Shown here piece by piece: positions 1 to 64,000 of a stretch of DNA of 64,000 nt. The stretch comes from Bdellovibrionales bacterium. Its GTDB lineage: Bacteria; Bdellovibrionota; Bdellovibrionia; Bdellovibrionales; JAUICD01. The translations under genes were made by a program, and so were the position numbers. The first letter of the stretch is position 1; every line of letters begins with the position of its first letter. The notes beneath the pieces are model-generated. The model did no database searches. It was not told the origin of the DNA and was given only the letters and a program-made list of their open reading frames with translations. Where the stretch lies: assembly GCA_965203875.1 (NCBI GenBank), contig OZ241914.1, positions 1,521,589-1,585,588 of the forward strand, in the 5' to 3' direction.

Positions 1-1459
1 TAGTTCCTGCTTTGTTAATTTTTCCACCATTGACCTGTTCAATTTTCTTTAAAATATCTTTTGTTCCTTTAGCAAAAGAAACATCATCCAGATCATCGTC
101 AGATCTTCCGCCAGCAGCATTGATAATTTCATACTGCGAGAAGATAGGATGCCTTTCCAGTTTTCTTATTAGTTGCTTAATTGACTCCACTCTATTGAGC
201 CACCAAACACTGTGTCTTTTTGTAGGCAGTCCAAGCTGGTCTCCTAACTTTCCATAAACACTAAGAGATGTAGCATCATGGTCTTGGCGAGAAAGATTAT
301 TTAGAAAATGATCAACAGCATCGTTGTGGGTAAAACCTGTACTTTTTGCTTTAAAAAGCTCATTAAGAGAAAAATCCATATCGTCTGTAAAAAATTGTTC
401 TCTTTGAGTTTTTATATCCTCATCTGTGATTTTAATTGTTGACAGATCAATATCTGGCATTTGCCTATAGACGAAGGGTTTTTCGTTATTAGGGTCATTT
501 TCTATTTCAGTTTTTTTATTTTCTTGCTCATCAAGGTAACTGTAGGTGAAAACTTGCTCAGGACAAAAATCAACAGCTCCTATTAACTTAAAAGGGGTAC
601 CTGATAGATCGAGCCTATACTGAGGTTTGAGATATTGTAAAATGTTTTTGACCCGTTCAGTTCTTCCACCAAAATGAACTTCGTCAAAAATTAACAAGTC
701 CCATTGTACATCTAAAATATCACTAAGCCTTTCTTTTATATCCCCATTGTCTGAAATATCTATATCTTGTAAAGAAACACACAGTACAAATGGAGTTTTG
801 AATTTTGTTAAATCTTCTGGATTCTTTAAAAATTTCTCATTTGGATCTGATCCAGCCTTACCACGAATTCCCATATAATCTGAAAAATCCACGTGGTTAT
901 TGACAGCATTCATCCACTCACCGATAACTCTTGGCTTATAGGTAACAACGATTGTTTTTTGAGCATCTAAGGCTTTAGCAATATGAATACTGGTAAAACA
1001 TTTCCCAAACCTCATCTTAGCGTTCAACAAAAACCTATTAGGATGTGAAGCTGAATCTATAGTCTTGTATTGATGATCCTTGTTAAACCATTTTACTGCT
1101 TGTTCTATGGCTTCTTTTTGCTCCTTTCTTAAACGAAAATTATCTGTTCTACTAACACCATGAACCACTTTATTATAAGCCTTCTTTACATCATCCACAG
1201 TTGCATAGAACCATTCTTTTCCAGCACCGTCTGTCTTTCTTTGAATACCATCTTTTTCTAATTGACTATGAATGTGCTTATCAGTTTTGCCTTCAGGTAA
1301 ATTCTCTACCAAAAGAGTTATAGGTCTTTCAGGATTTGAAGTCCCAAATTGCTCTTTAATTCTCTGTTTATGACGTCCACGCAAGCAACATCCAACCTTA
1401 AGTAACCTGTTTTCTTTCGCTGTTTTTGTTGTATAAACGTAAAGTTCTAGCTTATCCAT
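1..1459 (-). CDS. GIY-YIG/T5orf172-like domain fused to SF2 helicase (restriction-type subunit), runs off the left edge
   Basis: Not in the ORF track; translated by hand from ATG at 1459: MDKLELYVYTT...LKVG...RIKEQF...GKEWF, Walker A-like NAKMRFGKC, Walker B IFDEVH, motif III LSGTP. Confidence 0.85.
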   Translation of the reverse strand, partial: MDKLELYVYTTKTAKENRLLKVGCCLRGRHKQRIKEQFGTSNPERPITLLVENLPEGKTDKHIHSQLEKDGIQRKTDGAGKEWFYATVDDVKKAYNKVVHGVSRTDNFRLRKEQKEAIEQAVKWFNKDHQYKTIDSASHPNRFLLNAKMRFGKCFTSIHIAKALDAQKTIVVTYKPRVIGEWMNAVNNHVDFSDYMGIRGKAGSDPNEKFLKNPEDLTKFKTPFVLCVSLQDIDISDNGDIKERLSDILDVQWDLLIFDEVHFGGRTERVKNILQYLKPQYRLDLSGTPFKLIGAVDFCPEQVFTYSYLDEQENKKTEIENDPNNEKPFVYRQMPDIDLSTIKITDEDIKTQREQFFTDDMDFSLNELFKAKSTGFTHNDAVDHFLNNLSRQDHDATSLSVYGKLGDQLGLPTKRHSVWWLNRVESIKQLIRKLERHPIFSQYEIINAAGGRSDDDLDDVSFAKGTKDILKKIEQVNGGKINKAGT

Positions 1460-1475
1460 AATTTGTAATAACCTT

Positions 1476-2930
1476 TTATGCTGTCCAATAATCAACTTTT
1501 TTCTTAATATACCTTTGCTCTTCTTGTGTGATTCCAAAATGTTTAAAAAGCATTTCATCTGTCCATGCAACTTTCGTATCCATAAGAGGTATAAACTTGA
1601 ATGTTTTTTTACTGGTATCTGGAGTCGGCTTTCTTAAGCCTAACAAAAAGCGCGAAAAATATGTCTGTAAAAAACCCTGGAAATTGTTAGCCTCTTTCAA
1701 ACTGTCAAAGCTACCTGCGACGCTATAAGTTTCTGTTGAAATTTGACTTTTGTTTAAAATAAAGAAATGTTCTGGTTTTGATAAAACCTTATGTGGAGTG
1801 TCTCCTCCGCCACCCGATACTCTAGGAAAGGCAACCTGATATTTATCTACTTCTTGGATATTTCTTGATATCAAATTTTGCGATATTCTTTCAATTTTTT
1901 TACCCCTGTGAAAACATTCGATTTTACCTTCTTCATATTTATTATTACCTTTAAAAGAATTTGTACTTAATCCAAATGGCTTACGTGACCATACTATTTC
2001 TTCGACAAACTGCTTGCCTTTATGTTTTTTTATAACTTTGTTCAAAATAGGATGGGCTTCTGAATGAGGGACAATGATATCATAATTAGATAAGCTAAAC
2101 TCTGAAGTTTTAACACCATTATTAAGTTTCACCTTTCCTTTAAATTCTCTATCCCAATGAAAAAAGCAAACTCCACCTCTTATTTTAACTGTTGGGAATA
2201 CACTACGAGTGTCTTCAAAATATCTAATGTATCTTACTTTATTTTCTTTAATTATTTTTGATCTAAACTCGTCTAACCCCTTTCCTCCTGAAAACCATCT
2301 AGCTGGTATGACCACAAGCATCTGACTTATATCTTTAGAATTAATCAATGATTCAACCAATAGATTATATATTGGCACAGCACTTTTTCCATGCCCACCA
2401 TCTTCCTCCTGATATGGAGGGTTACCAATGGCTACAATTTTCTTTCCTACAGCTTTTTCTTTTATATAATCTACCATTTTATCTAACTCCTTTTGAAATT
2501 TCACTTTATCAAGTCGACCATCTATCTCCGAAAGATAGGCTCCATTTTTAATATTACAATTTTCTTTTATTTGATGAGATTTTTCATTTCCATAAAAAGT
2601 TCTTCTGCTTAAATAATAATGTCTTTCGTCAGGAGCAAGAGCAAAATATCGATTACTTTCGTACAACTCTTTTGCAACGTCCTGCTTTGATACCGTACCT
2701 TTTCGATGTAGTGTGGACATTAAAGCTGTAGCTAATAATATTTCTCCAGCCTTGCAAAATGGATTAAAAAATACGTAGTCATTACTAGATAAAACATCAC
2801 TTTCTTCTAGACATTTAACCAATTCGACAGCCTTATCCATTTTCATTATAGGCTGATCTCTACCCTTTGTTTCGCCAAGAATATCGACCACATGAGTATT
2901 AATATAATTTATCTTCCTTCTAGCAGACAT
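1476..2930 (-). CDS. Eco57I-like amino DNA methyltransferase with C-terminal specificity region
   Basis: Motif IV GNPPYQ, PARWFSGGKGL, motif-I-like NPFCKAGEIL; in operon with the helicase. Confidence 0.85.
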   Translation of the reverse strand: MSARRKINYINTHVVDILGETKGRDQPIMKMDKAVELVKCLEESDVLSSNDYVFFNPFCKAGEILLATALMSTLHRKGTVSKQDVAKELYESNRYFALAPDERHYYLSRRTFYGNEKSHQIKENCNIKNGAYLSEIDGRLDKVKFQKELDKMVDYIKEKAVGKKIVAIGNPPYQEEDGGHGKSAVPIYNLLVESLINSKDISQMLVVIPARWFSGGKGLDEFRSKIIKENKVRYIRYFEDTRSVFPTVKIRGGVCFFHWDREFKGKVKLNNGVKTSEFSLSNYDIIVPHSEAHPILNKVIKKHKGKQFVEEIVWSRKPFGLSTNSFKGNNKYEEGKIECFHRGKKIERISQNLISRNIQEVDKYQVAFPRVSGGGGDTPHKVLSKPEHFFILNKSQISTETYSVAGSFDSLKEANNFQGFLQTYFSRFLLGLRKPTPDTSKKTFKFIPLMDTKVAWTDEMLFKHFGITQEEQRYIKKKVDYWTA

Positions 2931-3689
2931 TTAAGCTGCCCTTTTGTCGCAAGGTATTTCTTTAGGGTGGGCAAAAATAAAATCTTTAAATGAGCCTTTT
3001 CTGGTTCCATATTTAAGAGAATCAACAAATTTTAAACTTCTTGAAAATTCTACTGGTGTTGTTCCATTTCTTCTTAGCGTTGTGAAGTATTCAGTCCATG
3101 GCATTTCAAAGTCGATAGGGTTATGATCATTTTTACGAAGCCATTTTTTACTAATGACGGTTTGTTCAGCCTTTATTTTTGCTACCTTTGGATCGTGCTC
3201 AAGAGACGAAAGCATTTCATTTTCATGTATTTGCCATTTGATACAACATAGGATATGTGCCCAAAAATTTTTATTTTTATTTAAATCTAATAAGGATGTT
3301 TTTACTTTTTCATGCTCTATAAAAAAACTTAATATTTTATTCCAAACTCTTTTCCTGCAATAATCTATATTTTGAGAATCAATATCTGTAGCCCAAAGAT
3401 TGTTAAGAGTATTTGCTATAGCATAAAGATGGGGATTGTCTTGCCCTTGCCTATTTGCCTTTTTTAAAAAAGCATCTAATCTTTTTGTTACCACTGCAAT
3501 AACAAAATTTCCGTGGCCACAGGTAGGTTCAAAAAAAACAATATTTTCGTCTGACCAGATCGACTGATCTAAAAGGTCGAGCATCTTGTAAACATATTCT
3601 TCAGGAGTGAAAACTTCCCCTAGGTCTTTTATTCTCTTTTTACTCCTATGATGAACTAAATCAAAAACTTGCCTTCGACCTACGTCCAT
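2931..3689 (-). CDS. SAM-binding methyltransferase-like subunit lacking a catalytic NPPY/DPPY motif
   Basis: GEVFTP and FFEPTCGHGNF (motif I); no motif IV seen; abuts the next gene. Confidence 0.75.
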   Translation of the reverse strand: MDVGRRQVFDLVHHRSKKRIKDLGEVFTPEEYVYKMLDLLDQSIWSDENIVFFEPTCGHGNFVIAVVTKRLDAFLKKANRQGQDNPHLYAIANTLNNLWATDIDSQNIDYCRKRVWNKILSFFIEHEKVKTSLLDLNKNKNFWAHILCCIKWQIHENEMLSSLEHDPKVAKIKAEQTVISKKWLRKNDHNPIDFEMPWTEYFTTLRRNGTTPVEFSRSLKFVDSLKYGTRKGSFKDFIFAHPKEIPCDKRAA

Positions 3690-3771
3690 AATTCAACGAC
3701 CCCCTGGAAAGAAATGCCCTCACAGCAAGTCGGTTGGAATGAATAAAAGCTAAAATTTTATAGAGTAAAAA

Positions 3772-4857
3772 TTAAGTGAGTTTGCCTAGCAATACCTTTA
3801 CATCATGACCCTTACCACTAACCTTCACCGCTATTTCATAATACCTACATGCCGCAAGCATAGCTATAGCAGCAGGCTCCACCATCTCAACAGGCCAACC
3901 TATAGATTCACTAGTCACAACATTTGAATCTTTTAAATAAAACTTAAGCCTATCCACCATATACACATTCCTAGCACCACCACCACACAACACCACAGTC
4001 TCTGGACACTTAGAAAACTTTTTATACGAACGAACAATAGACTTAACAGTAAGCTCAGAAATCGTAGCAGCCTTATCACAATCAGAATAACGCTCCAGTT
4101 TACTAAGCAATTTTCTTAAAAAATCTTCTCCAAACTGCTCCCTTCCAAAATTTTCTCTATCAAAAATTTTTGATCTTAACACCGCATTCACAACATCAAG
4201 TTGAGGCATCCCCTTTAAAGCTAACCTGCCACCTTTATCAAAACTTTTCCCCAAAGTTTTCATAAACCCATCAATCAACATATTCCCAGGGCCAGTATCA
4301 AAAGCTACCATTTTGTTTTTCTCTAAATAAGTAACATTCGCTATGCCGCCAATATTTTGAAAAGTAGCAGCCTTAACACCCAACTTACTAAATAAAAACT
4401 TATGCAGAAAATTAGCAATAGGTGCACCTAAACCACCAGCGGCTATATGCATCGCCCTAAAGTCAGACACCACAGGTTTTTTTAACCTGTGAGCTATAAA
4501 ACTCGATTCACATATCTGCAAACTAGATACACCCTGATTGTGATACACAGTCTGACCGTGCAAACCTATCAGATCAATTTTCGTTTTACGCTTACTTAGC
4601 AGCTTAGCTAAAGTGTCAGCATAAAACTTGCCCAATTCAAAATGTAAATCGGTTACACTAGATACATCTAATTTTCCAGATGCAGCCAGCATAAGTTTTT
4701 GATCAATACGACTAGGCACCTTTGCACTAAACCCATCAATCAACTTAATATCAGATATACTTTTTGACGATTGATTCACACTAACCTGACAAATGGCAAA
4801 GTCTATCCCATCCATGCTAGTACCACTCATACAACCCAAAACATTGATTTTTTTCAT
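3772..4857 (-). CDS. anmK: anhydro-N-acetylmuramic acid kinase
   Basis: MSGTSMDGID, HGQT, DTGPGN, CGGGARN motifs. Confidence 0.95.
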   Translation of the reverse strand: MKKINVLGCMSGTSMDGIDFAICQVSVNQSSKSISDIKLIDGFSAKVPSRIDQKLMLAASGKLDVSSVTDLHFELGKFYADTLAKLLSKRKTKIDLIGLHGQTVYHNQGVSSLQICESSFIAHRLKKPVVSDFRAMHIAAGGLGAPIANFLHKFLFSKLGVKAATFQNIGGIANVTYLEKNKMVAFDTGPGNMLIDGFMKTLGKSFDKGGRLALKGMPQLDVVNAVLRSKIFDRENFGREQFGEDFLRKLLSKLERYSDCDKAATISELTVKSIVRSYKKFSKCPETVVLCGGGARNVYMVDRLKFYLKDSNVVTSESIGWPVEMVEPAAIAMLAACRYYEIAVKVSGKGHDVKVLLGKLT

Positions 4858-4974
4858 ACCATTAAACCTTTGAGAACAATTCTACCTTAATGAACTACCA
4901 CAAACTGTAAAAAACATACCTTAATTTTGGCAAATTATTTGATTAAGTACAAGATTTGGTAATATACATGCACT

Positions 4975-5757
4975 ATGTCTTCTGAACTTAACATAATATC
5001 TTGGAATGTAAATGGTGTTAGAGCTTGCTACAAAAAAGGCCTGCTTAACTTTATCGAAAATAAAGACCCAGACATCATTTGCCTGCAAGAAACAAAAGCC
5101 CAAGTAGAACAAGTGCCACAAGATATGGCTAAGCCTTTTGGAATGCACTCGTACTGGTCTAGTGCTGTTAGAAAAGGATACTCCGGTACGGCTACATTTT
5201 CTAAAACAAAAGCAACTGATTTTTCAAAAGGCATAGGAATAGAAGAATTTGACTCTGAAGGAAGATTCACCATAACAACTCATCCAGATTTTAAATTATA
5301 TAACATATACTTTCCCAACGGCTCTCATAAACCAGAAAGACAAATATACAAAATGAATTTTAACAAAGCCATTTTGTCCAAACTCAAACAAGAAATAAAA
5401 AACGGCCAAGAATTAATAGTCGTGGGCGACTATAACATTGCTCCTGAAGAAATCGATATATATGACCCTGAGAGATTTTCTAATGTCAGTGGCTTTCTAC
5501 CAGAAGAACGCCAATGGTTTAGAGATTTCAAAGCACTTGGATTTGTGGATACTTTTAGACAGCTACACCCAGAAGCAAAGGACATATACTCTTGGTGGAA
5601 CATGATAAGACGTGATCGCCTATCAAATAGAGGATGGAGAATTGATCTCATATGTGTTACAAAAAACCTGGCCAGTAGATTAACACATGCTAGTATAATG
5701 GATACACAAGAAGGTTCAGATCACTGTCCAGTAGCAATAGGCTTAGAATGTTTTTAA
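4975..5757 (+). CDS. xth: exodeoxyribonuclease III
   Basis: SWNVNG, CLQETK, GDYN, GWRID, GSDHCP. Confidence 0.95.
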   Translation: MSSELNIISWNVNGVRACYKKGLLNFIENKDPDIICLQETKAQVEQVPQDMAKPFGMHSYWSSAVRKGYSGTATFSKTKATDFSKGIGIEEFDSEGRFTITTHPDFKLYNIYFPNGSHKPERQIYKMNFNKAILSKLKQEIKNGQELIVVGDYNIAPEEIDIYDPERFSNVSGFLPEERQWFRDFKALGFVDTFRQLHPEAKDIYSWWNMIRRDRLSNRGWRIDLICVTKNLASRLTHASIMDTQEGSDHCPVAIGLECF

Positions 5758-6212
5758 TTTTATTTATAGTAGTACCTATATTAGAAATTTACTTTCTACT
5801 AAAAATAGGCAGCATAATTGGTGGTGCTAACACAATCTTTGTGATTTTATTAACCGCAATTCTAGGAGCCTACCTTGTAAAACAAGAAGGCAGAGGAATT
5901 TTAAAAAAATTATCTTTTGGCCTAACACAAGGCAAAGAACCTTCTGATATAATACTCCAAGGCTTATGCGTTTTTATCGGAGGCGTTCTATTACTAACCC
6001 CAGGTTTTTTAACAGACATTTTAGGGTTTAGCTTTGTAATTCCATTTACCAGAAAATTCTGTGCCAAAACATTAAAGGATTATTTTTTAAAAAAGGGACT
6101 AAAAAAAGGCGTTGTATATTCAAAATTTTATAGCACCAAAAACAAAAATGTTTCTACAGGGCAAGACTCCAAAGTAGTGGATACAACAGGCGTCAGGATT
6201 AAAACAAAGTAA
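5748..6212 (+). CDS. fxsA: FxsA family membrane protein
   Basis: PILEI, LLLTPGFLTD motifs. Confidence 0.85.
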   Translation: MFLILFIVVPILEIYFLLKIGSIIGGANTIFVILLTAILGAYLVKQEGRGILKKLSFGLTQGKEPSDIILQGLCVFIGGVLLLTPGFLTDILGFSFVIPFTRKFCAKTLKDYFLKKGLKKGVVYSKFYSTKNKNVSTGQDSKVVDTTGVRIKTK

Positions 6213-7209
6213 ACATATAGACCAAATAAAGAATCAAAGAGACAACACCAACAGGTCTAGATATTATTTTTTTCTTAGAAAGAAGAGTGACTAGAGTGGC
6301 CAATAGTGTGATGGCTACAACCCAATTAAGGTCATATAAAAAACTGCCTCCCATTTTTAAAGGAGCAGCCACTAGAGCAGTAAACCCTACTATCCCTACG
6401 GTATTCATTATATTTGAGCCTACAACGTTAGCTAGAGCAATGTTGTTGTATCCATGTCTAAGAGCCACAATTGATACAACCAGTTCCGGAACACTTGTAC
6501 CTACAGAAATTATAGTCAGACCTATTACACGATCACTTATACCTATTGCACTTGCTAACTCTACAGCTCCATCTATGGTAAACTTAGCCCCTAATGTTAC
6601 ACCTAGTATTCCGCATATAGCCAACGTAAATAAATACCGTTTTGATTTGTCATCTAGCCCAAATATAGAAAAGATATTTCCAAACACAAATTGTTCCAGG
6701 TCATCACTTATGTTTAATGTTTTATCTGGATTTATACTTTCTGGATCATGTTTTTTATCTTTATTAATCAGTACTATCCAAATCACAACAAAAACAATCA
6801 TACTAAGTGCATCCAAGGTGGAAAACTCTGTATCTAAACCAAGTAAACAAAATAAAGCCGTACTAAGTAATAGTGCACACCAAGATCTCTCTAAGCTATG
6901 ACGTTCAATCTTCAAAGGATTTATTGCAGCAGACAAACCAGCAACAACCAATAAGTTGAATAAGTTGGAGCCCATAACATTGCCTACAGAAATATCTGGG
7001 TGCTCCTGAACGACAGATACAATACAAGCAGCCAACTCAGGAACAGACGTACCAAACGCAACAACTGTCAAAGTTAAAAAGGTAGTACTAATTTTTAACT
7101 TTCTAGATAAACCTAAGATCGCCTTTATCAAAAACTCAGCAGAAAGAAACAATACCGCACACGAAAGGATAATCTTAATGGAAGAAACAAATATTTCGAA
7201 CCCAGACAC
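6199..7209 (-). CDS. Ca2+/Na+ antiporter (YrbG/CaCA family)
   Basis: Duplicated alpha repeats GTSVPE...GSN. Confidence 0.9.
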   Translation of the reverse strand: MSGFEIFVSSIKIILSCAVLFLSAEFLIKAILGLSRKLKISTTFLTLTVVAFGTSVPELAACIVSVVQEHPDISVGNVMGSNLFNLLVVAGLSAAINPLKIERHSLERSWCALLLSTALFCLLGLDTEFSTLDALSMIVFVVIWIVLINKDKKHDPESINPDKTLNISDDLEQFVFGNIFSIFGLDDKSKRYLFTLAICGILGVTLGAKFTIDGAVELASAIGISDRVIGLTIISVGTSVPELVVSIVALRHGYNNIALANVVGSNIMNTVGIVGFTALVAAPLKMGGSFLYDLNWVVAITLLATLVTLLSKKKIISRPVGVVSLILYLVYMFTLF

Positions 7210-7595
7210 TGTTAAACCTTAGACCTTGGAAAAGCTTAAAAGAGCTAATTTGTATCAAATAAAGACACTTTCTTATAGTATATTATGCAGTGCATAAGAA
7301 CATGGTTCAGAATTTTTATGACTCCGTCAGATCGGGCCTCTAAGGGCAGAATTTGGGAATTTCACACACATTAAAATATAAATAAATTTGCATAGTTATA
7401 AAATTATTATAAGAAATTCTAATACAAGCTTAATGTAAAATTTTCTATGCTTCATGATAAGATATTCTTATATAAAACCCGTTTTATAGAGCTATTTTAA
7501 TGAGTTAGCATTTAAAAAGTATTGCTTTTGGGTTTTTAATTGTTATAAATTTTTCCAATATTGTGATTATAAATTGGGTCTGATCCTTACTGGGG

Positions 7596-7970
7596 GTGGC
7601 TATGATAAAAGAAAATCTAATACGTCAATGTAAAGAAAAATTGCTTCAAACAAAGATGGATTTGTTAAACAGGGTGTCTGACTGTAAAAATGAGCTGGTT
7701 TCATCCGGAGGTCGTGGCGGGGATGAGGCCGACCAAACCGTGGTTATTTTACAGGAAAACGGAGCACTACTTTCTTATGAAAGATTCAAGTCGCAGTTAC
7801 TTGAAATCGAAAGTGCCCTATCTAGAATAGAAAATGGAAGTTATGGAGTTTGCGAAGAAACCGAAGAATTGATAGAGCCAGACAGACTTTTGGCAATACC
7901 TTGGACAAGACTCAGTATAGAGGGTGCGGAACTAAGAGAAGAAATGGAAAAAAGATACGCCACCAGATAA
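7596..7970 (+). CDS. dksA: DksA/TraR family protein
   Basis: GDEAD coiled-coil tip, ALSRIENGSYGVCEET...RLLAIPW. Confidence 0.8.
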   Translation: MAMIKENLIRQCKEKLLQTKMDLLNRVSDCKNELVSSGGRGGDEADQTVVILQENGALLSYERFKSQLLEIESALSRIENGSYGVCEETEELIEPDRLLAIPWTRLSIEGAELREEMEKRYATR

Positions 7971-8148
7971 AAAATTCTCTAGATTTTAATAGAAATAAGT
8001 TTTAGGATTGTTGACCTTGGGGATATAAGCTGTGTTTGTGCGTTGCTAGCGTTACTGACATCTGTTTTCGATATTCAAAATAAATATAGATACTAAGACG
8101 GTGAAAGCCTCACCCTCTTGTATCATAGTGCAAAAGGAGCAAGGAACT

Positions 8149-8517
8149 ATGAAATTTGTTTTAGCCATGTCGATATTTCTATCTGTACAGGTTGCTAAAG
8201 CGGTCTGTGAAAAACCAGATATTAGAGATTTTGAGTATATATGTCCGGAGTTTACAAGGCTATACAGCAGAACAACAGATACAGAACATGCCAGATTAAC
8301 AACATTAAACGAAGAAGATAGGATACAGGAAACTAACAACATGTGGACTGTGGAAGGTAAAAAAGTAGGATTCAGAACAAGCCTAGTACGACCTAGATTC
8401 ACCGGTGCCACGAATTACAGGTTTACCTCCTGTGCTGAAATGTACAAAATAAAACTAGAAGAATATAAGATATGTCTGGAGAGTATAACAACATGCCAAC
8501 CAGAAGGCTCAGACTAA
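8149..8517 (+). CDS. small secreted Cys-containing hypothetical protein
   Basis: AGGAG SD before ATG 8149; signal peptide MKFVLAMSIFLSVQVAKA; ORF track start 8101 is probably too long. Confidence 0.65.
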   Translation: MKFVLAMSIFLSVQVAKAVCEKPDIRDFEYICPEFTRLYSRTTDTEHARLTTLNEEDRIQETNNMWTVEGKKVGFRTSLVRPRFTGATNYRFTSCAEMYKIKLEEYKICLESITTCQPEGSD

Positions 8518-8617
8518 GCACTCAAGTTCTAAAATTAAAGAATCTTAAACAAGTCTGTTTGTAGTACATCTCGAATTTTGCTTTGGTTTTTTTGATATGA
8601 ATTTTATATTTCATCCA

Positions 8618-8734
8618 AGTCTCAAATTTGGGACTGGAGTGAACTTTTGTATTGGTAATTATTAAAAGTTAATAAACATTATAGTAGTTTAGCTGATTAT
8701 AGACTTAAATCACTAAAGTCTCATTTTTGAGACT
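8618..8734. promoter_or_regulatory. two 18-bp palindromes AGTCTCA-N4-TG(A/G)GACT
   Basis: agtctcaaatttgggact at 8618-8635 and agtctcatttttgagact at 8717-8734. Confidence 0.45.
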
Positions 8735-8831
8735 AATTTGATATAACTTTAAGAGTAAAGTTTTCATTTGACTTACAGTATCCCAGGTAGTTTGGTTGCA
8801 GGTTAAAGATTGATAATTTTTAGGGGATAGA

Positions 8832-9788
8832 ATGAGAACACCTGGTAACAAAGGTAATACAAATAATCAAAGAGACAATAAATCAAGGCACCCTATTCAT
8901 GATGCTGCTTTTAAGTTATTAGTAGAGCATGTTGATGTAATAGTTTCCTTAATAAAAGCTGCTGGTGAACAAAGCTGTAATAAGAAGGCTCTGCCATTAT
9001 TAAACATGCTAGATTTAAATACTGTAAAAATAATTAAGAGCAATTTTATCTCTAAGTCCATGAAAGAATTTAAGTGTGATGTTGTAATATCGGTTAAGTT
9101 ATTTGGCTTTGACGAATGGTTTAAAATAGTGCTTATATTTGAACATAAGTCATATAAGGATTCTAAGGTATATATTCAGAGTTTAGGTTATTTATATGGA
9201 TTTATTTCATCATCAGAGCACGATGGAAAATCTGTTCCTATTCCTTTTATAGTTACTAATGCTCGTTCTAAGAGTAAATTTCCAAACAGCTTTAGAGAAG
9301 CAGAGTTTGCTATGTTGGCCAAATATTTTATCAAGCATACACCCAACAAAATAAAATGATCTTACTAAATTCTTTTATAGTCTACCTTGAGAGCTGCACA
9401 ACTTTTTTAATAAATGCACCCTAGCTTCGCTAAGACCTTCGGTCTAACCGCTTCGCTAATTAAATATTAGATAACAGAAGAGACTTGTTATAATTGCAAA
9501 TATGCTGATGAAGAGTTATTATTGAAGTTGGAGGCTGAGGTGCTTAAGGAAGAGGACAGATTTATGAAATATGGATTTACGGCTCTTAACAAAAAAGGCA
9601 TACAGCAAGGGCTGAAGCAAGGTTTAGAGCAAGGTAAGCAGGAAGGTTTAGAGCAGGGTAAGTATGAAATAGTCGTAAAAATGTTAGCTAACGGCTTAAA
9701 CACCAAAACCATCTCTAGCTACACCGGTCTTTCAGAAAAAGATATTAAGAACATCAAATATAAGCCAAAGAATGGCTCATCTTCTTAA
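8832..9788 (+). pseudogene. Rpn/YhgA-like PD-(D/E)XK nuclease gene, split, with the middle replaced by repeat DNA
   Basis: N-terminal piece 8832-9359 (HDAAFK, CDVV...FEHKSY); C-terminal piece 9522-9788 (QGLEQG repeats, helix-turn-helix-like tail YTGLS); repeat DNA about 9312-9476 between them. Confidence 0.8.
9351..9476 (+). repeat. structured intergenic repeat, copy A
   Basis: tagtctaccttga...tttttaataaatgcaccctagcttc...agacc-ttc-ggtct...gcta. Confidence 0.8.
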
Positions 9789-9835
9789 AAGAAGATAACT
9801 GCATTCCATTACTTCTCGAGCTACTCTACACCGAC

Positions 9836-10103
9836 AAACAATAAGACCCTAAGCAAATATTTTTGTAGTACACCTTGAATGTTGGATAACATTTTATCAA
9901 ACTCTAACTTAGCTTCACTTTCGACCTTTGGCCTAACCACTACGCTAGTGTACATTTATTAAAAACTTTAGAGACTTTCAAAAAGTCTGTTGGAATATAC
10001 CTTGAACGTTGGGCAACGTTTTTAATAAGCACACATCAGCTTCACTTTGACCTACGGTCGGGCCGTTTTGCTATGTATGCTTATTAAAAACGAAGACCTT
10101 TAA
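9836..10103 (+). repeat. structured intergenic repeat, tandem copies B and C
   Basis: caccttgaatgttgg / taccttgaacgttgg heads about 127 bp apart; copy C stem 10019-10036 pairs with 10073-10090. Confidence 0.85.
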
Positions 10104-10190
10104 GGACCTTAGTCTATGCACTTACAAGTGCCAGAGTAACTGATTGATAATACATAGCTAAATAATATAAATTATAACCCAGGTATTTAT

Positions 10191-11813
10191 ATGAAAAGTG
10201 TAGCTATAGACATCGGTTCTTACTCTATAAAAATAGCAGATTTAGAATCTAACAAAACAGGAAACTATCAGATAAACGAATGCCTAGAGATAACTACACC
10301 CACAGATGAAAGCGACCGTCTATCATTCCTGGAACAAACTTTAAAAAAAATTGCACACCATTACCAAAAACAGTCAGTAAGATACGTACTACAAGTAAAT
10401 CAAAAATACATAGGCACACAATACTGCTCCTTTCCAATAAAAGAAAAACACAAGATAATAAAGAGCTTACCTTTCCAACTAGCAGAAGACGTTCCATTTA
10501 ACTCGAACAATATGGTATACGAATCTAAGTTTCTGGCTTCAGTAGGAAACAACACAGAACTACTAGCTTTAATAGTAAATAAACAACATGTAGCAGAAAT
10601 TTTGGAACTAGTAAGAGATTGTGGAATAGAACCAGATATTATAACCGCACCATCGATTGCACTATCTAACTTTATTTCCGACTGGTCAGGATCTATACCT
10701 AGCTCCAAACGCCCTTTACTTACTCAAAGCAACTACCAAAGCGATGAACAAATAACACCATCCAAAGTAATAATGGATATTGGGCATAAAACAACAAACA
10801 TAATGATCCACATAAACGGCTCAATCGTACAAAGTAACACAATATTTTTTGGGGGATCAGATATTATAGAAGACCTGGCCAAAGCATACCAGCTTCCAAA
10901 CAACGAAGCCACACAACATCTGATCGAAAAAGGCTTTGTACTAGCATCAGAAGAAAATGCATCAGAAAACCAAGTATTTTTCTCAAACACTATCAAAAAA
11001 AGTGTAAAGGCAGGACTAATAAAGCCAGCAGACCAAATCTTTCTATCGGCCAAAAGCAAAACACAACTATCTTTAGAAAGTATCCACATTGCAGGCGGTG
11101 TAGCAGGGCTTACAAATTTAACAGACTATCTAACAAAAGAATTCAATATAGAAACATACGTGTTACACAGTGGTAAACTAGAATCCAAATTCAATAATGC
11201 AGTTGCGATGGCCATCGAAGGATTTAGAACTCCTAAAAATCCTCCAGTTAATTTCATAAAAGATGAGCTGTCACCAAAAAGCCAATTTTTCTACAATCTA
11301 TGGAAAGCATACGGTCATATGATAAGAGTAGGAGCAGTTTGTGTATTATTACTCTTTATCCATGGCATTGTAAAAGGACACTTTGCTGACAAACTTTCAA
11401 ACGAAGGCTACGAAAAATTGCAAAAACTGGCAAAATCCTCAGATTTTAAAATCAAAAAACCATCCGCCAGTAAAATAAATAGGTTTGTAAAAAACAAATC
11501 TAAAGAAATAAAATCTTTAGACGAATTATCCAAGCTTACTAAAAGCAAATCAGCCATAGAAATACTAGAAGAAATAAGCGTGGGAATACCTAGCAAAAGA
11601 AAAATTAAGCTAGATGTAAAAAAACTAACAATCCAAAACAACAAAGTAAATATACAAGGTTTAGTAGATAATCAAAATCAACAACAGTCTCTTTTGATAG
11701 CTCTAAGAAATATGTCCAGTAACAAAAAGGTTGTCACTACTCAACCACAATTTACAACAAACGATCCTACTAAAATTGCATTTGCATACACATTTAGTGT
11801 AGGAAATAAGTAG
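10191..11813 (+). CDS. gspL: type II secretion GspL / PilM-like actin-fold protein
   Basis: IDIGSYSIK, MDIGHKTT, IAGG actin-like motifs, one TM helix and a periplasmic domain. Confidence 0.75.
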   Translation: MKSVAIDIGSYSIKIADLESNKTGNYQINECLEITTPTDESDRLSFLEQTLKKIAHHYQKQSVRYVLQVNQKYIGTQYCSFPIKEKHKIIKSLPFQLAEDVPFNSNNMVYESKFLASVGNNTELLALIVNKQHVAEILELVRDCGIEPDIITAPSIALSNFISDWSGSIPSSKRPLLTQSNYQSDEQITPSKVIMDIGHKTTNIMIHINGSIVQSNTIFFGGSDIIEDLAKAYQLPNNEATQHLIEKGFVLASEENASENQVFFSNTIKKSVKAGLIKPADQIFLSAKSKTQLSLESIHIAGGVAGLTNLTDYLTKEFNIETYVLHSGKLESKFNNAVAMAIEGFRTPKNPPVNFIKDELSPKSQFFYNLWKAYGHMIRVGAVCVLLLFIHGIVKGHFADKLSNEGYEKLQKLAKSSDFKIKKPSASKINRFVKNKSKEIKSLDELSKLTKSKSAIEILEEISVGIPSKRKIKLDVKKLTIQNNKVNIQGLVDNQNQQQSLLIALRNMSSNKKVVTTQPQFTTNDPTKIAFAYTFSVGNK

Positions 11814-11815
11814 CC

Positions 11816-12532
11816 ATGCTAGAAAATTTAAAAAATACAATCCTAGCAAGATTAAATACTTTTCAAGATTCTGCCATCTATATAGCACTAGAAGAAAAGT
11901 ACGATAGATTACAACCATCACAACAGTTAATGATAAAACTAGGATCGACCCTGTTAATATTTGCAAGCGTTTTTTTAATAATTCAATCGTTATTTTCAAA
12001 CGCTTCAACTAAAATTGAAGATTTTAACAATAGCAGAGCATTGATTAGCAAATTAAGTAACTTGAAAACTAGCATGAACAGTAGCCCATTAGTACCAACA
12101 ACACCTGGAAGATCCGAACTTATACAAAGAATCAACTCAGCAGTTCAAAGTTCAAATGTAGCGTCTCAACAAATAATAAACATAAGTAATGCCAATATAA
12201 AAAAAGATATTAAAACTTCATCCTTGGATACTTCTGGCATTGAAGTAAAACTAAAAACATTAAACTTAACTCAAATCGCAGATGTAGCATCTAAAATACA
12301 AGATATTTCTAGTTCCATAAAAATTGTCTCTGTTGACATATCAAATAGTACCGAAGAACCTAGATATTTTGATGTTAATTACAAGATAGCTGCCTTTTAT
12401 CCAAAAGTTGCAAAAATAGAACCAGATGATGATAAAGAAGATAAAAAATCTAAAAGACGCAAGAAAAGAAGAGTTAAAAATAGAGACAAAGATAAAGACG
12501 AAGAAGAAGGTAAAGAAGAAGACAAAGAATGA
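11816..12532 (+). CDS. gspM: type II secretion GspM-like protein
   Basis: One N-terminal TM, periplasmic domain, position after gspL; charged low-complexity tail. Confidence 0.6.
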   Translation: MLENLKNTILARLNTFQDSAIYIALEEKYDRLQPSQQLMIKLGSTLLIFASVFLIIQSLFSNASTKIEDFNNSRALISKLSNLKTSMNSSPLVPTTPGRSELIQRINSAVQSSNVASQQIINISNANIKKDIKTSSLDTSGIEVKLKTLNLTQIADVASKIQDISSSIKIVSVDISNSTEEPRYFDVNYKIAAFYPKVAKIEPDDDKEDKKSKRRKKRRVKNRDKDKDEEEGKEEDKE

Positions 12533-13476
12533 AGTTTATCAAACCTATTATAAACATAATAAAATTTCATAAAATGAAAATAATTTTTTCTTTTGGATTA
12601 TTTATTTTATTTTTTATAGTTTTTTTTCCAAGAGAAGATCTATCAGCATTTATCTCTGGTAAAATAAGCAAATTGACCAATAATAGTATTATAATAGGCT
12701 TTGACAATATGAATTTTGATATTATTCCTTCACCTAGAATAAATTTTCAAAAGGTCAAGCTATCAACATCGGTTATTCAAGGTATAGAAGCAGAAAGACT
12801 AACCCTTTCCCCGTCTATTGTTTCACTACTTACTTTAAAGCCAGGTGCTTCTGTTTTCCTTAACGGTTTTTTTGACGGAAGTGCTATGCTAGGTTTTACA
12901 TCTAGCTTACCAACAGATGATGGCCAAGACATTTCACTAAATATTAATATCAATTCTATTAACATAGGTGAATTGACCAGCCTATTAAAACTACCAGCTA
13001 ATATTTCTGGCAAAATGAGTCTAAATGCAAAAGGCAATACCATAACAACAATGGATAGACAGCCAACATTCAACATAGGCTTGAAATTAAACAGTACACA
13101 ATTAACCAGCATATCAATACCAACACAAATAGGGCCGCTTGCTATTCCAAATATAACTTTGAATGCACTTTCATCACAAATAAGGCTAGATAAAGGCAAA
13201 CTACAAATTTCGTCTTTAAAAATAGATAATCGTAGCAGCATATACGGAAATGTAACCGGTACAGTTGATTTAGAATTTAAAAGTGGAAGAAGAGGTATAA
13301 GCCCACAGATGGGTGTGTACGACCTGAGATTCAATCTTGGTTTAACACCTGCCCTAGAACAAGAGATGAAAATTTACTTGGACGCTCTTGGGCTTTCAAA
13401 ATATAAAAAGGGCGGTATATATCAATTTATAGCAAACGGTACACCTTACGGTATACCTAGCATACGAGGTATGTAA
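12529..13476 (+). CDS. gspN: type II secretion GspN-like protein
   Basis: N-terminal TM ending FP, beta-rich body, C-terminal G-T-x-x-x-P; follows gspLM. Confidence 0.65.
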   Translation: MKFIKPIINIIKFHKMKIIFSFGLFILFFIVFFPREDLSAFISGKISKLTNNSIIIGFDNMNFDIIPSPRINFQKVKLSTSVIQGIEAERLTLSPSIVSLLTLKPGASVFLNGFFDGSAMLGFTSSLPTDDGQDISLNININSINIGELTSLLKLPANISGKMSLNAKGNTITTMDRQPTFNIGLKLNSTQLTSISIPTQIGPLAIPNITLNALSSQIRLDKGKLQISSLKIDNRSSIYGNVTGTVDLEFKSGRRGISPQMGVYDLRFNLGLTPALEQEMKIYLDALGLSKYKKGGIYQFIANGTPYGIPSIRGM

Positions 13477-14192
13477 GCGGTAAACAACACAGAAATTTCA
13501 TACAACAAAATCATAGGGATCATAAAAAACAGCATACTTACTACATCAGGTGGAGTTGCAAATGAAGATATACAAGCAAGTATGATGTATGCATAGCCTC
13601 GATTTTTCTTTAAAAACTTTTTATCTACAATACCCAATATACTTAAACCTGTTAATACCAGAGGTAGCTCAAAAGCTAAGCCAAATATTAAAACAGTGGT
13701 GGTAAAAAATGATAGGTAATGGTTTATAGATATCATAGGTATATCTTTTCCATCACCAAAGTTTAATAAAAATTTAAATGCAATTGGATATATCACAAAA
13801 TATACGAATAAAATCCCTAAAAGAAATAAGAAACTACCAAAACCAACAAAAAATATAGTAATTTGTCTTTCGTTTTTATATAAGCCTGGAGAAATAAAAT
13901 TCCAAACTTGATATATCCAAAACGGGCAAGTGAAAATAACACCCCCAAGTAAAGCTATTTTCATATGAGCAAAAAATTTATCTGTTACACCAGTGTATAT
14001 CAAGCCTCTTGTGTCGGTGCCCAAGTAAGCAGATATAGGACTCCTGACAATGGAAAATAATAAATCATCAAAGAGCCAGCAAACCAAAGTTCCTACAGAA
14101 ATTATTAGGATTGATCTTATAAGTACTGATCTAAGCTCTCCAAGATGAGATAACATTCCATCATTTTTGTCTGTATTAGTATCGCTATTCAT
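13446..14192 (-). CDS. tatC: twin-arginine translocase TatC
   Basis: HLGELR, FISPGLY, FELP, TPPD. Confidence 0.95.
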   Translation of the reverse strand: MNSDTNTDKNDGMLSHLGELRSVLIRSILIISVGTLVCWLFDDLLFSIVRSPISAYLGTDTRGLIYTGVTDKFFAHMKIALLGGVIFTCPFWIYQVWNFISPGLYKNERQITIFFVGFGSFLFLLGILFVYFVIYPIAFKFLLNFGDGKDIPMISINHYLSFFTTTVLIFGLAFELPLVLTGLSILGIVDKKFLKKNRGYAYIILACISSFATPPDVVSMLFFMIPMILLYEISVLFTAYIPRMLGIP

Positions 14193-14196
14193 ATCA

Positions 14197-14406
14197 TTAA
14201 GCCTTATCTATTTTATCTATTTGGTTTGTAGGTTTTTCTTTTTTAAAACTGAAGTCTAAATTTTTAGATACTTCAGTTATTACGCATCTAAGATCACTAA
14301 TAAGCCTAGCAATTATTTTGGAGGTACTTAAAAGATCTTTAGGGCCAAGCAATAATAGTGCTATTATAAAAATAGTCAGTAACTCTATGGTGCCAATACC
14401 AAGCAT
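14197..14406 (-). CDS. tatB: TatB/TatA family subunit
   Basis: GIG-x-x-ELL...LLGPKDL directly upstream of tatC. Confidence 0.7.
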   Translation of the reverse strand: MLGIGTIELLTIFIIALLLLGPKDLLSTSKIIARLISDLRCVITEVSKNLDFSFKKEKPTNQIDKIDKA

Positions 14407-14437
14407 AGTATGTATTTACATACTTAAGATAAGTTTT

Positions 14438-15031
14438 TCAAGAAAATGATCTACCTTCTGGTATATTTAAGCCTTCTTCAATTAGCTTATTCTTTGCTAT
14501 GTTGGATCCTGTCATAAGATATTTTTCATACAGCCTTAAAACATCTTCATCCGACTGTAAATTCACTTTCAGGCTTATGTAAGTCAGCAGCTCTACAAAA
14601 TTCATAAATTTTTCTGCAAATTCCTTATATAGTTCAGAAAAAGTTGGCTCATTTACGCTGTTAGCAAGCGTGCCATATGCACTCTCTCCAACATTAGTGT
14701 AATAATCTATATCAATTAGTTTTCTATTGAGTGAATCACCAAAAAAACCGCTAACATACAAAGTAGTGTCAGCTAATTTTTTTAGTATTTTAATATGTTC
14801 ATTAGACGATGAAGTTGCCTGTAACAACAATTCTGCTAGAGTATTAGATTGTGTATTCTGATCGATTTCCTCAACAGATGGTACAGAGCTTAAAAAGCTA
14901 TCCATCAAATCAACTAGATAGTAACTGGCAGTTTCTGATGGTTGAAATCTTATCTTGGTTTTTCCCTCATTGATCATCTCGAAGAAAAAAACCTTTGATG
15001 AGGTATAGATGTCGTCATGTGAGAAAGTCAT
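14438..15031 (-). CDS. conserved-looking hypothetical protein
   Basis: GGAGG SD; LADTTLYVSGFFGDSL...DIDYY; function unknown. Confidence 0.7.
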   Translation of the reverse strand: MTFSHDDIYTSSKVFFFEMINEGKTKIRFQPSETASYYLVDLMDSFLSSVPSVEEIDQNTQSNTLAELLLQATSSSNEHIKILKKLADTTLYVSGFFGDSLNRKLIDIDYYTNVGESAYGTLANSVNEPTFSELYKEFAEKFMNFVELLTYISLKVNLQSDEDVLRLYEKYLMTGSNIAKNKLIEEGLNIPEGRSFS

Positions 15032-15115
15032 ATACCTCCTCTATTTAGAAATGCTAGCATAAATGAAAAAATCATAAATAGAATATTTTGGCACTTAGAC
15101 CAAAGTCCAAGCTTA

Positions 15116-17668
15116 TTATTTACTATATACGACTAAAACTTCCTTGGAGGAAAAAATACGAGATGCAAGGTATTTTACTTGTGCACTTTTGACTGATTTA
15201 ATTTTGTTAGGATATTCAAACAAATATTTATCATCCAATCCTAACATTTTATTACTTAGGATTAATGAACTAATGGACGAATTTCTTTGTATACCTATTT
15301 GATAACTGCCTATTAGATATTTTTTTGCACCTTCTAATTTTTCTTCCTGTATGTCTTCTGTTATTTTTTTCAATTCAGTTCTTATCATAGAAATTGCAGT
15401 TTCTACTTTACTAGGATCACAAGCTATATAGACCGCAAAAAAACCTCCGTTCAAACCTAAAAATGTAACAGGGCACACTGTGTACGCTAAAGAAGCTTTA
15501 TCCCTTAGTTCTAAAAATAAACTACCACCTTGGCCGGATAACATTGCCTCCATTACTTTAAATGCGTACACAGCATTATCCAATACACTAATGGATTGAA
15601 AACCCAAAACCACGTGTGCTTGTGGTTTGTCAATTTTGTGAAAAACCTTTTTAGGCTCTATGAGCCGTTTAACATTTGGAAGATCATACACTTCGCCACT
15701 AGTGCACTTTATGCTGTTGACAAAATTTTGATAAACTTGGGCTTTGCCATTTCCTACAACTGAAATGTAAGGGTTTTTCATAAAAGTACGCCAATAATCT
15801 AAAACATCTTCTTTTTTTATATTGCTTATTGAAGTTAGATTTCCTAGTACGTCTTTTCCGTAAGTGTGTTGAAAAAATACATTTTTAACAAAGTCTGTTA
15901 TAGCTAACTTAGACGGATTATCTTCTAATGACTTTAGGTATTGCTGTATCTTAAGCTTTTCCCTATCCAGAATAGTATGATTAAATTTTGGTTTTAAAAG
16001 TATAGATTTTAATATTTTTATAAAATCATCAACATATGCAGTTAGAGTCACAACCGAAATCCCAAAAGCATTTTTGGTACAAAATGTTGTTAATGATGAA
16101 GCCCTACTATCTATAAACTCCTTTAGTTTAACTTCTGTCATATCCTGAGTTTCACAGATGGCCATCCTAGATGAAATAAGAGACAGCCCACTAAGCCTAC
16201 TACTCTCGTAACCAACACCACCTTTAAAGCCTACTGATATACTAACAGTGGGTGTACTGGTATTTGAATAAAACGAAGATTTAGAACTTAAAAAATAAAA
16301 TTTGGATTCCTTTGAAGTTGGTTCAAATGAACTGATACTTGCTTTTGGCTTTGATACACTTAACTCTTTCGGCTTAAGAACATTAGATAATTGAAAGCCT
16401 ATTTCATATCCATCACACCAATCTTGAAGCAAGCTGTTCATGTTTTTTTTATTAGTAATTGAAGATATAGTAACCTGATCTGGATTCAAATAAGAACCCA
16501 CTCTTAATATGTCATTTGTTGTAACCTGACTTGCTTTTTTTAAATACTTATCAAAATAATTTACATCTTGTGACATATGATAGTAGAAACCATATTTTCT
16601 AGACAAACCGTCCACGGTTTCCATCGCATAAAATTCTTCACTTTCTATCATACGTAAAGCTTTTACAAGCTCATCATCTTGGACAAAATTTCCAAGTACA
16701 TCTAATAGCTCTTCTCCTATTGCACATATTGCATCGGATACGTCTTGTTCAACAATTTTACATGATACCAAAAAAATACCATGATCTTTTAGCATGTATA
16801 TACCTGAGCTAACGGAAGATGCCAGAGGTTTAGCTTGTAACATCAAAGCTTTATGCAAACGTGAACTGTTAGAATATCCTAAGATTAAAGATAGCATCTC
16901 TAATGCTGGTGTATCTGGATGATCTAAAGTTGGAATAGGCCATGTGAAGTTAATTCTAGTTTGCTTGAATTTGGTTTGATCAACTGCGATTTTAGCTTTT
17001 AGCTTGGCTGGTTCTGGTGCTCGTTTTATTGTTTTTATATCACCGCTATTTTGACTAAAGATATCTAGTTTTTTCTTCATCTTCTGCGAGTCAAAATCTC
17101 CAGATACAACGATAGTTATATTTTCTGCACAATAACGATTGTTGTAGTAAGAGAGTATTTTTTTCCTTGAGAAGTTTTTTATATTTGATGGTTTCCCTAG
17201 TATAGGTCTGGAATAAGGGTGCGATTTAAACATTGATGAAAAGATCAGGTCACTAGCTGTACTACCAGGGCTGCCCTTTGATCTCTTAATTTCTTCTATG
17301 ACTACTTCTCGTTCTGCATCTATATCATCTATGTTAAAGCTAGGATGTATAACCATTTCTTTTATTACATCTAAGGCAACATCTTGGTAAGAACTGGCGA
17401 TTGTCACGTAATAGACGGTATGATCAAAGGAAGTGTAGGCATTTAATTCCCCACCCGAACTTTCCACAATAGAAGCTATTTCTCCTAAGGCATATTTTTT
17501 AGTACCTTTGAATAAAAGGTGTTCTATGAAGTGAGTTATACCAGATTCTGATTCTCTTTCGTCAGCACTACCTGTATTAATCCAAGCCTGCACAGAAACG
17601 ACTGGAGATTTACTTTCAGGTATTAAAATCACATTTGTTTTATTTTTTAATTTATATTTATGAATCAT
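15116..17668 (-). CDS. M16 (insulinase/pitrilysin) zinc peptidase
   Basis: HFIEH (HxxEH), NAYTS, second degenerate half with ELRDK...LAY. Confidence 0.92.
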   Translation of the reverse strand: MIHKYKLKNKTNVILIPESKSPVVSVQAWINTGSADERESESGITHFIEHLLFKGTKKYALGEIASIVESSGGELNAYTSFDHTVYYVTIASSYQDVALDVIKEMVIHPSFNIDDIDAEREVVIEEIKRSKGSPGSTASDLIFSSMFKSHPYSRPILGKPSNIKNFSRKKILSYYNNRYCAENITIVVSGDFDSQKMKKKLDIFSQNSGDIKTIKRAPEPAKLKAKIAVDQTKFKQTRINFTWPIPTLDHPDTPALEMLSLILGYSNSSRLHKALMLQAKPLASSVSSGIYMLKDHGIFLVSCKIVEQDVSDAICAIGEELLDVLGNFVQDDELVKALRMIESEEFYAMETVDGLSRKYGFYYHMSQDVNYFDKYLKKASQVTTNDILRVGSYLNPDQVTISSITNKKNMNSLLQDWCDGYEIGFQLSNVLKPKELSVSKPKASISSFEPTSKESKFYFLSSKSSFYSNTSTPTVSISVGFKGGVGYESSRLSGLSLISSRMAICETQDMTEVKLKEFIDSRASSLTTFCTKNAFGISVVTLTAYVDDFIKILKSILLKPKFNHTILDREKLKIQQYLKSLEDNPSKLAITDFVKNVFFQHTYGKDVLGNLTSISNIKKEDVLDYWRTFMKNPYISVVGNGKAQVYQNFVNSIKCTSGEVYDLPNVKRLIEPKKVFHKIDKPQAHVVLGFQSISVLDNAVYAFKVMEAMLSGQGGSLFLELRDKASLAYTVCPVTFLGLNGGFFAVYIACDPSKVETAISMIRTELKKITEDIQEEKLEGAKKYLIGSYQIGIQRNSSISSLILSNKMLGLDDKYLFEYPNKIKSVKSAQVKYLASRIFSSKEVLVVYSK

Positions 17669-17767
17669 GAGTTGAACAATCCAAAGTTGACAAATTCAAG
17701 TAAGTAAAAAATTAAAGTAACCAAAGTCTACTTGATTTTTTCATAGTTTACCACATATATTTCCAAC

Positions 17768-18901
17768 ATGTCACAAGCTGTGTATATTCACATACCATAC
17801 TGCAAGCAACTGTGCCATTATTGTAATTTTGCAAAGTATAAAGTTGGAAAAACAATTTCACCTTCTGATTACATAAATTTGCTAAACTTAGAAATAAAAC
17901 ACATGTCACATTTTATAAAAAATCCCAACAGCATTTATTTAGGAGGTGGTACACCCAGCATGATTGGGGCGAAAAACATTAGGCGTATTTTAGATATGAT
18001 AGGCGTGTGTGACGACATAACTGTAGAAGTAGACCCTGGTACAGCTAATGCTGATGACATAGATGTATTGATTGAAGCTGGGGTCAACCGCATAAGCCTT
18101 GGCGTTCAGAGCATGAATGATATTTTTCTTAAAAAAATAGGTAGGACTCATACCGAAAAAGATACTTTGAGTTTGGTAGAAATTCTTAACAAAAGAAAAT
18201 TAAATTTCTCCATGGATCTACTGTTTGCATTGCCAAATCAAAGACTGTCCGATTTGCAGACCGACATAGATAAATTTCTAGCATGCGACCCCAAGCACAT
18301 AAGTACATATTTGCTGGAAATACCTAAAAGACATACCTTAGGTCAAAATAGAGCTGAGGAAATAGAACAAGTAGAAATGATAAAAGCCATAAACTACTCA
18401 CTTGGTAGAGCAAATTTTATAAGGTATGAATTATCCAACTACGCCAGGGCAGGATTTGAAAGCCGGCATAACTTGGCATACTGGAATGACTTGCCATACA
18501 TAGGCCTGGGACTATCCGCTCATTCATATATAAAAGAAATGGGAAGGTGGGGTGCAAGGCTATGGAACGCAAGAAACATGAAACAATATGCCAGCCAAGT
18601 TAGCACAACCTATATGTGCAGAAACGCAGAAGTTCTAACCATGGCCAACTCATTAACCGATTTTTGTCATACACAACTTAGAAAATTAGAAGGGCTTTCA
18701 TGCGATGCATTAAAGAGCAAGTATGGTGCTGGAGCATACGAAGTATTTTTAAATCGTGCTAATTTGATCTCAGACGAGGGCTATATTATCATGGGTCGGA
18801 AAATTTTACTGTCCGAAAAGGGAAAACTTTTTTTAAATGTTATATTAGAAAAACTTTTATTTTCAGATGAGGATTTGGCGGATATAAGGTTTATAGCATG
18901 A
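17768..18901 (+). CDS. hemW: radical SAM heme chaperone HemW
   Basis: YIHIPYCKQLCHYC, GGGTPS, YELSN, HNLAYW. Confidence 0.9.
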   Translation: MSQAVYIHIPYCKQLCHYCNFAKYKVGKTISPSDYINLLNLEIKHMSHFIKNPNSIYLGGGTPSMIGAKNIRRILDMIGVCDDITVEVDPGTANADDIDVLIEAGVNRISLGVQSMNDIFLKKIGRTHTEKDTLSLVEILNKRKLNFSMDLLFALPNQRLSDLQTDIDKFLACDPKHISTYLLEIPKRHTLGQNRAEEIEQVEMIKAINYSLGRANFIRYELSNYARAGFESRHNLAYWNDLPYIGLGLSAHSYIKEMGRWGARLWNARNMKQYASQVSTTYMCRNAEVLTMANSLTDFCHTQLRKLEGLSCDALKSKYGAGAYEVFLNRANLISDEGYIIMGRKILLSEKGKLFLNVILEKLLFSDEDLADIRFIA

Positions 18902-19527
18902 AAACTAATACAAAAGATGACACAAACAATTCTGATATAGAGGCTGAAGCTAACGAACAGCCTAAATCTGAAGAGACTGTCAGTAACAATGACAGTCCAG
19001 ATGAATCTAATGACACCATAAGCATAAATAAAAAAGAATACGATAAACTTGTAGCTGATCTTGAAAAACAAAAAAAAGATTACTTATATCTCTACGCAGA
19101 GATGGACAACCTGAGGAAGAGAACAGTAAAAGAGCGGACCGATTTGATAAAATATGGAACTCAAAATGTATTTACTAGTCTTTTAGATATTGTGGATAAT
19201 TTCCAAAGAGCTTTGTCAGCCAAAGTTGACAAAGATAATGAGCAGTCTTTTTTAGACGGTGTTAAGTTAATTAACGAATTATTACTAAACCTTTTAAAAG
19301 AATTTTCGGTAACTGAAGTTGCGTCTTTAGGTGAAGCTTTTGACCCAACAGTGCATGAAGCTATAGGAACGGAGCCTTCTGATACCGTACCAGAAGGACA
19401 TATTTGTAAAGTTTTAGTAAAGCCATATAAATTACACGACAGAACTATAAGAGTAGGCCGTGTGATTGTGGTTAATAACCAAAATGAGAAAAACTCTGAT
19501 TTATCTACAACATCTGAAGATCAATAA
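18898..19527 (+). CDS. grpE: nucleotide exchange factor GrpE
   Basis: AEMDNLRKR, FDPTVHEA. Confidence 0.95.
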   Translation: MKTNTKDDTNNSDIEAEANEQPKSEETVSNNDSPDESNDTISINKKEYDKLVADLEKQKKDYLYLYAEMDNLRKRTVKERTDLIKYGTQNVFTSLLDIVDNFQRALSAKVDKDNEQSFLDGVKLINELLLNLLKEFSVTEVASLGEAFDPTVHEAIGTEPSDTVPEGHICKVLVKPYKLHDRTIRVGRVIVVNNQNEKNSDLSTTSEDQ

Positions 19528-19528
19528 A

Positions 19529-21490
19529 ATGGGCAAACTGATTATTATAATTCTATCCCTAAGCATAGCATCCTGTGCACTCGTCCCAAGAGAGGAGCTA
19601 AATGCTCCAGAACGATTAGAGCTGAACAAAATAAAAGATACAGACAAAGAAGATGGACATGAAAAAAGACTTTTAGAATTTACCAAGAAATATCCCAACA
19701 GTTACCATGCACAGGAAGTATATTTTGAATTGGGAAATATTGCTTTTAATAGAAAAGATTTTTTAATGGCGGATAAACATTATAGTCAAGTTAAAAAAAG
19801 AAAACTATATGACAAAGCTAGAGTGCTAAGAGCACATGCTTTACTTAAATTAAATAAAACACAAGAGGCATACTCTATAGTAGCAGAACTTGTTAAAAAT
19901 AATAGATTAGATAAAAATGTAATGTATTATGCTATATCCATAAAAGCCATGCTTGCTGAGAAGATAGAAACTACTAATGAAAGACTTCTAACTTATGATC
20001 GCCTATTAACTGCTGCTAAAGATATAAAGCCTAAGTATGATGATTATCCATCCACAACAAATGATTGGGACTTTACCTCTGATCCTTTAAAATACAGAAT
20101 AAAAGCTATTCAAATAATTGATTCTTTAGAAATTAATAATTTAACTGATATAGACTTATCTTATAAACTGTTAAAGGCTCATTTATTTTTTAGGTTAGGC
20201 AATTTTTATTTTGAACAATCAGAATTTGACAGAGCTAGAATTTATTTAAATAGAGCCATGCGGTTGGATGATGGAGAATATAGAGAGAAGTCATCACATT
20301 TAATTTCTAAAATACTTGCAAAAGGTAAAGTAAATAGGAAAACAATAGGAGTTGTATTGCCCATTAGTGGTGAACAAAATGCCTATGGGCATATGGCTCT
20401 TTTGGGATTAAATGCAGCGTTTGGAACCTATGATTCTGATAACAATTCTGATTATAAAATAGTTGTAATGGATAGCAAAAATAATGAGTCGGTTGCAGGT
20501 AGGGCTGTTGAAACGCTTGTTTTAGATCATCATGCTGTAGCTGTTATAGGTGGGCTGCTTAGTAAAACTGCTGATATTATTTCAACAAAAGCACAGGAGT
20601 TAGAGGTAGTAAATATAACATTATCTCAGAAAGATGGGATAACAGATATTGGTGATTACATATTTAGAAGTGCAATGACTTTGAGTGATCAAATAGATTT
20701 TTTGGTTAGAACTGCTATTAATAAACATAATATAAAGAACTTTGGCATGCTTTATCCCAAAACAAAGTATGGTGAAGATAGCAGTCTTATTTTTTTACAA
20801 ACTGTTTTAAAGAACGGGGGTAATTTGTTGGCCGCCCAATCTTATGAACATTCAGAAACAGATTTTTCTGAACACGTAAAAAAATTGATAGGTACTTATT
20901 ATATCAAAGATAGAATGACAGAGTATAAAACTAAGTTAGATGAATGGAAAACTAACAACCCACATATGAGTGCAAGAACACAGCCTCCTGCAGATCTTTT
21001 GGAGCCAATAATTTCATTTGATGCTTTATTTATTCCTGATGATGTAAAAGCTCTTGGTCAAATTGCTCCCATGCTTACTTACAATGATGTAGATGATGTA
21101 GTGCTGCTTGGAACAAACCTCTGGAATACACCCTCTTTAAAAAGTAGGGTTGCAGGAGATACAAGGTTGATTTATGTGGATAGTTTTACTTCTGAAACCC
21201 CATCATTTTCGACGTCCAAATTTAGAAAGGATTTTTTAAGTACGTTTAATAAAGAACCTACCATTATAGAATTGCAAGCATATGATGCTGGTGTATTTTT
21301 AAAAGCAGCGTTGGATAAATTAAGGGTAAATTCAAGAAAAAAACTAAGGGATATTATGTTAGATTTAGATGAAATACCTGGAGCTTTAGGTTTTCTAAAA
21401 GTGCAAAAAGATACTGGTGCAATAGAACGACCGCTTGTGGTTTTAAACCATGGTCAGGAAGAAACCACCGAAGACAGTAATAATAATTAA
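19529..21490 (+). CDS. LpoA/LppC-like penicillin-binding protein activator lipoprotein
   Basis: Lipobox SIASC from ATG 19529, TPR-like region, periplasmic-binding fold IGVVLPISG...FDALFIPD. Confidence 0.75.
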   Translation: MGKLIIIILSLSIASCALVPREELNAPERLELNKIKDTDKEDGHEKRLLEFTKKYPNSYHAQEVYFELGNIAFNRKDFLMADKHYSQVKKRKLYDKARVLRAHALLKLNKTQEAYSIVAELVKNNRLDKNVMYYAISIKAMLAEKIETTNERLLTYDRLLTAAKDIKPKYDDYPSTTNDWDFTSDPLKYRIKAIQIIDSLEINNLTDIDLSYKLLKAHLFFRLGNFYFEQSEFDRARIYLNRAMRLDDGEYREKSSHLISKILAKGKVNRKTIGVVLPISGEQNAYGHMALLGLNAAFGTYDSDNNSDYKIVVMDSKNNESVAGRAVETLVLDHHAVAVIGGLLSKTADIISTKAQELEVVNITLSQKDGITDIGDYIFRSAMTLSDQIDFLVRTAINKHNIKNFGMLYPKTKYGEDSSLIFLQTVLKNGGNLLAAQSYEHSETDFSEHVKKLIGTYYIKDRMTEYKTKLDEWKTNNPHMSARTQPPADLLEPIISFDALFIPDDVKALGQIAPMLTYNDVDDVVLLGTNLWNTPSLKSRVAGDTRLIYVDSFTSETPSFSTSKFRKDFLSTFNKEPTIIELQAYDAGVFLKAALDKLRVNSRKKLRDIMLDLDEIPGALGFLKVQKDTGAIERPLVVLNHGQEETTEDSNNN

Positions 21491-21560
21491 TCTAGAGCTG
21501 TATGTATTTTATTAAAAGCCTTGTTCTTGCTTATTTTGTATATTTCAGTATTATGTTTTT

Positions 21561-22490
21561 ATGAGCATAAACAATGATCGAGGTTTTTTTGTTGTATTGA
21601 TGGTGGCTTTGGTATCATTTGCACTTTGGGCTACGATGTCTACTATGCACATATATTCTGTGAATAAGATGGAAGCTCATGCTAAGGCAAAGGAAGCTAA
21701 TGAGATGTATAATACTCTGTCTGATTTTGCAGCAGAGGCTCAGGCTGGTTATTATAGGAGTGTTATAGAAAATCAGGGTGAAGAAGGTGATGAATGCCCT
21801 GGTGACTACCAGAACTGTACTTTGGATGAGGGGGGGGGCACTAAGCCTAATCTTTGTCTTAAGGAAAAAAGCTGTAACACTTGTTTAGATGCTAGTAATG
21901 GTAAGAATGTGGTGGAGTATTGTGGTAATTTTTTTGGATTTAGTGGTAAGGATGATCTTGGAGACTGTTCTGATCCTAAAGTTTTATGTGTTGCTGCCAG
22001 TATAGATGTTGCGGATAGGAAGAATCCTCCTTCATCATCTGATCTTAAAGATTGTGATACATGTTTTGTTCAGCCGTTTAAAATTTTTGTAGATACACCA
22101 GGAGTAACTAATACTACCGAAACTACTGAAGGTCCTGACTGTTCATCTATCTGTATGGGATCATCTCATCCGTATACTTCCAATAGGAATCTCTGCGTTA
22201 CAGGTCATCAGGAATCTGATGGTTGCACTTGTTACAAAGGAACATCGTATAATCCATCTAGTCCAGATACATGTGGTGCAAGTTGTACGAATGGGCAATA
22301 TTCAGAAGGTGAAAAATGCCCAGATAACTACCCATGTGTTAGAGAAAATAATAGCTATTCCTGTGGATGTAAGCTGTCTTCTCAATGTGAGAAAAGCCAG
22401 GTATGCTGTTTAAACGGACGTTGTGTCAAGCCTGATAATGCTAATAATTTACCAGGACAATTAGAACCTGCTGAGTGTTATATGAACTAA
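21561..22490 (+). CDS. Cys-rich exported protein with prepilin-like N terminus
   Basis: NDRG|FFVVLM hydrophobic leader; many Cys; G9 tract at 21830-21838. Confidence 0.7.
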   Translation: MSINNDRGFFVVLMVALVSFALWATMSTMHIYSVNKMEAHAKAKEANEMYNTLSDFAAEAQAGYYRSVIENQGEEGDECPGDYQNCTLDEGGGTKPNLCLKEKSCNTCLDASNGKNVVEYCGNFFGFSGKDDLGDCSDPKVLCVAASIDVADRKNPPSSSDLKDCDTCFVQPFKIFVDTPGVTNTTETTEGPDCSSICMGSSHPYTSNRNLCVTGHQESDGCTCYKGTSYNPSSPDTCGASCTNGQYSEGEKCPDNYPCVRENNSYSCGCKLSSQCEKSQVCCLNGRCVKPDNANNLPGQLEPAECYMN

Positions 22491-22503
22491 TCAGACATTT
22501 TAT

Positions 22504-22691
22504 AAAATTGAAAACCTTTAGATAATCTTTCGGAGTATACCTTGAACGTTGCTTGGGATTTTTTGATAAGTACACACTAGCTTCACTTTGACCTACGGTC
22601 GGGCCATTACGCTACGTGTACTTATCAAAAACTTTAGAGCCTTAAAATTGAAAACCTTTGGCTGTTGGTTAACATTTTTAATAAGCATACA
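22504..22691 (+). repeat. structured intergenic repeat, copy D plus a partial copy
   Basis: Perfect 16-bp inverted repeat tttttgataagtacac (22560-22575) / gtgtacttatcaaaaa (22616-22631); inner gacc-tac-ggtc. Confidence 0.85.
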
Positions 22692-22790
22692 ATGATGACA
22701 ATAATGAATCCAGACTTGTCATGAACCTAAACATGTTCTGTTGTTGCAAACTGACCTAAACTTTAGCCTAACTTTAGGTGGATAATTTGT

Positions 22791-22825
22791 TTGACAAAAA
22801 TGGGGGGGGGGGGGGGGGGTAGGCT
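22791..22825 (+). promoter_or_regulatory. sigma70-like promoter with G18 tract in the spacer
   Basis: TTGACA 22791-22796, AAAAT, G18 at 22802-22819, TAGGCT 22820-22825. Confidence 0.6.
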
Positions 22826-22970
22826 ATTTTTTGAGCAACTTTTTTTATTGGCAATTAGGCCTTCATATGAGTAAAGAATGTTTTTAAATGATTTACTAAA
22901 ATTAAGTTTTTATAAGTCGTCTTGTATATTGTTTGCCAGTTTATTTTTAGACTACTGTTGAGAAAAAACT

Positions 22971-24644
22971 ATGAGTAAAATAAAGTATGTTTTTTGTATT
23001 GCAGCTATTGGTTCTACAGTTTTCTTATATCAAAATTGTGCGGATCAATCATTTACAGTAACCCAGTCTTCTGTAGATTATTCAACAAGTATGTCACCTA
23101 GTTGTATAGGAGATAATAATTTAATAATAGTTAGTATCGATCAAGACATAGAAGGTGAAATATCATTTGAGTGTAAAGACAGTAATACAGAATTTGTAAA
23201 TTGTAATAATTATGATTTAGATGGCGGTGTTGTAAAGGCATCTGACGGCAATCTTGTTTTTAGCCAGTTAGATAATGATTCTTACTCGCTTACAGTACAA
23301 ATGTTAATTACACCTGACAATGGTGATACAGTCAGAGATACGTTTGAAATAAATTTTGAACGTTGCGAATCTGAAACAAACACTCAAAGTACAGCCACTA
23401 CAGAAACTACATCTACCACTGAAACCACAACAGATACAACTGAATGTATAACCTGCTTAAGTCGTATAACAGATTCTACTTGTCAAGTATGCTCTAACCC
23501 TAATAGCTGTACTGAAACTCCTATTGCTAAAACTATAAGTTGTGGTTCTGAAGGTATGTCGGCCTATCCATTGTCTACCGAACCAACCTGCCCTACTGGT
23601 AATAGAATATTATGTAATAAAACCTGTTATAGAGGAGGATCTGCTACTTGCACAGCTGATCCTTCAACTTGCACTACATGTCCTAATGGTGAATGTGGTC
23701 AGCCTCAAACAGGTCAAACTTGCTCTAGCCGAATAACCGATTCTGCTTGTCAAGTATGCTCTAATCCTAACAGTTGTAGCGAATCTCCTGTTGCTAAAGC
23801 TATAACTTGTGGTTCTGGAGATATGTCGGCTTACCCACTATCTACTAGACCTGCTTGCCCTACAGGAGAACTTACTTTATGTGGTACGACTTGTTATAGT
23901 GGAGGATCTATTACTTGCACAGCCAATTCTGCAACCTGCACCACATGCCCTAATGGTGAATGTGGTCAGCCTCAAACAGGTCAAACTTGCTCTAGCCGAA
24001 TAACCGATTCTGCTTGTCAAGTATGCTCTAATCCTAACAGTTGTAGCGAATCTCCTGTTGCTAAAGCTATAACTTGTGGTTCTGGAGATATGTCGGCTTA
24101 CCCACTATCTACTAGACCTGCTTGCCCTACAGGAGAACTTACTTTATGTGGTACGACTTGTTATAGTGGAGGATCTATTACTTGCACAGCCAATTCTGCA
24201 ACCTGCACCACATGCCCTAATGGTGAATGTGGCCAGCCTCAAACAGGACAAACTTGCTTAAGTCAAATAACCGATTCTACTTGTCAAGTATGCTCTAACC
24301 CTAACAGTTGCAGCGAATCACCTTCTAATAGAACCATAACTTGTGGTTCTGAGGATATGGCAGCTTATCCGTTATCTTCAGAACCTGTTTGTGTAACTGA
24401 TAGTAGAACATCATGTGGAATAACTTGTTATCAGGGGCGTTCTTTTAAGAAATATACAAGATGTAGCTGTGAAGATTGTGATCTGACAAGTCTATGTTGG
24501 TTTGAAACTTATAATGCTAACTGTGGATATGAATGTCCAACTGGAATTTCTAATAACCCACATAATGGCTTCAGCTGTCCCGCACGTGGAGTTACTCCAC
24601 CAAATTGTTATGATATTTTAGACAACTTAGCTCCTTGCAGATAA
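22971..24644 (+). CDS. Cys-rich repeat lipoprotein-like surface protein
   Basis: Leader ending FLYQNC, Thr/Glu linker, about 3.7 copies of an 89-aa 12-Cys unit. Confidence 0.8.
   Translation: MSKIKYVFCIAAIGSTVFLYQNCADQSFTVTQSSVDYSTSMSPSCIGDNNLIIVSIDQDIEGEISFECKDSNTEFVNCNNYDLDGGVVKASDGNLVFSQLDNDSYSLTVQMLITPDNGDTVRDTFEINFERCESETNTQSTATTETTSTTETTTDTTECITCLSRITDSTCQVCSNPNSCTETPIAKTISCGSEGMSAYPLSTEPTCPTGNRILCNKTCYRGGSATCTADPSTCTTCPNGECGQPQTGQTCSSRITDSACQVCSNPNSCSESPVAKAITCGSGDMSAYPLSTRPACPTGELTLCGTTCYSGGSITCTANSATCTTCPNGECGQPQTGQTCSSRITDSACQVCSNPNSCSESPVAKAITCGSGDMSAYPLSTRPACPTGELTLCGTTCYSGGSITCTANSATCTTCPNGECGQPQTGQTCLSQITDSTCQVCSNPNSCSESPSNRTITCGSEDMAAYPLSSEPVCVTDSRTSCGITCYQGRSFKKYTRCSCEDCDLTSLCWFETYNANCGYECPTGISNNPHNGFSCPARGVTPPNCYDILDNLAPCR
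23451..24432 (+). repeat. intragenic 267-bp tandem repeat
   Basis: Units start at 23451, 23718, 23985, 24252; units 2 and 3 are almost identical. Confidence 0.95.
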
Positions 24645-24657
24645 AAAAGCAACATAC

Positions 24658-24797
24658 AAAACGAAGGGCTTTATGACAGTTCTTTTATAGTCTACCTTGA
24701 ACGTTGGTAAACATTTTATCAAATAATAGCTATCTTCATTAAGACCTCCGGTCTAACCATTACGCTATCTATTATTTGATAAAATTGAAAACCTTTA
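24658..24797 (+). repeat. structured intergenic repeat, copy E
   Basis: Perfect 17-bp inverted repeat 24713-24729 / 24769-24785; inner agacc-tcc-ggtct. Confidence 0.85.
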
Positions 24798-24800
24798 ACT

Positions 24801-26114
24801 TTATTTTTTCCTGGTGAAAATTCTTATGGGAATACCAGATAACTTCCACTTTTTCTTTATCTCTTTTACCAAAAACCTCCTATACCTCTTAAGTAAAGGC
24901 TTGCTGTTATTAGTAAAAGCAATAAAGGTAGGCGGTACTTGCTTAGTCTGAACCACATAATACAACTTAACCCTACCACCAAGTATTCCTTGCTTTTTAT
25001 CTAAACTCAAAAAGAAATCATTTAACTTAGAAGTAGAAACCTTATGATTTAACTTATCCCAAATAATCTCTACAGTTTTAAATAAGTTCTTTACACCACT
25101 ACCATTCTTAGCACTAATAAATACCAACGGTATATCTTCAAAAAAAGCAAATACATCCTTTGCCTTCTGTCTAAAAGTTTTTCTAAAATCTTCAAACTTA
25201 TCTTTACCAATATCACTCTTATTGACTATTAAAATCACAGGTTTATGCAAACTCAACACATTGCTCACCAACCTGGCTTCTTGATGCCCAATACCTTCCA
25301 TGCAATCTAACAACAGCAAAATAATATCAGCACGCTCAATAGATTTTTCTGATTGAATACTTGATAATTTCTCAAGACCAGTTTTTCTCTTAGCCTTCCT
25401 TCTTATACCCGCAGTGTCCACCAATTTATATTTTTTATTTTCAAACTCAACAATGCTATCCACACTATCAGTCGTAGTACCAGGAATATCAGTTACAATC
25501 ATACGATCATAACCATTTATAAAATTACAAAGTGTACTTTTCCCCGCATTAGGCTTACCTATTATTGTTAATGTTTTCATCTTTTCGTCATCTGACAATG
25601 ATTCTGAAACATTATTTTGAGTACAAACTTTTGTTGCTATCCAATCCAGAATATCTGTAATACCCACTTTATTTTCAAAAGAAGCACTTAGCCAAACATC
25701 ATTTAGTTCATAAAAATCTGTTTTAATTGATTCAGATTCTTTGTAAGAGTCTACCTTGTTAATGACAAAAAAAATTTTACTAGATAATTCTTTAGCAAGT
25801 CTTACAACGTATTTATCTTCTGGATGAATGCCAAATTTACCGTCTACGATAACTATCAGAGCATCTACTTCTGTTAATAAATTTAGTATCTTTCTTTCAA
25901 TCTCTTGGCTAAATAGATCATCTGTTTTACTTAAACCACCTGTATCAATAATTTCAAATTGCTTTCCCAGCCAGGTGGCGTTGGATATTTTGATATCTCT
26001 AGTTGTACCTGGTTGATTTTTTACAAGTGCTCTTTTTGAATCTATAATTTTATTAAATAATGTAGATTTTCCTACATTAGGTCTTCCGATTATAGCAACC
26101 TTTGTTAACATCAC
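24801..26114 (-). CDS. der: ribosome biogenesis GTPase Der
   Basis: Two G domains GRPNVGKS and GKPNAGKS, DTGG/DTAG, KH-like tail. Confidence 0.96.
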   Translation of the reverse strand: MMLTKVAIIGRPNVGKSTLFNKIIDSKRALVKNQPGTTRDIKISNATWLGKQFEIIDTGGLSKTDDLFSQEIERKILNLLTEVDALIVIVDGKFGIHPEDKYVVRLAKELSSKIFFVINKVDSYKESESIKTDFYELNDVWLSASFENKVGITDILDWIATKVCTQNNVSESLSDDEKMKTLTIIGKPNAGKSTLCNFINGYDRMIVTDIPGTTTDSVDSIVEFENKKYKLVDTAGIRRKAKRKTGLEKLSSIQSEKSIERADIILLLLDCMEGIGHQEARLVSNVLSLHKPVILIVNKSDIGKDKFEDFRKTFRQKAKDVFAFFEDIPLVFISAKNGSGVKNLFKTVEIIWDKLNHKVSTSKLNDFFLSLDKKQGILGGRVKLYYVVQTKQVPPTFIAFTNNSKPLLKRYRRFLVKEIKKKWKLSGIPIRIFTRKK

Positions 26115-26182
26115 TAAAACCTAGGTAACTTGCCTTTGCTTAAGTTTAGAAAATAAATAATACCTATATAACCTGACTTCAT
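26114..26182 (-). pseudogene. era: 22-codon remnant resembling the Era N terminus
   Basis: MKSGYIGIIYFLNLSKGKLPRF*; ATGA overlap with the rnc stop; ends at the der start. Confidence 0.55.
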
Positions 26183-26844
26183 TCATCAATCCTCATTTTT
26201 TCAACTGCTAGTTTTGCTGCCGACTGTTCTGCAAATTTTTTGCTCCCTCCAACTCCTGTGGCTATATGTTCATCATCCACAAAAACATCTACAAAAAATT
26301 TTTTATTATGGTCCGGGCCTTCGGTTTTACCAATTCTATATTCAGGATCCCCAAGTGATTTTTTATACACTATCTGTTGTAGCTTATCTTTATAATTTAT
26401 TTTGGACATTTCACTTCTGACACTAAGAAGATTTTCTTTAAACATAGAATGTATTACATCTTTTACAGTTTTAAAATTTGAGTCCATGTAAACTGCTCCA
26501 ATAACAGCTTCAAAAGCAGAAGCAACTAATCTTTTTTTATTTCTACCACCAGATTTTTCTTCACCCTTTCCAAAATAAATTTTTTCTTCTATTTTAAGTT
26601 TTTTTGCTATATCAAACAAAGTAGTTTCATTTACCAGCTTGTCTCTTTTCATTGAAATTTCACCCTCATCATCCTGAGGATAAATATCCAACAATATGTC
26701 TGTAATGGCCAAACCTAAAACTGAGTCACCCAAAAGCTCCAGCCTTTCATTATTCATACAATCTCCACGTTCATTCGAAAAACTAGAATGCGTAAGTGCC
26801 TCTTTTAATAATTCCTGATCTTTAAATGTATAAAAGTTTTCCAT
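26179..26844 (-). CDS. rnc: ribonuclease III
   Basis: ALTHSS, NERLELLGD, dsRBD (GPDH...AEQSAA). Confidence 0.97.
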   Translation of the reverse strand: MENFYTFKDQELLKEALTHSSFSNERGDCMNNERLELLGDSVLGLAITDILLDIYPQDDEGEISMKRDKLVNETTLFDIAKKLKIEEKIYFGKGEEKSGGRNKKRLVASAFEAVIGAVYMDSNFKTVKDVIHSMFKENLLSVRSEMSKINYKDKLQQIVYKKSLGDPEYRIGKTEGPDHNKKFFVDVFVDDEHIATGVGGSKKFAEQSAAKLAVEKMRIDE

Positions 26845-26987
26845 AAAATCTTACCAACCTATGGCTTTAATAAATTTACATCCTTTAGCTGATATATCTA
26901 TTTTCAAAATCTGCACCGGCCTAATTGCATGCCACTAAACTGGCAAGCTTAAACACCTTAAGCCTTTAGCAAAATATTATAACCTTT

Positions 26988-28250
26988 TCAAGCCAGACGT
27001 GCCTCTAAAGCACCATCTTTACCAGATAAAATTGAAGATTTATACCCAGTTATAACAACCGGAAACTCTCCTTCTAAAGCATGCTGATTGTTATCTATAA
27101 CACATTCCCAATAGTCTCTAGAAAGTCCTTTTTGGTTTTTTAGAATCAAAACATTCTTTTGTGTACCTATTTGCTCTTGAGCCTTTTTGTGTAACCTTTG
27201 TTGACTAAGTTTTCTTATCACCTTTGATCTATATTTTTTTTCTTCATGTAAAACATCATCTTTTAGTTTAGATGCTCTGGTATGCGGCCTATGACTGTAA
27301 GGAAAAACATGTATCTTTGTCCATGGAAGGTTGGCTAATAAATCATGTGCCTGGTTAAATTCGCTTCTATCTTCTGAAACAAAACCTACAATTAAATCCA
27401 TACCTACAAAAGGGTTATTTATATTTTTATCTATAGCACTAAAGGCTTTTGTTATATCCTTTACCTCATACTGCCTTCTCATTTTTTTCAAAATTCTATT
27501 GTTCAAACTTTGAATACTCATGTGAAAGTGAGGACACATTCTTTTATCTGAATACAAGTCAATAAGTCTAGTGCTTAGCTCTTTAGGTTCCAAGCTGGTA
27601 AGCCTAATTCTAGGTATTTTGGTATTTAGCAAAACAGATTCTACCAGATCTTCTAATCCTTTATCTTTATCTGCGTAATCCCCTATATGTACACCTGTTA
27701 GCACTACTTCTTTTATACCCTCATAATGCAAATTATTTATTTGTTTGCATATACTGTCGATCGATAAGCTTCTACTTTTTCCTCTGGCAAAAGGAATAAC
27801 ACAAAAAGTGCAAAAGCTATTACACCCATCTTGGATTTTAACAAAAGCTCTGGTTCTATTTTCACAAAGGCCACCTGTAGGCTCTATTGTGTTCTTTTTA
27901 AAAATGTCAGATTTAATTTTGGTATCGCCAGATTGAGTGAACATATTGTTTATGTGAACATCTATTTTATCTTTATCACTATTGGCAACCACAAGGTCGG
28001 CTATATCTATATTAAAATCATCAGTGTCGACCTGTGCAGCACATCCGGTTATAACAACCTTATCAGAGGTATTTTTCTTAATTTTTCTAGCTAACTTCAC
28101 CGCCTCTAAGCTAGCTTTTCTGGTTACCGCACATGTATTAATAATATGAAGAGGTGTAGCTGGACTAAGATGCATTAGTTTTTTTTCTAAAACGCTAGTG
28201 TCATGTGTATTGACCTTGCAGCCAAACGTATATATTTTTACTTTATCCAT
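26988..28250 (-). CDS. mtaB: tRNA t6A methylthiotransferase MtaB
   Basis: TFGCKVN, INTCAVT, KIQDGCNSFCTFC, HVFPYS. Confidence 0.92.
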   Translation of the reverse strand: MDKVKIYTFGCKVNTHDTSVLEKKLMHLSPATPLHIINTCAVTRKASLEAVKLARKIKKNTSDKVVITGCAAQVDTDDFNIDIADLVVANSDKDKIDVHINNMFTQSGDTKIKSDIFKKNTIEPTGGLCENRTRAFVKIQDGCNSFCTFCVIPFARGKSRSLSIDSICKQINNLHYEGIKEVVLTGVHIGDYADKDKGLEDLVESVLLNTKIPRIRLTSLEPKELSTRLIDLYSDKRMCPHFHMSIQSLNNRILKKMRRQYEVKDITKAFSAIDKNINNPFVGMDLIVGFVSEDRSEFNQAHDLLANLPWTKIHVFPYSHRPHTRASKLKDDVLHEEKKYRSKVIRKLSQQRLHKKAQEQIGTQKNVLILKNQKGLSRDYWECVIDNNQHALEGEFPVVITGYKSSILSGKDGALEARLA

Positions 28251-29311
28251 CCGCCACCTACTAATTGCCTACCTCTATAAAATACAGCAGCTTGCCCTGG
28301 TGTAACAGCTCTTTGGGGTGTTTCAAATTCGACCTGTGCAGTAGCATCGTTAATATTTTCTAATTTACACCAGGCTCCTTCGTGATGATATCTGATCTTT
28401 ACTTTCAGCCTCTCATTGTCGACCACTCTATCGAGCAGATTTATTTTTTCTATAGTCATAGATTTAGAATGCAAATATTCTTCCAAAGCTAGCCATACAG
28501 TAGAGCCTTCGATCTTTAACACATAAAGTGGTTCTGTATACCCTGATACACCGACGCCCTTACGCTGACCGTACGTAAATTTGTGCACTCCATCGTGTGT
28601 TCCTATGATTTCACCACTTGGATACAGACGAATTTGACCACTGGAAATCAAATTGCTATCCACCGTATCATCAATAAACTTGGCATATCCTTGTTTGCCA
28701 ATAAAGCATATTCCTGTACTATCCTTTTTCTTGGCGTTTAACAGGCCTCTTTTGGTAGCAAGTTTTCTTACATCCGCTTTGTTCATATGACCTATTGGAA
28801 ACATCATTTTAGCCAATAAACTATTATCCAAAGTGAATAAAAAGTAAGTTTGATCTTTAATACTGTCTGTGCTGGTACATATCCCGTATCTATTGTCATT
28901 TAACTTAATCACCTTGGCATAGTGTCCGGTAGCCAAGTAGTCACAATTTAGCTTGTGCATTTTAGATACCAAATGACTAAACTTTAAAAAGGTATTGCAA
29001 TTCACACAAGGCAGCGGGGTTCTTCCTTTAAGATATTCTTTTATAAAAGGATCAATCACACTAATTTTGAACTCTTTTTCACAGTTTAGCACATAAAACG
29101 GTATGTTTAGCTTATCTGCTACATCCCTTGCATCATCTACATCGATACTAGAACAACAAGTTCCATTGCCTTGAGTAGTGCAAGAGTTGGAATAATCCCA
29201 AACTTGCATTGTAACACCAATGACATCAAAACCTTGATCTACCAATATAGAGGCCGCAACAGAGCTATCAACTCCACCACTCATGGCCACCAAAACCCTT
29301 TTCTTGCTCAT
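28238..29311 (-). CDS. mnmA: tRNA 2-thiouridylase MnmA
   Basis: AMSGGVDS, ATGHY, KDQTYFL, TPGQ. Confidence 0.97.
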   Translation of the reverse strand: MSKKRVLVAMSGGVDSSVAASILVDQGFDVIGVTMQVWDYSNSCTTQGNGTCCSSIDVDDARDVADKLNIPFYVLNCEKEFKISVIDPFIKEYLKGRTPLPCVNCNTFLKFSHLVSKMHKLNCDYLATGHYAKVIKLNDNRYGICTSTDSIKDQTYFLFTLDNSLLAKMMFPIGHMNKADVRKLATKRGLLNAKKKDSTGICFIGKQGYAKFIDDTVDSNLISSGQIRLYPSGEIIGTHDGVHKFTYGQRKGVGVSGYTEPLYVLKIEGSTVWLALEEYLHSKSMTIEKINLLDRVVDNERLKVKIRYHHEGAWCKLENINDATAQVEFETPQRAVTPGQAAVFYRGRQLVGGGWIK

Positions 29312-29329
29312 ATTATGTTTCTATGCTTT

Positions 29330-30487
29330 TTATTGCTGATTTGCAATAGTGTATGCACGTCTAACCCTTTTTACAGCATCTCTTAGGGCCTTAGAAAATT
29401 TATCTACCTCTTCTAAAGTGGTATTCCAGCCAAAACTTATCCTTATGGACCTTGTAGCCTCTGAGCTGGAATAGCCCATATTTGTCAAAACTGGGCTAGG
29501 CTCTCCCCTACCAGAACTACATGCTGTTCCGGCACTAACAGCAAATCCCATAACATCCAGATTTATCAACACTGTCTCATTATCGATTCCATCTATGATT
29601 ATATTGGAGGTGTTACAAACACGCATACCATCTTTACCAACTATCTCTATCCCATCCAGATTAATATTTTCTTCAAAGTGATCCCTTAAGTTTTTCATAT
29701 GGGTTATTAATTTTGAAAAATCTTTTTTTAAAACTTCAGACATAGAATGTATCGCAAGTATATTTTCGGTACCTGACCTTCTGGATCTTTCTTGACCTCC
29801 TCCATGTACCAGAGGTTCTATATTCAAGCCAGTTTTTATATAGGTCACACCGCAACCTTTTAAGGCATAGCATTTATGAGAAGCAAAGGTGGCAAAATCC
29901 AAACCAAGATCTGTTACAGAAAGTGGCATTTTTCCTAAGCCCTGCACACAGTCAGAAAAGAACAGCACATTCTTTTTTAAAGCACATTTTACCATTTTTT
30001 TAATTGGATATACTATTCCTGTTTCGCTGTTGACTAACATTTTGCAAACCATAGCAGTATTGTTGCTTATCATTCGGTCATATTTTTCCATGTCTATGCT
30101 GCCTAGTTTGTCTTCAGGTATAAACTCTACTTTTGCTCCAAGTTTTTTTATAAACTCAAATGCTTCTATGGTAGATGGATGCTCTGTTATGCCGCATAAG
30201 TAATGATCACGTCCTGTATTGTTGATTAAGTTGTTAAAGAAAACACCTTTAATTACTTGGTTATTGGATTCACTGCCACCAGAAGTGAATACTATTTCTA
30301 AAGGTGTTGTAGCACCTATTAGTTTTGTTATATTTTTTCTAGCTTCTCTTAAAATTTGTTTTGGTTTTCTAGATTGCGTATGTATCGAGCTAGTGTTTCC
30401 CCAAAAATTTGCAATACTTGCTAAATTATCAGCAACATCGTTGTCTATTGGGGTGGTAGAATTATAATCTAAGTATATGTGCGACAT
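29330..30487 (-). CDS. cysteine desulfurase (IscS/NifS type)
   Basis: YLDYNSTTP, FTSGGSE, ASHK, GGGQE, GTACSS. Confidence 0.93.
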   Translation of the reverse strand: MSHIYLDYNSTTPIDNDVADNLASIANFWGNTSSIHTQSRKPKQILREARKNITKLIGATTPLEIVFTSGGSESNNQVIKGVFFNNLINNTGRDHYLCGITEHPSTIEAFEFIKKLGAKVEFIPEDKLGSIDMEKYDRMISNNTAMVCKMLVNSETGIVYPIKKMVKCALKKNVLFFSDCVQGLGKMPLSVTDLGLDFATFASHKCYALKGCGVTYIKTGLNIEPLVHGGGQERSRRSGTENILAIHSMSEVLKKDFSKLITHMKNLRDHFEENINLDGIEIVGKDGMRVCNTSNIIIDGIDNETVLINLDVMGFAVSAGTACSSGRGEPSPVLTNMGYSSSEATRSIRISFGWNTTLEEVDKFSKALRDAVKRVRRAYTIANQQ

Positions 30488-30517
30488 AATATTTTATCTT
30501 GTTAATCTTTAAACTTT

Positions 30518-31579
30518 ATGTTTATAAAGTTTTATATGGATTATGCGATAACCACTAGATCTTTTGCAAGTGATAATAATTCTGCGGTCATCCCAGAGGT
30601 AATTGATGCAATAAATAGTATAAATAAAAACCATGTAGGGGCATATGGCAACGATCCTATTACAGAAATGACAAAAGAGTTATTTAAGTCTGTGTTTGGT
30701 GATAGTTCAAAAATGTATTTGGCATTTAATGGTACCGGAGCTAATCACCTATGTTTAACACCTTTTTTAAAGTCTTATGAATCAGTTATTTGCTCTGAGC
30801 TTGCTCATATAAATAATGACGAATGTGGTTCTCCTGAACGAATAATAGGCACTAAACTTCTAGCTATACCGACCGATAACGGCAAAATAACTCCGAAAGG
30901 AATTAAAGAAAAGTTAGTAAGGCTTGGTGATCATCATCATGTACAACCAAAAGTTATTAGCATAACCCAACCTACTGAAGTCGGAACCTTGTATACAATA
31001 GAGGAGCTACAAGACATATGTAAAACAGCAAGAGATAATGGCCTTGTGGTACATATGGACGGTACACGACTAGTAAATGCTGCTGCGTCCTTGAATTGTT
31101 CATTAAAGGAATTAACAAACGATGTTGGAATTGATTCTTTGTCATTTGGTGGTACGAAAAATGGATTGCTCTTAGCAGAAGCATGTGTATTTTTTAATTC
31201 TTACAACAACAGCTCAATTCCGTACTATCAAAAACAGCTTTTACAATTACCTGGAAAGTCCAGATTTGTTGCAGCACAGTTATATGCATTTTTATCCAAT
31301 GATACCTGGTTAAAATATGCAAAACATTCTTTAAAAATGGCAAAGCTATTAGAAAAAGAGATTATAAAATTAGGTATAACCATAACCCAAAAGGTACAAA
31401 CCAATATGGTGTTTGCTAAAATACCAAAAAAAGCCTTGAAAAAAGCAAGAGAGAATTATTTTTTCTATGTATGGGATGAAATTCCAGAAGAGGATATGTA
31501 TGAGGTAAGATGGGTCACTACCTTTGATACAACCGAGGAAGATATTCAAAATTTTGTAGATAATCTAAGCTTCTTTTAG
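30518..31579 (+). CDS. ltaE: low-specificity L-threonine aldolase
   Basis: FASDN, HMDG, SFGGTKNG; the start may be 30536. Confidence 0.88.
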   Translation: MFIKFYMDYAITTRSFASDNNSAVIPEVIDAINSINKNHVGAYGNDPITEMTKELFKSVFGDSSKMYLAFNGTGANHLCLTPFLKSYESVICSELAHINNDECGSPERIIGTKLLAIPTDNGKITPKGIKEKLVRLGDHHHVQPKVISITQPTEVGTLYTIEELQDICKTARDNGLVVHMDGTRLVNAAASLNCSLKELTNDVGIDSLSFGGTKNGLLLAEACVFFNSYNNSSIPYYQKQLLQLPGKSRFVAAQLYAFLSNDTWLKYAKHSLKMAKLLEKEIIKLGITITQKVQTNMVFAKIPKKALKKARENYFFYVWDEIPEEDMYEVRWVTTFDTTEEDIQNFVDNLSFF

Positions 31580-31635
31580 CCGCAAAAGGCTTTTGGTTTT
31601 GCAAAAACTAATTAGTTGGTGTAAGGCTAGCTGTC

Positions 31636-32064
31636 ATGTTGATTTTTAAGGCATTACATCTAATCACTATGGTTTGCTGGTTTGCCGGTTTGTTTTATAT
31701 GTTCAGGCTGTTTGTATACCATACAAAAAATCAGGCTAATGAAGATAACACAAAATTACTAAAGCAAATGGCATTTAAGCTATACTACTACATAACCACA
31801 CCCTCTATGGTTTTAACGTTACTGTTTGGACTGCTGTTATTAATGCATGTTCCTATATATATTAATGTTCCTTGGTTTCATCTAAAGATGCTTTTTATAC
31901 TTATCTTGCTTATCTACCATTACTTTGTAGGCTACACACTACATAAATTTATGAAAGATGATATTTTTTTGTCAGAAAAACAGTGTAGAATTATAAATGA
32001 AGTTCCAACTTTACTTTTGATAATAATAATTGGACTTGCGGTACTAAAACCAAACTTACTATGA
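31636..32064 (+). CDS. hemJ: protoporphyrinogen oxidase HemJ
   Basis: KALHLI...WFAGLFY..RLFVYH, NEVPT. Confidence 0.9.
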   Translation: MLIFKALHLITMVCWFAGLFYMFRLFVYHTKNQANEDNTKLLKQMAFKLYYYITTPSMVLTLLFGLLLLMHVPIYINVPWFHLKMLFILILLIYHYFVGYTLHKFMKDDIFLSEKQCRIINEVPTLLLIIIIGLAVLKPNLL

Positions 32065-34739
32065 CACAAACTTATGATCCAAAAACATTAGAAAGAAGAA
32101 TCTATAAACTATGGGAAGATGAAGGTTATTTTTCACCTACATTGGATGCTAAAAAACCTAAATTTTGTATCATGCTCCCTCCTCCTAACGTCACTGGCTC
32201 CTTGCATTTGGGGCATGCCTTGGATCATACAATACAAGATGTGTTGATCAGATGGCGTAGAATGAAAGGGTTCGACACTCTATGGCAGTCTGGGTGTGAT
32301 CATGCCGGTATTGCTACACAAAGTGTGGTTGAGAGGCACTTAGCTGAAAAAGGACTTGAAAGAAAAACCTTAGGTAGAGAATCTTTTCTAAAGCATGTAT
32401 GGGAATGGAAGACCAAATACGAAGATCGCATTATCAATCAAATGAAAAAATTAGGTGATTCTTGTGACTGGAGCAGGAACAGGTTTACAATGGATGATGG
32501 CCTATCTAAGGCTGTAAAAAAAGTTTTTATCAATTTATATAATGAAGGTTTGATTTATAAAGGTAACAAGTTAGTCAACTGGGACACTAAGTTAGAATCT
32601 GCAATATCAGATTTAGAAGTGGAACACCTGAATAAAGATGGATATTTGTGGCATGTCAAATATCCAATAGTAAATAGCGATGAATACTTGGTTGTAGCTA
32701 CGACCAGACCAGAAACTATTCCTGGTGACACTGCCCTTGCTGTAAACCCAAAAGATAGTAGGTATACAAAATACGTAGGTAAAAAAGCTAGTCTAAAGCT
32801 AGTTGATAGAGAGATAAAGATTATTGTCGATGACTTTGTGGATCAAAACTTTGGCTCTGGAGTAGTTAAAATAACTCCTGCACATGATTTCAAAGATTAT
32901 GAGGTAGGACTAAGACATAATTTAGAAATGATAAACATATTAAATCCAAACGGAACCTTAAATAGTAACGTTAAAAAATATGAAGGGCTTACGACATTAA
33001 AAGCCAGGAAAGTAATTTTAGATGATCTAGCTAAGCAGAACCTAATAGTGAAAAAAGAAAAATATAGTGTAACAACTCCTGTAAGCCAAAGAACAGGCGA
33101 GATAGTAGAACCTTATTTATCTAAGCAATGGTTTGTATCTACCAAAGATATTTCTACTCCTGCAAAAAATGTGGTAGAAAAAAAATCAATTTCATTTGAA
33201 CCTGAGCACTGGAGCAAAACGTATCTACATTGGATGAATAATATACAGGATTGGTGTATATCAAGGCAGCTTTGGTGGGGGCATAGAATCCCAGCTTGGT
33301 ATTGTAGTAAGTGTGATGAAATTATGGTTTCAGAATCAGCTCCAAAAGTATGCAAAAATTGTAACTCCAAAGATCTGTACCAAGATAACGATGTATTGGA
33401 CACTTGGTTTAGCTCAGCATTATGGCCATTTAGTACCTTAGGTTGGCCTGAACCAACACAAGAACTAAAAACTTTCTATCCAACAAGTGTTCTGGTAACA
33501 GGTCACGATATAATATTTTTCTGGGTGGCCAGAATGATCATGTCAGGGTTACATCATACAAAAGATATTCCGTTTAAAAAAGTTTTTGTTCATGGAATAA
33601 TACGAGATGAAAAAGGTAAAAAAATGTCCAAATCCTTGGGCAACACACTGGATCCTCTAGACTTAATAGAAAAGTACGGTGCAGATGCTTTAAGAATTAC
33701 ACTTATGTCGCAGGTGTATGGTGGAAATGACATTAAATTTTCAGAAAAAAGATTGGAAGGATATAGAAATTTTTTAAACAAGGTTTTCAATGCCAATAAA
33801 TTTTGTATGTCATTTCATGATAAAAACACCCAAAAAAATAATACTATTATTAAAAAAGATATCTCTATATACGATAGATGGATCATACAAAAATTAGTTG
33901 GTGTATATCAACAGATAGACTCATATCTTGAAAAATTCAAATTTGCTGAATCTGTATCTACAATATATTCATTCGTATGGAATGACTTTTGCGACTGGTA
34001 TCTAGAACTAATAAAACCTATACTCTACAAAGGTAAAAATAATAACAAAGTTGCAACTCTTAATGTACTAACCGAGGTTTTAAATAGAATATGCAGAATA
34101 GCTCACCCAATAATCCCACATATAACTGAAGATATTTACCAAAAACTGCCAATAAAAAATAAGGCATGCATAGTAGATAGTTACCCTACAAAAGAAAATG
34201 ACACACTTACATCTTTACAAGGTACAGATGTATTAAAAGAAATAGATGACATGATTTTATTAATCACTTCAATTAGAAATATAAGAAGTACAAATAATAT
34301 CTTTCCAAAAAATAAAATAGTAGTTAAAATACTGGTAGAATCTCACAAAGATTATTTTGAAAAAATAATAAGAGCACACAAAAATTCTATAGAAGGTATG
34401 TCTAATAGTGATTTATCAGTAGAAAATGAAGATACATTAAGGTTAGAAAAAAACTCTATTATTGGATATTTTCAAAATAAACCATACTATCTTGCTAAAT
34501 TTACTGAGATCAATAAAACTTCCGTTAAATTTTATATTCCAGCTCAGCTAGTTGTAGAAAAATTTGATAAAACTTCTAAAAAAATTAAAGATGAAATACA
34601 AACCCTAAAAATAAAACTTCAAAATCAATCTTTTATAGAAAAAGCTCCTAAAGATATAGTCGAACAGGCACAAGAAAAATTGCGTAGTTTAGAACAAGAG
34701 TTTGAGCTAATTGATTCATTAAAAAAGCTAGACAAATGA
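32061..34739 (+). CDS. valS: valyl-tRNA synthetase
   Basis: PPPNVTG-x-LHLGH, ISRQLWWGH, KMSKS, C-terminal coiled coil. Confidence 0.98.
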   Translation: MTQTYDPKTLERRIYKLWEDEGYFSPTLDAKKPKFCIMLPPPNVTGSLHLGHALDHTIQDVLIRWRRMKGFDTLWQSGCDHAGIATQSVVERHLAEKGLERKTLGRESFLKHVWEWKTKYEDRIINQMKKLGDSCDWSRNRFTMDDGLSKAVKKVFINLYNEGLIYKGNKLVNWDTKLESAISDLEVEHLNKDGYLWHVKYPIVNSDEYLVVATTRPETIPGDTALAVNPKDSRYTKYVGKKASLKLVDREIKIIVDDFVDQNFGSGVVKITPAHDFKDYEVGLRHNLEMINILNPNGTLNSNVKKYEGLTTLKARKVILDDLAKQNLIVKKEKYSVTTPVSQRTGEIVEPYLSKQWFVSTKDISTPAKNVVEKKSISFEPEHWSKTYLHWMNNIQDWCISRQLWWGHRIPAWYCSKCDEIMVSESAPKVCKNCNSKDLYQDNDVLDTWFSSALWPFSTLGWPEPTQELKTFYPTSVLVTGHDIIFFWVARMIMSGLHHTKDIPFKKVFVHGIIRDEKGKKMSKSLGNTLDPLDLIEKYGADALRITLMSQVYGGNDIKFSEKRLEGYRNFLNKVFNANKFCMSFHDKNTQKNNTIIKKDISIYDRWIIQKLVGVYQQIDSYLEKFKFAESVSTIYSFVWNDFCDWYLELIKPILYKGKNNNKVATLNVLTEVLNRICRIAHPIIPHITEDIYQKLPIKNKACIVDSYPTKENDTLTSLQGTDVLKEIDDMILLITSIRNIRSTNNIFPKNKIVVKILVESHKDYFEKIIRAHKNSIEGMSNSDLSVENEDTLRLEKNSIIGYFQNKPYYLAKFTEINKTSVKFYIPAQLVVEKFDKTSKKIKDEIQTLKIKLQNQSFIEKAPKDIVEQAQEKLRSLEQEFELIDSLKKLDK

Positions 34740-36742
34740 AAAATGAGATAAAAGGAATTATCAAAAGACATCCAGATGGTTATGGGTTTTTCGTAGCAGA
34801 TTTAGATCATCCTGACGTTTTTATACCTAGAGCAGGCATGTATGGCGTAATGACAAATGACTCCGTATCGATAGTTGTAACAGGTAGAAAAGACAGAGGT
34901 AGACTCTATGGAAAAATAACTAAAATAATAGAACGCAGTGAAAGCACCGTAATGGGAAAATTTCTAAGGTATAAAAATGGAGGATTAATAGAAGATTCTT
35001 CAAATAGATGGGGTAGTGATATTTACATATCAAAAGAAAATACTTTAGATGCAGAAAATGGAGATTTAGTAGAGGCTGAAATTACCAATTACCCTTCCGT
35101 TAGAAATAGAAAAATTATTGCTAAAGTAACAAAAGTAATAGGCAACGCAGATAATCCTATATATGACGAAAAAAGAGTTATTGTAGAAAATAAAATTCCA
35201 GACGTCTTTAATAAAAAAGTAGAAAATGAGATTTCACACTTAACCAAAATAACTAAAGAAGATAGACAAAAAAGAAAAAAATTGAATTTACCATTTGTAA
35301 CAATAGATGGTGTAGATGCAAAAGATTTTGACGATGCGATATATATTAAAGCTACCACCAGCGGTTTTAATATAGTGGTAGCTATTGCTGATGTAAGCCA
35401 CTATGTTATACAGGATACTGCTATTGACGATGAAGCCTATAGGAGAGGTTTTAGCTCATATTTTCCAAACAGTGTTATACCAATGTTACCTGAAAAATTA
35501 AGTAACAACATTTGTTCTTTAAAACCTTCAGAAGAACGATTGGCCGTTGTGGCAGATATGCAAATTGACTTTAAAGGAATAGTTAAATCTTCAAAATTTT
35601 ATGAAGCAATCATAACAAACTCTAAAAGACTAACGTACGCTCAAGCACAGGATATCATAGATAAAAATGCCAGTTGTAATAAAGAAGTGGATGAATTATT
35701 AACGATAGCAAGAGATGCTACCAAAATTCTGGTAAAAAAACGCATGTCTTCAGGTTCTTTGGATCTAGATATTGAAGAAACTAAACTAATTATAGATAAA
35801 GCAGGAAATCCAATAGATAGTCAAAAATCCAAAAGGCTATTTGCTCATAGGATAATAGAAGAATTTATGCTTTTGACAAACCAAACAGTTGCCAAATTTT
35901 TAAAGAAAAATAGCGTACAAACTTTACATAGAATACATGAGACTCCTGATAAAGAAAACCTGGCAAAAATTGGTAAGTTTATGTTTAATATTGGTCATCA
36001 AGTTTTGATAAAAGAAAAATCATTACAAAAACAAATAAATAAACTTTTAAAACAAGTAAAGAATACTCAATTCGATCAGGTATTTAATATAATAATACTC
36101 AGATCATTAAAACAAGCTTGTTATTCGCCAGAAAGCATAGGTCACTTTGGGCTTAACTTTGAAGATTATTTGCATTTTACATCCCCCATTAGAAGGTACC
36201 CAGATCTAACTATACATAGGCAGCTTAAAAAATGCTTATTTAAAAGTAAGCAAGAAAAATATGATCTAAAGGCTATGTCAGAGCATTTATCTGCATGTGA
36301 GAGAAGAGCAATAAATGCGTCTAGACAATTAATAGGTATTAAAAAAGCCAGGTTGATGCAAGGTAAAATTTCTCAAGAATTCGATGGTATGATAAGTGGA
36401 GTAACAAAGTTCGGTATATTTGTTTTGCTAAGAAACTATGATGTAGACGGCCTGGTTAAAATTGAAACTTTGGATGGATATTTTGTATTTGATGAAGAAT
36501 CCATGTGTCTCAGAGAGAAAAATACTAAAAAAGAGTACAAAATTGGTGATAAAGTTAGGATTATAGTAGCACATGCTGACATAGATAGTGGTAGAATAGA
36601 TTTTGAATTATTAGGAAGTAAAAATGGAAATCATAAAAACATCAAAGCAACTGGCAAAAAACATAAGAAACGTAAAAAGGCTAAAACAAATATTCGGCGT
36701 GTTCGCAAAGCACGGTCTACAAGACATAATAAGAAGGCTTAA
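34736..36742 (+). CDS. rnr: ribonuclease R
   Basis: TIDGVDAKDFDDA, HFTSPIRRYPD, S1 domain, basic tail. Confidence 0.95.
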   Translation: MKNEIKGIIKRHPDGYGFFVADLDHPDVFIPRAGMYGVMTNDSVSIVVTGRKDRGRLYGKITKIIERSESTVMGKFLRYKNGGLIEDSSNRWGSDIYISKENTLDAENGDLVEAEITNYPSVRNRKIIAKVTKVIGNADNPIYDEKRVIVENKIPDVFNKKVENEISHLTKITKEDRQKRKKLNLPFVTIDGVDAKDFDDAIYIKATTSGFNIVVAIADVSHYVIQDTAIDDEAYRRGFSSYFPNSVIPMLPEKLSNNICSLKPSEERLAVVADMQIDFKGIVKSSKFYEAIITNSKRLTYAQAQDIIDKNASCNKEVDELLTIARDATKILVKKRMSSGSLDLDIEETKLIIDKAGNPIDSQKSKRLFAHRIIEEFMLLTNQTVAKFLKKNSVQTLHRIHETPDKENLAKIGKFMFNIGHQVLIKEKSLQKQINKLLKQVKNTQFDQVFNIIILRSLKQACYSPESIGHFGLNFEDYLHFTSPIRRYPDLTIHRQLKKCLFKSKQEKYDLKAMSEHLSACERRAINASRQLIGIKKARLMQGKISQEFDGMISGVTKFGIFVLLRNYDVDGLVKIETLDGYFVFDEESMCLREKNTKKEYKIGDKVRIIVAHADIDSGRIDFELLGSKNGNHKNIKATGKKHKKRKKAKTNIRRVRKARSTRHNKKA

Positions 36743-38291
36743 CCCAAAACTATCACCTAAATTCCTAAGACTGAATCTGGATAAAAAGCTGGATATACCT
36801 GTGGAAGCTAGGATAAGAATGAGCTTTGAAAAACTTGGGCCTGCTTTTATAAAATTAGGCCAGCTATTATCTGTAAGACCGGATCTCATACCTATTGAAT
36901 GGACAAATGAATTTAAAAAACTGCAAGATCAAGTAACCCCTGTAGAATATGAAAAAATCAAACCAGATTTAGATGTTCATTTTAAGGATTTTGAAAAAAA
37001 ATTTTCATCATTTGATAAAAAACCTAAGGCAGCAGCCAGTATAGCACAAGTTCATCATGCCATATTAAAAGATGGCAAGGAAGTTGTAGTAAAAATAAGA
37101 AGACCAAATATTATCAAGCAAATAAATGATGATCTAAACATTATGTATTTTGTAGCAAGCTTGCTACAGAAATATATACCAGAAACAAGAATGTATAATC
37201 CTGTTGGCGTGGTAAGTGAATTTGCTAAAGCATTAAATTTGGAAACTAATTTTGTTGTTGAAGCCAACAACATGATTAAGTTTACACAAAATTTTAAAGA
37301 TAATAAGCATATAAAAATTCCCTATGTGTATGCAGAATTATCAGGGCCACAAATATTGGTCATGGAACGAATCAAAGGTACTCCAATGAGTAAGTTAGAA
37401 AATTCTACAGAAAATGAGTTTGATTCTGTTTTATTGTTTAAAAGAAGTTTAAAGGCATTTTTTCATATGGTATTTCACGATAGATTTTTTCATGGTGACT
37501 TACACGCAGGAAATATTTTTGCCCTTGAAGACAACCAAGTAGCACTGTTGGATTTTGGTGTAGTTGGTAGACTTAGTCATAGAATAAGAGACGCTATACT
37601 AAATATGTTCTTAGCAATAACTATAGAAGATTATGAAACTTTAGCTTATGAATTTGTAGAGCTAGCTCCGTATAATAAAAAAACCAACCTAGAGGCGTTT
37701 TCAAATGATCTTAGAGATCTGATATCTCCACATTTTAACCTGGGCCTTATGCATGTAAACCTGGGAAAAACTTTTATGGAAGCTGCTGCATTAGCTAGTA
37801 GGCATAACATTCAAGTGCCTTCTGATCTTGTGATGTTTTTTAAATCTATATTAACCTTAGAAGGTGTAGGTAAAGGATTGAGCACAGAGTTTGACTTACT
37901 TTCTGAAGCCACAGAATTTACAAAGGACGTCTTTAAAATAAAGTATGATCCAACTTACTTTACAAAAAATCTAAGCGTTTTTGCTAAGGATTCAAGAAGG
38001 TTAATTGCAAAACTTCCTAGAGAAGCTAATCAACTTATAAAAAAGTTCAATGATCCTGAACATAGATTTAATTTAGAAGTACATGATCTATTTAAATTCT
38101 TAAAAGTGGTTGAGAAGTCTGCAACTTTGATATTTTTAGGTGTTGTTATAGGGTGCCTTTTGATCGGTTCTTCAATAGCATTAAATTATGATATTGGAAC
38201 AAAACTGTTTGGCTTGCCTATATTAAGCAGCATCGGTTTTTGTTTGGCATTTTTCCTAAGTATGGTAGCAGTGTACAACTATATAAAATAA
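36624..38291 (+). CDS. AarF/UbiB family atypical kinase
   Basis: LGPAFIKLGQ, AASIAQVH, VVVK, FHGDLHAGN, LDFG. Confidence 0.92.
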   Translation: MEIIKTSKQLAKNIRNVKRLKQIFGVFAKHGLQDIIRRLNPKLSPKFLRLNLDKKLDIPVEARIRMSFEKLGPAFIKLGQLLSVRPDLIPIEWTNEFKKLQDQVTPVEYEKIKPDLDVHFKDFEKKFSSFDKKPKAAASIAQVHHAILKDGKEVVVKIRRPNIIKQINDDLNIMYFVASLLQKYIPETRMYNPVGVVSEFAKALNLETNFVVEANNMIKFTQNFKDNKHIKIPYVYAELSGPQILVMERIKGTPMSKLENSTENEFDSVLLFKRSLKAFFHMVFHDRFFHGDLHAGNIFALEDNQVALLDFGVVGRLSHRIRDAILNMFLAITIEDYETLAYEFVELAPYNKKTNLEAFSNDLRDLISPHFNLGLMHVNLGKTFMEAAALASRHNIQVPSDLVMFFKSILTLEGVGKGLSTEFDLLSEATEFTKDVFKIKYDPTYFTKNLSVFAKDSRRLIAKLPREANQLIKKFNDPEHRFNLEVHDLFKFLKVVEKSATLIFLGVVIGCLLIGSSIALNYDIGTKLFGLPILSSIGFCLAFFLSMVAVYNYIK

Positions 38292-38304
38292 AGTTTATAA
38301 AACT

Positions 38305-40383
38305 TCAGGCTTGTGATCTTGTTCTCCATCTCTGATGTAGATAGCAAAGAGCAAATAGTGTTACACCTATAATTTGCCACATATGTCTTGCATCTAAACC
38401 AATGAGATTGATATCAAATTTACCAGCCAAAAAATCAGGCCTGAATAAACATGCCATGACCATTAATAAAATAGCTGCCTCATACCATTTATTTCTTACA
38501 CGAAACATTCCCTGAGTGAAGGCCGCAAAAGCAAACATAGCGATTAATGCAGTTAAAAATACAATGGCTGCATAGAAGTAAGAATCTACACCAATCAACA
38601 ACAGTTCGGTATTAAAGATAAACATGAATGGAAGGATAGCTGTTCTCATGTCATATCTGAATCCTTGTACACCTGTCTTTATTGGATCCTCCCTTGCAAT
38701 GGCTGCAGCAGCATATGCGGCTAAACCAACAGGAGGAGTATCGTCTGCTAAAATTCCAAAGTAAAAACAGAATAAATGTGCAGCAATAAGTGGTACTACT
38801 AACCCAGCATCTCCAGAAAGAGCTACAATAGCTGGTGCTGTTAATGATGCCATTATTATATAGTTAGCAGTTGTAGGAAGCCCTAGACCTAAAAGTAAAC
38901 TAATAGCAGCTGTTACCAATAACATTAGCATTAAATGGCCGCCTGAAATTCTGTCGATTACTTCTATCACAACTGATCCAAGCCCTAATGTCACCACCCC
39001 TACAATTATTCCAGCCACCGCTACTGCAACACCAATATTCATCATGTTTTTTGCTCCAACCACCAGGCTGTCCCATATCTGATGTGCTGAAAGTATTATT
39101 GCACTTTTTATCCCGTCTTTTTTTAGTGCAATGACATTTTTTACAACAATAAGAACGAGCAAAGCGATAATTGCATAGTACACAGCCAACTGTGCTGACC
39201 TTCTCATTATTACCAACTGGTGTAATAAAAATAAAATAGGTATTACAAAATGTATTCCCGACCAGAACGTACTCCAAAACTTAGGCAGATATTTTTTTTC
39301 TATTGGTTTTAAGTTGAGTTTTTTGGCTTCCAGATGGACGATGTAAATCAAGGCAATGTAAGACACGAATGCTGGTATCAGGGCGGTTTTAATTACCTCT
39401 ATAAAGGAAAGGTTGCAGTACTCTGCAATTATAAACGCAGCAGCCCCCATAATAGGTGGCATTAGCTGCCCATTTGTACTTGATGCTACTTCTACAGCTG
39501 CCGCTTTATAAGATGGAAATCCAGATTTTTTCATAAGAGGTATGGTAAAAGTACCTGTGGTAACGGTGTTTGCAATACTAGATCCTGACACCATACCTGT
39601 TAATCCACTAGCCAAAACCGCCGCTTTAGCAGGGCCTCCATGAAATTTACCCAGCAGGCTAAATGATAGTTTTATAAAATAGCTACCACCACCAGCTTTA
39701 TCTAAAATAGCTCCAAATAGTACAAACAAAAACACCGTTGATGCAGACACATCTAAAGGCACGCCATAGATACCTTCAGAACCCATGGTGAGCTTAGAGA
39801 TCATTTTATCCAAACTAGCATTTTTAAATGCAATGACCTCTGGCATGTATTCACTAAAAAAACTATAGACAATAAAGATAGTAGCAATTATTGGAAGTGC
39901 TGGCCCCACGGCTCTTCTAGATGATTCTAATAAAAATAGAATTAATAAAAATCCAATCAATGTGTCAGTTGTATTTGGTATACCTACTCTAGAACCTATT
40001 CCTTCATAGTCAATCGCCAAGTACAAAGCTGCCGTAGTTGCTATAACTGCGAAAATTATGTCTACGATTGTTAGCTTCTTAGAATGAAGAAAACTAAGAA
40101 ATTTAAAACGCTTTAGATAAGAAACTACCCTCTTACTCTTAATAGCAGGAAAACACAAAAACACCAGGCATACAGCAAACCCCAAATGTATACTCCTAAC
40201 AATCTCGGAGTTAAGCAGTAGCACTTTGGGTAACAAAAGTTGAAATATGGACCAGGATCCAGCTACCAAAGGTATCAAATATTTAGCTATGCCTTTGGGA
40301 AGCCTAGTGCCTTGTTCTACACTTTGGGCAAAGTCTGTAGCTGATGTAGCATCAAGATCAAATTTATTGTTGTCATCAGGCAT
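38305..40383 (-). CDS. TRAP transporter fused 4TM/12TM permease
   Basis: GGPAKAAV, GSSIAN, PPIMGAAAF, TPPVG. Confidence 0.93.
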   Translation of the reverse strand: MPDDNNKFDLDATSATDFAQSVEQGTRLPKGIAKYLIPLVAGSWSIFQLLLPKVLLLNSEIVRSIHLGFAVCLVFLCFPAIKSKRVVSYLKRFKFLSFLHSKKLTIVDIIFAVIATTAALYLAIDYEGIGSRVGIPNTTDTLIGFLLILFLLESSRRAVGPALPIIATIFIVYSFFSEYMPEVIAFKNASLDKMISKLTMGSEGIYGVPLDVSASTVFLFVLFGAILDKAGGGSYFIKLSFSLLGKFHGGPAKAAVLASGLTGMVSGSSIANTVTTGTFTIPLMKKSGFPSYKAAAVEVASSTNGQLMPPIMGAAAFIIAEYCNLSFIEVIKTALIPAFVSYIALIYIVHLEAKKLNLKPIEKKYLPKFWSTFWSGIHFVIPILFLLHQLVIMRRSAQLAVYYAIIALLVLIVVKNVIALKKDGIKSAIILSAHQIWDSLVVGAKNMMNIGVAVAVAGIIVGVVTLGLGSVVIEVIDRISGGHLMLMLLVTAAISLLLGLGLPTTANYIIMASLTAPAIVALSGDAGLVVPLIAAHLFCFYFGILADDTPPVGLAAYAAAAIAREDPIKTGVQGFRYDMRTAILPFMFIFNTELLLIGVDSYFYAAIVFLTALIAMFAFAAFTQGMFRVRNKWYEAAILLMVMACLFRPDFLAGKFDINLIGLDARHMWQIIGVTLFALCYLHQRWRTRSQA

Positions 40384-40444
40384 GAATAGTCATTTCCTTA
40401 AAACCAAGCATCGTTTACTTCACACCTGAACAACAAAATTATAT

Positions 40445-41455
40445 TTACTTCTTTTTCTTTCTTTTCTTTTTTGCCTTTTTCTTTTTCTCTTTGTAGAGCT
40501 TAGCCTCTTTAAAGTATTTAAGAGCTCCTTCGTGTATAGGGACAACACCACCACCTTTAGTAACCATGTCTTCTTTTTTAAGAACCCTAAGTGCAGGGTG
40601 AAGGTTTTTAAAACTATCAAAGTTGGAGAAAACCTCTTTTGTTACCGCATACACAGCATCTTTAGATACGCTAGAAGAAGTAAACAGCACAGCTTTCATA
40701 CCTATCGTCTGTGTATTCCCAGAACCAGTAGCGTTGGGATACAAATCCCTAGGTATTTCTGATTTATAGTAATAACTGTGTTCACTTAAAAGCCTATCAA
40801 CAGGAGCACCAACTATAGGAACAAAACGAACTTTTCGTCTTCCAGATGTAGCCTCCGTAACAGCTCCGTTTGGATGACCAACAGTGTAGAAAAACGCATC
40901 AAGTCTGTTATCTTGAATCATTTTAGGGCCTTCAGCCGGTTTTAAAGACTCAGCAGTGAAATCCTTGGCAGGATCAATTCCAAAATACTTTAGGATCAAC
41001 GTAGAGTTGGCTCTTTGACCTGAACCAGGATTACCCAAATTTATTCTCTTACCCTTGATGGTATTAATAGAGCTAATATTACTATCTGCCGCAGCAACCA
41101 AAGTTACAGCTTCTGGATAAGTACTAAAAACGGTTCTCAATGTGCCAATTTTTTTGTTCTTCCATTCATGTTGTCCATTGAAGGCATGGTATAACTTGTC
41201 CGATTGAGCTATACCAAATTCAAGCTCACCAGTTTTAACGGCATTAATGTTGAACACAGAGCCTCCAGTGGATTCAACACTGACTCTGAGTTTATACCTA
41301 TCCTTTTTTGCGTTTACCATTTTTGCAATAGAGCCACCAACAGGGTAATATACACCAGTTACTCCACCAGTTCCCAATGATACAAAACTTACTTTTTTCT
41401 TAGCATGAGAGTAGGACACACCCAAACAGACAGCCAAAGCAATCAAATATCTCAT
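40445..41455 (-). CDS. TAXI family solute-binding subunit
   Basis: GTGGVTGVYYP, STGGSVFN, PIHEGA. Confidence 0.93.
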   Translation of the reverse strand: MRYLIALAVCLGVSYSHAKKKVSFVSLGTGGVTGVYYPVGGSIAKMVNAKKDRYKLRVSVESTGGSVFNINAVKTGELEFGIAQSDKLYHAFNGQHEWKNKKIGTLRTVFSTYPEAVTLVAAADSNISSINTIKGKRINLGNPGSGQRANSTLILKYFGIDPAKDFTAESLKPAEGPKMIQDNRLDAFFYTVGHPNGAVTEATSGRRKVRFVPIVGAPVDRLLSEHSYYYKSEIPRDLYPNATGSGNTQTIGMKAVLFTSSSVSKDAVYAVTKEVFSNFDSFKNLHPALRVLKKEDMVTKGGGVVPIHEGALKYFKEAKLYKEKKKKAKKKRKKKK

Positions 41456-41626
41456 AGAATTCCTCCTTTGTATCTGAAGGTTTTAACACAAAATAGGGGT
41501 AAAACACAACATTATCTTCATTAAAGGTGCATCTAGGTATACATGTGCATTATATGTATACACACTGTGACATACCCTATATAGTTGCATCATTGGTAAG
41601 ATAAAAATTTAGTAGGTGTAATTAAC

Positions 41627-43438
41627 TTGATTACTGCTGATATAATAGTATCAAAAGTCACAATTTTAATAACCCTAGGTATCATAGCTCAGTGGTTTGC
41701 ATGGAGATTTAAAATACCTAGCATAGTTCTATTATCTCTAACAGGGATATTAGTCGGTCCGGTTACTGGTTGGATCGATCCAATTCAAGATTTTGGAAAA
41801 GCTATGAATGTGTTGATAAAATTGGCTGTCAGCATAATTCTATTTGAAGGCGGATTATCATTAAAATTTAAAGAACTAAAGTTGGCTGGTGCAAATGTTG
41901 GAAGATTAGTGTTTTTGGCCCTACCTATTTCCTGGGTTTTAGGAACAGCAAGTGCACACTACATAATTGGACTTCCCATATCTGTTTCAGCAATATTGGG
42001 TGCTATACTGGTAATCACAGGCCCCACGGTTATAATTCCACTATTAAGACAAACCAGACTTACAAATAAAATGTCTTCTCTTATTAAATGGGAAGGTATT
42101 TTAAACGATCCTGTAGGAGTGCTTCTTACAATATTTTTGCTCGAATGGTTTACGTTTACTGAGCATCAAAATATGGTTTTGTATATTTGCATTGCAGTAA
42201 TTGCAGCCATATTGGTAGGCATATGTGCAGCGTATCTAGTCAAATATACGTTTAATAATGATATTGTGCCAGATTTTCTAAAAGTACCTGTAGTACTATG
42301 CCTTGTTGTACTGGTATACACTAGCTCTAATTTGGTACATGAAGAATCTGGGCTACTTGCGGTAACGGTTTTTGGTTGTATTTTAGCCAACATAGGCTTG
42401 GACATAATACAAGAAGTAAAGAGATTCAAAGAAGACGTTGCTGTATTTTTAATTTCCACCGTGTTTATTGTTATTACCGCAAGTCTAGATGTGGATCATC
42501 TAAAGGCAATAAGAAATTTAAACATTATACTGTTTTTTGTAGCGATACTTTTTATTGTCAGACCTGTATCAATATGGATATCCACAATAGGAAGCAACTT
42601 AAATTGGCGAGAAAGACTACTCATAGGTTGGATTGCACCCAGAGGAATTGTTGCAGCATCTTCTGCAGGTTTGTTTGCTCCGTTAATGATTGAGCAAGGA
42701 TTAGAAGGATCTGAGATAGTTGTTCCGATCATTTTTTCCGTGGTGCTAATTACCGTATCTCTACATGGGCTGTCTTTAGGCCCAGTTGCTAAGCTACTTA
42801 AACTTTCAAAAGATAAAAGCAACAGTGTGCTAATAGTAGGTGCACATATTTGGACGGTTGAACTGGCAAAAACTCTTAAAAAACTGGGAATAAAAGTAAC
42901 TCTAGCAGATGATTCTTCACAAGACTTAGCCACAGCTAGAAAATTAGGTATAGATACTTTTTGTGGTGAAATAACCCCTGATTATTATGAAGGAAGTCAA
43001 GAGTCTCTAGATTTAATGTCTACAAAATATCTTATAGCTGCAACAAGCAACGATTCTTACAACACGCTTATATGCAACACCTTAGCAAAATCAGAATACG
43101 TAGACTTTCCTTTACATTTATCAACCCATGAAAATACAAATATAGGCATAGGTGTTTCAAAAGGATCTGTGGCATTTAACGAAGATGTTAGATATGAGAA
43201 TTTAATAGAAAAACATTTTACAGGATGGAAGTTTAAAGAACTTTTAATAGAAAAACCTCTTGACTATAACAAGTTTAAAAGTGAATTTAAGGACGTAGCG
43301 GTACCAATTTTTCTTTTAAAAGAACATGATAAAATAGAATTTGAACATAGTAAGTTATCTTTGAAACCAGCTGTGGGAGATAGACTATTCTGTTTTGTAG
43401 CACCTAGTTTTAAACCAGAGTTTTTAAACAATGAATGA
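41627..43438 (+). CDS. NhaP-type Na+/H+ antiporter with TrkA-N-like domain
   Basis: ILFEGG, WEGILNDP, APRGIVAA, VLIVGA. Confidence 0.88.
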   Translation: MITADIIVSKVTILITLGIIAQWFAWRFKIPSIVLLSLTGILVGPVTGWIDPIQDFGKAMNVLIKLAVSIILFEGGLSLKFKELKLAGANVGRLVFLALPISWVLGTASAHYIIGLPISVSAILGAILVITGPTVIIPLLRQTRLTNKMSSLIKWEGILNDPVGVLLTIFLLEWFTFTEHQNMVLYICIAVIAAILVGICAAYLVKYTFNNDIVPDFLKVPVVLCLVVLVYTSSNLVHEESGLLAVTVFGCILANIGLDIIQEVKRFKEDVAVFLISTVFIVITASLDVDHLKAIRNLNIILFFVAILFIVRPVSIWISTIGSNLNWRERLLIGWIAPRGIVAASSAGLFAPLMIEQGLEGSEIVVPIIFSVVLITVSLHGLSLGPVAKLLKLSKDKSNSVLIVGAHIWTVELAKTLKKLGIKVTLADDSSQDLATARKLGIDTFCGEITPDYYEGSQESLDLMSTKYLIAATSNDSYNTLICNTLAKSEYVDFPLHLSTHENTNIGIGVSKGSVAFNEDVRYENLIEKHFTGWKFKELLIEKPLDYNKFKSEFKDVAVPIFLLKEHDKIEFEHSKLSLKPAVGDRLFCFVAPSFKPEFLNNE

Positions 43439-44279
43439 TCAAAAAGACAGATTAAAAAACTTTTTTTATAGAGTAATTTTTGGCGTAGATACTGCTTTGG
43501 GAAGAACTTTTGATATCTTCCTTCTGGTGTGTATACTACTCAGCGTTTTATCTGTATCGCTAGGATCTGTGCAAAGTTTAAGAGAACTTGTTGATATCAA
43601 CTGGGCCAGGATAGATTGGCTTTTTACTATTATTTTCACTATCGAATACCTGCTAAGAATATGGTGTTCAAAAAAACCAAAGGAGTACATATTTAGTTTC
43701 TGGGGCAAAGTAGATTTTGCCGCAATAATGCCTATGTATCTTAGTTTCTTCATCCCGAGTGCTAATATATTTATGATATTAAGAACACTTAGAATCTTGA
43801 GGATTATAAGATTTGTTAGGATCTTCAATATTCTGGGGCTTACCAAATATTTGCAAGAGCTGGTTACTTTAAGAGAAGCTCTATTTGTTAGCAAAGAGAA
43901 AATTATTGTGTTTCTAGGCGGTTTTATCACCATATCGCTTATGTGTGGAACTCTTATGTTTTTTATAGAAAAAGGTAACCCTGGATTTCCTAACATACCT
44001 CAATCCATATACTGGGCTGTTGTAACCATGACCACAGTAGGTTATGGCGATATAGCCCCTATGACAGTGTTAGGCAAAATGCTGGCCACAATAATTATGG
44101 TGATGACTTACGGGATTATTGCCGTACCTACAGGACTTGTATCAGCAGAAATAGTAAAAAGAGCTTCGAGTAAACAGTTAGATCGATGTTATGAATGCTA
44201 CACTAGGTTAATGAATGACGCTAAGTTTTGTCACAAATGCGGTACTGTACAAGATAACAGTTATGAAAACAAAAGTTAA
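43431..44279 (+). CDS. voltage-gated K+ channel (ion transporter)
   Basis: S4 RxxR repeats, TTVGYGD filter, C-terminal CxxC...CxxC. Confidence 0.92.
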   Translation: MNDQKDRLKNFFYRVIFGVDTALGRTFDIFLLVCILLSVLSVSLGSVQSLRELVDINWARIDWLFTIIFTIEYLLRIWCSKKPKEYIFSFWGKVDFAAIMPMYLSFFIPSANIFMILRTLRILRIIRFVRIFNILGLTKYLQELVTLREALFVSKEKIIVFLGGFITISLMCGTLMFFIEKGNPGFPNIPQSIYWAVVTMTTVGYGDIAPMTVLGKMLATIIMVMTYGIIAVPTGLVSAEIVKRASSKQLDRCYECYTRLMNDAKFCHKCGTVQDNSYENKS

Positions 44280-44282
44280 GAC

Positions 44283-45002
44283 ATGAGAAATGATAATAGA
44301 GACAATCTAGAACTAAGACCAATAACACTTGTGTCAAACTATACAAGGTATGCAGAAGGCAGTGTTCAATGTGAATTTGGACATACAAAAGTTATTTGTA
44401 CAGCAAGTGTAGAAGACAAGTTGCCTAAGTGGCTTATGAACTCTGACTCTGGTTGGATTACTGCCGAGTATTCAATGCTCCCTAGATCGACTCACACTAG
44501 AATGAACAGGGATAGAGCCACTAATTCTGGACGAAGCAGAGAAATTTCAAGATTGATAGGACGTAGCCTTAGAGTAGTTGCTGATCTAAAACAATTAAAA
44601 AATTATAGCATCACAATCGACTGTGACGTGATACAAGCCGATGGAGGTACAAGAACAACCAGTATAACAGGTGGTTTTGTAGCAATGGTACAGGCATTTA
44701 AAACACTGGTGAAAAAAGGAGTTTTAAAAAGCATACCTGTATCGGATTATGTGGCGGCTGTCAGTATTGGAATATCAGACGGTCAGTTTTTGGTCGATCT
44801 TAATTATGAAGAAGACAACAACGTAGATGCTGATATAAATGTGGTAATGACAGGATCAGGTAACATTGTAGAAATTCAAGGGACATCAGAAATAAAAACT
44901 TTTGGTAAACAAGATATTTCTAAAATTCTAGATATATCGGAGCAAAAAATAAATACCATTGTTCAAAAACAAAGAGAAATACTAAATTGGGATCCAAAAT
45001 AG
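44283..45002 (+). CDS. rph: ribonuclease PH
   Basis: TAEYSMLP, CDVIQADGGTRT. Confidence 0.97.
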   Translation: MRNDNRDNLELRPITLVSNYTRYAEGSVQCEFGHTKVICTASVEDKLPKWLMNSDSGWITAEYSMLPRSTHTRMNRDRATNSGRSREISRLIGRSLRVVADLKQLKNYSITIDCDVIQADGGTRTTSITGGFVAMVQAFKTLVKKGVLKSIPVSDYVAAVSIGISDGQFLVDLNYEEDNNVDADINVVMTGSGNIVEIQGTSEIKTFGKQDISKILDISEQKINTIVQKQREILNWDPK

Positions 45003-45571
45003 AAATAGTTTTGGCCACTGGTAATCAAAATAAGTTAAGAGAATATCAATCTTTGCTTCCTTCTAATGTTCAAATAAGACTTATTCCCAATACAGCATCC
45101 CTTATGCCAGAAGAAACTGGAAAAACTTTCTTGGAAAACGCTATGCTAAAAGCTAAAAAATTATTTTCATACTCCAAGACTTGGACAATGGCAGATGACT
45201 CTGGTCTTGTGGTTCGAAGTTTAAATAATAAACCAGGAGTTCATTCCAAAACATTCGCAGGAGAACATGCAACTGATCAAGACAATATAAATAAACTATT
45301 AGAAGAATTAAGAGGAAAAAATAATAGGAATGCATACCTTATAACTTCAATAGCACTAATTGCACCAGATGAAAAAACTTATGATTTTGAAGGTAAACTC
45401 TATGGCACTATAGCTGGTAATAAATGCGGAAAATTTGGTTTTGGATATGATTCAGTGTTTATCCCAAATGGTGACAACAGAACTTTAGCTCAAATGAAAG
45501 AAAGCGAAAAAAACAATATCTCCCATAGATATATAGCTACAAAAAAGCTAGTCACTTTTCTTAAACATTAG
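44987..45571 (+). CDS. rdgB: non-canonical purine NTP pyrophosphatase
   Basis: ATGN..K, ADDSGL, GFGYD, ISHR; follows rph. Confidence 0.95.
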   Translation: MGSKIEIVLATGNQNKLREYQSLLPSNVQIRLIPNTASLMPEETGKTFLENAMLKAKKLFSYSKTWTMADDSGLVVRSLNNKPGVHSKTFAGEHATDQDNINKLLEELRGKNNRNAYLITSIALIAPDEKTYDFEGKLYGTIAGNKCGKFGFGYDSVFIPNGDNRTLAQMKESEKNNISHRYIATKKLVTFLKH

Positions 45572-45605
45572 AGTTCAGATCGTAAATACAAATCATTAAA
45601 TACTA

Positions 45606-46670
45606 CTATAATGTATTCAGGTTTTCAGAGGTTTGGTTTAGGTTTTCCTGCGATACGCCCAAATTGACGTTATTTTGATCGCATTCTGGGTATTCTACAT
45701 TTACGCCCTTGAATAAGATTTCCGTTAAACCTTGGTGCTTTGTATCTTCCTTGCCCATTGTTTTTACCATATCTTCTGTTATTGGATCATGAGTAATGTT
45801 AAATCTAGGTGCATATTCTTGCAAAAAAGAGTGCGTTTGTTGTAAGTGTTCAATTAAGTCTTTTATAGAGTCTGGATCATCATTGATACTTTTATTTTGA
45901 ACTTTCATTTTTAAATCACAACTCATTTTACCAAGGTTTTTAGCATCATATGCAAGTGACATTTTAACAAGTGGCCTTGGGTTTAATTTAGGTCCTTCTA
46001 TAATACCACGCAATAATTCCACACCTTCAGAAACAAGTGCCACGGATAAGCTGGATACGCTTCCAAGTGCTGCAAACTGCCACCATTTGTAGGTATTAAT
46101 TCTTTCTAAAGATCTTCCTCTTCTACTGTTTCTGGGCACCAGCGTCCTCCATGTAGTACTTAATTTTGAATAGAGGTTACCAGTCATCCTAGTAGGAATA
46201 GTTCTGGAAAGAGCTGACACAGCCATGACACCCATCCAAATATTTGCAAAAAGTTTCAGGTTACTTGATGTTCTAGTTAGAACATTGGTAGATTTTTTTT
46301 GCCTCTGATGTTCGGTATATAGATTTGACAATTTGTCGAGATAGGATATCACAGGCCGTTTTGCTTCCAATGATTGATTATATAAACCTAGAGCGGTCAC
46401 AAGCATCTGATTAAATTGTTCGTTACTAATAGAATGATCCCAGTGAATTTTAGCCATCTTTTCAGCCGCAATGTCGTTAGTCATATGACTAAATGGATTG
46501 TCATTAGATGACGATTGTACTTTTCTATTATATTCTTCTATGTACCCACGGAATTCATCAATCACGAAGTTAGGATTCTCATATCTACTAACTTGATCAC
46601 CAGTTAATATATCAACTTGTGCATTTAATGAAAAAGGCAATAGCAGTAGCAACAGAACAATTATTCTCAC
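45606..46670 (-). CDS. secreted hypothetical protein with two hydrophobic helices
   Basis: Signal peptide MRIIVLLLLLLPFSLNA; 4-bp overlap with the upstream gene. Confidence 0.8.
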   Translation of the reverse strand: MRIIVLLLLLLPFSLNAQVDILTGDQVSRYENPNFVIDEFRGYIEEYNRKVQSSSNDNPFSHMTNDIAAEKMAKIHWDHSISNEQFNQMLVTALGLYNQSLEAKRPVISYLDKLSNLYTEHQRQKKSTNVLTRTSSNLKLFANIWMGVMAVSALSRTIPTRMTGNLYSKLSTTWRTLVPRNSRRGRSLERINTYKWWQFAALGSVSSLSVALVSEGVELLRGIIEGPKLNPRPLVKMSLAYDAKNLGKMSCDLKMKVQNKSINDDPDSIKDLIEHLQQTHSFLQEYAPRFNITHDPITEDMVKTMGKEDTKHQGLTEILFKGVNVEYPECDQNNVNLGVSQENLNQTSENLNTL

Positions 46671-48745
46671 ATTGAACCTCCATGATTGCCCCTGGATTTG
46701 GTTTTCTGATTTTTAAGAAATTCCTTTGCCCCTTCCATCATTTTTTCTCGCATATCATTTTCAAAAGCTTCGTTTTTACTAATATCTGCATTTATTCTTT
46801 TAGCAAGACGCCCAAAGAAACCAACGTTCATCTTGTTACGATATAAGCTAGTTATGGAGTGGTTCAAGTGACTAAAATACCTGGATGCTTGGTATAATAG
46901 AGCATTTGCATTTCTACAAAAATGTCCTTGTCTAAAACTATCATGCCAAGCTCTTTTGGAAGACAAGTCATGTCTTTGAAGTACACCTAATCTCATGTAA
47001 TTTAAACGATTCCTGTCTGTTGTCTGCCCAGCATGTCTGATCGCTCGATCTACATCTGAATATACCGAAGATAACACTGTTGAATTACTAGTATGGTTTC
47101 TGTCGACCATTCTAGATGCAATTTTATGTAATTCATCTTTTACTTCTAAAGTTTTTGGATCCAATGATTTATATAGGTCATTATAAACATCGGTTTTCTT
47201 ATTTTGTAATATATGAATAAGCCCAGTTCTATATATACCATGTCTGTATGATTCATCTATAACTATACTATCTTGCCTAGGTGTTTCTCTAAATTTTGGT
47301 ATACATTGTTGTCTAGCTTGTCTAGAAAGTCTGATTTGTGAAACTTCACTTTCAAAGTTACTAACAGCATCTTGCCACTTGTTATATGCTCTAATAACTT
47401 TGTCAGCATCTATTCTATTTGAGTCTGTCGATGTTTGAAATTCTCTATATGTTGGATAACTCCCGTCGGAAAGACTCAAATCAGCCTGTATCTTATTATA
47501 GGCAGTTTCGATCCAATGAAAGTCTCTGTGTTGACGTTTAATGAAACCAACTTTAAAGGTTTGGATTTTTTCCAGGTCAGCGTGAAGTTGCATAGTTTTT
47601 TCAAGTATTGGAGCATTATAAAATCCTATGAGATTATATACTCCTTGCATAACTTCTCTACTTAGTACATATGAATCTTCAAGTTTATTCTCCATATTTT
47701 CTACATTGCTTGTGAGTATTGGCTTGCTATCTAAAATAGAATAAAAATTGTCTGGCATATTTGAAAGAGAATCTTCTAAAGACTTTATTGATTCTTCCAA
47801 TTTACTAATAGAGTTTAAAAGATCAGATTCAAATTTCATTCTTCTTTGACGGCTAATATAGTACTCTATGCCGGCTTCCATCCCTTCATAGGCAACCAGA
47901 CTGCCAGCAAAAAGTAATACTTGTGGTCCAAAAATTGCACCAATGCTAAGTCCTTTTTTTACGTTATTTATTGTTTTACCTGCCTGTCCTAGTAACTCAG
48001 CTCGCTTTAATATACTAATTGCAGGCACTATTATAAGACCCATGGAGGTAAATTGTGCAGCAAGTTCGTTTTCTAACTTCATACCTAATGCATGCATGTT
48101 TGCTACATTGACACCATCTTCAAGGGATCCAATAGTTCCACACTCCAACGTTAGTGCAGGGTCTGAAGGAACATTTTTCATAGAAAATCTTTTTTTATTA
48201 ATGATTGAAGTTAACATATCTCTATTTGTGACAACCTCTGTTGTTATGTAAGATGCCAAGGCAAGCTTATATGCAAGGTTTGCTATCTTAGCCAGCCTTT
48301 TTGAAATTGGGTTTTCAAAGATCAACAATGCCATTGAAGAAGCATAAATATTGGTTATCGCATTATTATCTTTATACTCTTCAAAATATTTGGTGCTCAA
48401 AAGAGGCAAGTATCTTTGTTCCCACTCAGCTCTTATTGCAAGGGCTAATCCACCACAAATGTTTACAGGATGCTCTTTGTACACGTCATTCACTTTAGAG
48501 AGCTTATCTAAATAGCTCCTTTGTTCAAAGTCTTTAAAAATTTCTTCTACTATTATGTCTTCACATTCTCGTTCTCGTGCACGAAATTCTCTTGAGTTAT
48601 TTGTTAGATATACGTATGAGTACAGTTTATCAGACAATGAGCTATTATTATCCATGCAGGTTTCCGTGGCACTGTTTAGATCTTGTATGTTGGCATATAA
48701 CAGATTTGGGAATACTAAAATTGCAAAAAACATAATATACTTCAT
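46667..48745 (-). CDS. secreted hypothetical protein with several hydrophobic helices
   Basis: Signal peptide MKYIMFFAILVFPNLLYA; 692 aa. Confidence 0.8.
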   Translation of the reverse strand: MKYIMFFAILVFPNLLYANIQDLNSATETCMDNNSSLSDKLYSYVYLTNNSREFRARERECEDIIVEEIFKDFEQRSYLDKLSKVNDVYKEHPVNICGGLALAIRAEWEQRYLPLLSTKYFEEYKDNNAITNIYASSMALLIFENPISKRLAKIANLAYKLALASYITTEVVTNRDMLTSIINKKRFSMKNVPSDPALTLECGTIGSLEDGVNVANMHALGMKLENELAAQFTSMGLIIVPAISILKRAELLGQAGKTINNVKKGLSIGAIFGPQVLLFAGSLVAYEGMEAGIEYYISRQRRMKFESDLLNSISKLEESIKSLEDSLSNMPDNFYSILDSKPILTSNVENMENKLEDSYVLSREVMQGVYNLIGFYNAPILEKTMQLHADLEKIQTFKVGFIKRQHRDFHWIETAYNKIQADLSLSDGSYPTYREFQTSTDSNRIDADKVIRAYNKWQDAVSNFESEVSQIRLSRQARQQCIPKFRETPRQDSIVIDESYRHGIYRTGLIHILQNKKTDVYNDLYKSLDPKTLEVKDELHKIASRMVDRNHTSNSTVLSSVYSDVDRAIRHAGQTTDRNRLNYMRLGVLQRHDLSSKRAWHDSFRQGHFCRNANALLYQASRYFSHLNHSITSLYRNKMNVGFFGRLAKRINADISKNEAFENDMREKMMEGAKEFLKNQKTKSRGNHGGSM

Positions 48746-51700
48746 CTAGTACCTACCTCAATAATTTGCCCTCTAAACCAATCACCTCTGTGACTACCTA
48801 CAAAATCAAGTTTCATATTTTCTAATTTATAAATTAACCTTCTCATTAATGAAGAGTACTTTGCTCTATTTCTTAAGAGAATATTTCTATTTGTCATGGA
48901 CCTTTCCAATGATGTTAGTTCAAATGATTGCTTAGCTGAAGCACCTTGTTTTAATCCTTTTATCTGCATTTTTACTGTATGGGGATTTGTTTCAAGTGGA
49001 TTAATACCATAGCGTTCTTTTATAGGCCCTAAGGCTTTTATATTGTTAATAAAGCTTCTACGATAGGTATTGTGGAATTTCTCTATAGTTCTAATTGCAT
49101 TAGCTTGCATGGCTGTTGGTGATGGATATATATTTTTCAAGCCAGTTATATTCCAATCAAATGCATTAGGATCGACACGCAATGATTGTAGTGCCTTGAT
49201 TATTTTACGCTCCCTTGATATAAATATAACTTTTGAAGTCCGCTTTATGACTGGTTCAAATATTTTTATACCTGTTAGACTTCTAATAATTGAACGCATA
49301 AATAGTAGAGGAATTATACCAGCTACCACAGCACTCATTTGGGCTTGGGTTTTAGCAAGTTTGTATTCATTTTCATTAAATTCCAACTGTATCAGATCGA
49401 CCATTTCGTTAGAGCTTGTTGTTGCATAGAATAACTCTTCTGTTACCTCATGGTCTGGTCTTATTTTTTTATAAAAATTGCCTATTGAAAATCCTGAGTG
49501 AGCAATGAATATTGGAAACATAGCTAAGAAATGTCCTTGTACAACTCTGCCCGTAGAAGCCCAAGTAGATGCAATCCAAGGTGACAAAAAATTTACGACA
49601 GGTACTCTAGATAAAACTCCTCTTGTCAAATGCAATGCCCATATTAAAAACATACTGTTTGTAGTTCCCATTAAATTATCCGATACTTCTGTGAACATAT
49701 CAGGTGAATTTCCATCATCTATGTATTCATTTAATGACGATAAATGAAAGTCCAGTTGATCCTCAAATTCTGTCCTAAGTACATTTTGAATGTTAGAAGA
49801 GCTAACTATTCTTAGTACATCTTCTACTTCATCTTTTTGTAAGATATTGTTTAAACTTTCTTGCAACTGAGATTCTTGAGCTAACAGTGCATTGCTCACT
49901 AAGTTAGTAACGTCACCTCTGCAAGTATCCAAAGTTCGCCAAACTTTATCCTCTGGATTTTCTGGGTCTTCCTTGCACATTTGGGCAATAATTTCGTAAA
50001 TATTTTTGTTTTTTTCTGGTGAAAACTTTTGACCTAGTAATCTAGATTCATTTAGTACCTCATTTTTATAAAATTGCTGATATCGATTTTGATACCATAA
50101 AGAGGAATCTTGTTTAGAAAAGAAGTTTTTAATATAGTTTAATATTGGAAGTCCACCTGTATCAGGCTTGGGTAAATCCGACAATATAGCTCTAATTGTA
50201 GGTTCGCTAGAATAAAAACCCATATTACGACCAAAACCAATTAGCTCTTCAAATATTTTGATTGAGCGTGCCTTTGTGTTTTGCTCAAACAAATGATCAT
50301 TGTCTGTTAATTTTGCGTTATCCAAAATGTTGTTAATTTTTATGAAGTCAATTTGCTCTTCTTTCTCTGATTTAAAAATATCATCACCACCTGATATTTC
50401 TACAGCAAAGTTTTGAAGAATCTTATAGAAACTTGCTCTGGCTGAGTTGTATGAATCGGCTTCATCTACGATAGATCTCATAAAAAGGTCTGTATATGGA
50501 TCTATTGTCAGATCTTTTTGAAACAAGATAGTGTTATACAGCGGTCGTACCTGTATATCATAATCTAAAAGCCAAGATAAGTTGTATATACTCTTTGATG
50601 AAGATTTTAGTTCTTCTGCAAAGGCTAGTAAACCTTGTTGTTGTAAATTTATCTGTCCGTCACTTGATTGCACAGATTCAACTATTTTTTCGATCCAAGA
50701 TGTTAGAAGTGGTGATCTATAAAATTCATCCTTTAATTGCAGTTTTCTATCTTCTAATATCCGATCCAAAGCTCCAAAAATTGTATTTGTTTCTTCATCT
50801 GTTAGCGATGGTACTTGTAGTTTTGAATAATGTGCGTTGTGTTTTGCACTGGAGAGTATATCAGCTAACGCAAGCTTTAGATAATCATTGTCTATACAAG
50901 AATCTAATGACTCGCAGTTAAGAGCATATGCCCACCCAGTTGCAAGAAGGTATAGAGAATTATCAAAATCTTCTGCAAACTCCGCAATTTGCAAAGTGGT
51001 CTCTGTCACACCATATTCTTCTAATTTAGAAACATTCAAATTGTTGAAGGCGTTTAAGTATGTTTCATCAGCAATTACCAGATTTGTCCATTCATCATTT
51101 ATATTGTTATCTATGAATTCATTCAATGTAAGATTTGTATCTTTTGCACTCTCTCTAACGTTTGCAATATCTCTTTTAAACATTAATTCGATAAGGTTAT
51201 TGTATATGGCACGTCTGAAAATATCTTCCTTTTCTTTTTCGATAGTTTTATTCCATACATCAAGCAACATTTGAGACAGTACCGGATCAGTTTCATCAAG
51301 CAATTCTAAATTAGGAACTTCAGTACCCCTTATACTTCCCAACCTCAATCTTCGTATATCTAGTATACTGTAAAAATATAATTGTATTATAGGCCAGCGT
51401 ATTAATTTAGATAATGATTCATCAGTGTTTTTGGATGTATCCACAACCATTTTATCCTTAATTAAAGAGAATGGATTTATCTTTAAGATAATATTTTTAT
51501 CATTTTTTTCTACTATAAAATCTGAGGATTCATCTCTAATAAAATTAATTACTACATGTCCTGACATTTCTGCAAAAATATCTGTTGGTATTTTCAAATT
51601 ATAGCCATCTAAATTCAGTTCATTTAAATTAAAACCAGCATGTATTTTTGCTGACAGAATATTTAAAGCAACAACATACGTCTCTATAATTGAAAGAAAT

Positions 51701-52011
51701 TTTTGTGTTATGAACTCTTCATGATTTTCACCATATAAAAGTTCAGATTCAGATTTGGATAAAATTGATTCTATTTCAGGTATAATTTCTGTAAATTTAG
51801 TGTCCAGCTCTTTAAATTCCTCGCTTGTAGGAAGAGAGCCATCGACACCAGGAACATTGGGATTAGAAGCCCTTAAAAAAAGATCATTAGCGTGTACATC
51901 TATATTCATCAACTTCTCATGTACAATTTCATAATTAGATAAATATTGATCTGAATTTTCTTGAGCTAGTGTATAACAGCCAAAAAGCATCAGAAACACT
52001 TGTAACCACAT
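48742..52011 (-). CDS. large secreted hypothetical protein, acidic N-terminal region, hydrophobic and basic C-terminal region
   Basis: Probable start MWLQVFLMLFGCYTLA at 52011 behind a GGGGGA SD (ORF track start 52029). Confidence 0.8.
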   Translation of the reverse strand: MWLQVFLMLFGCYTLAQENSDQYLSNYEIVHEKLMNIDVHANDLFLRASNPNVPGVDGSLPTSEEFKELDTKFTEIIPEIESILSKSESELLYGENHEEFITQKFLSIIETYVVALNILSAKIHAGFNLNELNLDGYNLKIPTDIFAEMSGHVVINFIRDESSDFIVEKNDKNIILKINPFSLIKDKMVVDTSKNTDESLSKLIRWPIIQLYFYSILDIRRLRLGSIRGTEVPNLELLDETDPVLSQMLLDVWNKTIEKEKEDIFRRAIYNNLIELMFKRDIANVRESAKDTNLTLNEFIDNNINDEWTNLVIADETYLNAFNNLNVSKLEEYGVTETTLQIAEFAEDFDNSLYLLATGWAYALNCESLDSCIDNDYLKLALADILSSAKHNAHYSKLQVPSLTDEETNTIFGALDRILEDRKLQLKDEFYRSPLLTSWIEKIVESVQSSDGQINLQQQGLLAFAEELKSSSKSIYNLSWLLDYDIQVRPLYNTILFQKDLTIDPYTDLFMRSIVDEADSYNSARASFYKILQNFAVEISGGDDIFKSEKEEQIDFIKINNILDNAKLTDNDHLFEQNTKARSIKIFEELIGFGRNMGFYSSEPTIRAILSDLPKPDTGGLPILNYIKNFFSKQDSSLWYQNRYQQFYKNEVLNESRLLGQKFSPEKNKNIYEIIAQMCKEDPENPEDKVWRTLDTCRGDVTNLVSNALLAQESQLQESLNNILQKDEVEDVLRIVSSSNIQNVLRTEFEDQLDFHLSSLNEYIDDGNSPDMFTEVSDNLMGTTNSMFLIWALHLTRGVLSRVPVVNFLSPWIASTWASTGRVVQGHFLAMFPIFIAHSGFSIGNFYKKIRPDHEVTEELFYATTSSNEMVDLIQLEFNENEYKLAKTQAQMSAVVAGIIPLLFMRSIIRSLTGIKIFEPVIKRTSKVIFISRERKIIKALQSLRVDPNAFDWNITGLKNIYPSPTAMQANAIRTIEKFHNTYRRSFINNIKALGPIKERYGINPLETNPHTVKMQIKGLKQGASAKQSFELTSLERSMTNRNILLRNRAKYSSLMRRLIYKLENMKLDFVGSHRGDWFRGQIIEVGTR

Positions 52012-52247
52012 ATAGAATCCCCCAGGCACTTTTCGGAATATTTATATACAAAGCTTTAGAGCAAGAAAATAATACAGACTATAAAAAGTACCTATTGTAT
52101 TATCTACATTAATGCTAACAAAAAATGTCAAACATATAATGGAAGCGTAGCAATTACATAGAGAAAATAGCCTGATTTATACAAAGGTCACTTTTAGTAG
52201 TTTTATGGATTATAGTAAAGCCATATTGAATAAATTTTAAATTAGAC

Positions 52248-52276
52248 TTGACTAAAACCAATATGTCTTGTAGAGT
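52248..52276 (+). promoter_or_regulatory. sigma70-like promoter
   Basis: TTGACT-17 bp-TAGAGT upstream of the gene at 52363. Confidence 0.5.
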
Positions 52277-52362
52277 CCATGGAACATCTTACGGCATCTA
52301 GAATGCTTGAATAGGAATGGAAACAATAATTAAGTTATAGCCATAGGGCGGGGGATTTAGAC

Positions 52363-53202
52363 ATGCGTTTTATCATATTTTCTGTAATTTTGTTTGCGAC
52401 TTCTCAGTCGTTTGCACAAAATGTGCAACTGTTAAGAGGCTTCAATGCAGCTGCTAAAGCTGTAAGTAGCAGTGCCAGTGTTACTGAGTCTGCTGCTGCA
52501 AGGTTTTTGATAAGCCAAGCTAGTGCTGCTAGAATAACAGGTGTCAGTTCAGCTGCATTAAGATCTGTTGATGGATTGGAAGCAGCTCTAAATAGAATAT
52601 TACAAAGTAACAATACTGACCTGAAGGCTAAGACTACTAACTTCTTAGAGGCGGTACAAGCTGCTACTTCTCAAATCGAAAATGGTAGGCCGGTTACCGA
52701 TGTGCTAAGAACATCTCTAAATACTGATGCTTTGTCTACTACAGCTCAAAAAGCTGCTGCTCAAGTTGAGGCTGCCGAAGCTGCTAGAGCAGATTCTGTA
52801 GCTCAAGAAAAGAGAACCATTATCAATCGAATAGATGATTTTACAAAGGCTGCACTCCAAAGATTTAGAGGTGCATCATCAGACACTATAGCTAAGATCA
52901 ATGAAGCGTCTAGTGAATTGAAAGCAGCTGCGGACAAGGGTGTTAAAATTCTGGGTGTCGGAGCAACAGAATGCATGGGTTCTTGGGATGCTGGTGCCAC
53001 ACCACAACTTAAAAGTTTTGTTAATATACTTTCTCACACCGACGATGCTTCAAACCAAAGAGAGGCTTTTGCTAACCTATCTAGTGGAGTGAAGGCAGAG
53101 CTTGGAGTTGAGAGTAGATCAGAGATTGCGGCTAGACTTAGTACTTTATCTGACCCAGCTAATTGCCAAGCACTTTCTCCTGCTGCCACTGCTGGCGGTT
53201 AA
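52363..53202 (+). CDS. secreted Ala-rich helical hypothetical protein
   Basis: Signal peptide MRFIIFSVILFATSQSFA; two Cys; G-rich SD. Confidence 0.8.
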   Translation: MRFIIFSVILFATSQSFAQNVQLLRGFNAAAKAVSSSASVTESAAARFLISQASAARITGVSSAALRSVDGLEAALNRILQSNNTDLKAKTTNFLEAVQAATSQIENGRPVTDVLRTSLNTDALSTTAQKAAAQVEAAEAARADSVAQEKRTIINRIDDFTKAALQRFRGASSDTIAKINEASSELKAAADKGVKILGVGATECMGSWDAGATPQLKSFVNILSHTDDASNQREAFANLSSGVKAELGVESRSEIAARLSTLSDPANCQALSPAATAGG

Positions 53203-53225
53203 TCACTGTAATTTAAAACGAACTT

Positions 53226-53264
53226 AAAAAGGGCGTAAACACAAGATTGTTTACGCTTTTTTTT
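53226..53264 (+). terminator. Rho-independent terminator
   Basis: gcgtaaaca-caagat-tgtttacgc followed by T8 and preceded by an A-run. Confidence 0.85.
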
Positions 53265-53332
53265 AACCCAGAACCAATACTTTCCACACAATAGCTTTAT
53301 TTGTTCAGGTAAAATTCCGATTGCCTGTTGTC

Positions 53333-56300
53333 ATGTTTAACAAAATTTTAGCCTTTATTTGTGTTGTAGCTTGTTGCATCCAAGCACGTTCCTCAGGAAT
53401 AGTTGCATTGAGCGATCTCTCAGCCAAGAAACCAAAAAACTATCATATAGAACGAACGATCATGGTCTCAAATGAAGATGGGGTTAAAGCAGTAGTAAAT
53501 AACGAAGGTATGAATTTGAAAATAGAATCTGAAGGTAAACAGTTGGAAGTTAAAATTGAAAAAGCTCAAAGAGCAGCCCTTGAACATTCCAGTCCAGAAT
53601 TTATAAGAAGATCTATGAGAAGATCGTTGGCTCAGGTAGGAGTAGCATCTGGAAAGTTAGGAGGATTTGTAGGAAAATATACAGGAAAAACATCTGGATA
53701 TCTGGGTAGTGCACCCCAAAAATTAGCAAGCTATGCAATCCTACACTACCCAATGGAAGCAATGGGGTTTTACATAGCCCTAACAGCAATGTCTGTTTGG
53801 GAATGTCTAGTCAATGTAAACATAGCACCTTCACAAGCACAAATTCCACTGAATTTAACTGTAGCCGAACACCCTACTGCATGCTCAGAGTTAGGAGCAT
53901 CTTTAACAGATCCAATAACTCACATATCATTTGCCCTATTTATACAAACCAACAAACACACATCTAGAGCAATGAACTTAATCAACCAAAAATATAGAGC
54001 TAAGTATAACAGAAACATCATACCAGCACACTCAATAAGATACCTTGGTCTTGCGGCAGGTAGTATTGTATCAACAATAGCTGGTGAATTTCTGATGGAT
54101 CGAAACATCAGATACGTTGCATCCAATTTTTTTAGACAAAAAAATCCAATTGAACAAAGAAGGTTTGATAGAGCCTTAGATAGTGCATACGAAACATGGT
54201 CACCATCAAATATGAGTGTATACGGCCACCACGTTGTATCTCTTCTTGCTTCAGCTGCTACAGCTTCTATAGCAACAAGCATGGGACTAAAAACTTTAAA
54301 GGCTGTTTGGAATACTAAACAAGCTGCAAAAGCAACAAAACTCGGTGGTGTTTTAATGCAAATCCAACCTGTTAATATTAACGCAGGGAAAGTTATCAGG
54401 TATGCAATACCGTCATTTCGATTGGCAGTTAAAGCATCTACTCGATCAACTACTATAGGGTTTGTTGCAGTGGAAGTTGCATCACTTTTACATTTTTTCT
54501 TTTGGGAACATACTGTCTATGGACCATTTTTTAGTAAGCTATTGATGCAAGAAGAAAGTAGTGCTGAAATGAAATATTATCAAACTAACATTGTCAAACA
54601 ATTAGCAACTTTGAGTTCCAAAAGGGATGGCAACCTTTATTTACCAGCCAGAACTCCAATACAAAACTTTATCTATGATTCTTTACATTCAAAAGAAAAT
54701 ATAAAAGTACAAACAAATTACCTTAAATCTGGAAACTTTGCGTGTATTAATCATGATCTTTCAGACACGAACAAATTGTCTGACTTAACATCTAAATTAA
54801 AAGAATTAGAAAACAAAGATATACCATCAAATGGTTATACATACACAAGAGAAGTCTGCCCTTCTTTAGTACAACTACCACTGTTATTAGATGAATCCTT
54901 TACACAAAATTTAAACACATATATTGACCTTAGTTCTGATAATAATATTTTAGATAACTTATTACAGCATCATGAAAAGCTGCTTGAATACTATTCAGCG
55001 ATCAGTTCAAGAGTACAAAGTACACTCGAATCTTGGAGATCATTTTTTGAACCCTACGAAGATATGTTTCTTACTGTCGAAAACTTCTATAGTAAGCTTA
55101 TAGAACACAAAGGGAAAAACTATTTTCCAAACGGTTTTGATTATTGGAAAAGTAAAGGTGTTATAGATTCTATTTTTTATAATATCAGAACGTTTGAAGA
55201 TGCAATTATGCAAAGTAGTAACCGACTGCATTGGGAAAATATGTTGGCAAAAATAGGGTTAGATGGAAAAGCAATAGTAAAACTATCTGATAATCAGCTA
55301 AGACCTATACACAGCATTCTATCCAACATGAAGACTTTATTTGGAAAACCCAATGCAGAAAGAAAAGCTGCTATAGATTTTTTAAACAATGGATTTAACC
55401 CTGTTCAACTTGGAAGATTTGAAAAATATGATTATCAAGTTAGAAATTATGCTATCGAAAAAGGTATTAAGTTTGAAGTATTACAACAACTACAAAGTAA
55501 CGAAATTCAAGAAATAATTGATTTCTTAGATGAAGTTGATGATCACAATGAGTTTGTTTATTTATATGCACTAAACACTGGGCAGAAACTTAGTAGCTTA
55601 CAAAGAAAAAATAAAGATGAACTGGTAGAAGAGCTAGGTGGCAAACAAAGTATCTTGGTTGCATCTATGTCAACAGAAGATAGTGACACAAACTTAGAAA
55701 TTGAACCTATGGTAGGAGAATCAATTCATTTTGAAAGCAAAGCTGGTGGGCTAGTTTCGCAAGAAGGTATATACTATAACAATATCCTAGAGAAAATATT
55801 AATTAAACTTACTTGCGGAAAATCCTTAAATGAATTGTCAAACCTTTTGGAAGAAAACAAAAATTCAATGATTAGAAGAGCATATGTTCTAGGGCCTCTA
55901 CAATTTGTATCACCTAGATTACTAGAAGTGAGAAATAGAAATATATGCTCCTACACCAAGCCAGGATATAGACACAACCACGTGCATAATGAGTTTATAG
56001 ACAACAATAAAAAATATGCCAACCTGTTAGATTATGCTCTTCAAAATATAAATGTTACTACAAAAGAATTTGTAGATAGCTGGTGGCCTAGAGTTTATGA
56101 AAGAAACGAAGCTGATTACTTAAGATATTTTGAAAAGAAAAAAGAAGCTTTGAAAGCTCATGTTGTAGAAGCTTTTTATGATGATACTTACGATAGATTT
56201 AGTAGCGGTATGCTAGGTTCAATGATGAATATAGGAAAAAATATGAACACAGATATAAATATAAAAAGATTGAGTTTTGCTAATGGAATAAAAAATCTAT

Positions 56301-56731
56301 CAGACGATTTTGTGGATTACTATTTAAGAGTACTGGCACTAATTATACCAAGAGACAATAAAGAATTCCTTGAAAATATGTACGTATATATTGATTCGAT
56401 TAGCAGGCTAGCTATTCATTCAGAAAATTATGAAGAAATAAGATCAGAATTCCAAGAATATGAACGAAGTAAAATAAGAGATAAAATTAATAATGACGGA
56501 TGGTCAAATTCATACATTGAAGAAATGAACCACACTGATCTACATAATCTTGTGGTTATAGAAATGCTACATGATATGAGTTTTTATTTCAAAAATGAAT
56601 TATCTTTAGGTGATATTGAAGATGGAAATTACAGGGAATTAATTCAAATAGCAGACGCTATTATACAAAACATAGGACAAATTATACAACAGAAAAGTAT
56701 ATCATCTCAAATGATAAATTGGATCAATTAA
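53333..56731 (+). CDS. large secreted hypothetical protein with multiple hydrophobic helices in the N-terminal half
   Basis: Probable start MFNKILAFICVVACCIQA (ORF track start 53321); about 1130 aa. Confidence 0.8.
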   Translation: MFNKILAFICVVACCIQARSSGIVALSDLSAKKPKNYHIERTIMVSNEDGVKAVVNNEGMNLKIESEGKQLEVKIEKAQRAALEHSSPEFIRRSMRRSLAQVGVASGKLGGFVGKYTGKTSGYLGSAPQKLASYAILHYPMEAMGFYIALTAMSVWECLVNVNIAPSQAQIPLNLTVAEHPTACSELGASLTDPITHISFALFIQTNKHTSRAMNLINQKYRAKYNRNIIPAHSIRYLGLAAGSIVSTIAGEFLMDRNIRYVASNFFRQKNPIEQRRFDRALDSAYETWSPSNMSVYGHHVVSLLASAATASIATSMGLKTLKAVWNTKQAAKATKLGGVLMQIQPVNINAGKVIRYAIPSFRLAVKASTRSTTIGFVAVEVASLLHFFFWEHTVYGPFFSKLLMQEESSAEMKYYQTNIVKQLATLSSKRDGNLYLPARTPIQNFIYDSLHSKENIKVQTNYLKSGNFACINHDLSDTNKLSDLTSKLKELENKDIPSNGYTYTREVCPSLVQLPLLLDESFTQNLNTYIDLSSDNNILDNLLQHHEKLLEYYSAISSRVQSTLESWRSFFEPYEDMFLTVENFYSKLIEHKGKNYFPNGFDYWKSKGVIDSIFYNIRTFEDAIMQSSNRLHWENMLAKIGLDGKAIVKLSDNQLRPIHSILSNMKTLFGKPNAERKAAIDFLNNGFNPVQLGRFEKYDYQVRNYAIEKGIKFEVLQQLQSNEIQEIIDFLDEVDDHNEFVYLYALNTGQKLSSLQRKNKDELVEELGGKQSILVASMSTEDSDTNLEIEPMVGESIHFESKAGGLVSQEGIYYNNILEKILIKLTCGKSLNELSNLLEENKNSMIRRAYVLGPLQFVSPRLLEVRNRNICSYTKPGYRHNHVHNEFIDNNKKYANLLDYALQNINVTTKEFVDSWWPRVYERNEADYLRYFEKKKEALKAHVVEAFYDDTYDRFSSGMLGSMMNIGKNMNTDINIKRLSFANGIKNLSDDFVDYYLRVLALIIPRDNKEFLENMYVYIDSISRLAIHSENYEEIRSEFQEYERSKIRDKINNDGWSNSYIEEMNHTDLHNLVVIEMLHDMSFYFKNELSLGDIEDGNYRELIQIADAIIQNIGQIIQQKSISSQMINWIN

Positions 56732-56743
56732 TTGGAGGTACAC

Positions 56744-57448
56744 ATGTATAATATATCAAGAATCTATTTATTAATATTGGTATTTATTTTGTTTTCTAGC
56801 AGTATTGTTCATGCTCAACGTCGTAGCGGAAGAGCCGGAAGATATAGACCAGCTACCTCCGCTCCAATGATTAAGTCTTTAAAACAATTAAATAGACAAC
56901 AAAATTACTTAAATAGATACAAGTCAAAACAAACTCAGATTAGACAATCAAAATATTCTGTATATGAATCTTTAATCAATAATACTAGAACCAGAACAAC
57001 TAATAGAGCTAGAAGAATTGTTAATGAATTTAAGAGTAAATTTGGATTTAGAAAAATGGACCCTAAGCTTCAAGCTGCTTTAGTAAAAACGCTCTCTGTA
57101 AATAGAGAAGCATTTGATACAATGCAAGCATTAAAAGATAACTCTTCTGCTATTTCAACAAGAAATCGGCAAATGACACTAGGAGAACATGCTTTGAGAA
57201 AAAAAATTATAGAAGCTATCGCTTTAAGTGGACAATACAGAGTAAGTACTTTTTTGAAAGAGGCAGCAGGTACATTTGGTACAGTTGACGCAAAGATTGT
57301 AGGATTGCAATCCAGGGTTCTTGCTGAAGCAATAAATAGAATGCAAGTTGTATCACCACAAACAAGGCACTTTTATAACGTATTAAATGAAGCCGCAATA
57401 AGAAATGGCATTGGGAAAAAAGTTGGCAATAGAAGACAATGTACATAA
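56744..57448 (+). CDS. secreted, highly basic hypothetical protein
   Basis: GGAGG SD before ATG 56744; signal peptide ending VHA; Arg/Lys rich. Confidence 0.75.
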   Translation: MYNISRIYLLILVFILFSSSIVHAQRRSGRAGRYRPATSAPMIKSLKQLNRQQNYLNRYKSKQTQIRQSKYSVYESLINNTRTRTTNRARRIVNEFKSKFGFRKMDPKLQAALVKTLSVNREAFDTMQALKDNSSAISTRNRQMTLGEHALRKKIIEAIALSGQYRVSTFLKEAAGTFGTVDAKIVGLQSRVLAEAINRMQVVSPQTRHFYNVLNEAAIRNGIGKKVGNRRQCT

Positions 57449-57453
57449 AACCA

Positions 57454-57687
57454 ACCTACGGCCGGTCAGTGTCGCTATATATGCTTATTAAAAACGAAGG
57501 GTCTTAAGAAAATTTGTTCATAGTCTACCTTGAACGTTGGTTAACATTTTTAAAAGTACACATAGCTTCACTTTGGCCTCCGGCCTTGCCGTTACGCTAT
57601 GTATACTTATTAAAAATTGAAGACCTTAAGAAAATCTGTTTGTAGTCCACCTTGAGAGCTGGTAAACATTTTTAATAAATGCACATC
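57454..57687 (+). repeat. structured intergenic repeat cluster (right half, full copy, left half)
   Basis: Heads tagtctaccttgaacgttgg and tagtccaccttgagagctgg about 122 bp apart; inner ggcc-tcc-ggcc. Confidence 0.85.
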
Positions 57688-57705
57688 GAAGCTCAAACTT
57701 CCAAT

Positions 57706-57785
57706 GAAGATAGGTGTGTGGTTTGTAGGGGCTTTCAAGCTGCTCGAAAGAGCAGCATACCCCGGAAAACCACACACCCATCTTC
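57706..57785. other. 80-nt long hairpin with GAAA tetraloop
   Basis: gaagataggtgtgtggttt / aaaccacacacccatcttc, gggg/cccc, gctgctc-gaaa-gagcagc. Confidence 0.7.
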
Positions 57786-57814
57786 TTTAGATTAAAACAA
57801 CTTGATGAAGAACT

Positions 57815-58597
57815 TTAGCTATCCTTCAGCTTCCTTAAGACAGTGAATTTCTCTACCGCAGATAACTTAGGATCCACACCATGAAAACAATCGATGTCAC
57901 ACCTTAAAAAAGGATTGATAAGTTTTTCTATTTTCATAGTAGTAGGCACTGTAGGTAGATTTTTCTTTCGAAGTAAATCCACATGCTTTTTATATTCCAT
58001 CAAAGCATCTTTGGATGCTGTAACAGTCATAGCAAATTCGATATTCTTTTGCGTATACTCATGAGCAAAGTAAATTTTGGTCTCATCAGGCAGATCTCTT
58101 AATCTCTTTAAACTTTCCCACATTTGACTATAAGTACAGTCCGGTGCCACACGACCACACCCTACCGAAAAAATACAGTCAGCCGTAAACAATACACTAT
58201 GTTCTGGAATATAATAATTAACCATACCAACAGAATGACCAGGTACATGTAATACATGTATATCTAAGTTAGAAAGTTTTAGCTTATCCCCATCTGACAC
58301 CACCTTGTCTATAGTGGGTATTTTACTTTTTTCGTATTTAGGGCCTATTATCTCAGGGTTGACCTGCATCTTAAGCTCTTTGTTTCCACCAACATGATCA
58401 TAATGATAGTGCGTGTTCAACACATACTTTATCGTATCCCCTTTATGTTCAACAAATTTTAGTATCCTGTCTGTAACATCTGAAGCAGGATCTATAACTA
58501 TCGAACATCCACCAGGCACACCAGCTCCTGACGGAGCTGGATTAGTTATTAAAAAAGAATAGTTGTCTTCTAGGCAATCAAAAACCTGAATATTCAT
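57815..58597 (-). CDS. gloB: hydroxyacylglutathione hydrolase
   Basis: DNY, THYHYDHVGG, PGH, GCGR, HEYT, NPFLR. Confidence 0.93.
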   Translation of the reverse strand: MNIQVFDCLEDNYSFLITNPAPSGAGVPGGCSIVIDPASDVTDRILKFVEHKGDTIKYVLNTHYHYDHVGGNKELKMQVNPEIIGPKYEKSKIPTIDKVVSDGDKLKLSNLDIHVLHVPGHSVGMVNYYIPEHSVLFTADCIFSVGCGRVAPDCTYSQMWESLKRLRDLPDETKIYFAHEYTQKNIEFAMTVTASKDALMEYKKHVDLLRKKNLPTVPTTMKIEKLINPFLRCDIDCFHGVDPKLSAVEKFTVLRKLKDS

Positions 58598-58612
58598 TCA
58601 AAGATAACAAAC

Positions 58613-59941
58613 TTACATGAGCTTAGCAATTAGCACGATAAGTACAGCAACGGGGGCAACCACCCTAACAGTCCACAAAAACAACTGTGTAAGACCAGTT
58701 GATTTTATATCCTTCATGGTGCTTTCTACGGTGCGTTTACCCAACTTCCAACCATAAAACAGTGCTATTAGTATTCCACCAATAGGTAGAAGCCAATTAG
58801 TAGTTGTCTTATCAAACAAATCAAAAAAGTTTAGACCTAGAATTTTAAAGTCAGCCAAGTGATTGAAAGATAATGCACACAAAACACCTGCAAGGTATAT
58901 AACTGCACCACACAATATAGCAGCCTTCTTCCTACTACATTCATATTTTTCAGAAATAAAGCATACAGGAACTTCAAGAATAGAAACTGCAGAAGTAAGT
59001 GCAGCAAAAGTAACAAGTAAGAAAAATCCTATTGCTAATAAATTGCCAAGAGGCATTTGAGCAAATAGAGTTGGTAGAGTTACAAAAATCAAACCAGGAC
59101 CACCACTTGCCTGGCCACCATATGTAAATACTATTGAGAAAATGACCAGCCCAGCAATAAGAGCTATAAAGGTATCCAAGAAAGCAACATTCAAAGCTAC
59201 CTTAGGCAGGCTTTCTTTTTGAGAAAGATAACTACCATATGTTATTATAGAACCCATTCCCAAGCTTAATGTGAAAAAAGAGTGTCCAACAGCTTCCAAT
59301 ACACCATGAGCTGTAAGTTTACTAAAATCAGGCTTGAATAAAAACGAAATGGAAGCTCCAAAACCATCTAATGTAAAGGCTTTTAGAAGGAGCAGGCCAA
59401 GTATACCCAGAAGTGCAGGCATAAGAATCTTGTTCCATCTTTCAAGACCAGCCTTAACACCACCATATACTATGTAAACAACTAAAATCATAAAGATTAG
59501 ATGCCAAAACAACTGTATACCAGCACTGCCTAACAGGGTGTCTAAAATACCTGTGATTTCTTCTTGATTCATTTTAGAAAAATTATTGAAGATAGACACA
59601 AACTCAAAATTCAATATCCAACCACCAACAACACTATAAAAAGACAGAATTAATACGGCCGAGATAAAACCCATCCAACCAGTTATTTGCCATGGAGAAT
59701 TTTTCTTATCCAGTTTCTCAAAGGCAGTTACAACATTAGCTTGACTCGCTTGACCTACGTACATCTCAGCTATCAAAATTGGTACACCAACTACAGCTAT
59801 ACAGGCCAAATAAATCAAAACAAATGCACCTCCACCTTGTTCACCAGCCATATATGGAAATTTCCATATATTACCCAATCCAATAGCAGAGCCAGCTGCT
59901 GCAAGTACAAATGCAATCCGGCTAGACCAATGTGCTCTCAT
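58613..59941 (-). CDS. sodium-dependent transporter (NSS/SNF family)
   Basis: GSAIGLGNIWKFP, FFTLSLG, GPGL. Confidence 0.95.
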   Translation of the reverse strand: MRAHWSSRIAFVLAAAGSAIGLGNIWKFPYMAGEQGGGAFVLIYLACIAVVGVPILIAEMYVGQASQANVVTAFEKLDKKNSPWQITGWMGFISAVLILSFYSVVGGWILNFEFVSIFNNFSKMNQEEITGILDTLLGSAGIQLFWHLIFMILVVYIVYGGVKAGLERWNKILMPALLGILGLLLLKAFTLDGFGASISFLFKPDFSKLTAHGVLEAVGHSFFTLSLGMGSIITYGSYLSQKESLPKVALNVAFLDTFIALIAGLVIFSIVFTYGGQASGGPGLIFVTLPTLFAQMPLGNLLAIGFFLLVTFAALTSAVSILEVPVCFISEKYECSRKKAAILCGAVIYLAGVLCALSFNHLADFKILGLNFFDLFDKTTTNWLLPIGGILIALFYGWKLGKRTVESTMKDIKSTGLTQLFLWTVRVVAPVAVLIVLIAKLM

Positions 59942-60186
59942 CTTGATTCCTCCCTACAAATATGCACACAAAAACATGTACAAACCTGTCTAAAATAAAC
60001 TTATCAGACAGGATAACTATCACCTGGCATTAACACTGTCAAAGAATAATTATGGATATATCCAGTACCTATGTTCATATTTAAAACACCACCAAGTGCA
60101 AAATTTGACAAAAAACCGTGGCAGCTTCAAAATCATAGCTGCTCGTATATAGAACCAATGGCCCAGATATTTAACTATAAGATAAA

Positions 60187-61086
60187 TTGGGGAGGAGAAT
60201 GAAAGGCTACATTCTAACTTTTTTGGCTTTTTCTATAACTTTTTTGATTGGATTTGAAACTAGCATAGCCAATCAACTAGAGTATGAAGATGTGGAAGAA
60301 GATGATAGACTCTTGGATTTTTTTCCTGAGCCAAACGCACAATACCCGTCATATTCCATAAAAAGCATATTGCCAAATGGAGCCTTGCCCGCAGTTGTCA
60401 GGGTTCCTACCGCAGTTGGAACCTACACCAACGGAGCATTAAGAGACGGGATTAAAATAGCAAACGAGGGAATTGGTTATGTGAAAGTTCTAAGAGGAAA
60501 CGGCTCTGACTATGGCACTCATTTTTTAATAAGTACAATAGAATATGTAACCAGTGAAATGAGAGATAGGTACCCAAACTATCCAAGGCTAGAGATAACA
60601 GCACTAAGTAAAAAAAATGGCGGATACGCTCACGGACATGATAGTCACCAAAATGGTCTGGATATGGATGCTATCTACCTACACAAAAGAGGTATCGACA
60701 GAAACAGTAGTACTAGGTTAAATGGTTCAGAACCCAACGATTCAACAGAGTTTGTACAAAACGGTGCAGTCTCCAGTAACATAGATCTGGAGCGTAATTT
60801 TCAACTTATGCATTTATTTGTCAGCACAGGACGTGTTAATGCAATATTCACAGATAGATCTATAAAAGCGGCTCTATGTAATTATGCTAAAGATAGCGGA
60901 ATACCTGGCTTTGAAAACACTTTGTCAAAGCTCCATCACTGGCCAAGACACAAAACTCACTTTCATCTAAGACTAGAATGTCCAAAATCGAGCAGAGGAT
61001 GTCTATCTACTAAACCTTCTAATATTGAACTTGGATGTGTGACAAATAGTGCAATAAGAAGAGGCGGTCGTAGGATCAAGCACTAA
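60187..61086 (+). CDS. mepA: penicillin-insensitive murein endopeptidase (MepA family)
   Basis: GHDSHQNGLDMD, HKTHFHLRL; the start may be 60199. Confidence 0.85.
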   Translation: MGRRMKGYILTFLAFSITFLIGFETSIANQLEYEDVEEDDRLLDFFPEPNAQYPSYSIKSILPNGALPAVVRVPTAVGTYTNGALRDGIKIANEGIGYVKVLRGNGSDYGTHFLISTIEYVTSEMRDRYPNYPRLEITALSKKNGGYAHGHDSHQNGLDMDAIYLHKRGIDRNSSTRLNGSEPNDSTEFVQNGAVSSNIDLERNFQLMHLFVSTGRVNAIFTDRSIKAALCNYAKDSGIPGFENTLSKLHHWPRHKTHFHLRLECPKSSRGCLSTKPSNIELGCVTNSAIRRGGRRIKH

Positions 61087-61653
61087 TCACCTGATGACTT
61101 CTTTTTTATTACCGTCTAATTTAATAACTTTTGAAGCTGGCCCACTTAAGACCGTGTCATCATCCATACAATAGACATAATCTGGCATCTCATATAACAA
61201 GGCTTTACCATTGTAGACCGGCTTTTTACCAGAAAGGTTAGCACTGGTAGTAGTGACAGGAACAGTGCATACACGCATTAGCTTGGACATAAATGGATGA
61301 TCGATACACCTTAAACCTACAAAATTTGTCCCTCTATGTACCGACCATGGTACATTTGATTTTGCCTTTATCACAAAGGTAGTATTTCCAGGCCATACTT
61401 TTTGTATTTCTTCGCACATGTTATCGTCTATATGAGCATACTCTTTTGCCATGTCGATACAGGACACCAACATACTCACGGGTTTATTTGTATCTCGTTT
61501 TTTTACGGAAAATAAATTTTTCATAGAATCGGTGTTAGAAATCATACACCCAATGCCCCATAGGGTGTCGGTTGGATAGATTAACAAATTACCAGGAACT
61601 TTTAAAACTTCGAACGCTTGGTTAGCCGTTTCTACAAGACGAAGTTTTAGCAC
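61087..61653 (-). CDS. tsaC: L-threonylcarbamoyladenylate synthase
   Basis: YPTDTLWG, KKR...KP, TTSANLSG. Confidence 0.92.
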   Translation of the reverse strand: MLKLRLVETANQAFEVLKVPGNLLIYPTDTLWGIGCMISNTDSMKNLFSVKKRDTNKPVSMLVSCIDMAKEYAHIDDNMCEEIQKVWPGNTTFVIKAKSNVPWSVHRGTNFVGLRCIDHPFMSKLMRVCTVPVTTTSANLSGKKPVYNGKALLYEMPDYVYCMDDDTVLSGPASKVIKLDGNKKEVIR

Positions 61654-62462
61654 TAGAAATTAAACCCTATAAATAAAATTGCGTTTAACATGTCCCCGTA
61701 TGGACGATGTTCCACTTCTCTAATATCGGAAGGCTCTTCTGTATCATCTTCTTCCAAAGTTTGGCAGTTGGAGTTGATAAATCCACAAATATCTACCCTT
61801 CTATTTCTATTTTCGCCTTCAAAACCTACGTACTGAAATTTAAACTCTACACCAAAATATGCTTCATTTCTCATGAAAGGAAATTCTACTCCTATTCCTG
61901 AGTTTACACCCCATGCAGGACTCTCTTCTTTGTCTACGCTCCAGTTAAATGTTCGTTTTCTAGTTAGTTTACTTGTGCCCAGTAATATGTATGGATTGAC
62001 GCTAGCAAGCCCTCTAGTTACATTTTGTACATTAAAATAATATCTTAAGTCCATAAATAATTCGGATAGAGAAATATCCACCACCTCTTCCTTGGGTATA
62101 CCTTCAAATTGATTTATTAGTGTATGTGCACTTCTGTAATAACCTAGTTTTACAGCTGACCTTAAGTTGAAGAAAAAACTTAAAAATGCCCCGCCGCCTA
62201 CACCAAATAATTTTTCTGATTTACCCAGATTCCCAGTAAACTTTCTTACGCCAAAAAGGCCGCCTGCTGTAATTAGCCTACCGTTTGTGAAAAAATGTAC
62301 ATCTGCCTCTTCCTCTGAAGCTTCTTCAAACTCAGCATAGTCAGCAAATGGGTCGTAGTGCTCACCTACCTCTTCGAACTGAGCCAAGAGTTTTGTCTCC
62401 TTAGCTTGGGTATCAAATGCCAGACCAAAGATAGTTATAAAAATGAGTAGATTTAGTTTCAT
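61653..62462 (-). CDS. outer-membrane beta-barrel protein
   Basis: Signal peptide, alternating beta strands, C-terminal Phe (IGFNF). Confidence 0.7.
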   Translation of the reverse strand: MKLNLLIFITIFGLAFDTQAKETKLLAQFEEVGEHYDPFADYAEFEEASEEEADVHFFTNGRLITAGGLFGVRKFTGNLGKSEKLFGVGGGAFLSFFFNLRSAVKLGYYRSAHTLINQFEGIPKEEVVDISLSELFMDLRYYFNVQNVTRGLASVNPYILLGTSKLTRKRTFNWSVDKEESPAWGVNSGIGVEFPFMRNEAYFGVEFKFQYVGFEGENRNRRVDICGFINSNCQTLEEDDTEEPSDIREVEHRPYGDMLNAILFIGFNF

Positions 62463-62599
62463 TCTAAACTTCTTTTCGGATTTGTTTACATTCCAATTTA
62501 ATTATTGAGACTATTAAAAAGCCTTGCTACATATACCTATGTCGGGTTTTTTAACAAGTACTTACGATTATAGAGCAATATTGAATGGTTTTATTGTTT

Positions 62600-62675
62600 G
62601 GGGCTGTAGTTCAGTTGGTAGAACACTACGCTGGCAGCGTATAGGTCGTCGGTTCGAGTCCGATCAGCTCCACCA
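62600..62675 (+). tRNA. tRNA-Ala (GGC)
   Basis: Cloverleaf, G3:U70 pair, anticodon GGC, TTCGA T-loop, encoded CCA; C27-U43 mismatch at the top of the anticodon stem. Confidence 0.95.
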
Positions 62676-62682
62676 TTAAAAA

Positions 62683-64000
62683 ATGATGATGAAAGAAGAT
62701 AGTATTAGGGATATAGAAACAAAACTTTGGACTGCTTCCAACAAACTGAGAAACACCATGGATGCAGCTAATTATAAGCACGTAGTGCTAGGCTTGATAT
62801 TTCTAAAGTACATGTCTGATAAATTTTCTAAACCCAATATTCCTAAACAAGCTAATAGAGCTTCTAAAGCATTTAAGGTTCCAAAAGAAGCCAGGTGGAT
62901 GGATGGCACAAAAGGTATTCAAGACAGAGCGTATGATAAAAATATTGGAAAAATTATAGACAACGCAATGTTGGCCATAGAAAGAGCCAACCCAGCATTA
63001 ACAAATATACTCCCGAAAGAATACTCCAAAGTTGGAAGCATTATCAATTTGGGAGATTTGGTTATGCTAATATCCCAGATCAAACTTGTAGGGAAAGAAA
63101 CCACAGATGTATTAGGGCATGTGTACGAATATTTTTTAGGGCAGTTTGCATCAGCAGAAGCCAGAAAAGCTGGCCAATTTTATACTCCTAGATCTATTGT
63201 AAACCTGATTGTAGAGTGTCTTAAACCGTACGATGGAATTGTATACGACCCCGCTATGGGATCAGGAGGTTTTTTTGTTTCAAGTGATAAATTTATTAAA
63301 TCCAACAAGCGAACTGGCAAGGACAAACTAACTATATATGGACAAGAATCTAATCCTACTACATGGCGTCTATCTGCAATGAACATGGTAATTAGAGGAT
63401 TAAACTTTAATTTTGGAAAAATTCCAGCAGACACATTTACTAAAAACCAACATCCAAATCTAAAAGCAGATTTTATTATGGCAAATCCTCCTTTTAATGT
63501 TAGAGAATGGGAAAGCGATAAATTGACAAATGACAAAAGGTGGAAATATGGCATACCTCCAAGCAGAAATGCAAACTTTGCCTGGATTCAACATATAGTA
63601 CATCATTTATCACAGACGGGGTATGCAGCCGTGGTTTTAGCAAATGGTTCTGTGTCATCTCAAATAAAAAATGAAGCTACTATCAGAAAAAACATTGTAA
63701 ATGCTGATCTGGTAGATTGTATAATATCACTTCCAGGGCAGCTATTTCTGAATACACAAATACCTGCATGTATTTGGATAATGTCTAAAGATAGATCAAC
63801 AAACAATAAAACCAGAAATAGAAAACATGAAGTTTTATTTATTGATGCAAGAGAATCTGGTCAAATGGTAAATAGAACCCAAAAAATAATAACAGAAGAT
63901 GAAATTAAACAAATTGCAAATATCTATAACAGTTGGAAAAGTAAAAATAAACAATATGCAGATATTCCAGGGCTGTGTGTATCGGCATCACTAGATGAAA
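62683..64000 (+). CDS. hsdM: type I restriction-modification M subunit, runs off the right edge
   Basis: Hand translation: LW..SNKLR..MDAANYKHVVLGLIFLKY, GQFYTP, YDPAMGSGG, YGQE, MANPPFN. Confidence 0.93.
   Translation, partial: MMMKEDSIRDIETKLWTASNKLRNTMDAANYKHVVLGLIFLKYMSDKFSKPNIPKQANRASKAFKVPKEARWMDGTKGIQDRAYDKNIGKIIDNAMLAIERANPALTNILPKEYSKVGSIINLGDLVMLISQIKLVGKETTDVLGHVYEYFLGQFASAEARKAGQFYTPRSIVNLIVECLKPYDGIVYDPAMGSGGFFVSSDKFIKSNKRTGKDKLTIYGQESNPTTWRLSAMNMVIRGLNFNFGKIPADTFTKNQHPNLKADFIMANPPFNVREWESDKLTNDKRWKYGIPPSRNANFAWIQHIVHHLSQTGYAAVVLANGSVSSQIKNEATIRKNIVNADLVDCIISLPGQLFLNTQIPACIWIMSKDRSTNNKTRNRKHEVLFIDARESGQMVNRTQKIITEDEIKQIANIYNSWKSKNKQYADIPGLCVSASLDE

Follow-up and report, generated by a model that had tools for sequence, protein, structure and literature searches.

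An apparently genus-specific family of structured intergenic repeats forms mosaic arrays in the reduced genome of a Bdellovibrionales bacterium

In a 64,000-nt stretch of the genome of a Bdellovibrionales bacterium (contig OZ241914.1; hereafter the window), repeats of about 125 nt lie behind accessory genes, which raises the question whether they are mobile elements, recombination sites or structured RNAs. A preliminary description had reported clusters of copies in a single orientation, each close behind a plus-strand gene. Searches by nhmmer, covariance model (CM) and repeat search recovered these copies at or near the reported positions, all in one orientation. Besides five to six full units, the window contains several truncated copies and a single degenerate trace. 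With E-values down to 1e-28 (nhmmer) in the window and 223 matches genome-wide, this repeat family is not due to chance.

The units are given here on the minus strand. The trace at 8531-8580 is weak and consists of a junction-box-like stretch, a linker and a decayed head (repeat family D7, 67-73% identity to other copies); it had no nhmmer match at E<=1e-3. A gene for an Rpn/YhgA protein (Transposase_31) is split into an N-terminal part (8832-9359, plus strand; Pfam PF04754, E 3.4e-13) and a C-terminal part (9522-9788, plus strand), a four-residue-repeat or RpnS-like region aligning with the C-termini of intact paralogues. Between both halves lies a full unit with non-complementary, chimeric arms (9363-9487, CM R1 85.5 bits), and an arm-like fragment, comprising the head end and one arm, is found inside the N-terminal ORF (9314-9341, repeat family D8). 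A tandem pair is formed by a full unit with non-complementary arms (9851-9978, nhmmer E 4e-24, CM R2 93 bits) and one with well-paired arms (9978-10102, CM R1 114.6 bits). Behind the accessory gene 21561-22490 we found a full unit (22518-22644, CM R1 101.2 bits) and a truncated one identified by sequence reading (22645-22691, repeat family D8), which has a second junction box, the head end and one arm only. A distance of 3 nt separates the junction-box end of the full unit at 24673-24797 (CM R1 118.1 bits) from the stop codon of der, a GTPase gene on the minus strand (24801-26114). No nhmmer match occurred between 24797 and 57454, in agreement with the reported lack of copies in the 25-45 kb housekeeping block. 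The last cluster comprises a half unit that retains the junction box, a single arm and half the central domain (57454-57506, nhmmer model positions 73-126), a full unit (57506-57628, CM R1 118.6 bits) and a half unit with head and one arm (57629-57685, nhmmer model positions 2-58). All six window clusters indeed begin close behind a plus-strand gene, with gaps of 6-63 nt. A companion hairpin repeat of a second family adjoins the last array (57705-57790) and has 13 BLAST matches of at least 30 nt in the genome; the 12 listed among them were all located inside or within about 61 nt of main-family arrays.

Read on the window minus strand, a unit consists of a near-palindromic junction box starting with TAA, a hairpin of about 85 nt and a conserved tail. 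The outer arms of the hairpin tolerate any sequence if pairing is kept, and the conserved, purine-rich central domain contains two small covarying helices. What had been described as an internal loop is in fact partly paired, by a covarying TAGC/GCTA helix and a covarying 2-bp helix. In two species, compensatory changes have preserved the long imperfect hairpin. In CM-fitted alignments of related sequences, on which the covariation counts rest, 93.8% of the cells in this genome were paired compared to 77.8% in shuffles and 28-45% in slid controls, and 24 of 26 pairs had changed on both sides. Of the 132 anchored units, 122 had at least 13 outer pairs. Independently, 20 copies of the sister species with unrelated arms, aligned to model R2, were 93.2% paired and had changed on both sides in 21 of 26 pairs. 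The compensatory stems first reported (units C, D and E) pair as claimed, but the arms of units 9363-9487 and 9851-9978 are not complementary and fold no better than shuffles (z = -0.03 and 0.59, respectively); the former has 10 outer pairs instead of the usual 19-23. In four window units the minus strand gave z values of -4.1 to -5.05 and the plus strand -3.3 to -3.8: 9978-10102 (-5.05 versus -3.26), 22518-22644 (-4.84), 57506-57628 (-4.77) and 24673-24797 (-4.11).

One strand is favoured for folding. In 116 of 143 units, the strand opposite to the one given in the preliminary description was the more stable when folded as RNA. In the orientation of that description, mismatches were far more often A.C/C.A than G.T/T.G (120 versus 29) and C.T/T.C than G.A/A.G (321 versus 19). 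One strand obtained CM scores of 95-138 bits, the other no more than 39. This strong asymmetry supports the proposal of a folded single strand, but the better-folding strand carrying the wobble pairs is the window minus strand and not the one described. Because G.T pairs stabilise DNA hairpins as well, the asymmetry cannot separate RNA from DNA.

The organism is a relative of Bdellovibrio with a reduced, symbiont-like genome of 1.6 Mb, 1.5% of which is made up by the 223 nhmmer matches in 115 clusters. A diverged version with the same structure and unrelated arms was found only in the sister species (about 62 copies); searches of 3 further genomes in the family, 36 in the order and 150 in the phylum did not recover it. 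As far as these genomes indicate, the family is genus-specific. The family is not recently active: a copy at least 95% identical elsewhere exists for only 3 of 143 units. When each unit is compared with the rest of the genome, its closest match is at a median identity of 0.87.

Of the 115 clusters, 57 consist of 2-7 units in direct succession without an intervening ORF, and 58 are single units. Within a cluster the units share one orientation in 112 of 115 cases, and loci in both orientations occur across the genome. The arrays are mosaics of unlike units sharing the short junction box: adjacent units (n = 47 pairs) have a median identity of 0.70 compared to 0.69 for random pairs, only five pairs reach at least 0.95, and unlike units regularly stand head to tail with one box in common. 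By an approximate regex, 26 of 112 arrays also have a box behind their last head motif. Array orientation showed no bias with respect to the direction of replication, contrary to what would be expected from the known systems that transpose single-stranded DNA.

Gene positions were taken from the ORF-based gene calling of this analysis, which is not a validated annotation. On this basis, the box end faces the 3' end of a gene in 66 of 112 arrays, at a median distance of 4 nt, and the other end does so in 56. In 19 arrays the TAA of the box is itself the stop codon of the neighbouring gene. Placement beside variable genes, observed before in the window, applies genome-wide: of the 19 gaps that exceed their sister-species counterparts by more than 300 nt (lineage-specific insertions), 13 contained arrays, compared to 5 of 174 unchanged gaps. 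Seven of the 11 array sites that could be mapped were empty in the sister species and four were common to both, the latter carrying 2-7 units here and one there. Array sites can be common to both species while their content turns over. A gene module of about 7.5 kb is present in at least seven copies; in 6 of the 7 compared, an array lies no more than about 100 nt from its start, and in at least three an array is also located at its end. Genes of multi-copy families face the tail end of arrays more often (24 versus 6) than other genes do (25 versus 58; Fisher p = 3e-6), although these counts are inflated by segmental duplication of gene-plus-array blocks. Many arrays adjoin conserved single-copy genes. 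The association with variable regions could also be passive, tolerated insertions accumulating where constraint is low.

Which enzyme might act on such units? The search for mobility enzymes covered eight informative families. Seven of the eight had no match, and Resolvase was represented by a single serine recombinase gene. In the whole genome there was no match to the Y1 (IS200/IS605-like) RAYT family (PF01797, control matched in 6 of 14 reference genomes) and none to tyrosine recombinases (PF00589, control matched in 14 of 14). IS110, TnpB, rve, DDE_Tnp_1 and reverse transcriptase were likewise not found (besides PF01797, no match to PF01548, PF07282, PF00665, PF01609 and PF00078); for PF04986 neither the genome nor the control gave a match. 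Element insertion events were not observed directly, and the eight families gave no acting enzyme. Two of the readings first suggested fall with these searches: a REPIN is ruled out by the absence of a Y1/RAYT gene, and an integron-type cassette site by that of a tyrosine recombinase together with the arrangement of the units, most of which follow one another without an intervening gene.

The architecture comes closest to that of neisserial intergenic mosaic elements (NIME) and of REP/BIME arrays. As described in the cited passages of PMC1797815, NIME (dRS3 boxes flanking RS units) likewise consist of a short, partly palindromic box between units of 50-150 nt in long arrays. These are syntenic between genomes, variable in unit number and located beside variable genes, as are the arrays studied here, where a short conserved box also separates unlike units. 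The same passages propose NIME as recombination substrates or targets of a recombinase, and present mosaic intergenic arrays linked to variable genes as peculiar to Neisseria. NIME differ in belonging to another phylum and in having more than 100 RS families, compared to one homologous family with a covarying hairpin here; the sequences seem unrelated, the motif quoted in PMC1797815 differing from our box. Further differences are the strong strand asymmetry found here and the lack of a phage recombinase or IS110-type candidate. REP, BIME and REPIN share with our family the high copy number of extragenic palindromes at gene ends, composite arrays and a conserved hairpin. REP units, however, measure 20-40 nt, arms are variable and loops conserved in our family, BIME units alternate in orientation according to the part of PMC2817692 cited here, whereas 112 of our clusters have a single one, and REPIN have a RAYT.

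We therefore favour, with moderate confidence, the reading that the repeats are a genus-specific, non-autonomous, structured intergenic family of NIME/REP-like type, which serves as a recombination junction. The substrate would be the unit in folded, single-stranded form, DNA being likelier than RNA, and new units would enter at or beside an existing junction box. Dispersed arrays would then be portable recombination junctions for the duplication, insertion and loss of accessory gene blocks. Against this reading speak the lack of recent activity, the unbiased array orientation relative to replication and the possibility of a passive link to variable regions.

Alternatively, the units might function as RNA, either as structured elements transcribed together with the 3' ends of genes (transcript stabilisers, processing sites or protein-binding sites) or as small RNAs in their own right, the spread being secondary. 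Conserved unpaired purines combined with variable covarying helices are typical of functional RNAs. Wobble pairs and G.A-type mismatches on one strand fit as well, as do the terminal loops of the favoured strand, which are purine-rich and in the alignment partly of GNRA type. Moreover, in 36 of the 66 cases in which the box end faces a gene 3' end, it lies no more than 5 nt from the stop codon of a gene transcribing the favoured strand. We nevertheless consider an RNA function unlikely: orientation towards neighbouring genes is barely biased (66 box ends, 56 other ends), and in operon-internal and accessory-gene contexts antisense transcription would be expected. Neither promoter-like nor terminator-like signals per unit exceeded those in shuffles, and the check for Rfam identity found no matching family (tRNA only for the window at gathering threshold, one chance-level snoRNA match only for a 7-unit array at E<=5). 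The strand asymmetry, as discussed above, is uninformative on this point.

An ordinary MITE, moved at TA/TAA-type targets by a transposase that was since lost or belongs to a family other than those covered, such as IS630, IS1, IS256, IS66 or Tn3, would leave the arrays and the link to variable genes as passive consequences. Like Correia elements, our units are non-autonomous, about 100-150 nt long, intergenic, present in hundreds of copies and occasionally gene-disrupting. Truncated and chimeric copies, insertions inside rpn genes and the different presence in the two species are consistent with this, the unit ends start with TAA and frequently overlap exactly with TAA stop codons, and the low recent activity would fit a lost transposase. 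However, no convincing terminal inverted repeats were found, apart from a weak gapped similarity of the two unit ends by eye, and neither a target duplication nor a parent IS was demonstrated for this reading, which had also been suggested at the outset; divergence between the species in the flanks of empty and occupied sites is too great to reveal target duplications or exact insertion boundaries. Seven of the eight enzyme families lack a match, both species have kept the element, also at sites common to them, while its copies turn over, and simple TA-targeting does not explain unlike units head to tail with one common box, an arrangement by which they differ from Correia-type MITEs. A MITE thus seems to us distinctly unlikely.

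Slightly less probable still is an attC-like cassette system, in which sites folded from one strand would be served by a non-tyrosine recombinase, e.g. one of the Rpn nucleases or the only serine recombinase found. In keeping with descriptions of attC sites and CALIN, the units are imperfect palindromes of similar size range, conserved in structure rather than sequence and folded preferentially from one strand, which is antisense to the accessory genes preceding the arrays. Arrays bound the multi-copy module and lineage-specific insertions, and some units show the order gene-site-gene-site behind accessory genes: at 21561-24797 gene and unit alternate twice, and the block is missing at the syntenic site of the sister species. 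Against this stand the lack of an integron integrase or any other tyrosine recombinase, the gene-free runs in half of the clusters with single units in the other half, the dispersal over 115 loci in both orientations, the many arrays beside conserved single-copy genes and the absence of any array within 20 kb of the serine recombinase gene.

The only candidate enzymes with any link to the element, and a weak one, are the expanded Rpn (PD-(D/E)XK) nucleases, whose natural substrates are given as unknown in the cited parts of PMC5350276 and PMC10400941. The genome has 16 Rpn loci, and an enrichment beside the repeats was borne out in so far as four of them are split by the element, each time behind the nuclease domain and ahead of the C-terminal, RpnS-like part; overall proximity to arrays was not significant (5 of 16 versus 14% background, p = 0.065). 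When aligned with an intact paralogue, the rpn halves in the window cover its residues 1-162 and 248-352, and an arm-like fragment is placed in the same way at the split rpn locus near genome position 1482k. The sister species, however, has its copies with a single Rpn gene, and in two genomes from another genus of the family 16 and 19 Rpn genes occur while copies of the element are lacking. That the arrays are recombination sites of an undescribed gene-cassette system, their folded units being cut and joined by Rpn or another non-tyrosine enzyme, is in our view the least probable of these proposals. If true, such a system would allow a reduced genome without transposases and Xer/integrase recombinases to duplicate and insert accessory modules, and the recurrent insertion into rpn genes would be the footprint of an enzyme acting on its own locus.

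A covarying hairpin with a favoured strand in an enzyme-poor genome makes the mechanism testable, and the list of candidate enzymes is shortened by the lack of the usual mobility enzymes covered here. The element also provides a defined case for studying whether structured DNA is a substrate of Rpn nucleases. The appearance of an unrelated NIME-like architecture in a reduced relative of Bdellovibrio suggests that such arrays are a recurrent solution for genome plasticity.

The repeat copies reported in the preliminary description were recovered at their places in the window by repeat search and sequence reading, all in a single orientation. When the whole genome, a single contig of 1,600,901 bp with 35% G+C, was searched iteratively with nhmmer, 223 matches were obtained (109 and 114 on the two strands), of which 143 span 110 or more of the 126 model positions. 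The 223 matches fall into 115 clusters, of which 58 consist of a single unit, 26 of two, 20 of three and 11 of 4-7 units; together they sum to 24 kb or 1.5% of the genome. Only 3 of the 115 clusters are of mixed orientation. The housekeeping block of the window had been described as free of copies, and indeed there was no nhmmer match between window positions 24797 and 57454. A search of Rfam returned no relevant family for the repeat, and the literature yielded no account of such repeats from Bdellovibrionota, which does not by itself show that none is in print. CRISPR was rejected because the units are contiguous and unique spacers are absent.

The outer stems pair as first described. The "internal loop" assigned to the hairpin is in part paired, since it holds an extra TAGC/GCTA helix and a 2-bp helix, both of which covary. 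Furthermore, stability, mismatch types and covariance model scores all favour the reverse complement of the strand originally chosen, i.e. the minus strand of the window. On this strand the unit consists of a box of about 12 nt beginning TAA, followed by the hairpin and a conserved tail. As RNA it is the more stable strand in 116 of 143 units (mean difference 4.85 kcal/mol). In the original orientation, the arms of 120 distinct hairpin cores contain 120 A.C/C.A mismatches versus 29 G.T/T.G, and 321 C.T/T.C versus 19 G.A/A.G; read from the opposite strand, these become wobble pairs and purine-purine mismatches. Units score 95-138 bits with a covariance model built from the favoured strand, and their opposite strand scores 39 bits or less. 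The asymmetry shrinks under DNA parameters. Since G.T pairs stabilise DNA hairpins too, it identifies the strand and not the molecule.

RNAalifold on a plain MAFFT alignment gave only 10 pairs, because indels are placed there without regard to structure; the final structure was thus derived from per-sequence folds followed by re-alignment with the covariance model. Counts of compensatory change bore the structure out: with 84 copies aligned to the model, 93.8% of the cells are paired, compared to 77.8% in shuffles and 28-45% in slid controls, and both sides have changed in 24 of 26 pairs, counts which lean towards structure because the alignment is fitted to it and the sequences are related. 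The stronger test is pairing in the sister species, the single other genome of the genus. There, 20 copies aligned to R2, the covariance model that includes copies of this species, have 93.2% of cells paired, with 21 of 26 pairs changed on both sides. Among the 132 units with a recognisable head, 122 form at least 13 outer pairs, most of them 19-23. The ten units falling short include chimeras with arms from different subfamilies. Two units of the window (9363-9487 and 9851-9978) have such mismatched arms and neither folds better than shuffled sequences. Behind the main hairpin a further small one (AACGTT, four bases, AACGTT) was considered but rejected, as one of its sides is invariant and, by eye, a sizeable minority of the aligned units have a mismatch in it. 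No consistent complementarity was detected between junction box and tail.

Neighbouring units are no more alike than random pairs (median identity 0.70 in 47 adjacent pairs versus 0.69), indicating that the arrays are mosaics and not local amplifications. Identity reaches 0.95 in only 5 of the 47 adjacent pairs, and units match their best counterpart elsewhere in the genome at a median identity of 0.87. A few local duplications are present. Truncated units are common at array ends, and by an approximate regular expression one variant of the box is over-represented among incomplete units (24 of 34 versus 39 of 140 for the other variants). A "dimer" with an identical internal deletion recurs at several loci. 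Variant units of about 160 nt, at genome positions 694061, 695992, 696173, 774460, 1232690 and 1232855, have part of the normal hairpin replaced by two additional G+C-rich mini-hairpins. In two further units (199270-199680 and 739700-740060) a different hairpin of about 55 nt takes the place of the entire arm-centre-arm hairpin and lies between a normal head and the junction box, so that the unit framework can evidently carry other hairpins.

A second, unrelated hairpin family of up to about 80 nt gave 13 BLAST matches. It looks like a companion module of the arrays, because all 12 of the 12 matches listed lie inside main-family arrays or within about 61 nt of them. These are located at window positions 57705-57790 and at genome positions 616688, 1180643, 533690, 1387525, 1232572, 27888, 955588, 405438, 130138, 551431 and 553081.

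With gene coordinates from the ORF-based gene calling done in this analysis, the box end was found to face the 3' end of a gene in 66 of the 112 single-orientation arrays, at a median distance of 4 nt and within 5 nt in 36 of them. In 19 arrays the TAA of the box doubles as the stop codon of the gene. The non-box end faces a gene 3' end in 56 arrays (median 32 nt). Gene 5' ends lie much farther away (medians 98 and 161 nt). There is no bias of the arrays with respect to the direction of replication (33 plus and 32 minus on one replichore, 27 and 20 on the other). A scan of a 7-unit array revealed 9 promoter-like sites (6.6 expected) and 1 terminator-like site (2.2 expected), neither signal being above shuffles; the units are thus neither canonical promoters nor terminators.

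For comparison with the sister species we used 400 kb of its contig C15, which is largely collinear with our genome at a median protein identity of 69% and contains 16 repeat copies, mostly single. Of 214 collinear adjacent ortholog pairs, 19 have an intergenic gap that in our genome exceeds its counterpart by more than 300 nt; 13 of these 19 hold arrays, compared to 5 of the 174 pairs with similar gaps. In the window, the gap between the genes for DksA and PilM comprises 2,220 nt versus 193 nt in the sister species, and the gap before der 3,310 nt versus 29 nt. Over the two gaps, the extra DNA consists of the rpn gene, the accessory genes and the repeats, in agreement with the earlier remark that the copies accompany accessory genes. 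Eleven arrays have both flanking genes mapping to neighbouring genes of the sister species; the corresponding intergenic space there holds a copy in 4 cases and none in 7. At one shared site the junction between flank and box is at the identical place in both species and the arms are completely different; at another the arrays are in opposite orientation. Array sites thus persist while their content turns over. In C15 of the sister species (181270-181450), a unit fills precisely the space from one gene's stop codon to the start codon of the gene that follows, antisense to both genes. The two genes overlap in our genome (493500-493560), giving a clean pair of filled and empty sites inside an operon. 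Logan contigs of four sequencing runs, looked at for gain or loss of units between strains, end at the repeats.

Searched with R1, the other covariance model of the unit, the family was found only in the sister species and gave no match in 39 other relatives from 13 families of the order. With R2 there were 62 matches in the sister species. The 3 remaining genomes of the family gave none, nor did a further 150 from the phylum, the latter searched with few candidates scored per genome and strict filters. The copies of the sister species retain the junction box, the central domain and the structure; their arms are unrelated to ours.

Among named homologues, those nearest to the der GTPase come from Bdellovibrio (45-50% identity), and closer relatives exist at 97% and 70% identity. 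Large paralogous families comprise ankyrin-repeat proteins, reprolysin-like peptidases, N6/N4 DNA methylases and Rpn nucleases, along with several others without a Pfam match. This profile is that of a host-associated bacterium with a reduced genome. The methylase family has ten members at 10 loci (e.g. 637443-638375) in a genome of 1.6 Mb. One accessory gene of the window (22971-24644), which is without a match in Pfam and is one of a family of 18 paralogues, contains a 267-nt (89-codon) repeat at 23450-24431, in four tandem copies that are 76-83% identical.

A module of about 7.5 kb is present in at least seven copies with 77-95% DNA identity (74632-82172 and near 112594, 325722, 405802, 533674, 942656 and 1387542). 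It contains three genes, encoding a small ORF, a protein of about 1000 amino acids of unknown family and a reprolysin-like metallopeptidase of about 1100 amino acids. In 6 of the 7 copies compared the start of its homology is no more than about 100 nt away from an array, and in at least 3 the homology ends at one. Genes of families with at least four members face the tail end of an array 24 times versus 6, and other genes 25 times versus 58 (Fisher p = 3e-6), counts which are not independent because some blocks of gene plus array are segmental duplicates.

A RAYT/IS200 TnpA (Y1) or a tyrosine recombinase had been considered as a neighbour of the copies, but neither family gave a match in this genome, and the search for mobility enzymes likewise gave no IS110, TnpB, rve, DDE_Tnp_1 or reverse transcriptase. 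As there is no match to the Phage_integrase family at all, with a control search positive in 14 of 14 reference genomes, the genome appears to lack a XerC/XerD-type gene. Y2 (PF04986) gave no match, but none in the control either. A single serine recombinase (1095273-1095683) lies near the skew-inferred terminus, far from any array. For each of REP/RAYT elements, integrons and classical MITEs, defining features were looked for and not found, and the family was therefore placed in none of these classes. The closest described architecture is the neisserial NIME array (PMC1797815).

Sixteen loci encode Rpn proteins (Transposase_31). Their suggested enrichment beside the copies was not significant in a proximity test (p = 0.065). 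A simple role of Rpn is also opposed by the sister species, which has one Rpn gene and about 62 copies, and by two genomes of another genus of the family with 16 and 19 Rpn genes and zero copies. Four Rpn loci (561149-561984, 862855-864063, 1481885-1483071 and window 8832-9788) are each split by one unit into an N- and a C-terminal ORF, and as far as detectable via paralogues or the sister-species sample no other array separates two halves of a single gene. The genes belong to different paralogue subfamilies and the insertions are in both orientations. Three of the four are broken at about residues 200-215, and the accompanying deletion is short or, in the window copy, about 100 codons. The insertions sever the nuclease part from the C-terminal ORF with four-residue repeats, which remains open. 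In published work, Rpn proteins are described as nonspecific endonucleases promoting RecA-independent recombination (PMC5350276) and as toxin-antitoxin defence genes whose C-terminal antitoxin is translated internally (PMC10400941). Selection against the toxin could explain the splits as well as an enzymatic link.

Taken as a whole, we give an even chance to the reading that the family is a structured non-autonomous repeat whose units, by inference, are handled as a folded single strand and accrete at the junction box, and which serves as a portable recombination junction for blocks of accessory genes.

Follow-up and report, generated by a model that had tools for sequence, protein, structure and literature searches.

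The window, a 64,000-nt stretch located at 1.52-1.59 Mb of the genome under study (G000), carries several copies of a palindromic repeat termed family 1, together with elements of two other repeat families and their flanking genes (Table 1). Gene calls were ORF-based and made for this analysis, and at least one real gene was missed. The segment 9522-9788 resembles, by eye and by general features of the family, the C-terminal remainder of the Rpn-like gene split by copy A, and presumably represents it.

Table 1. Repeats and flanking genes in the 64,000-nt window (positions are those of the window).
Feature	Coordinates	Strand	Evidence and remarks
Rpn/YhgA-like PD-(D/E)XK nuclease gene, N-terminal fragment (175 aa)	8832..9359	+	PF04754, E=3.4e-13, profile 3-122 of 203
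Repeat copy A, family 1	9359..9485	+	nhmmer 93.1; splits the Rpn-like gene into two pieces
Two repeat copies in head-to-tail order, B (9846-9976) and C (9973-10101)	9846..10101	+	nhmmer 87.5 and 102.7
PilM/FtsA-like gene, right flank of A-C	10191..11813	+	Pfam PilM_2; silent sites C/A-rich, fading downstream
309-aa ORF, left flank of D	21561..22490	+	G/T-rich; no Pfam match; segment missing from G001
Repeat copy D, family 1	22515..22643	+	nhmmer 91.3; a partial copy follows near 22664-22691
Family-3 element containing a stretch of ~20 G	22789..22869	+	nhmmer family 3; upstream of ORF 22971-24644
Repeat copy E	24666..24796	+	nhmmer 91.6; lies between der (-) and ORF 22971-24644 (+), which converge
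der (EngA GTPase), right flank of E	24801..26114	-	Pfam MMR_HSR1 (two) and KH_dom-like; 3' part C/A-rich on + at silent sites
Repeat cluster F: partial, full and partial family-1 copy	57454..57693	+	nhmmer 23.0, 104.0 and 39.8
Family-2 long hairpin (~80 nt), abuts cluster F	57703..57788		Inverted repeat; nhmmer family 2, both strands
gloB (hydroxyacylglutathione hydrolase), right flank of F	57815..58597	-	Pfam Lactamase_B and HAGH_C; C/A-rich on + at silent sites

An earlier note had claimed that strand composition flips from G/T-rich to C/A-rich across these repeats. Its hand counts were exact (G36/C16 at 9061-9240, G30/C54 at 10261-10500 and G59/C29 at 21541-21780); taken singly, these segments are modest outliers among same-length windows in + strand genes (top 4.5%, bottom 0.3% and top 6%, respectively). 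At fourfold-degenerate sites the right flanks in the window are strong and the left flanks weaker. The keto index along the PilM/FtsA-like gene, whose Pfam match (PilM_2/FtsA) does not bear out the label gspL given before, is -0.44, -0.45 and -0.37, compared to -0.16, -0.19 and -0.11 at the aligned fourfold sites of its orthologue in G001, a relative of the same genus (sister species). At aligned fourfold sites it is -0.45 in the 3' part of der (24801-25300) vs -0.09 in G001 and -0.47 in gloB vs -0.02; both genes are thus C/A-rich on + at silent sites, but, contrary to what the earlier note implied, they lie on the minus strand, and their raw C-richness on + is partly the usual bias of the coding strand. 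On the left, the fourfold keto index is +0.32 across 1 kb next to D and +0.25 next to E. No G/T bias was found at fourfold sites left of F, in agreement with the exception already noted for the gene left of 57450, and the left flank of A-C is the fragment of an Rpn-like gene, a family that is G/T-rich in sense regardless.

Family 1 is a ~125-nt palindromic unit with 238 nhmmer matches in 114 clusters, three of which lie within called genes, in the 1.60-Mb genome (completeness figure 93.75%). The copies have a median length of 124 nt, stems of roughly 18-20 bp and a median DNA-folding energy of -17.8 kcal/mol (-8.5 for shuffled copies). They are over-represented in convergent gaps (28/111, compared to 19/192 divergent gaps). 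Family 1 belongs to the descriptive class of REP/BIME-like intergenic palindromic repeats: as with REP, BIME and REPIN elements, its units are short, palindromic, intergenic, multi-copy, found singly or as head-to-tail arrays, and restricted to the lineage. In contrast with REPIN/RAYT systems, no Y1 (RAYT-type) transposase (PF01797) was detected in either of the two genomes. No mutational scar flanking REPs was described in the REP literature searched.

The asymmetry is real and extends far beyond the window. At fourfold sites the + strand is G/T-rich left of the clusters and C/A-rich on their right: the GC skew is +0.22, +0.14, +0.14 and +0.12 over 0-1500 nt left of the 114 clusters and -0.16, -0.10 and -0.03 on the right, the AT skew mirrors this pattern, and repeat-free gaps stay near +0.03/-0.02. 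The L-R index had a mean of +0.181 and was positive at 78 of 100 scored clusters, the flip being absent or reversed at 22%, whereas 654 repeat-free control gaps gave a mean of -0.005 with 47% positive (Mann-Whitney p=2.5e-12); in such a metaplot, which the earlier note had proposed, the sign change at repeats far exceeds that at random intergenic regions. The sign does not depend on gene strand, as had been suggested: 72-82% of clusters were positive in all four classes of flanking-gene orientation, divergent gaps included. It was likewise unchanged with repeat orientation (80% for + repeats, 77% for - repeats), on the two replichores (76% and 80%) and whatever the copy number per cluster (1, 2 or at least 3). 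When paralogous DNA was removed and only genes with an orthologue were retained, the effect became stronger (GC skew +0.285, +0.238, +0.172, +0.118 and +0.084 on the left; -0.179, -0.136 and -0.052 on the right); non-core ORFs showed no flip (n=11). The decay is exponential, with an amplitude of 0.241+/-0.014, a length of 1161+/-160 nt and a baseline of about 0, and the signal has vanished by ~2.5 kb; this extent fits a resection tract, which spans about 1-2 kb to either side. An unbiased scan placed 15 of the 40 strongest positive flips, and only 1 of the 40 strongest negative ones, no more than 500 nt from a cluster centre, a zone that makes up 7.1% of the genome. No dose-response was seen with copy number, consensus similarity or hairpin energy (rho -0.14 to +0.06).

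Replication itself makes the leading strand richer in G than C and in T than A, with a sign change at origin and terminus. The replication skew of G000 has the same flavour, G+T enrichment of the more exposed strand, and cumulative skew places the origin near 0.29 Mb and the terminus near 1.06 Mb. However, a single origin and terminus contrast with 114 local, terminus-like flips on both arms, of a local amplitude several-fold larger than the replication skew (about +/-0.05 to 0.075 at fourfold sites) and decaying within ~2.5 kb. A single origin/terminus switch was rejected, as the earlier note had argued.

The asymmetry resides mainly at codon position 3 (L-R 0.290, compared to 0.077 at position 1 and -0.012 at position 2), and protein identity to G001 is 0.666 near repeats vs 0.669 at control gaps. 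On the strand with its 3' end toward the repeat, here called the exposed strand, fourfold-site frequencies are A.376, C.123, G.118 and T.382 far from the repeat and A.301, C.098, G.154 and T.447 near it. This strand loses A (-0.075) and C (-0.025) and gains G (+0.036) and T (+0.065), T/(C+T) going from 0.757 to 0.810 and G/(A+G) from 0.240 to 0.323, in all neighbour contexts and alike when it is sense or antisense. The asymmetry is mutational rather than selective in origin. Silent sites are saturated between G000 and G001 (43% identity), and mutation paths and rates are not polarisable from this pair. Strains ~1% divergent exist, with 597 differences counted.

The scar is specific to the lineage. 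At aligned orthologous sites the L-R index is 0.016 in G001 vs 0.181 in G000 (n=35 clusters, paired p=0.026). The repeat family of G001 itself (215 matches, 121 scored clusters) showed no flip (L-R -0.007, p=0.94), with a hairpin stability alike that in G000 (median -17.7 vs -17.8 kcal/mol). Because these equally stable repeats leave no scar, the hairpin is not sufficient, and we infer that a lineage-specific factor must take part. Synteny with G001 is broken at 43 of 96 core-flanked clusters, where the flip is strongest (mean 0.267, 85% positive). Syntenic sites also flip (0.145 and 0.149), which answers the objection that the flips could coincide with recent inversion breakpoints; 18 of the 53 syntenic gaps hold a repeat in G001 too.

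Around the repeats, there is a mirror-image, silent-site, lineage-specific composition gradient. Its best explanation, judged from sequence, is probably a recurrent exposure of single-stranded DNA beside the repeats, on the strand with its 3' end toward the repeat. Each cluster would be a place where the complementary strand is lost or synthesised late every generation, removal or delay beginning at the repeat and proceeding outward 5'-3' for ~1 kb in either direction; left of the repeat it would then be the + strand, and right of it the - strand, that is single-stranded more than elsewhere. Unpaired C and A would suffer damage (base loss, or conversion of C to U and of A to hypoxanthine) and be read as T or G, and the exposed strand would drift toward G+T wherever selection permits. 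The trigger may be paired nicks or a break at the repeat, after which the ends would undergo 5'-3' resection and be repaired from the sister. The earlier note had invoked deamination of 3' single-stranded tails: polarity, a scale of 1-2 kb and the confinement of the signal to silent sites agree with damage to such tails or to template gaps, but deamination alone does not account for the A to T type (purine-to-pyrimidine) shift, so that this interpretation is partly supported. G000 encodes RecA and an AddAB-like pair whose nuclease motifs are conserved. SbcD is the textbook hairpin nuclease and RecJ the textbook 5'-3' exonuclease; at the thresholds used, neither SbcD (PF12320, SbcD_C) nor RecJ was found in G000 or G001, and SbcCD-dependent breakage is accordingly not borne out. 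A literature search found no bacterial precedent for a mirror asymmetry flanking repeats.

Gene strand, replication arm, codon usage, mis-called genes, inversions or paralogous flanks could produce the flip as an artefact, or selection could underlie it, e.g. in terminator or rut-like zones at gene ends. Raw GC skew in the window does follow gene strand, der and gloB lie on the minus strand, repeats concentrate in convergent gaps and the Rpn-like paralogues are strongly skewed themselves. However, the polarity ignores transcription direction and is constant in the four orientation classes, the effect persists and grows without paralogous DNA and non-core genes, and the corresponding codons of G001 lack it, as do the surroundings of G001 repeats, examined with an identical pipeline. 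The coding strand is C- and T-rich at fourfold sites, from which a G+T/C+A mirror is impossible; inversions would give either sign and no decay over 1 kb; and a rut zone would be C-rich, whereas genes that run into repeats are G/T-rich in sense. The asymmetry is independent of orientation, copy number and replichore, lies at codon position 3 and is absent from G001 orthologues and repeats, and we therefore reject selection, paralogy, inversions and gene strand as its source; we regard an origin of this kind as very improbable.

The same strands as in resection would be exposed without breakage if hairpins stalled polymerases during ordinary replication, leaving a gap on the lagging-strand template back to the previous Okazaki fragment and on the leading-strand template forward to the next repriming. 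Polarity would be identical, the ~1.2 kb scale is Okazaki-like, and an event occurring every generation would more easily reach a skew several times that of replication; in E. coli, replicating palindromes are able to fold into hairpins on either template (PMC4245961). The signal is slightly stronger on the side nearer the origin (0.178 vs 0.129), but the difference is not significant (95% CI -0.030 to 0.126), G001 repeats fold as well yet are scar-free, and no relation to hairpin energy or copy number was seen. Stalling retains a modest chance, and we would rank a break or paired nicks with resection slightly above it. Alternatively, the sites rather than the repeats are causal: certain intergenic positions would be chronic fragile or recombination hot spots of this lineage, e.g. 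sites of repeated integration of new DNA, and would gather small mobile repeats of every kind. Three unrelated repeat families share loci and each is found at flips when alone (family 3 in 6/6 sites, family 2 in 2/2), so the site rather than the family-1 repeat may be what counts; the lack of dose-response with family-1 content, the strongest flips at synteny-broken clusters, the syntenic gaps with a repeat in both genomes and the absence from G001 of the segment 21.5-24.8 kb, beside D and E, point the same way. In contrast, repeat-free gaps of whatever length are flat (L-R means -0.001 to -0.036) and syntenic sites flip too. A causal role of the sites, which we hold to be quite unlikely, would alter the trigger and leave exposure of single-stranded DNA intact as the mechanism.

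Exposure of single-stranded DNA has parallels in known systems. At human meiotic DSB hot spots, single-stranded DNA lies on the forward strand left of the break and on the reverse strand right of it, C>N and A>N changes fall on the exposed strand and either side of the break is resected over 1-2 kb (Hinch et al. 2023, PMC7615360). Polarity and scale are as at G000 repeats. Those breaks are programmed by SPO11/PRDM9 and the mutations are de novo, whereas G000 is a bacterium with no known break-maker and its signal is an equilibrium-like silent-site shift at 114 clusters rather than observed mutations. In E. coli, a DSB provokes a 2-kb, DSB-centred mutation hot zone that needs end resection, and its mutations were ascribed to resection of the ends and filling of gaps (Shee, Gibson, Rosenberg 2012, PMC3607216). 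Common to both are a maximum in the first 2 kb and independence of replication and transcription direction; unlike here, the E. coli break is an experimental I-SceI cut under stress, DinB- and RpoS-dependent, and the abstract of that study mentions neither a strand-mirror composition footprint nor a natural repeat. Cleavage of palindromes by SbcCD (Azeroglu et al. 2014, PMC4245961) likewise involves palindrome hairpins on replication templates and a recurrent break repaired by recombination, but with a 460-bp construct compared to repeats of ~125 nt here, and neither genome has an SbcD_C match.

If the scar records exposure of single-stranded DNA, silent-site composition would provide a free genome-wide map of breaks or stalls for uncultivable bacteria, and small 'junk' palindromic repeats would alter the spectrum of mutations in essential genes at distances of up to 2 kb. 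Local skew flips are unreliable as markers of origin, terminus or inversion in repeat-rich genomes. The sister species, with similar repeats, no scar and one Rpn-like gene vs sixteen, constitutes a natural experiment for the factor turning a hairpin into a fragile site. Between the two genomes compared, the Rpn/YhgA-like family is expanded only in the scarred one (16 matches to PF04754, 1 in G001), the main gene-content difference noted, and is a candidate trans factor. On sequence grounds it is conceivable, though unlikely, that a lineage-specific nuclease cuts the repeats every generation, making them chronic self-repairing breaks and fixed local mutators of the core genes beside them, with this 16-copy PD-(D/E)XK family as the obvious candidate; a bacterial genome would then hold >100 centres resembling recombination hot spots, their activity legible from silent-site composition. 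The Rpn-like paralogues carry a strong skew of their own, and the flanks of the 16 genes showed no consistent flip. Five of the 16 lie at most 175 nt from a family-1 repeat, and four of these five are truncated.

The four family-1 clusters of the window, which hold copies A to F of a palindromic repeat, all lie on the + strand (table below). Cluster F is adjoined by a hairpin of ~80 nt belonging to a second repeat family, and a poly-G element, the third repeat family, is located downstream of repeat D. The raw GC skew of the window mostly tracks gene strand. The three hand counts of G and C reported in the earlier note were exact on recount, and when ranked among windows in + strand genes each is a modest outlier (tails of 4.5%, 0.3% and 6%); the der and gloB genes to which it also referred are actually on the minus strand, and its "gspL" is a PilM/FtsA-like gene. 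A strong positive flip (+ strand silent sites G/T-rich on the left and C/A-rich on the right) devoid of a family-1 repeat occurs at window position ~53212, between ORFs 52363-53202 and 53321-56731, and adjoins the C/A-rich stretch that had been flagged as repeat-free (window 53200-54300).

Family-1 repeats of the window, and fourfold-site skews (GC4, AT4) around family-1 clusters genome-wide
Feature	Position or flank	Strand or coordinates	Description or values
Repeat cluster A-C	9359-10101	+	family 1, ~125-nt palindromic
Repeat D	22515-22643	+	family 1
Repeat E	24666-24796	+	family 1
Repeat cluster F	57454-57693	+	family 1
GC4 skew	left, 0-1500 nt, rising distance	+ coordinates	+0.22, +0.14, +0.14, +0.12
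GC4 skew	right, rising distance	+ coordinates	-0.16, -0.10, -0.03
AT4 skew	left, rising distance	+ coordinates	-0.15, -0.11, -0.07
AT4 skew	right, rising distance	+ coordinates	+0.09, +0.11, +0.07
GC4 and AT4 skew	repeat-free gaps		within about +/-0.04

Three rounds of nhmmer seeded with the window copies identified 238 family-1 matches (116 on the + strand and 122 on the - strand) in 114 clusters across the genome holding the window (G000, a single contig of 1.60 Mb with 35% G+C, of which the window spans positions 1521589-1585588), and BLAST with the repeat in 40 related genomes gave no match outside it. The gene set comprised 1346 ORF-based calls, with at least one real gene missed, and provided 175,479 fourfold-degenerate sites. 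Over the whole genome C and T are enriched on the coding strand at these sites whereas genes have a positive total GC skew, so that raw and silent-site skew answer gene strand with opposite signs; the effect of replication at fourfold sites is merely ~+/-0.05 to 0.075. When fourfold skew was related to signed distance from the repeats, as the earlier note had proposed, the sign changed at the clusters and repeat-free gaps were nearly flat. For each cluster, a keto index, (G+T-C-A)/n, was calculated over 1 kb on each side and the right value subtracted from the left (L-R); 14 clusters had too few sites to be scored. The remaining 100 gave a mean L-R of +0.181, with 78 positive, compared to a mean of -0.005 in control gaps (47% of 654 positive; Mann-Whitney p=2.5e-12). 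With a baseline of zero, half of the left-minus-right difference decays with distance d as 0.241 × exp(-d/1161 nt). When flips were ranked in an unbiased scan, the top 40 of positive sign included 15 within 500 nt of a cluster centre, a zone covering 7.1% of the genome, and the top 40 of negative sign just 1; many of the negative flips are found 1-3 kb off a cluster and are the return stroke of the "sawtooth".

The sign of the flip is equal in every class of flanking-gene arrangement (75% positive for ++, 80% for --, 82% for +- and 72% for -+), repeat orientation (80% for +, 77% for -) and replichore (76% and 80%) and at every copy number, which excludes all four as its cause. No dose-response was seen between flip size and copy number, consensus score or hairpin energy (dG). 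Repeat-free gaps of every length show no flip, so the length of intergenic gaps is not responsible. Paralogous DNA accounts for 13% of the genome and 24% of the repeat flanks. It was removed, and the gene set was restricted to reciprocal best hits with the same-genus relative G001 (996 pairs). In this core set GC4 was +0.285, +0.238, +0.172, +0.118 and +0.084 on the left and -0.179, -0.136 and -0.052 on the right, with AT4 mirrored; as the filter enlarged the effect and cleaned the gradient, paralogous flanks or spurious ORFs cannot be its source. No clear effect was seen in non-core ORFs, where only 11 clusters were scorable. By codon position, L-R was 0.290 at position 3, with a weak effect at position 1 (0.077) and none at position 2 (-0.012), and protein identity to G001 did not drop near repeats.

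G001 is the sole same-genus genome among the 40 relatives searched; it is syntenic with G000 at a DNA identity of about 70-73% and was compared as a whole genome. BLAST with the family-1 repeat found no copy in G001, which carries a diverged ~125-nt sister family of its own (215 matches, which came to light only when a profile was iterated from five weak hits). Passed through the same pipeline, this family showed no flip (mean -0.007 over 121 scored clusters, of which 55% were positive; p=0.94), which excludes an artefact arising around any repeat. At aligned, amino-acid-conserved fourfold sites of the genes flanking G000 repeats, GC4 in G001 ranged from -0.02 to +0.10 on both sides, and per-cluster L-R was 0.016 compared to 0.181 in G000 (n=35, paired p=0.026); as the same codons of G001 lack it, the skew is no intrinsic property of the flanking genes. 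In predicted DNA hairpin energy the two families do not differ (-17.8 kcal/mol in G000 and -17.7 kcal/mol in G001), so a difference in hairpin stability between the species is also excluded. Because neither the repeats of G001 nor its aligned sites show the flip, this scar arose in the G000 lineage; it is attributable neither to the genes nor to hairpin repeats in themselves. With 43% identity at silent sites, the two genomes are saturated there, so that mutation paths are unreadable from their pair counts.

Coincidence of the flips with inversion breakpoints, raised in the earlier note as an alternative, was checked by synteny with G001. The strongest flip (0.267, 85% positive) belongs to the 43 of 96 core-flanked clusters lying at broken synteny; syntenic sites flip as well, more weakly (0.145-0.149), which excludes inversions or synteny breaks as the sole cause. 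A G001 repeat is also present in 18 of 53 syntenic gaps. Sites with family 1 only (59 scored) have a mean L-R of 0.188, and flips are also found at all six family-3-only sites and both family-2-only sites. From these flips, the synteny data and the shared gaps, the repeats may be markers of chronically fragile gaps rather than the cause. Within the window, segment 21500-24800 (ORF 21561-22490, repeat D, the poly-G element, a tandem-repeat ORF and repeat E) does not occur in the syntenic region of G001, in which the counterpart of gene 19466-21490 is followed directly by der. Window 8000-27000 is matched at ~99% identity by contigs from the public sequencing runs X6 and X7 and by lower-identity fragments from runs X1 and X2, whose populations are ~6-9% divergent; the repeat clusters are points at which these contigs pile up and break. 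Strains ~1% divergent from G000 are represented in runs X3-X7.

On the strand with its 3' end facing the repeat, fourfold composition changes monotonically from A.376, C.123, G.118 and T.382 at 3-5 kb to A.301, C.098, G.154 and T.447 at 0-300 nt. From far to near, T/(C+T) thus goes from 0.757 to 0.810, G/(A+G) from 0.240 to 0.323 and the purine share from 0.495 to 0.458. The shift is common to all 5' and 3' neighbour contexts, which excludes a motif-specific enzyme (deaminase or methylase context), and is alike whether the exposed strand is sense or antisense. It has the flavour of the leading-strand bias of G000 and is several-fold stronger.

Read from the polarity, it is the strand starting 5' at the repeat that is missing or late, which is equivalent to a block on synthesis directed towards the repeat. 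An origin, outward transcription and a fixed priming site would each predict the opposite polarity. A terminator-zone reading, which calls for a different polarity, does not fit either. Resection in the 5'-3' direction from a break or nicks at the repeat would give the polarity observed, as would polymerase arrest at the hairpin on both templates. The polarity matches that of human meiotic hot spots, where, in the part of PMC7615360 consulted, ssDNA is assigned to the forward strand to the left of the break and to the reverse strand to its right, with C>N and A>N mutations on the exposed strand within 2 kb. For E. coli, the abstract of PMC3607216 reports mutations that peak no farther than 2 kb from an engineered break and require end resection, and the abstract of PMC4245961 describes palindromes forming hairpins on both templates that are cut by SbcCD. 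SbcD was not found in G000 or G001, nor were RecJ and a Y1 transposase, and the asymmetry relative to replication direction was not significant (0.178 on the origin-proximal side versus 0.129). We have fair confidence that ssDNA is exposed recurrently and that this exposure is anchored at the repeat sites, and rank a break or nick followed by resection only slightly above replication gaps. A full-text literature search found no account of local skew anchored at repeats in bacteria, although absence is not thereby proven.

Loss of UDG, MutS, RecA or AddAB in G000 is excluded, as both genomes carry all of them, including an AddAB-like pair with intact, conserved nuclease motifs (the stop inside the AddA match is the gene's own); an apparent loss of RNase HII from G000 stemmed from a faulty gene call and was dismissed by a tblastn match at 72% identity. 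A Pfam scan of 113 of the 165 ORFs specific to G001 (at least 120 aa) revealed no DNA-repair or helicase gene missing from G000, and a Pfam scan of 117 G000-only ORFs gave many defence nucleases with no single obvious candidate. The main difference noted is in PF04754 (Rpn/YhgA-like PD-(D/E)XK nucleases), with 16 matches in G000 versus 1 in G001. Rpn proteins of E. coli are described, in the portions of PMC5350276 and PMC10400941 consulted, as toxic DNA endonucleases promoting RecA-independent recombination. Five of the 16 Rpn-like genes have a family-1 repeat no more than 175 nt away, and four of these genes are truncated; at window 8832-9788, repeat A splits one such gene into an N-terminal ORF of 175 aa and an ORF of 88 aa resembling its C-terminal part. 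Internally the family is strongly skewed, and the flanks of the G000 Rpn genes show no consistent flip. The Rpn link is a two-genome correlation, no more.

The genes found in G000 only are otherwise rich in defence systems, among them two Cas9 loci, Thoeris, Shedu, SIR2/HerA, several restriction-modification sets and a C5 methylase. The type II CRISPR-Cas loci, located outside the window, encode a 1037-aa Cas9 with Cas1 next to an array of 36-nt repeats and a 1583-aa Csx12-type Cas9 with Cas1 and Cas4, respectively; an SNF2-HNH/EH_Signature set, also outside the window, is likewise absent from G001. Many ankyrin-repeat proteins are present among the private genes of both genomes, which fits a host-associated life. 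Lastly, the poly-G element (~90 nt, with 13-23 consecutive G) occurs 17 times in G000, directly upstream of members of a 32-member paralogous family (~250-330 aa) that has no homologue in G001 and looks like a phase-variable multigene family; in window 22789-24644 the element stands ahead of ORF 22971-24644, in which a 267-nt unit is present four times in tandem.
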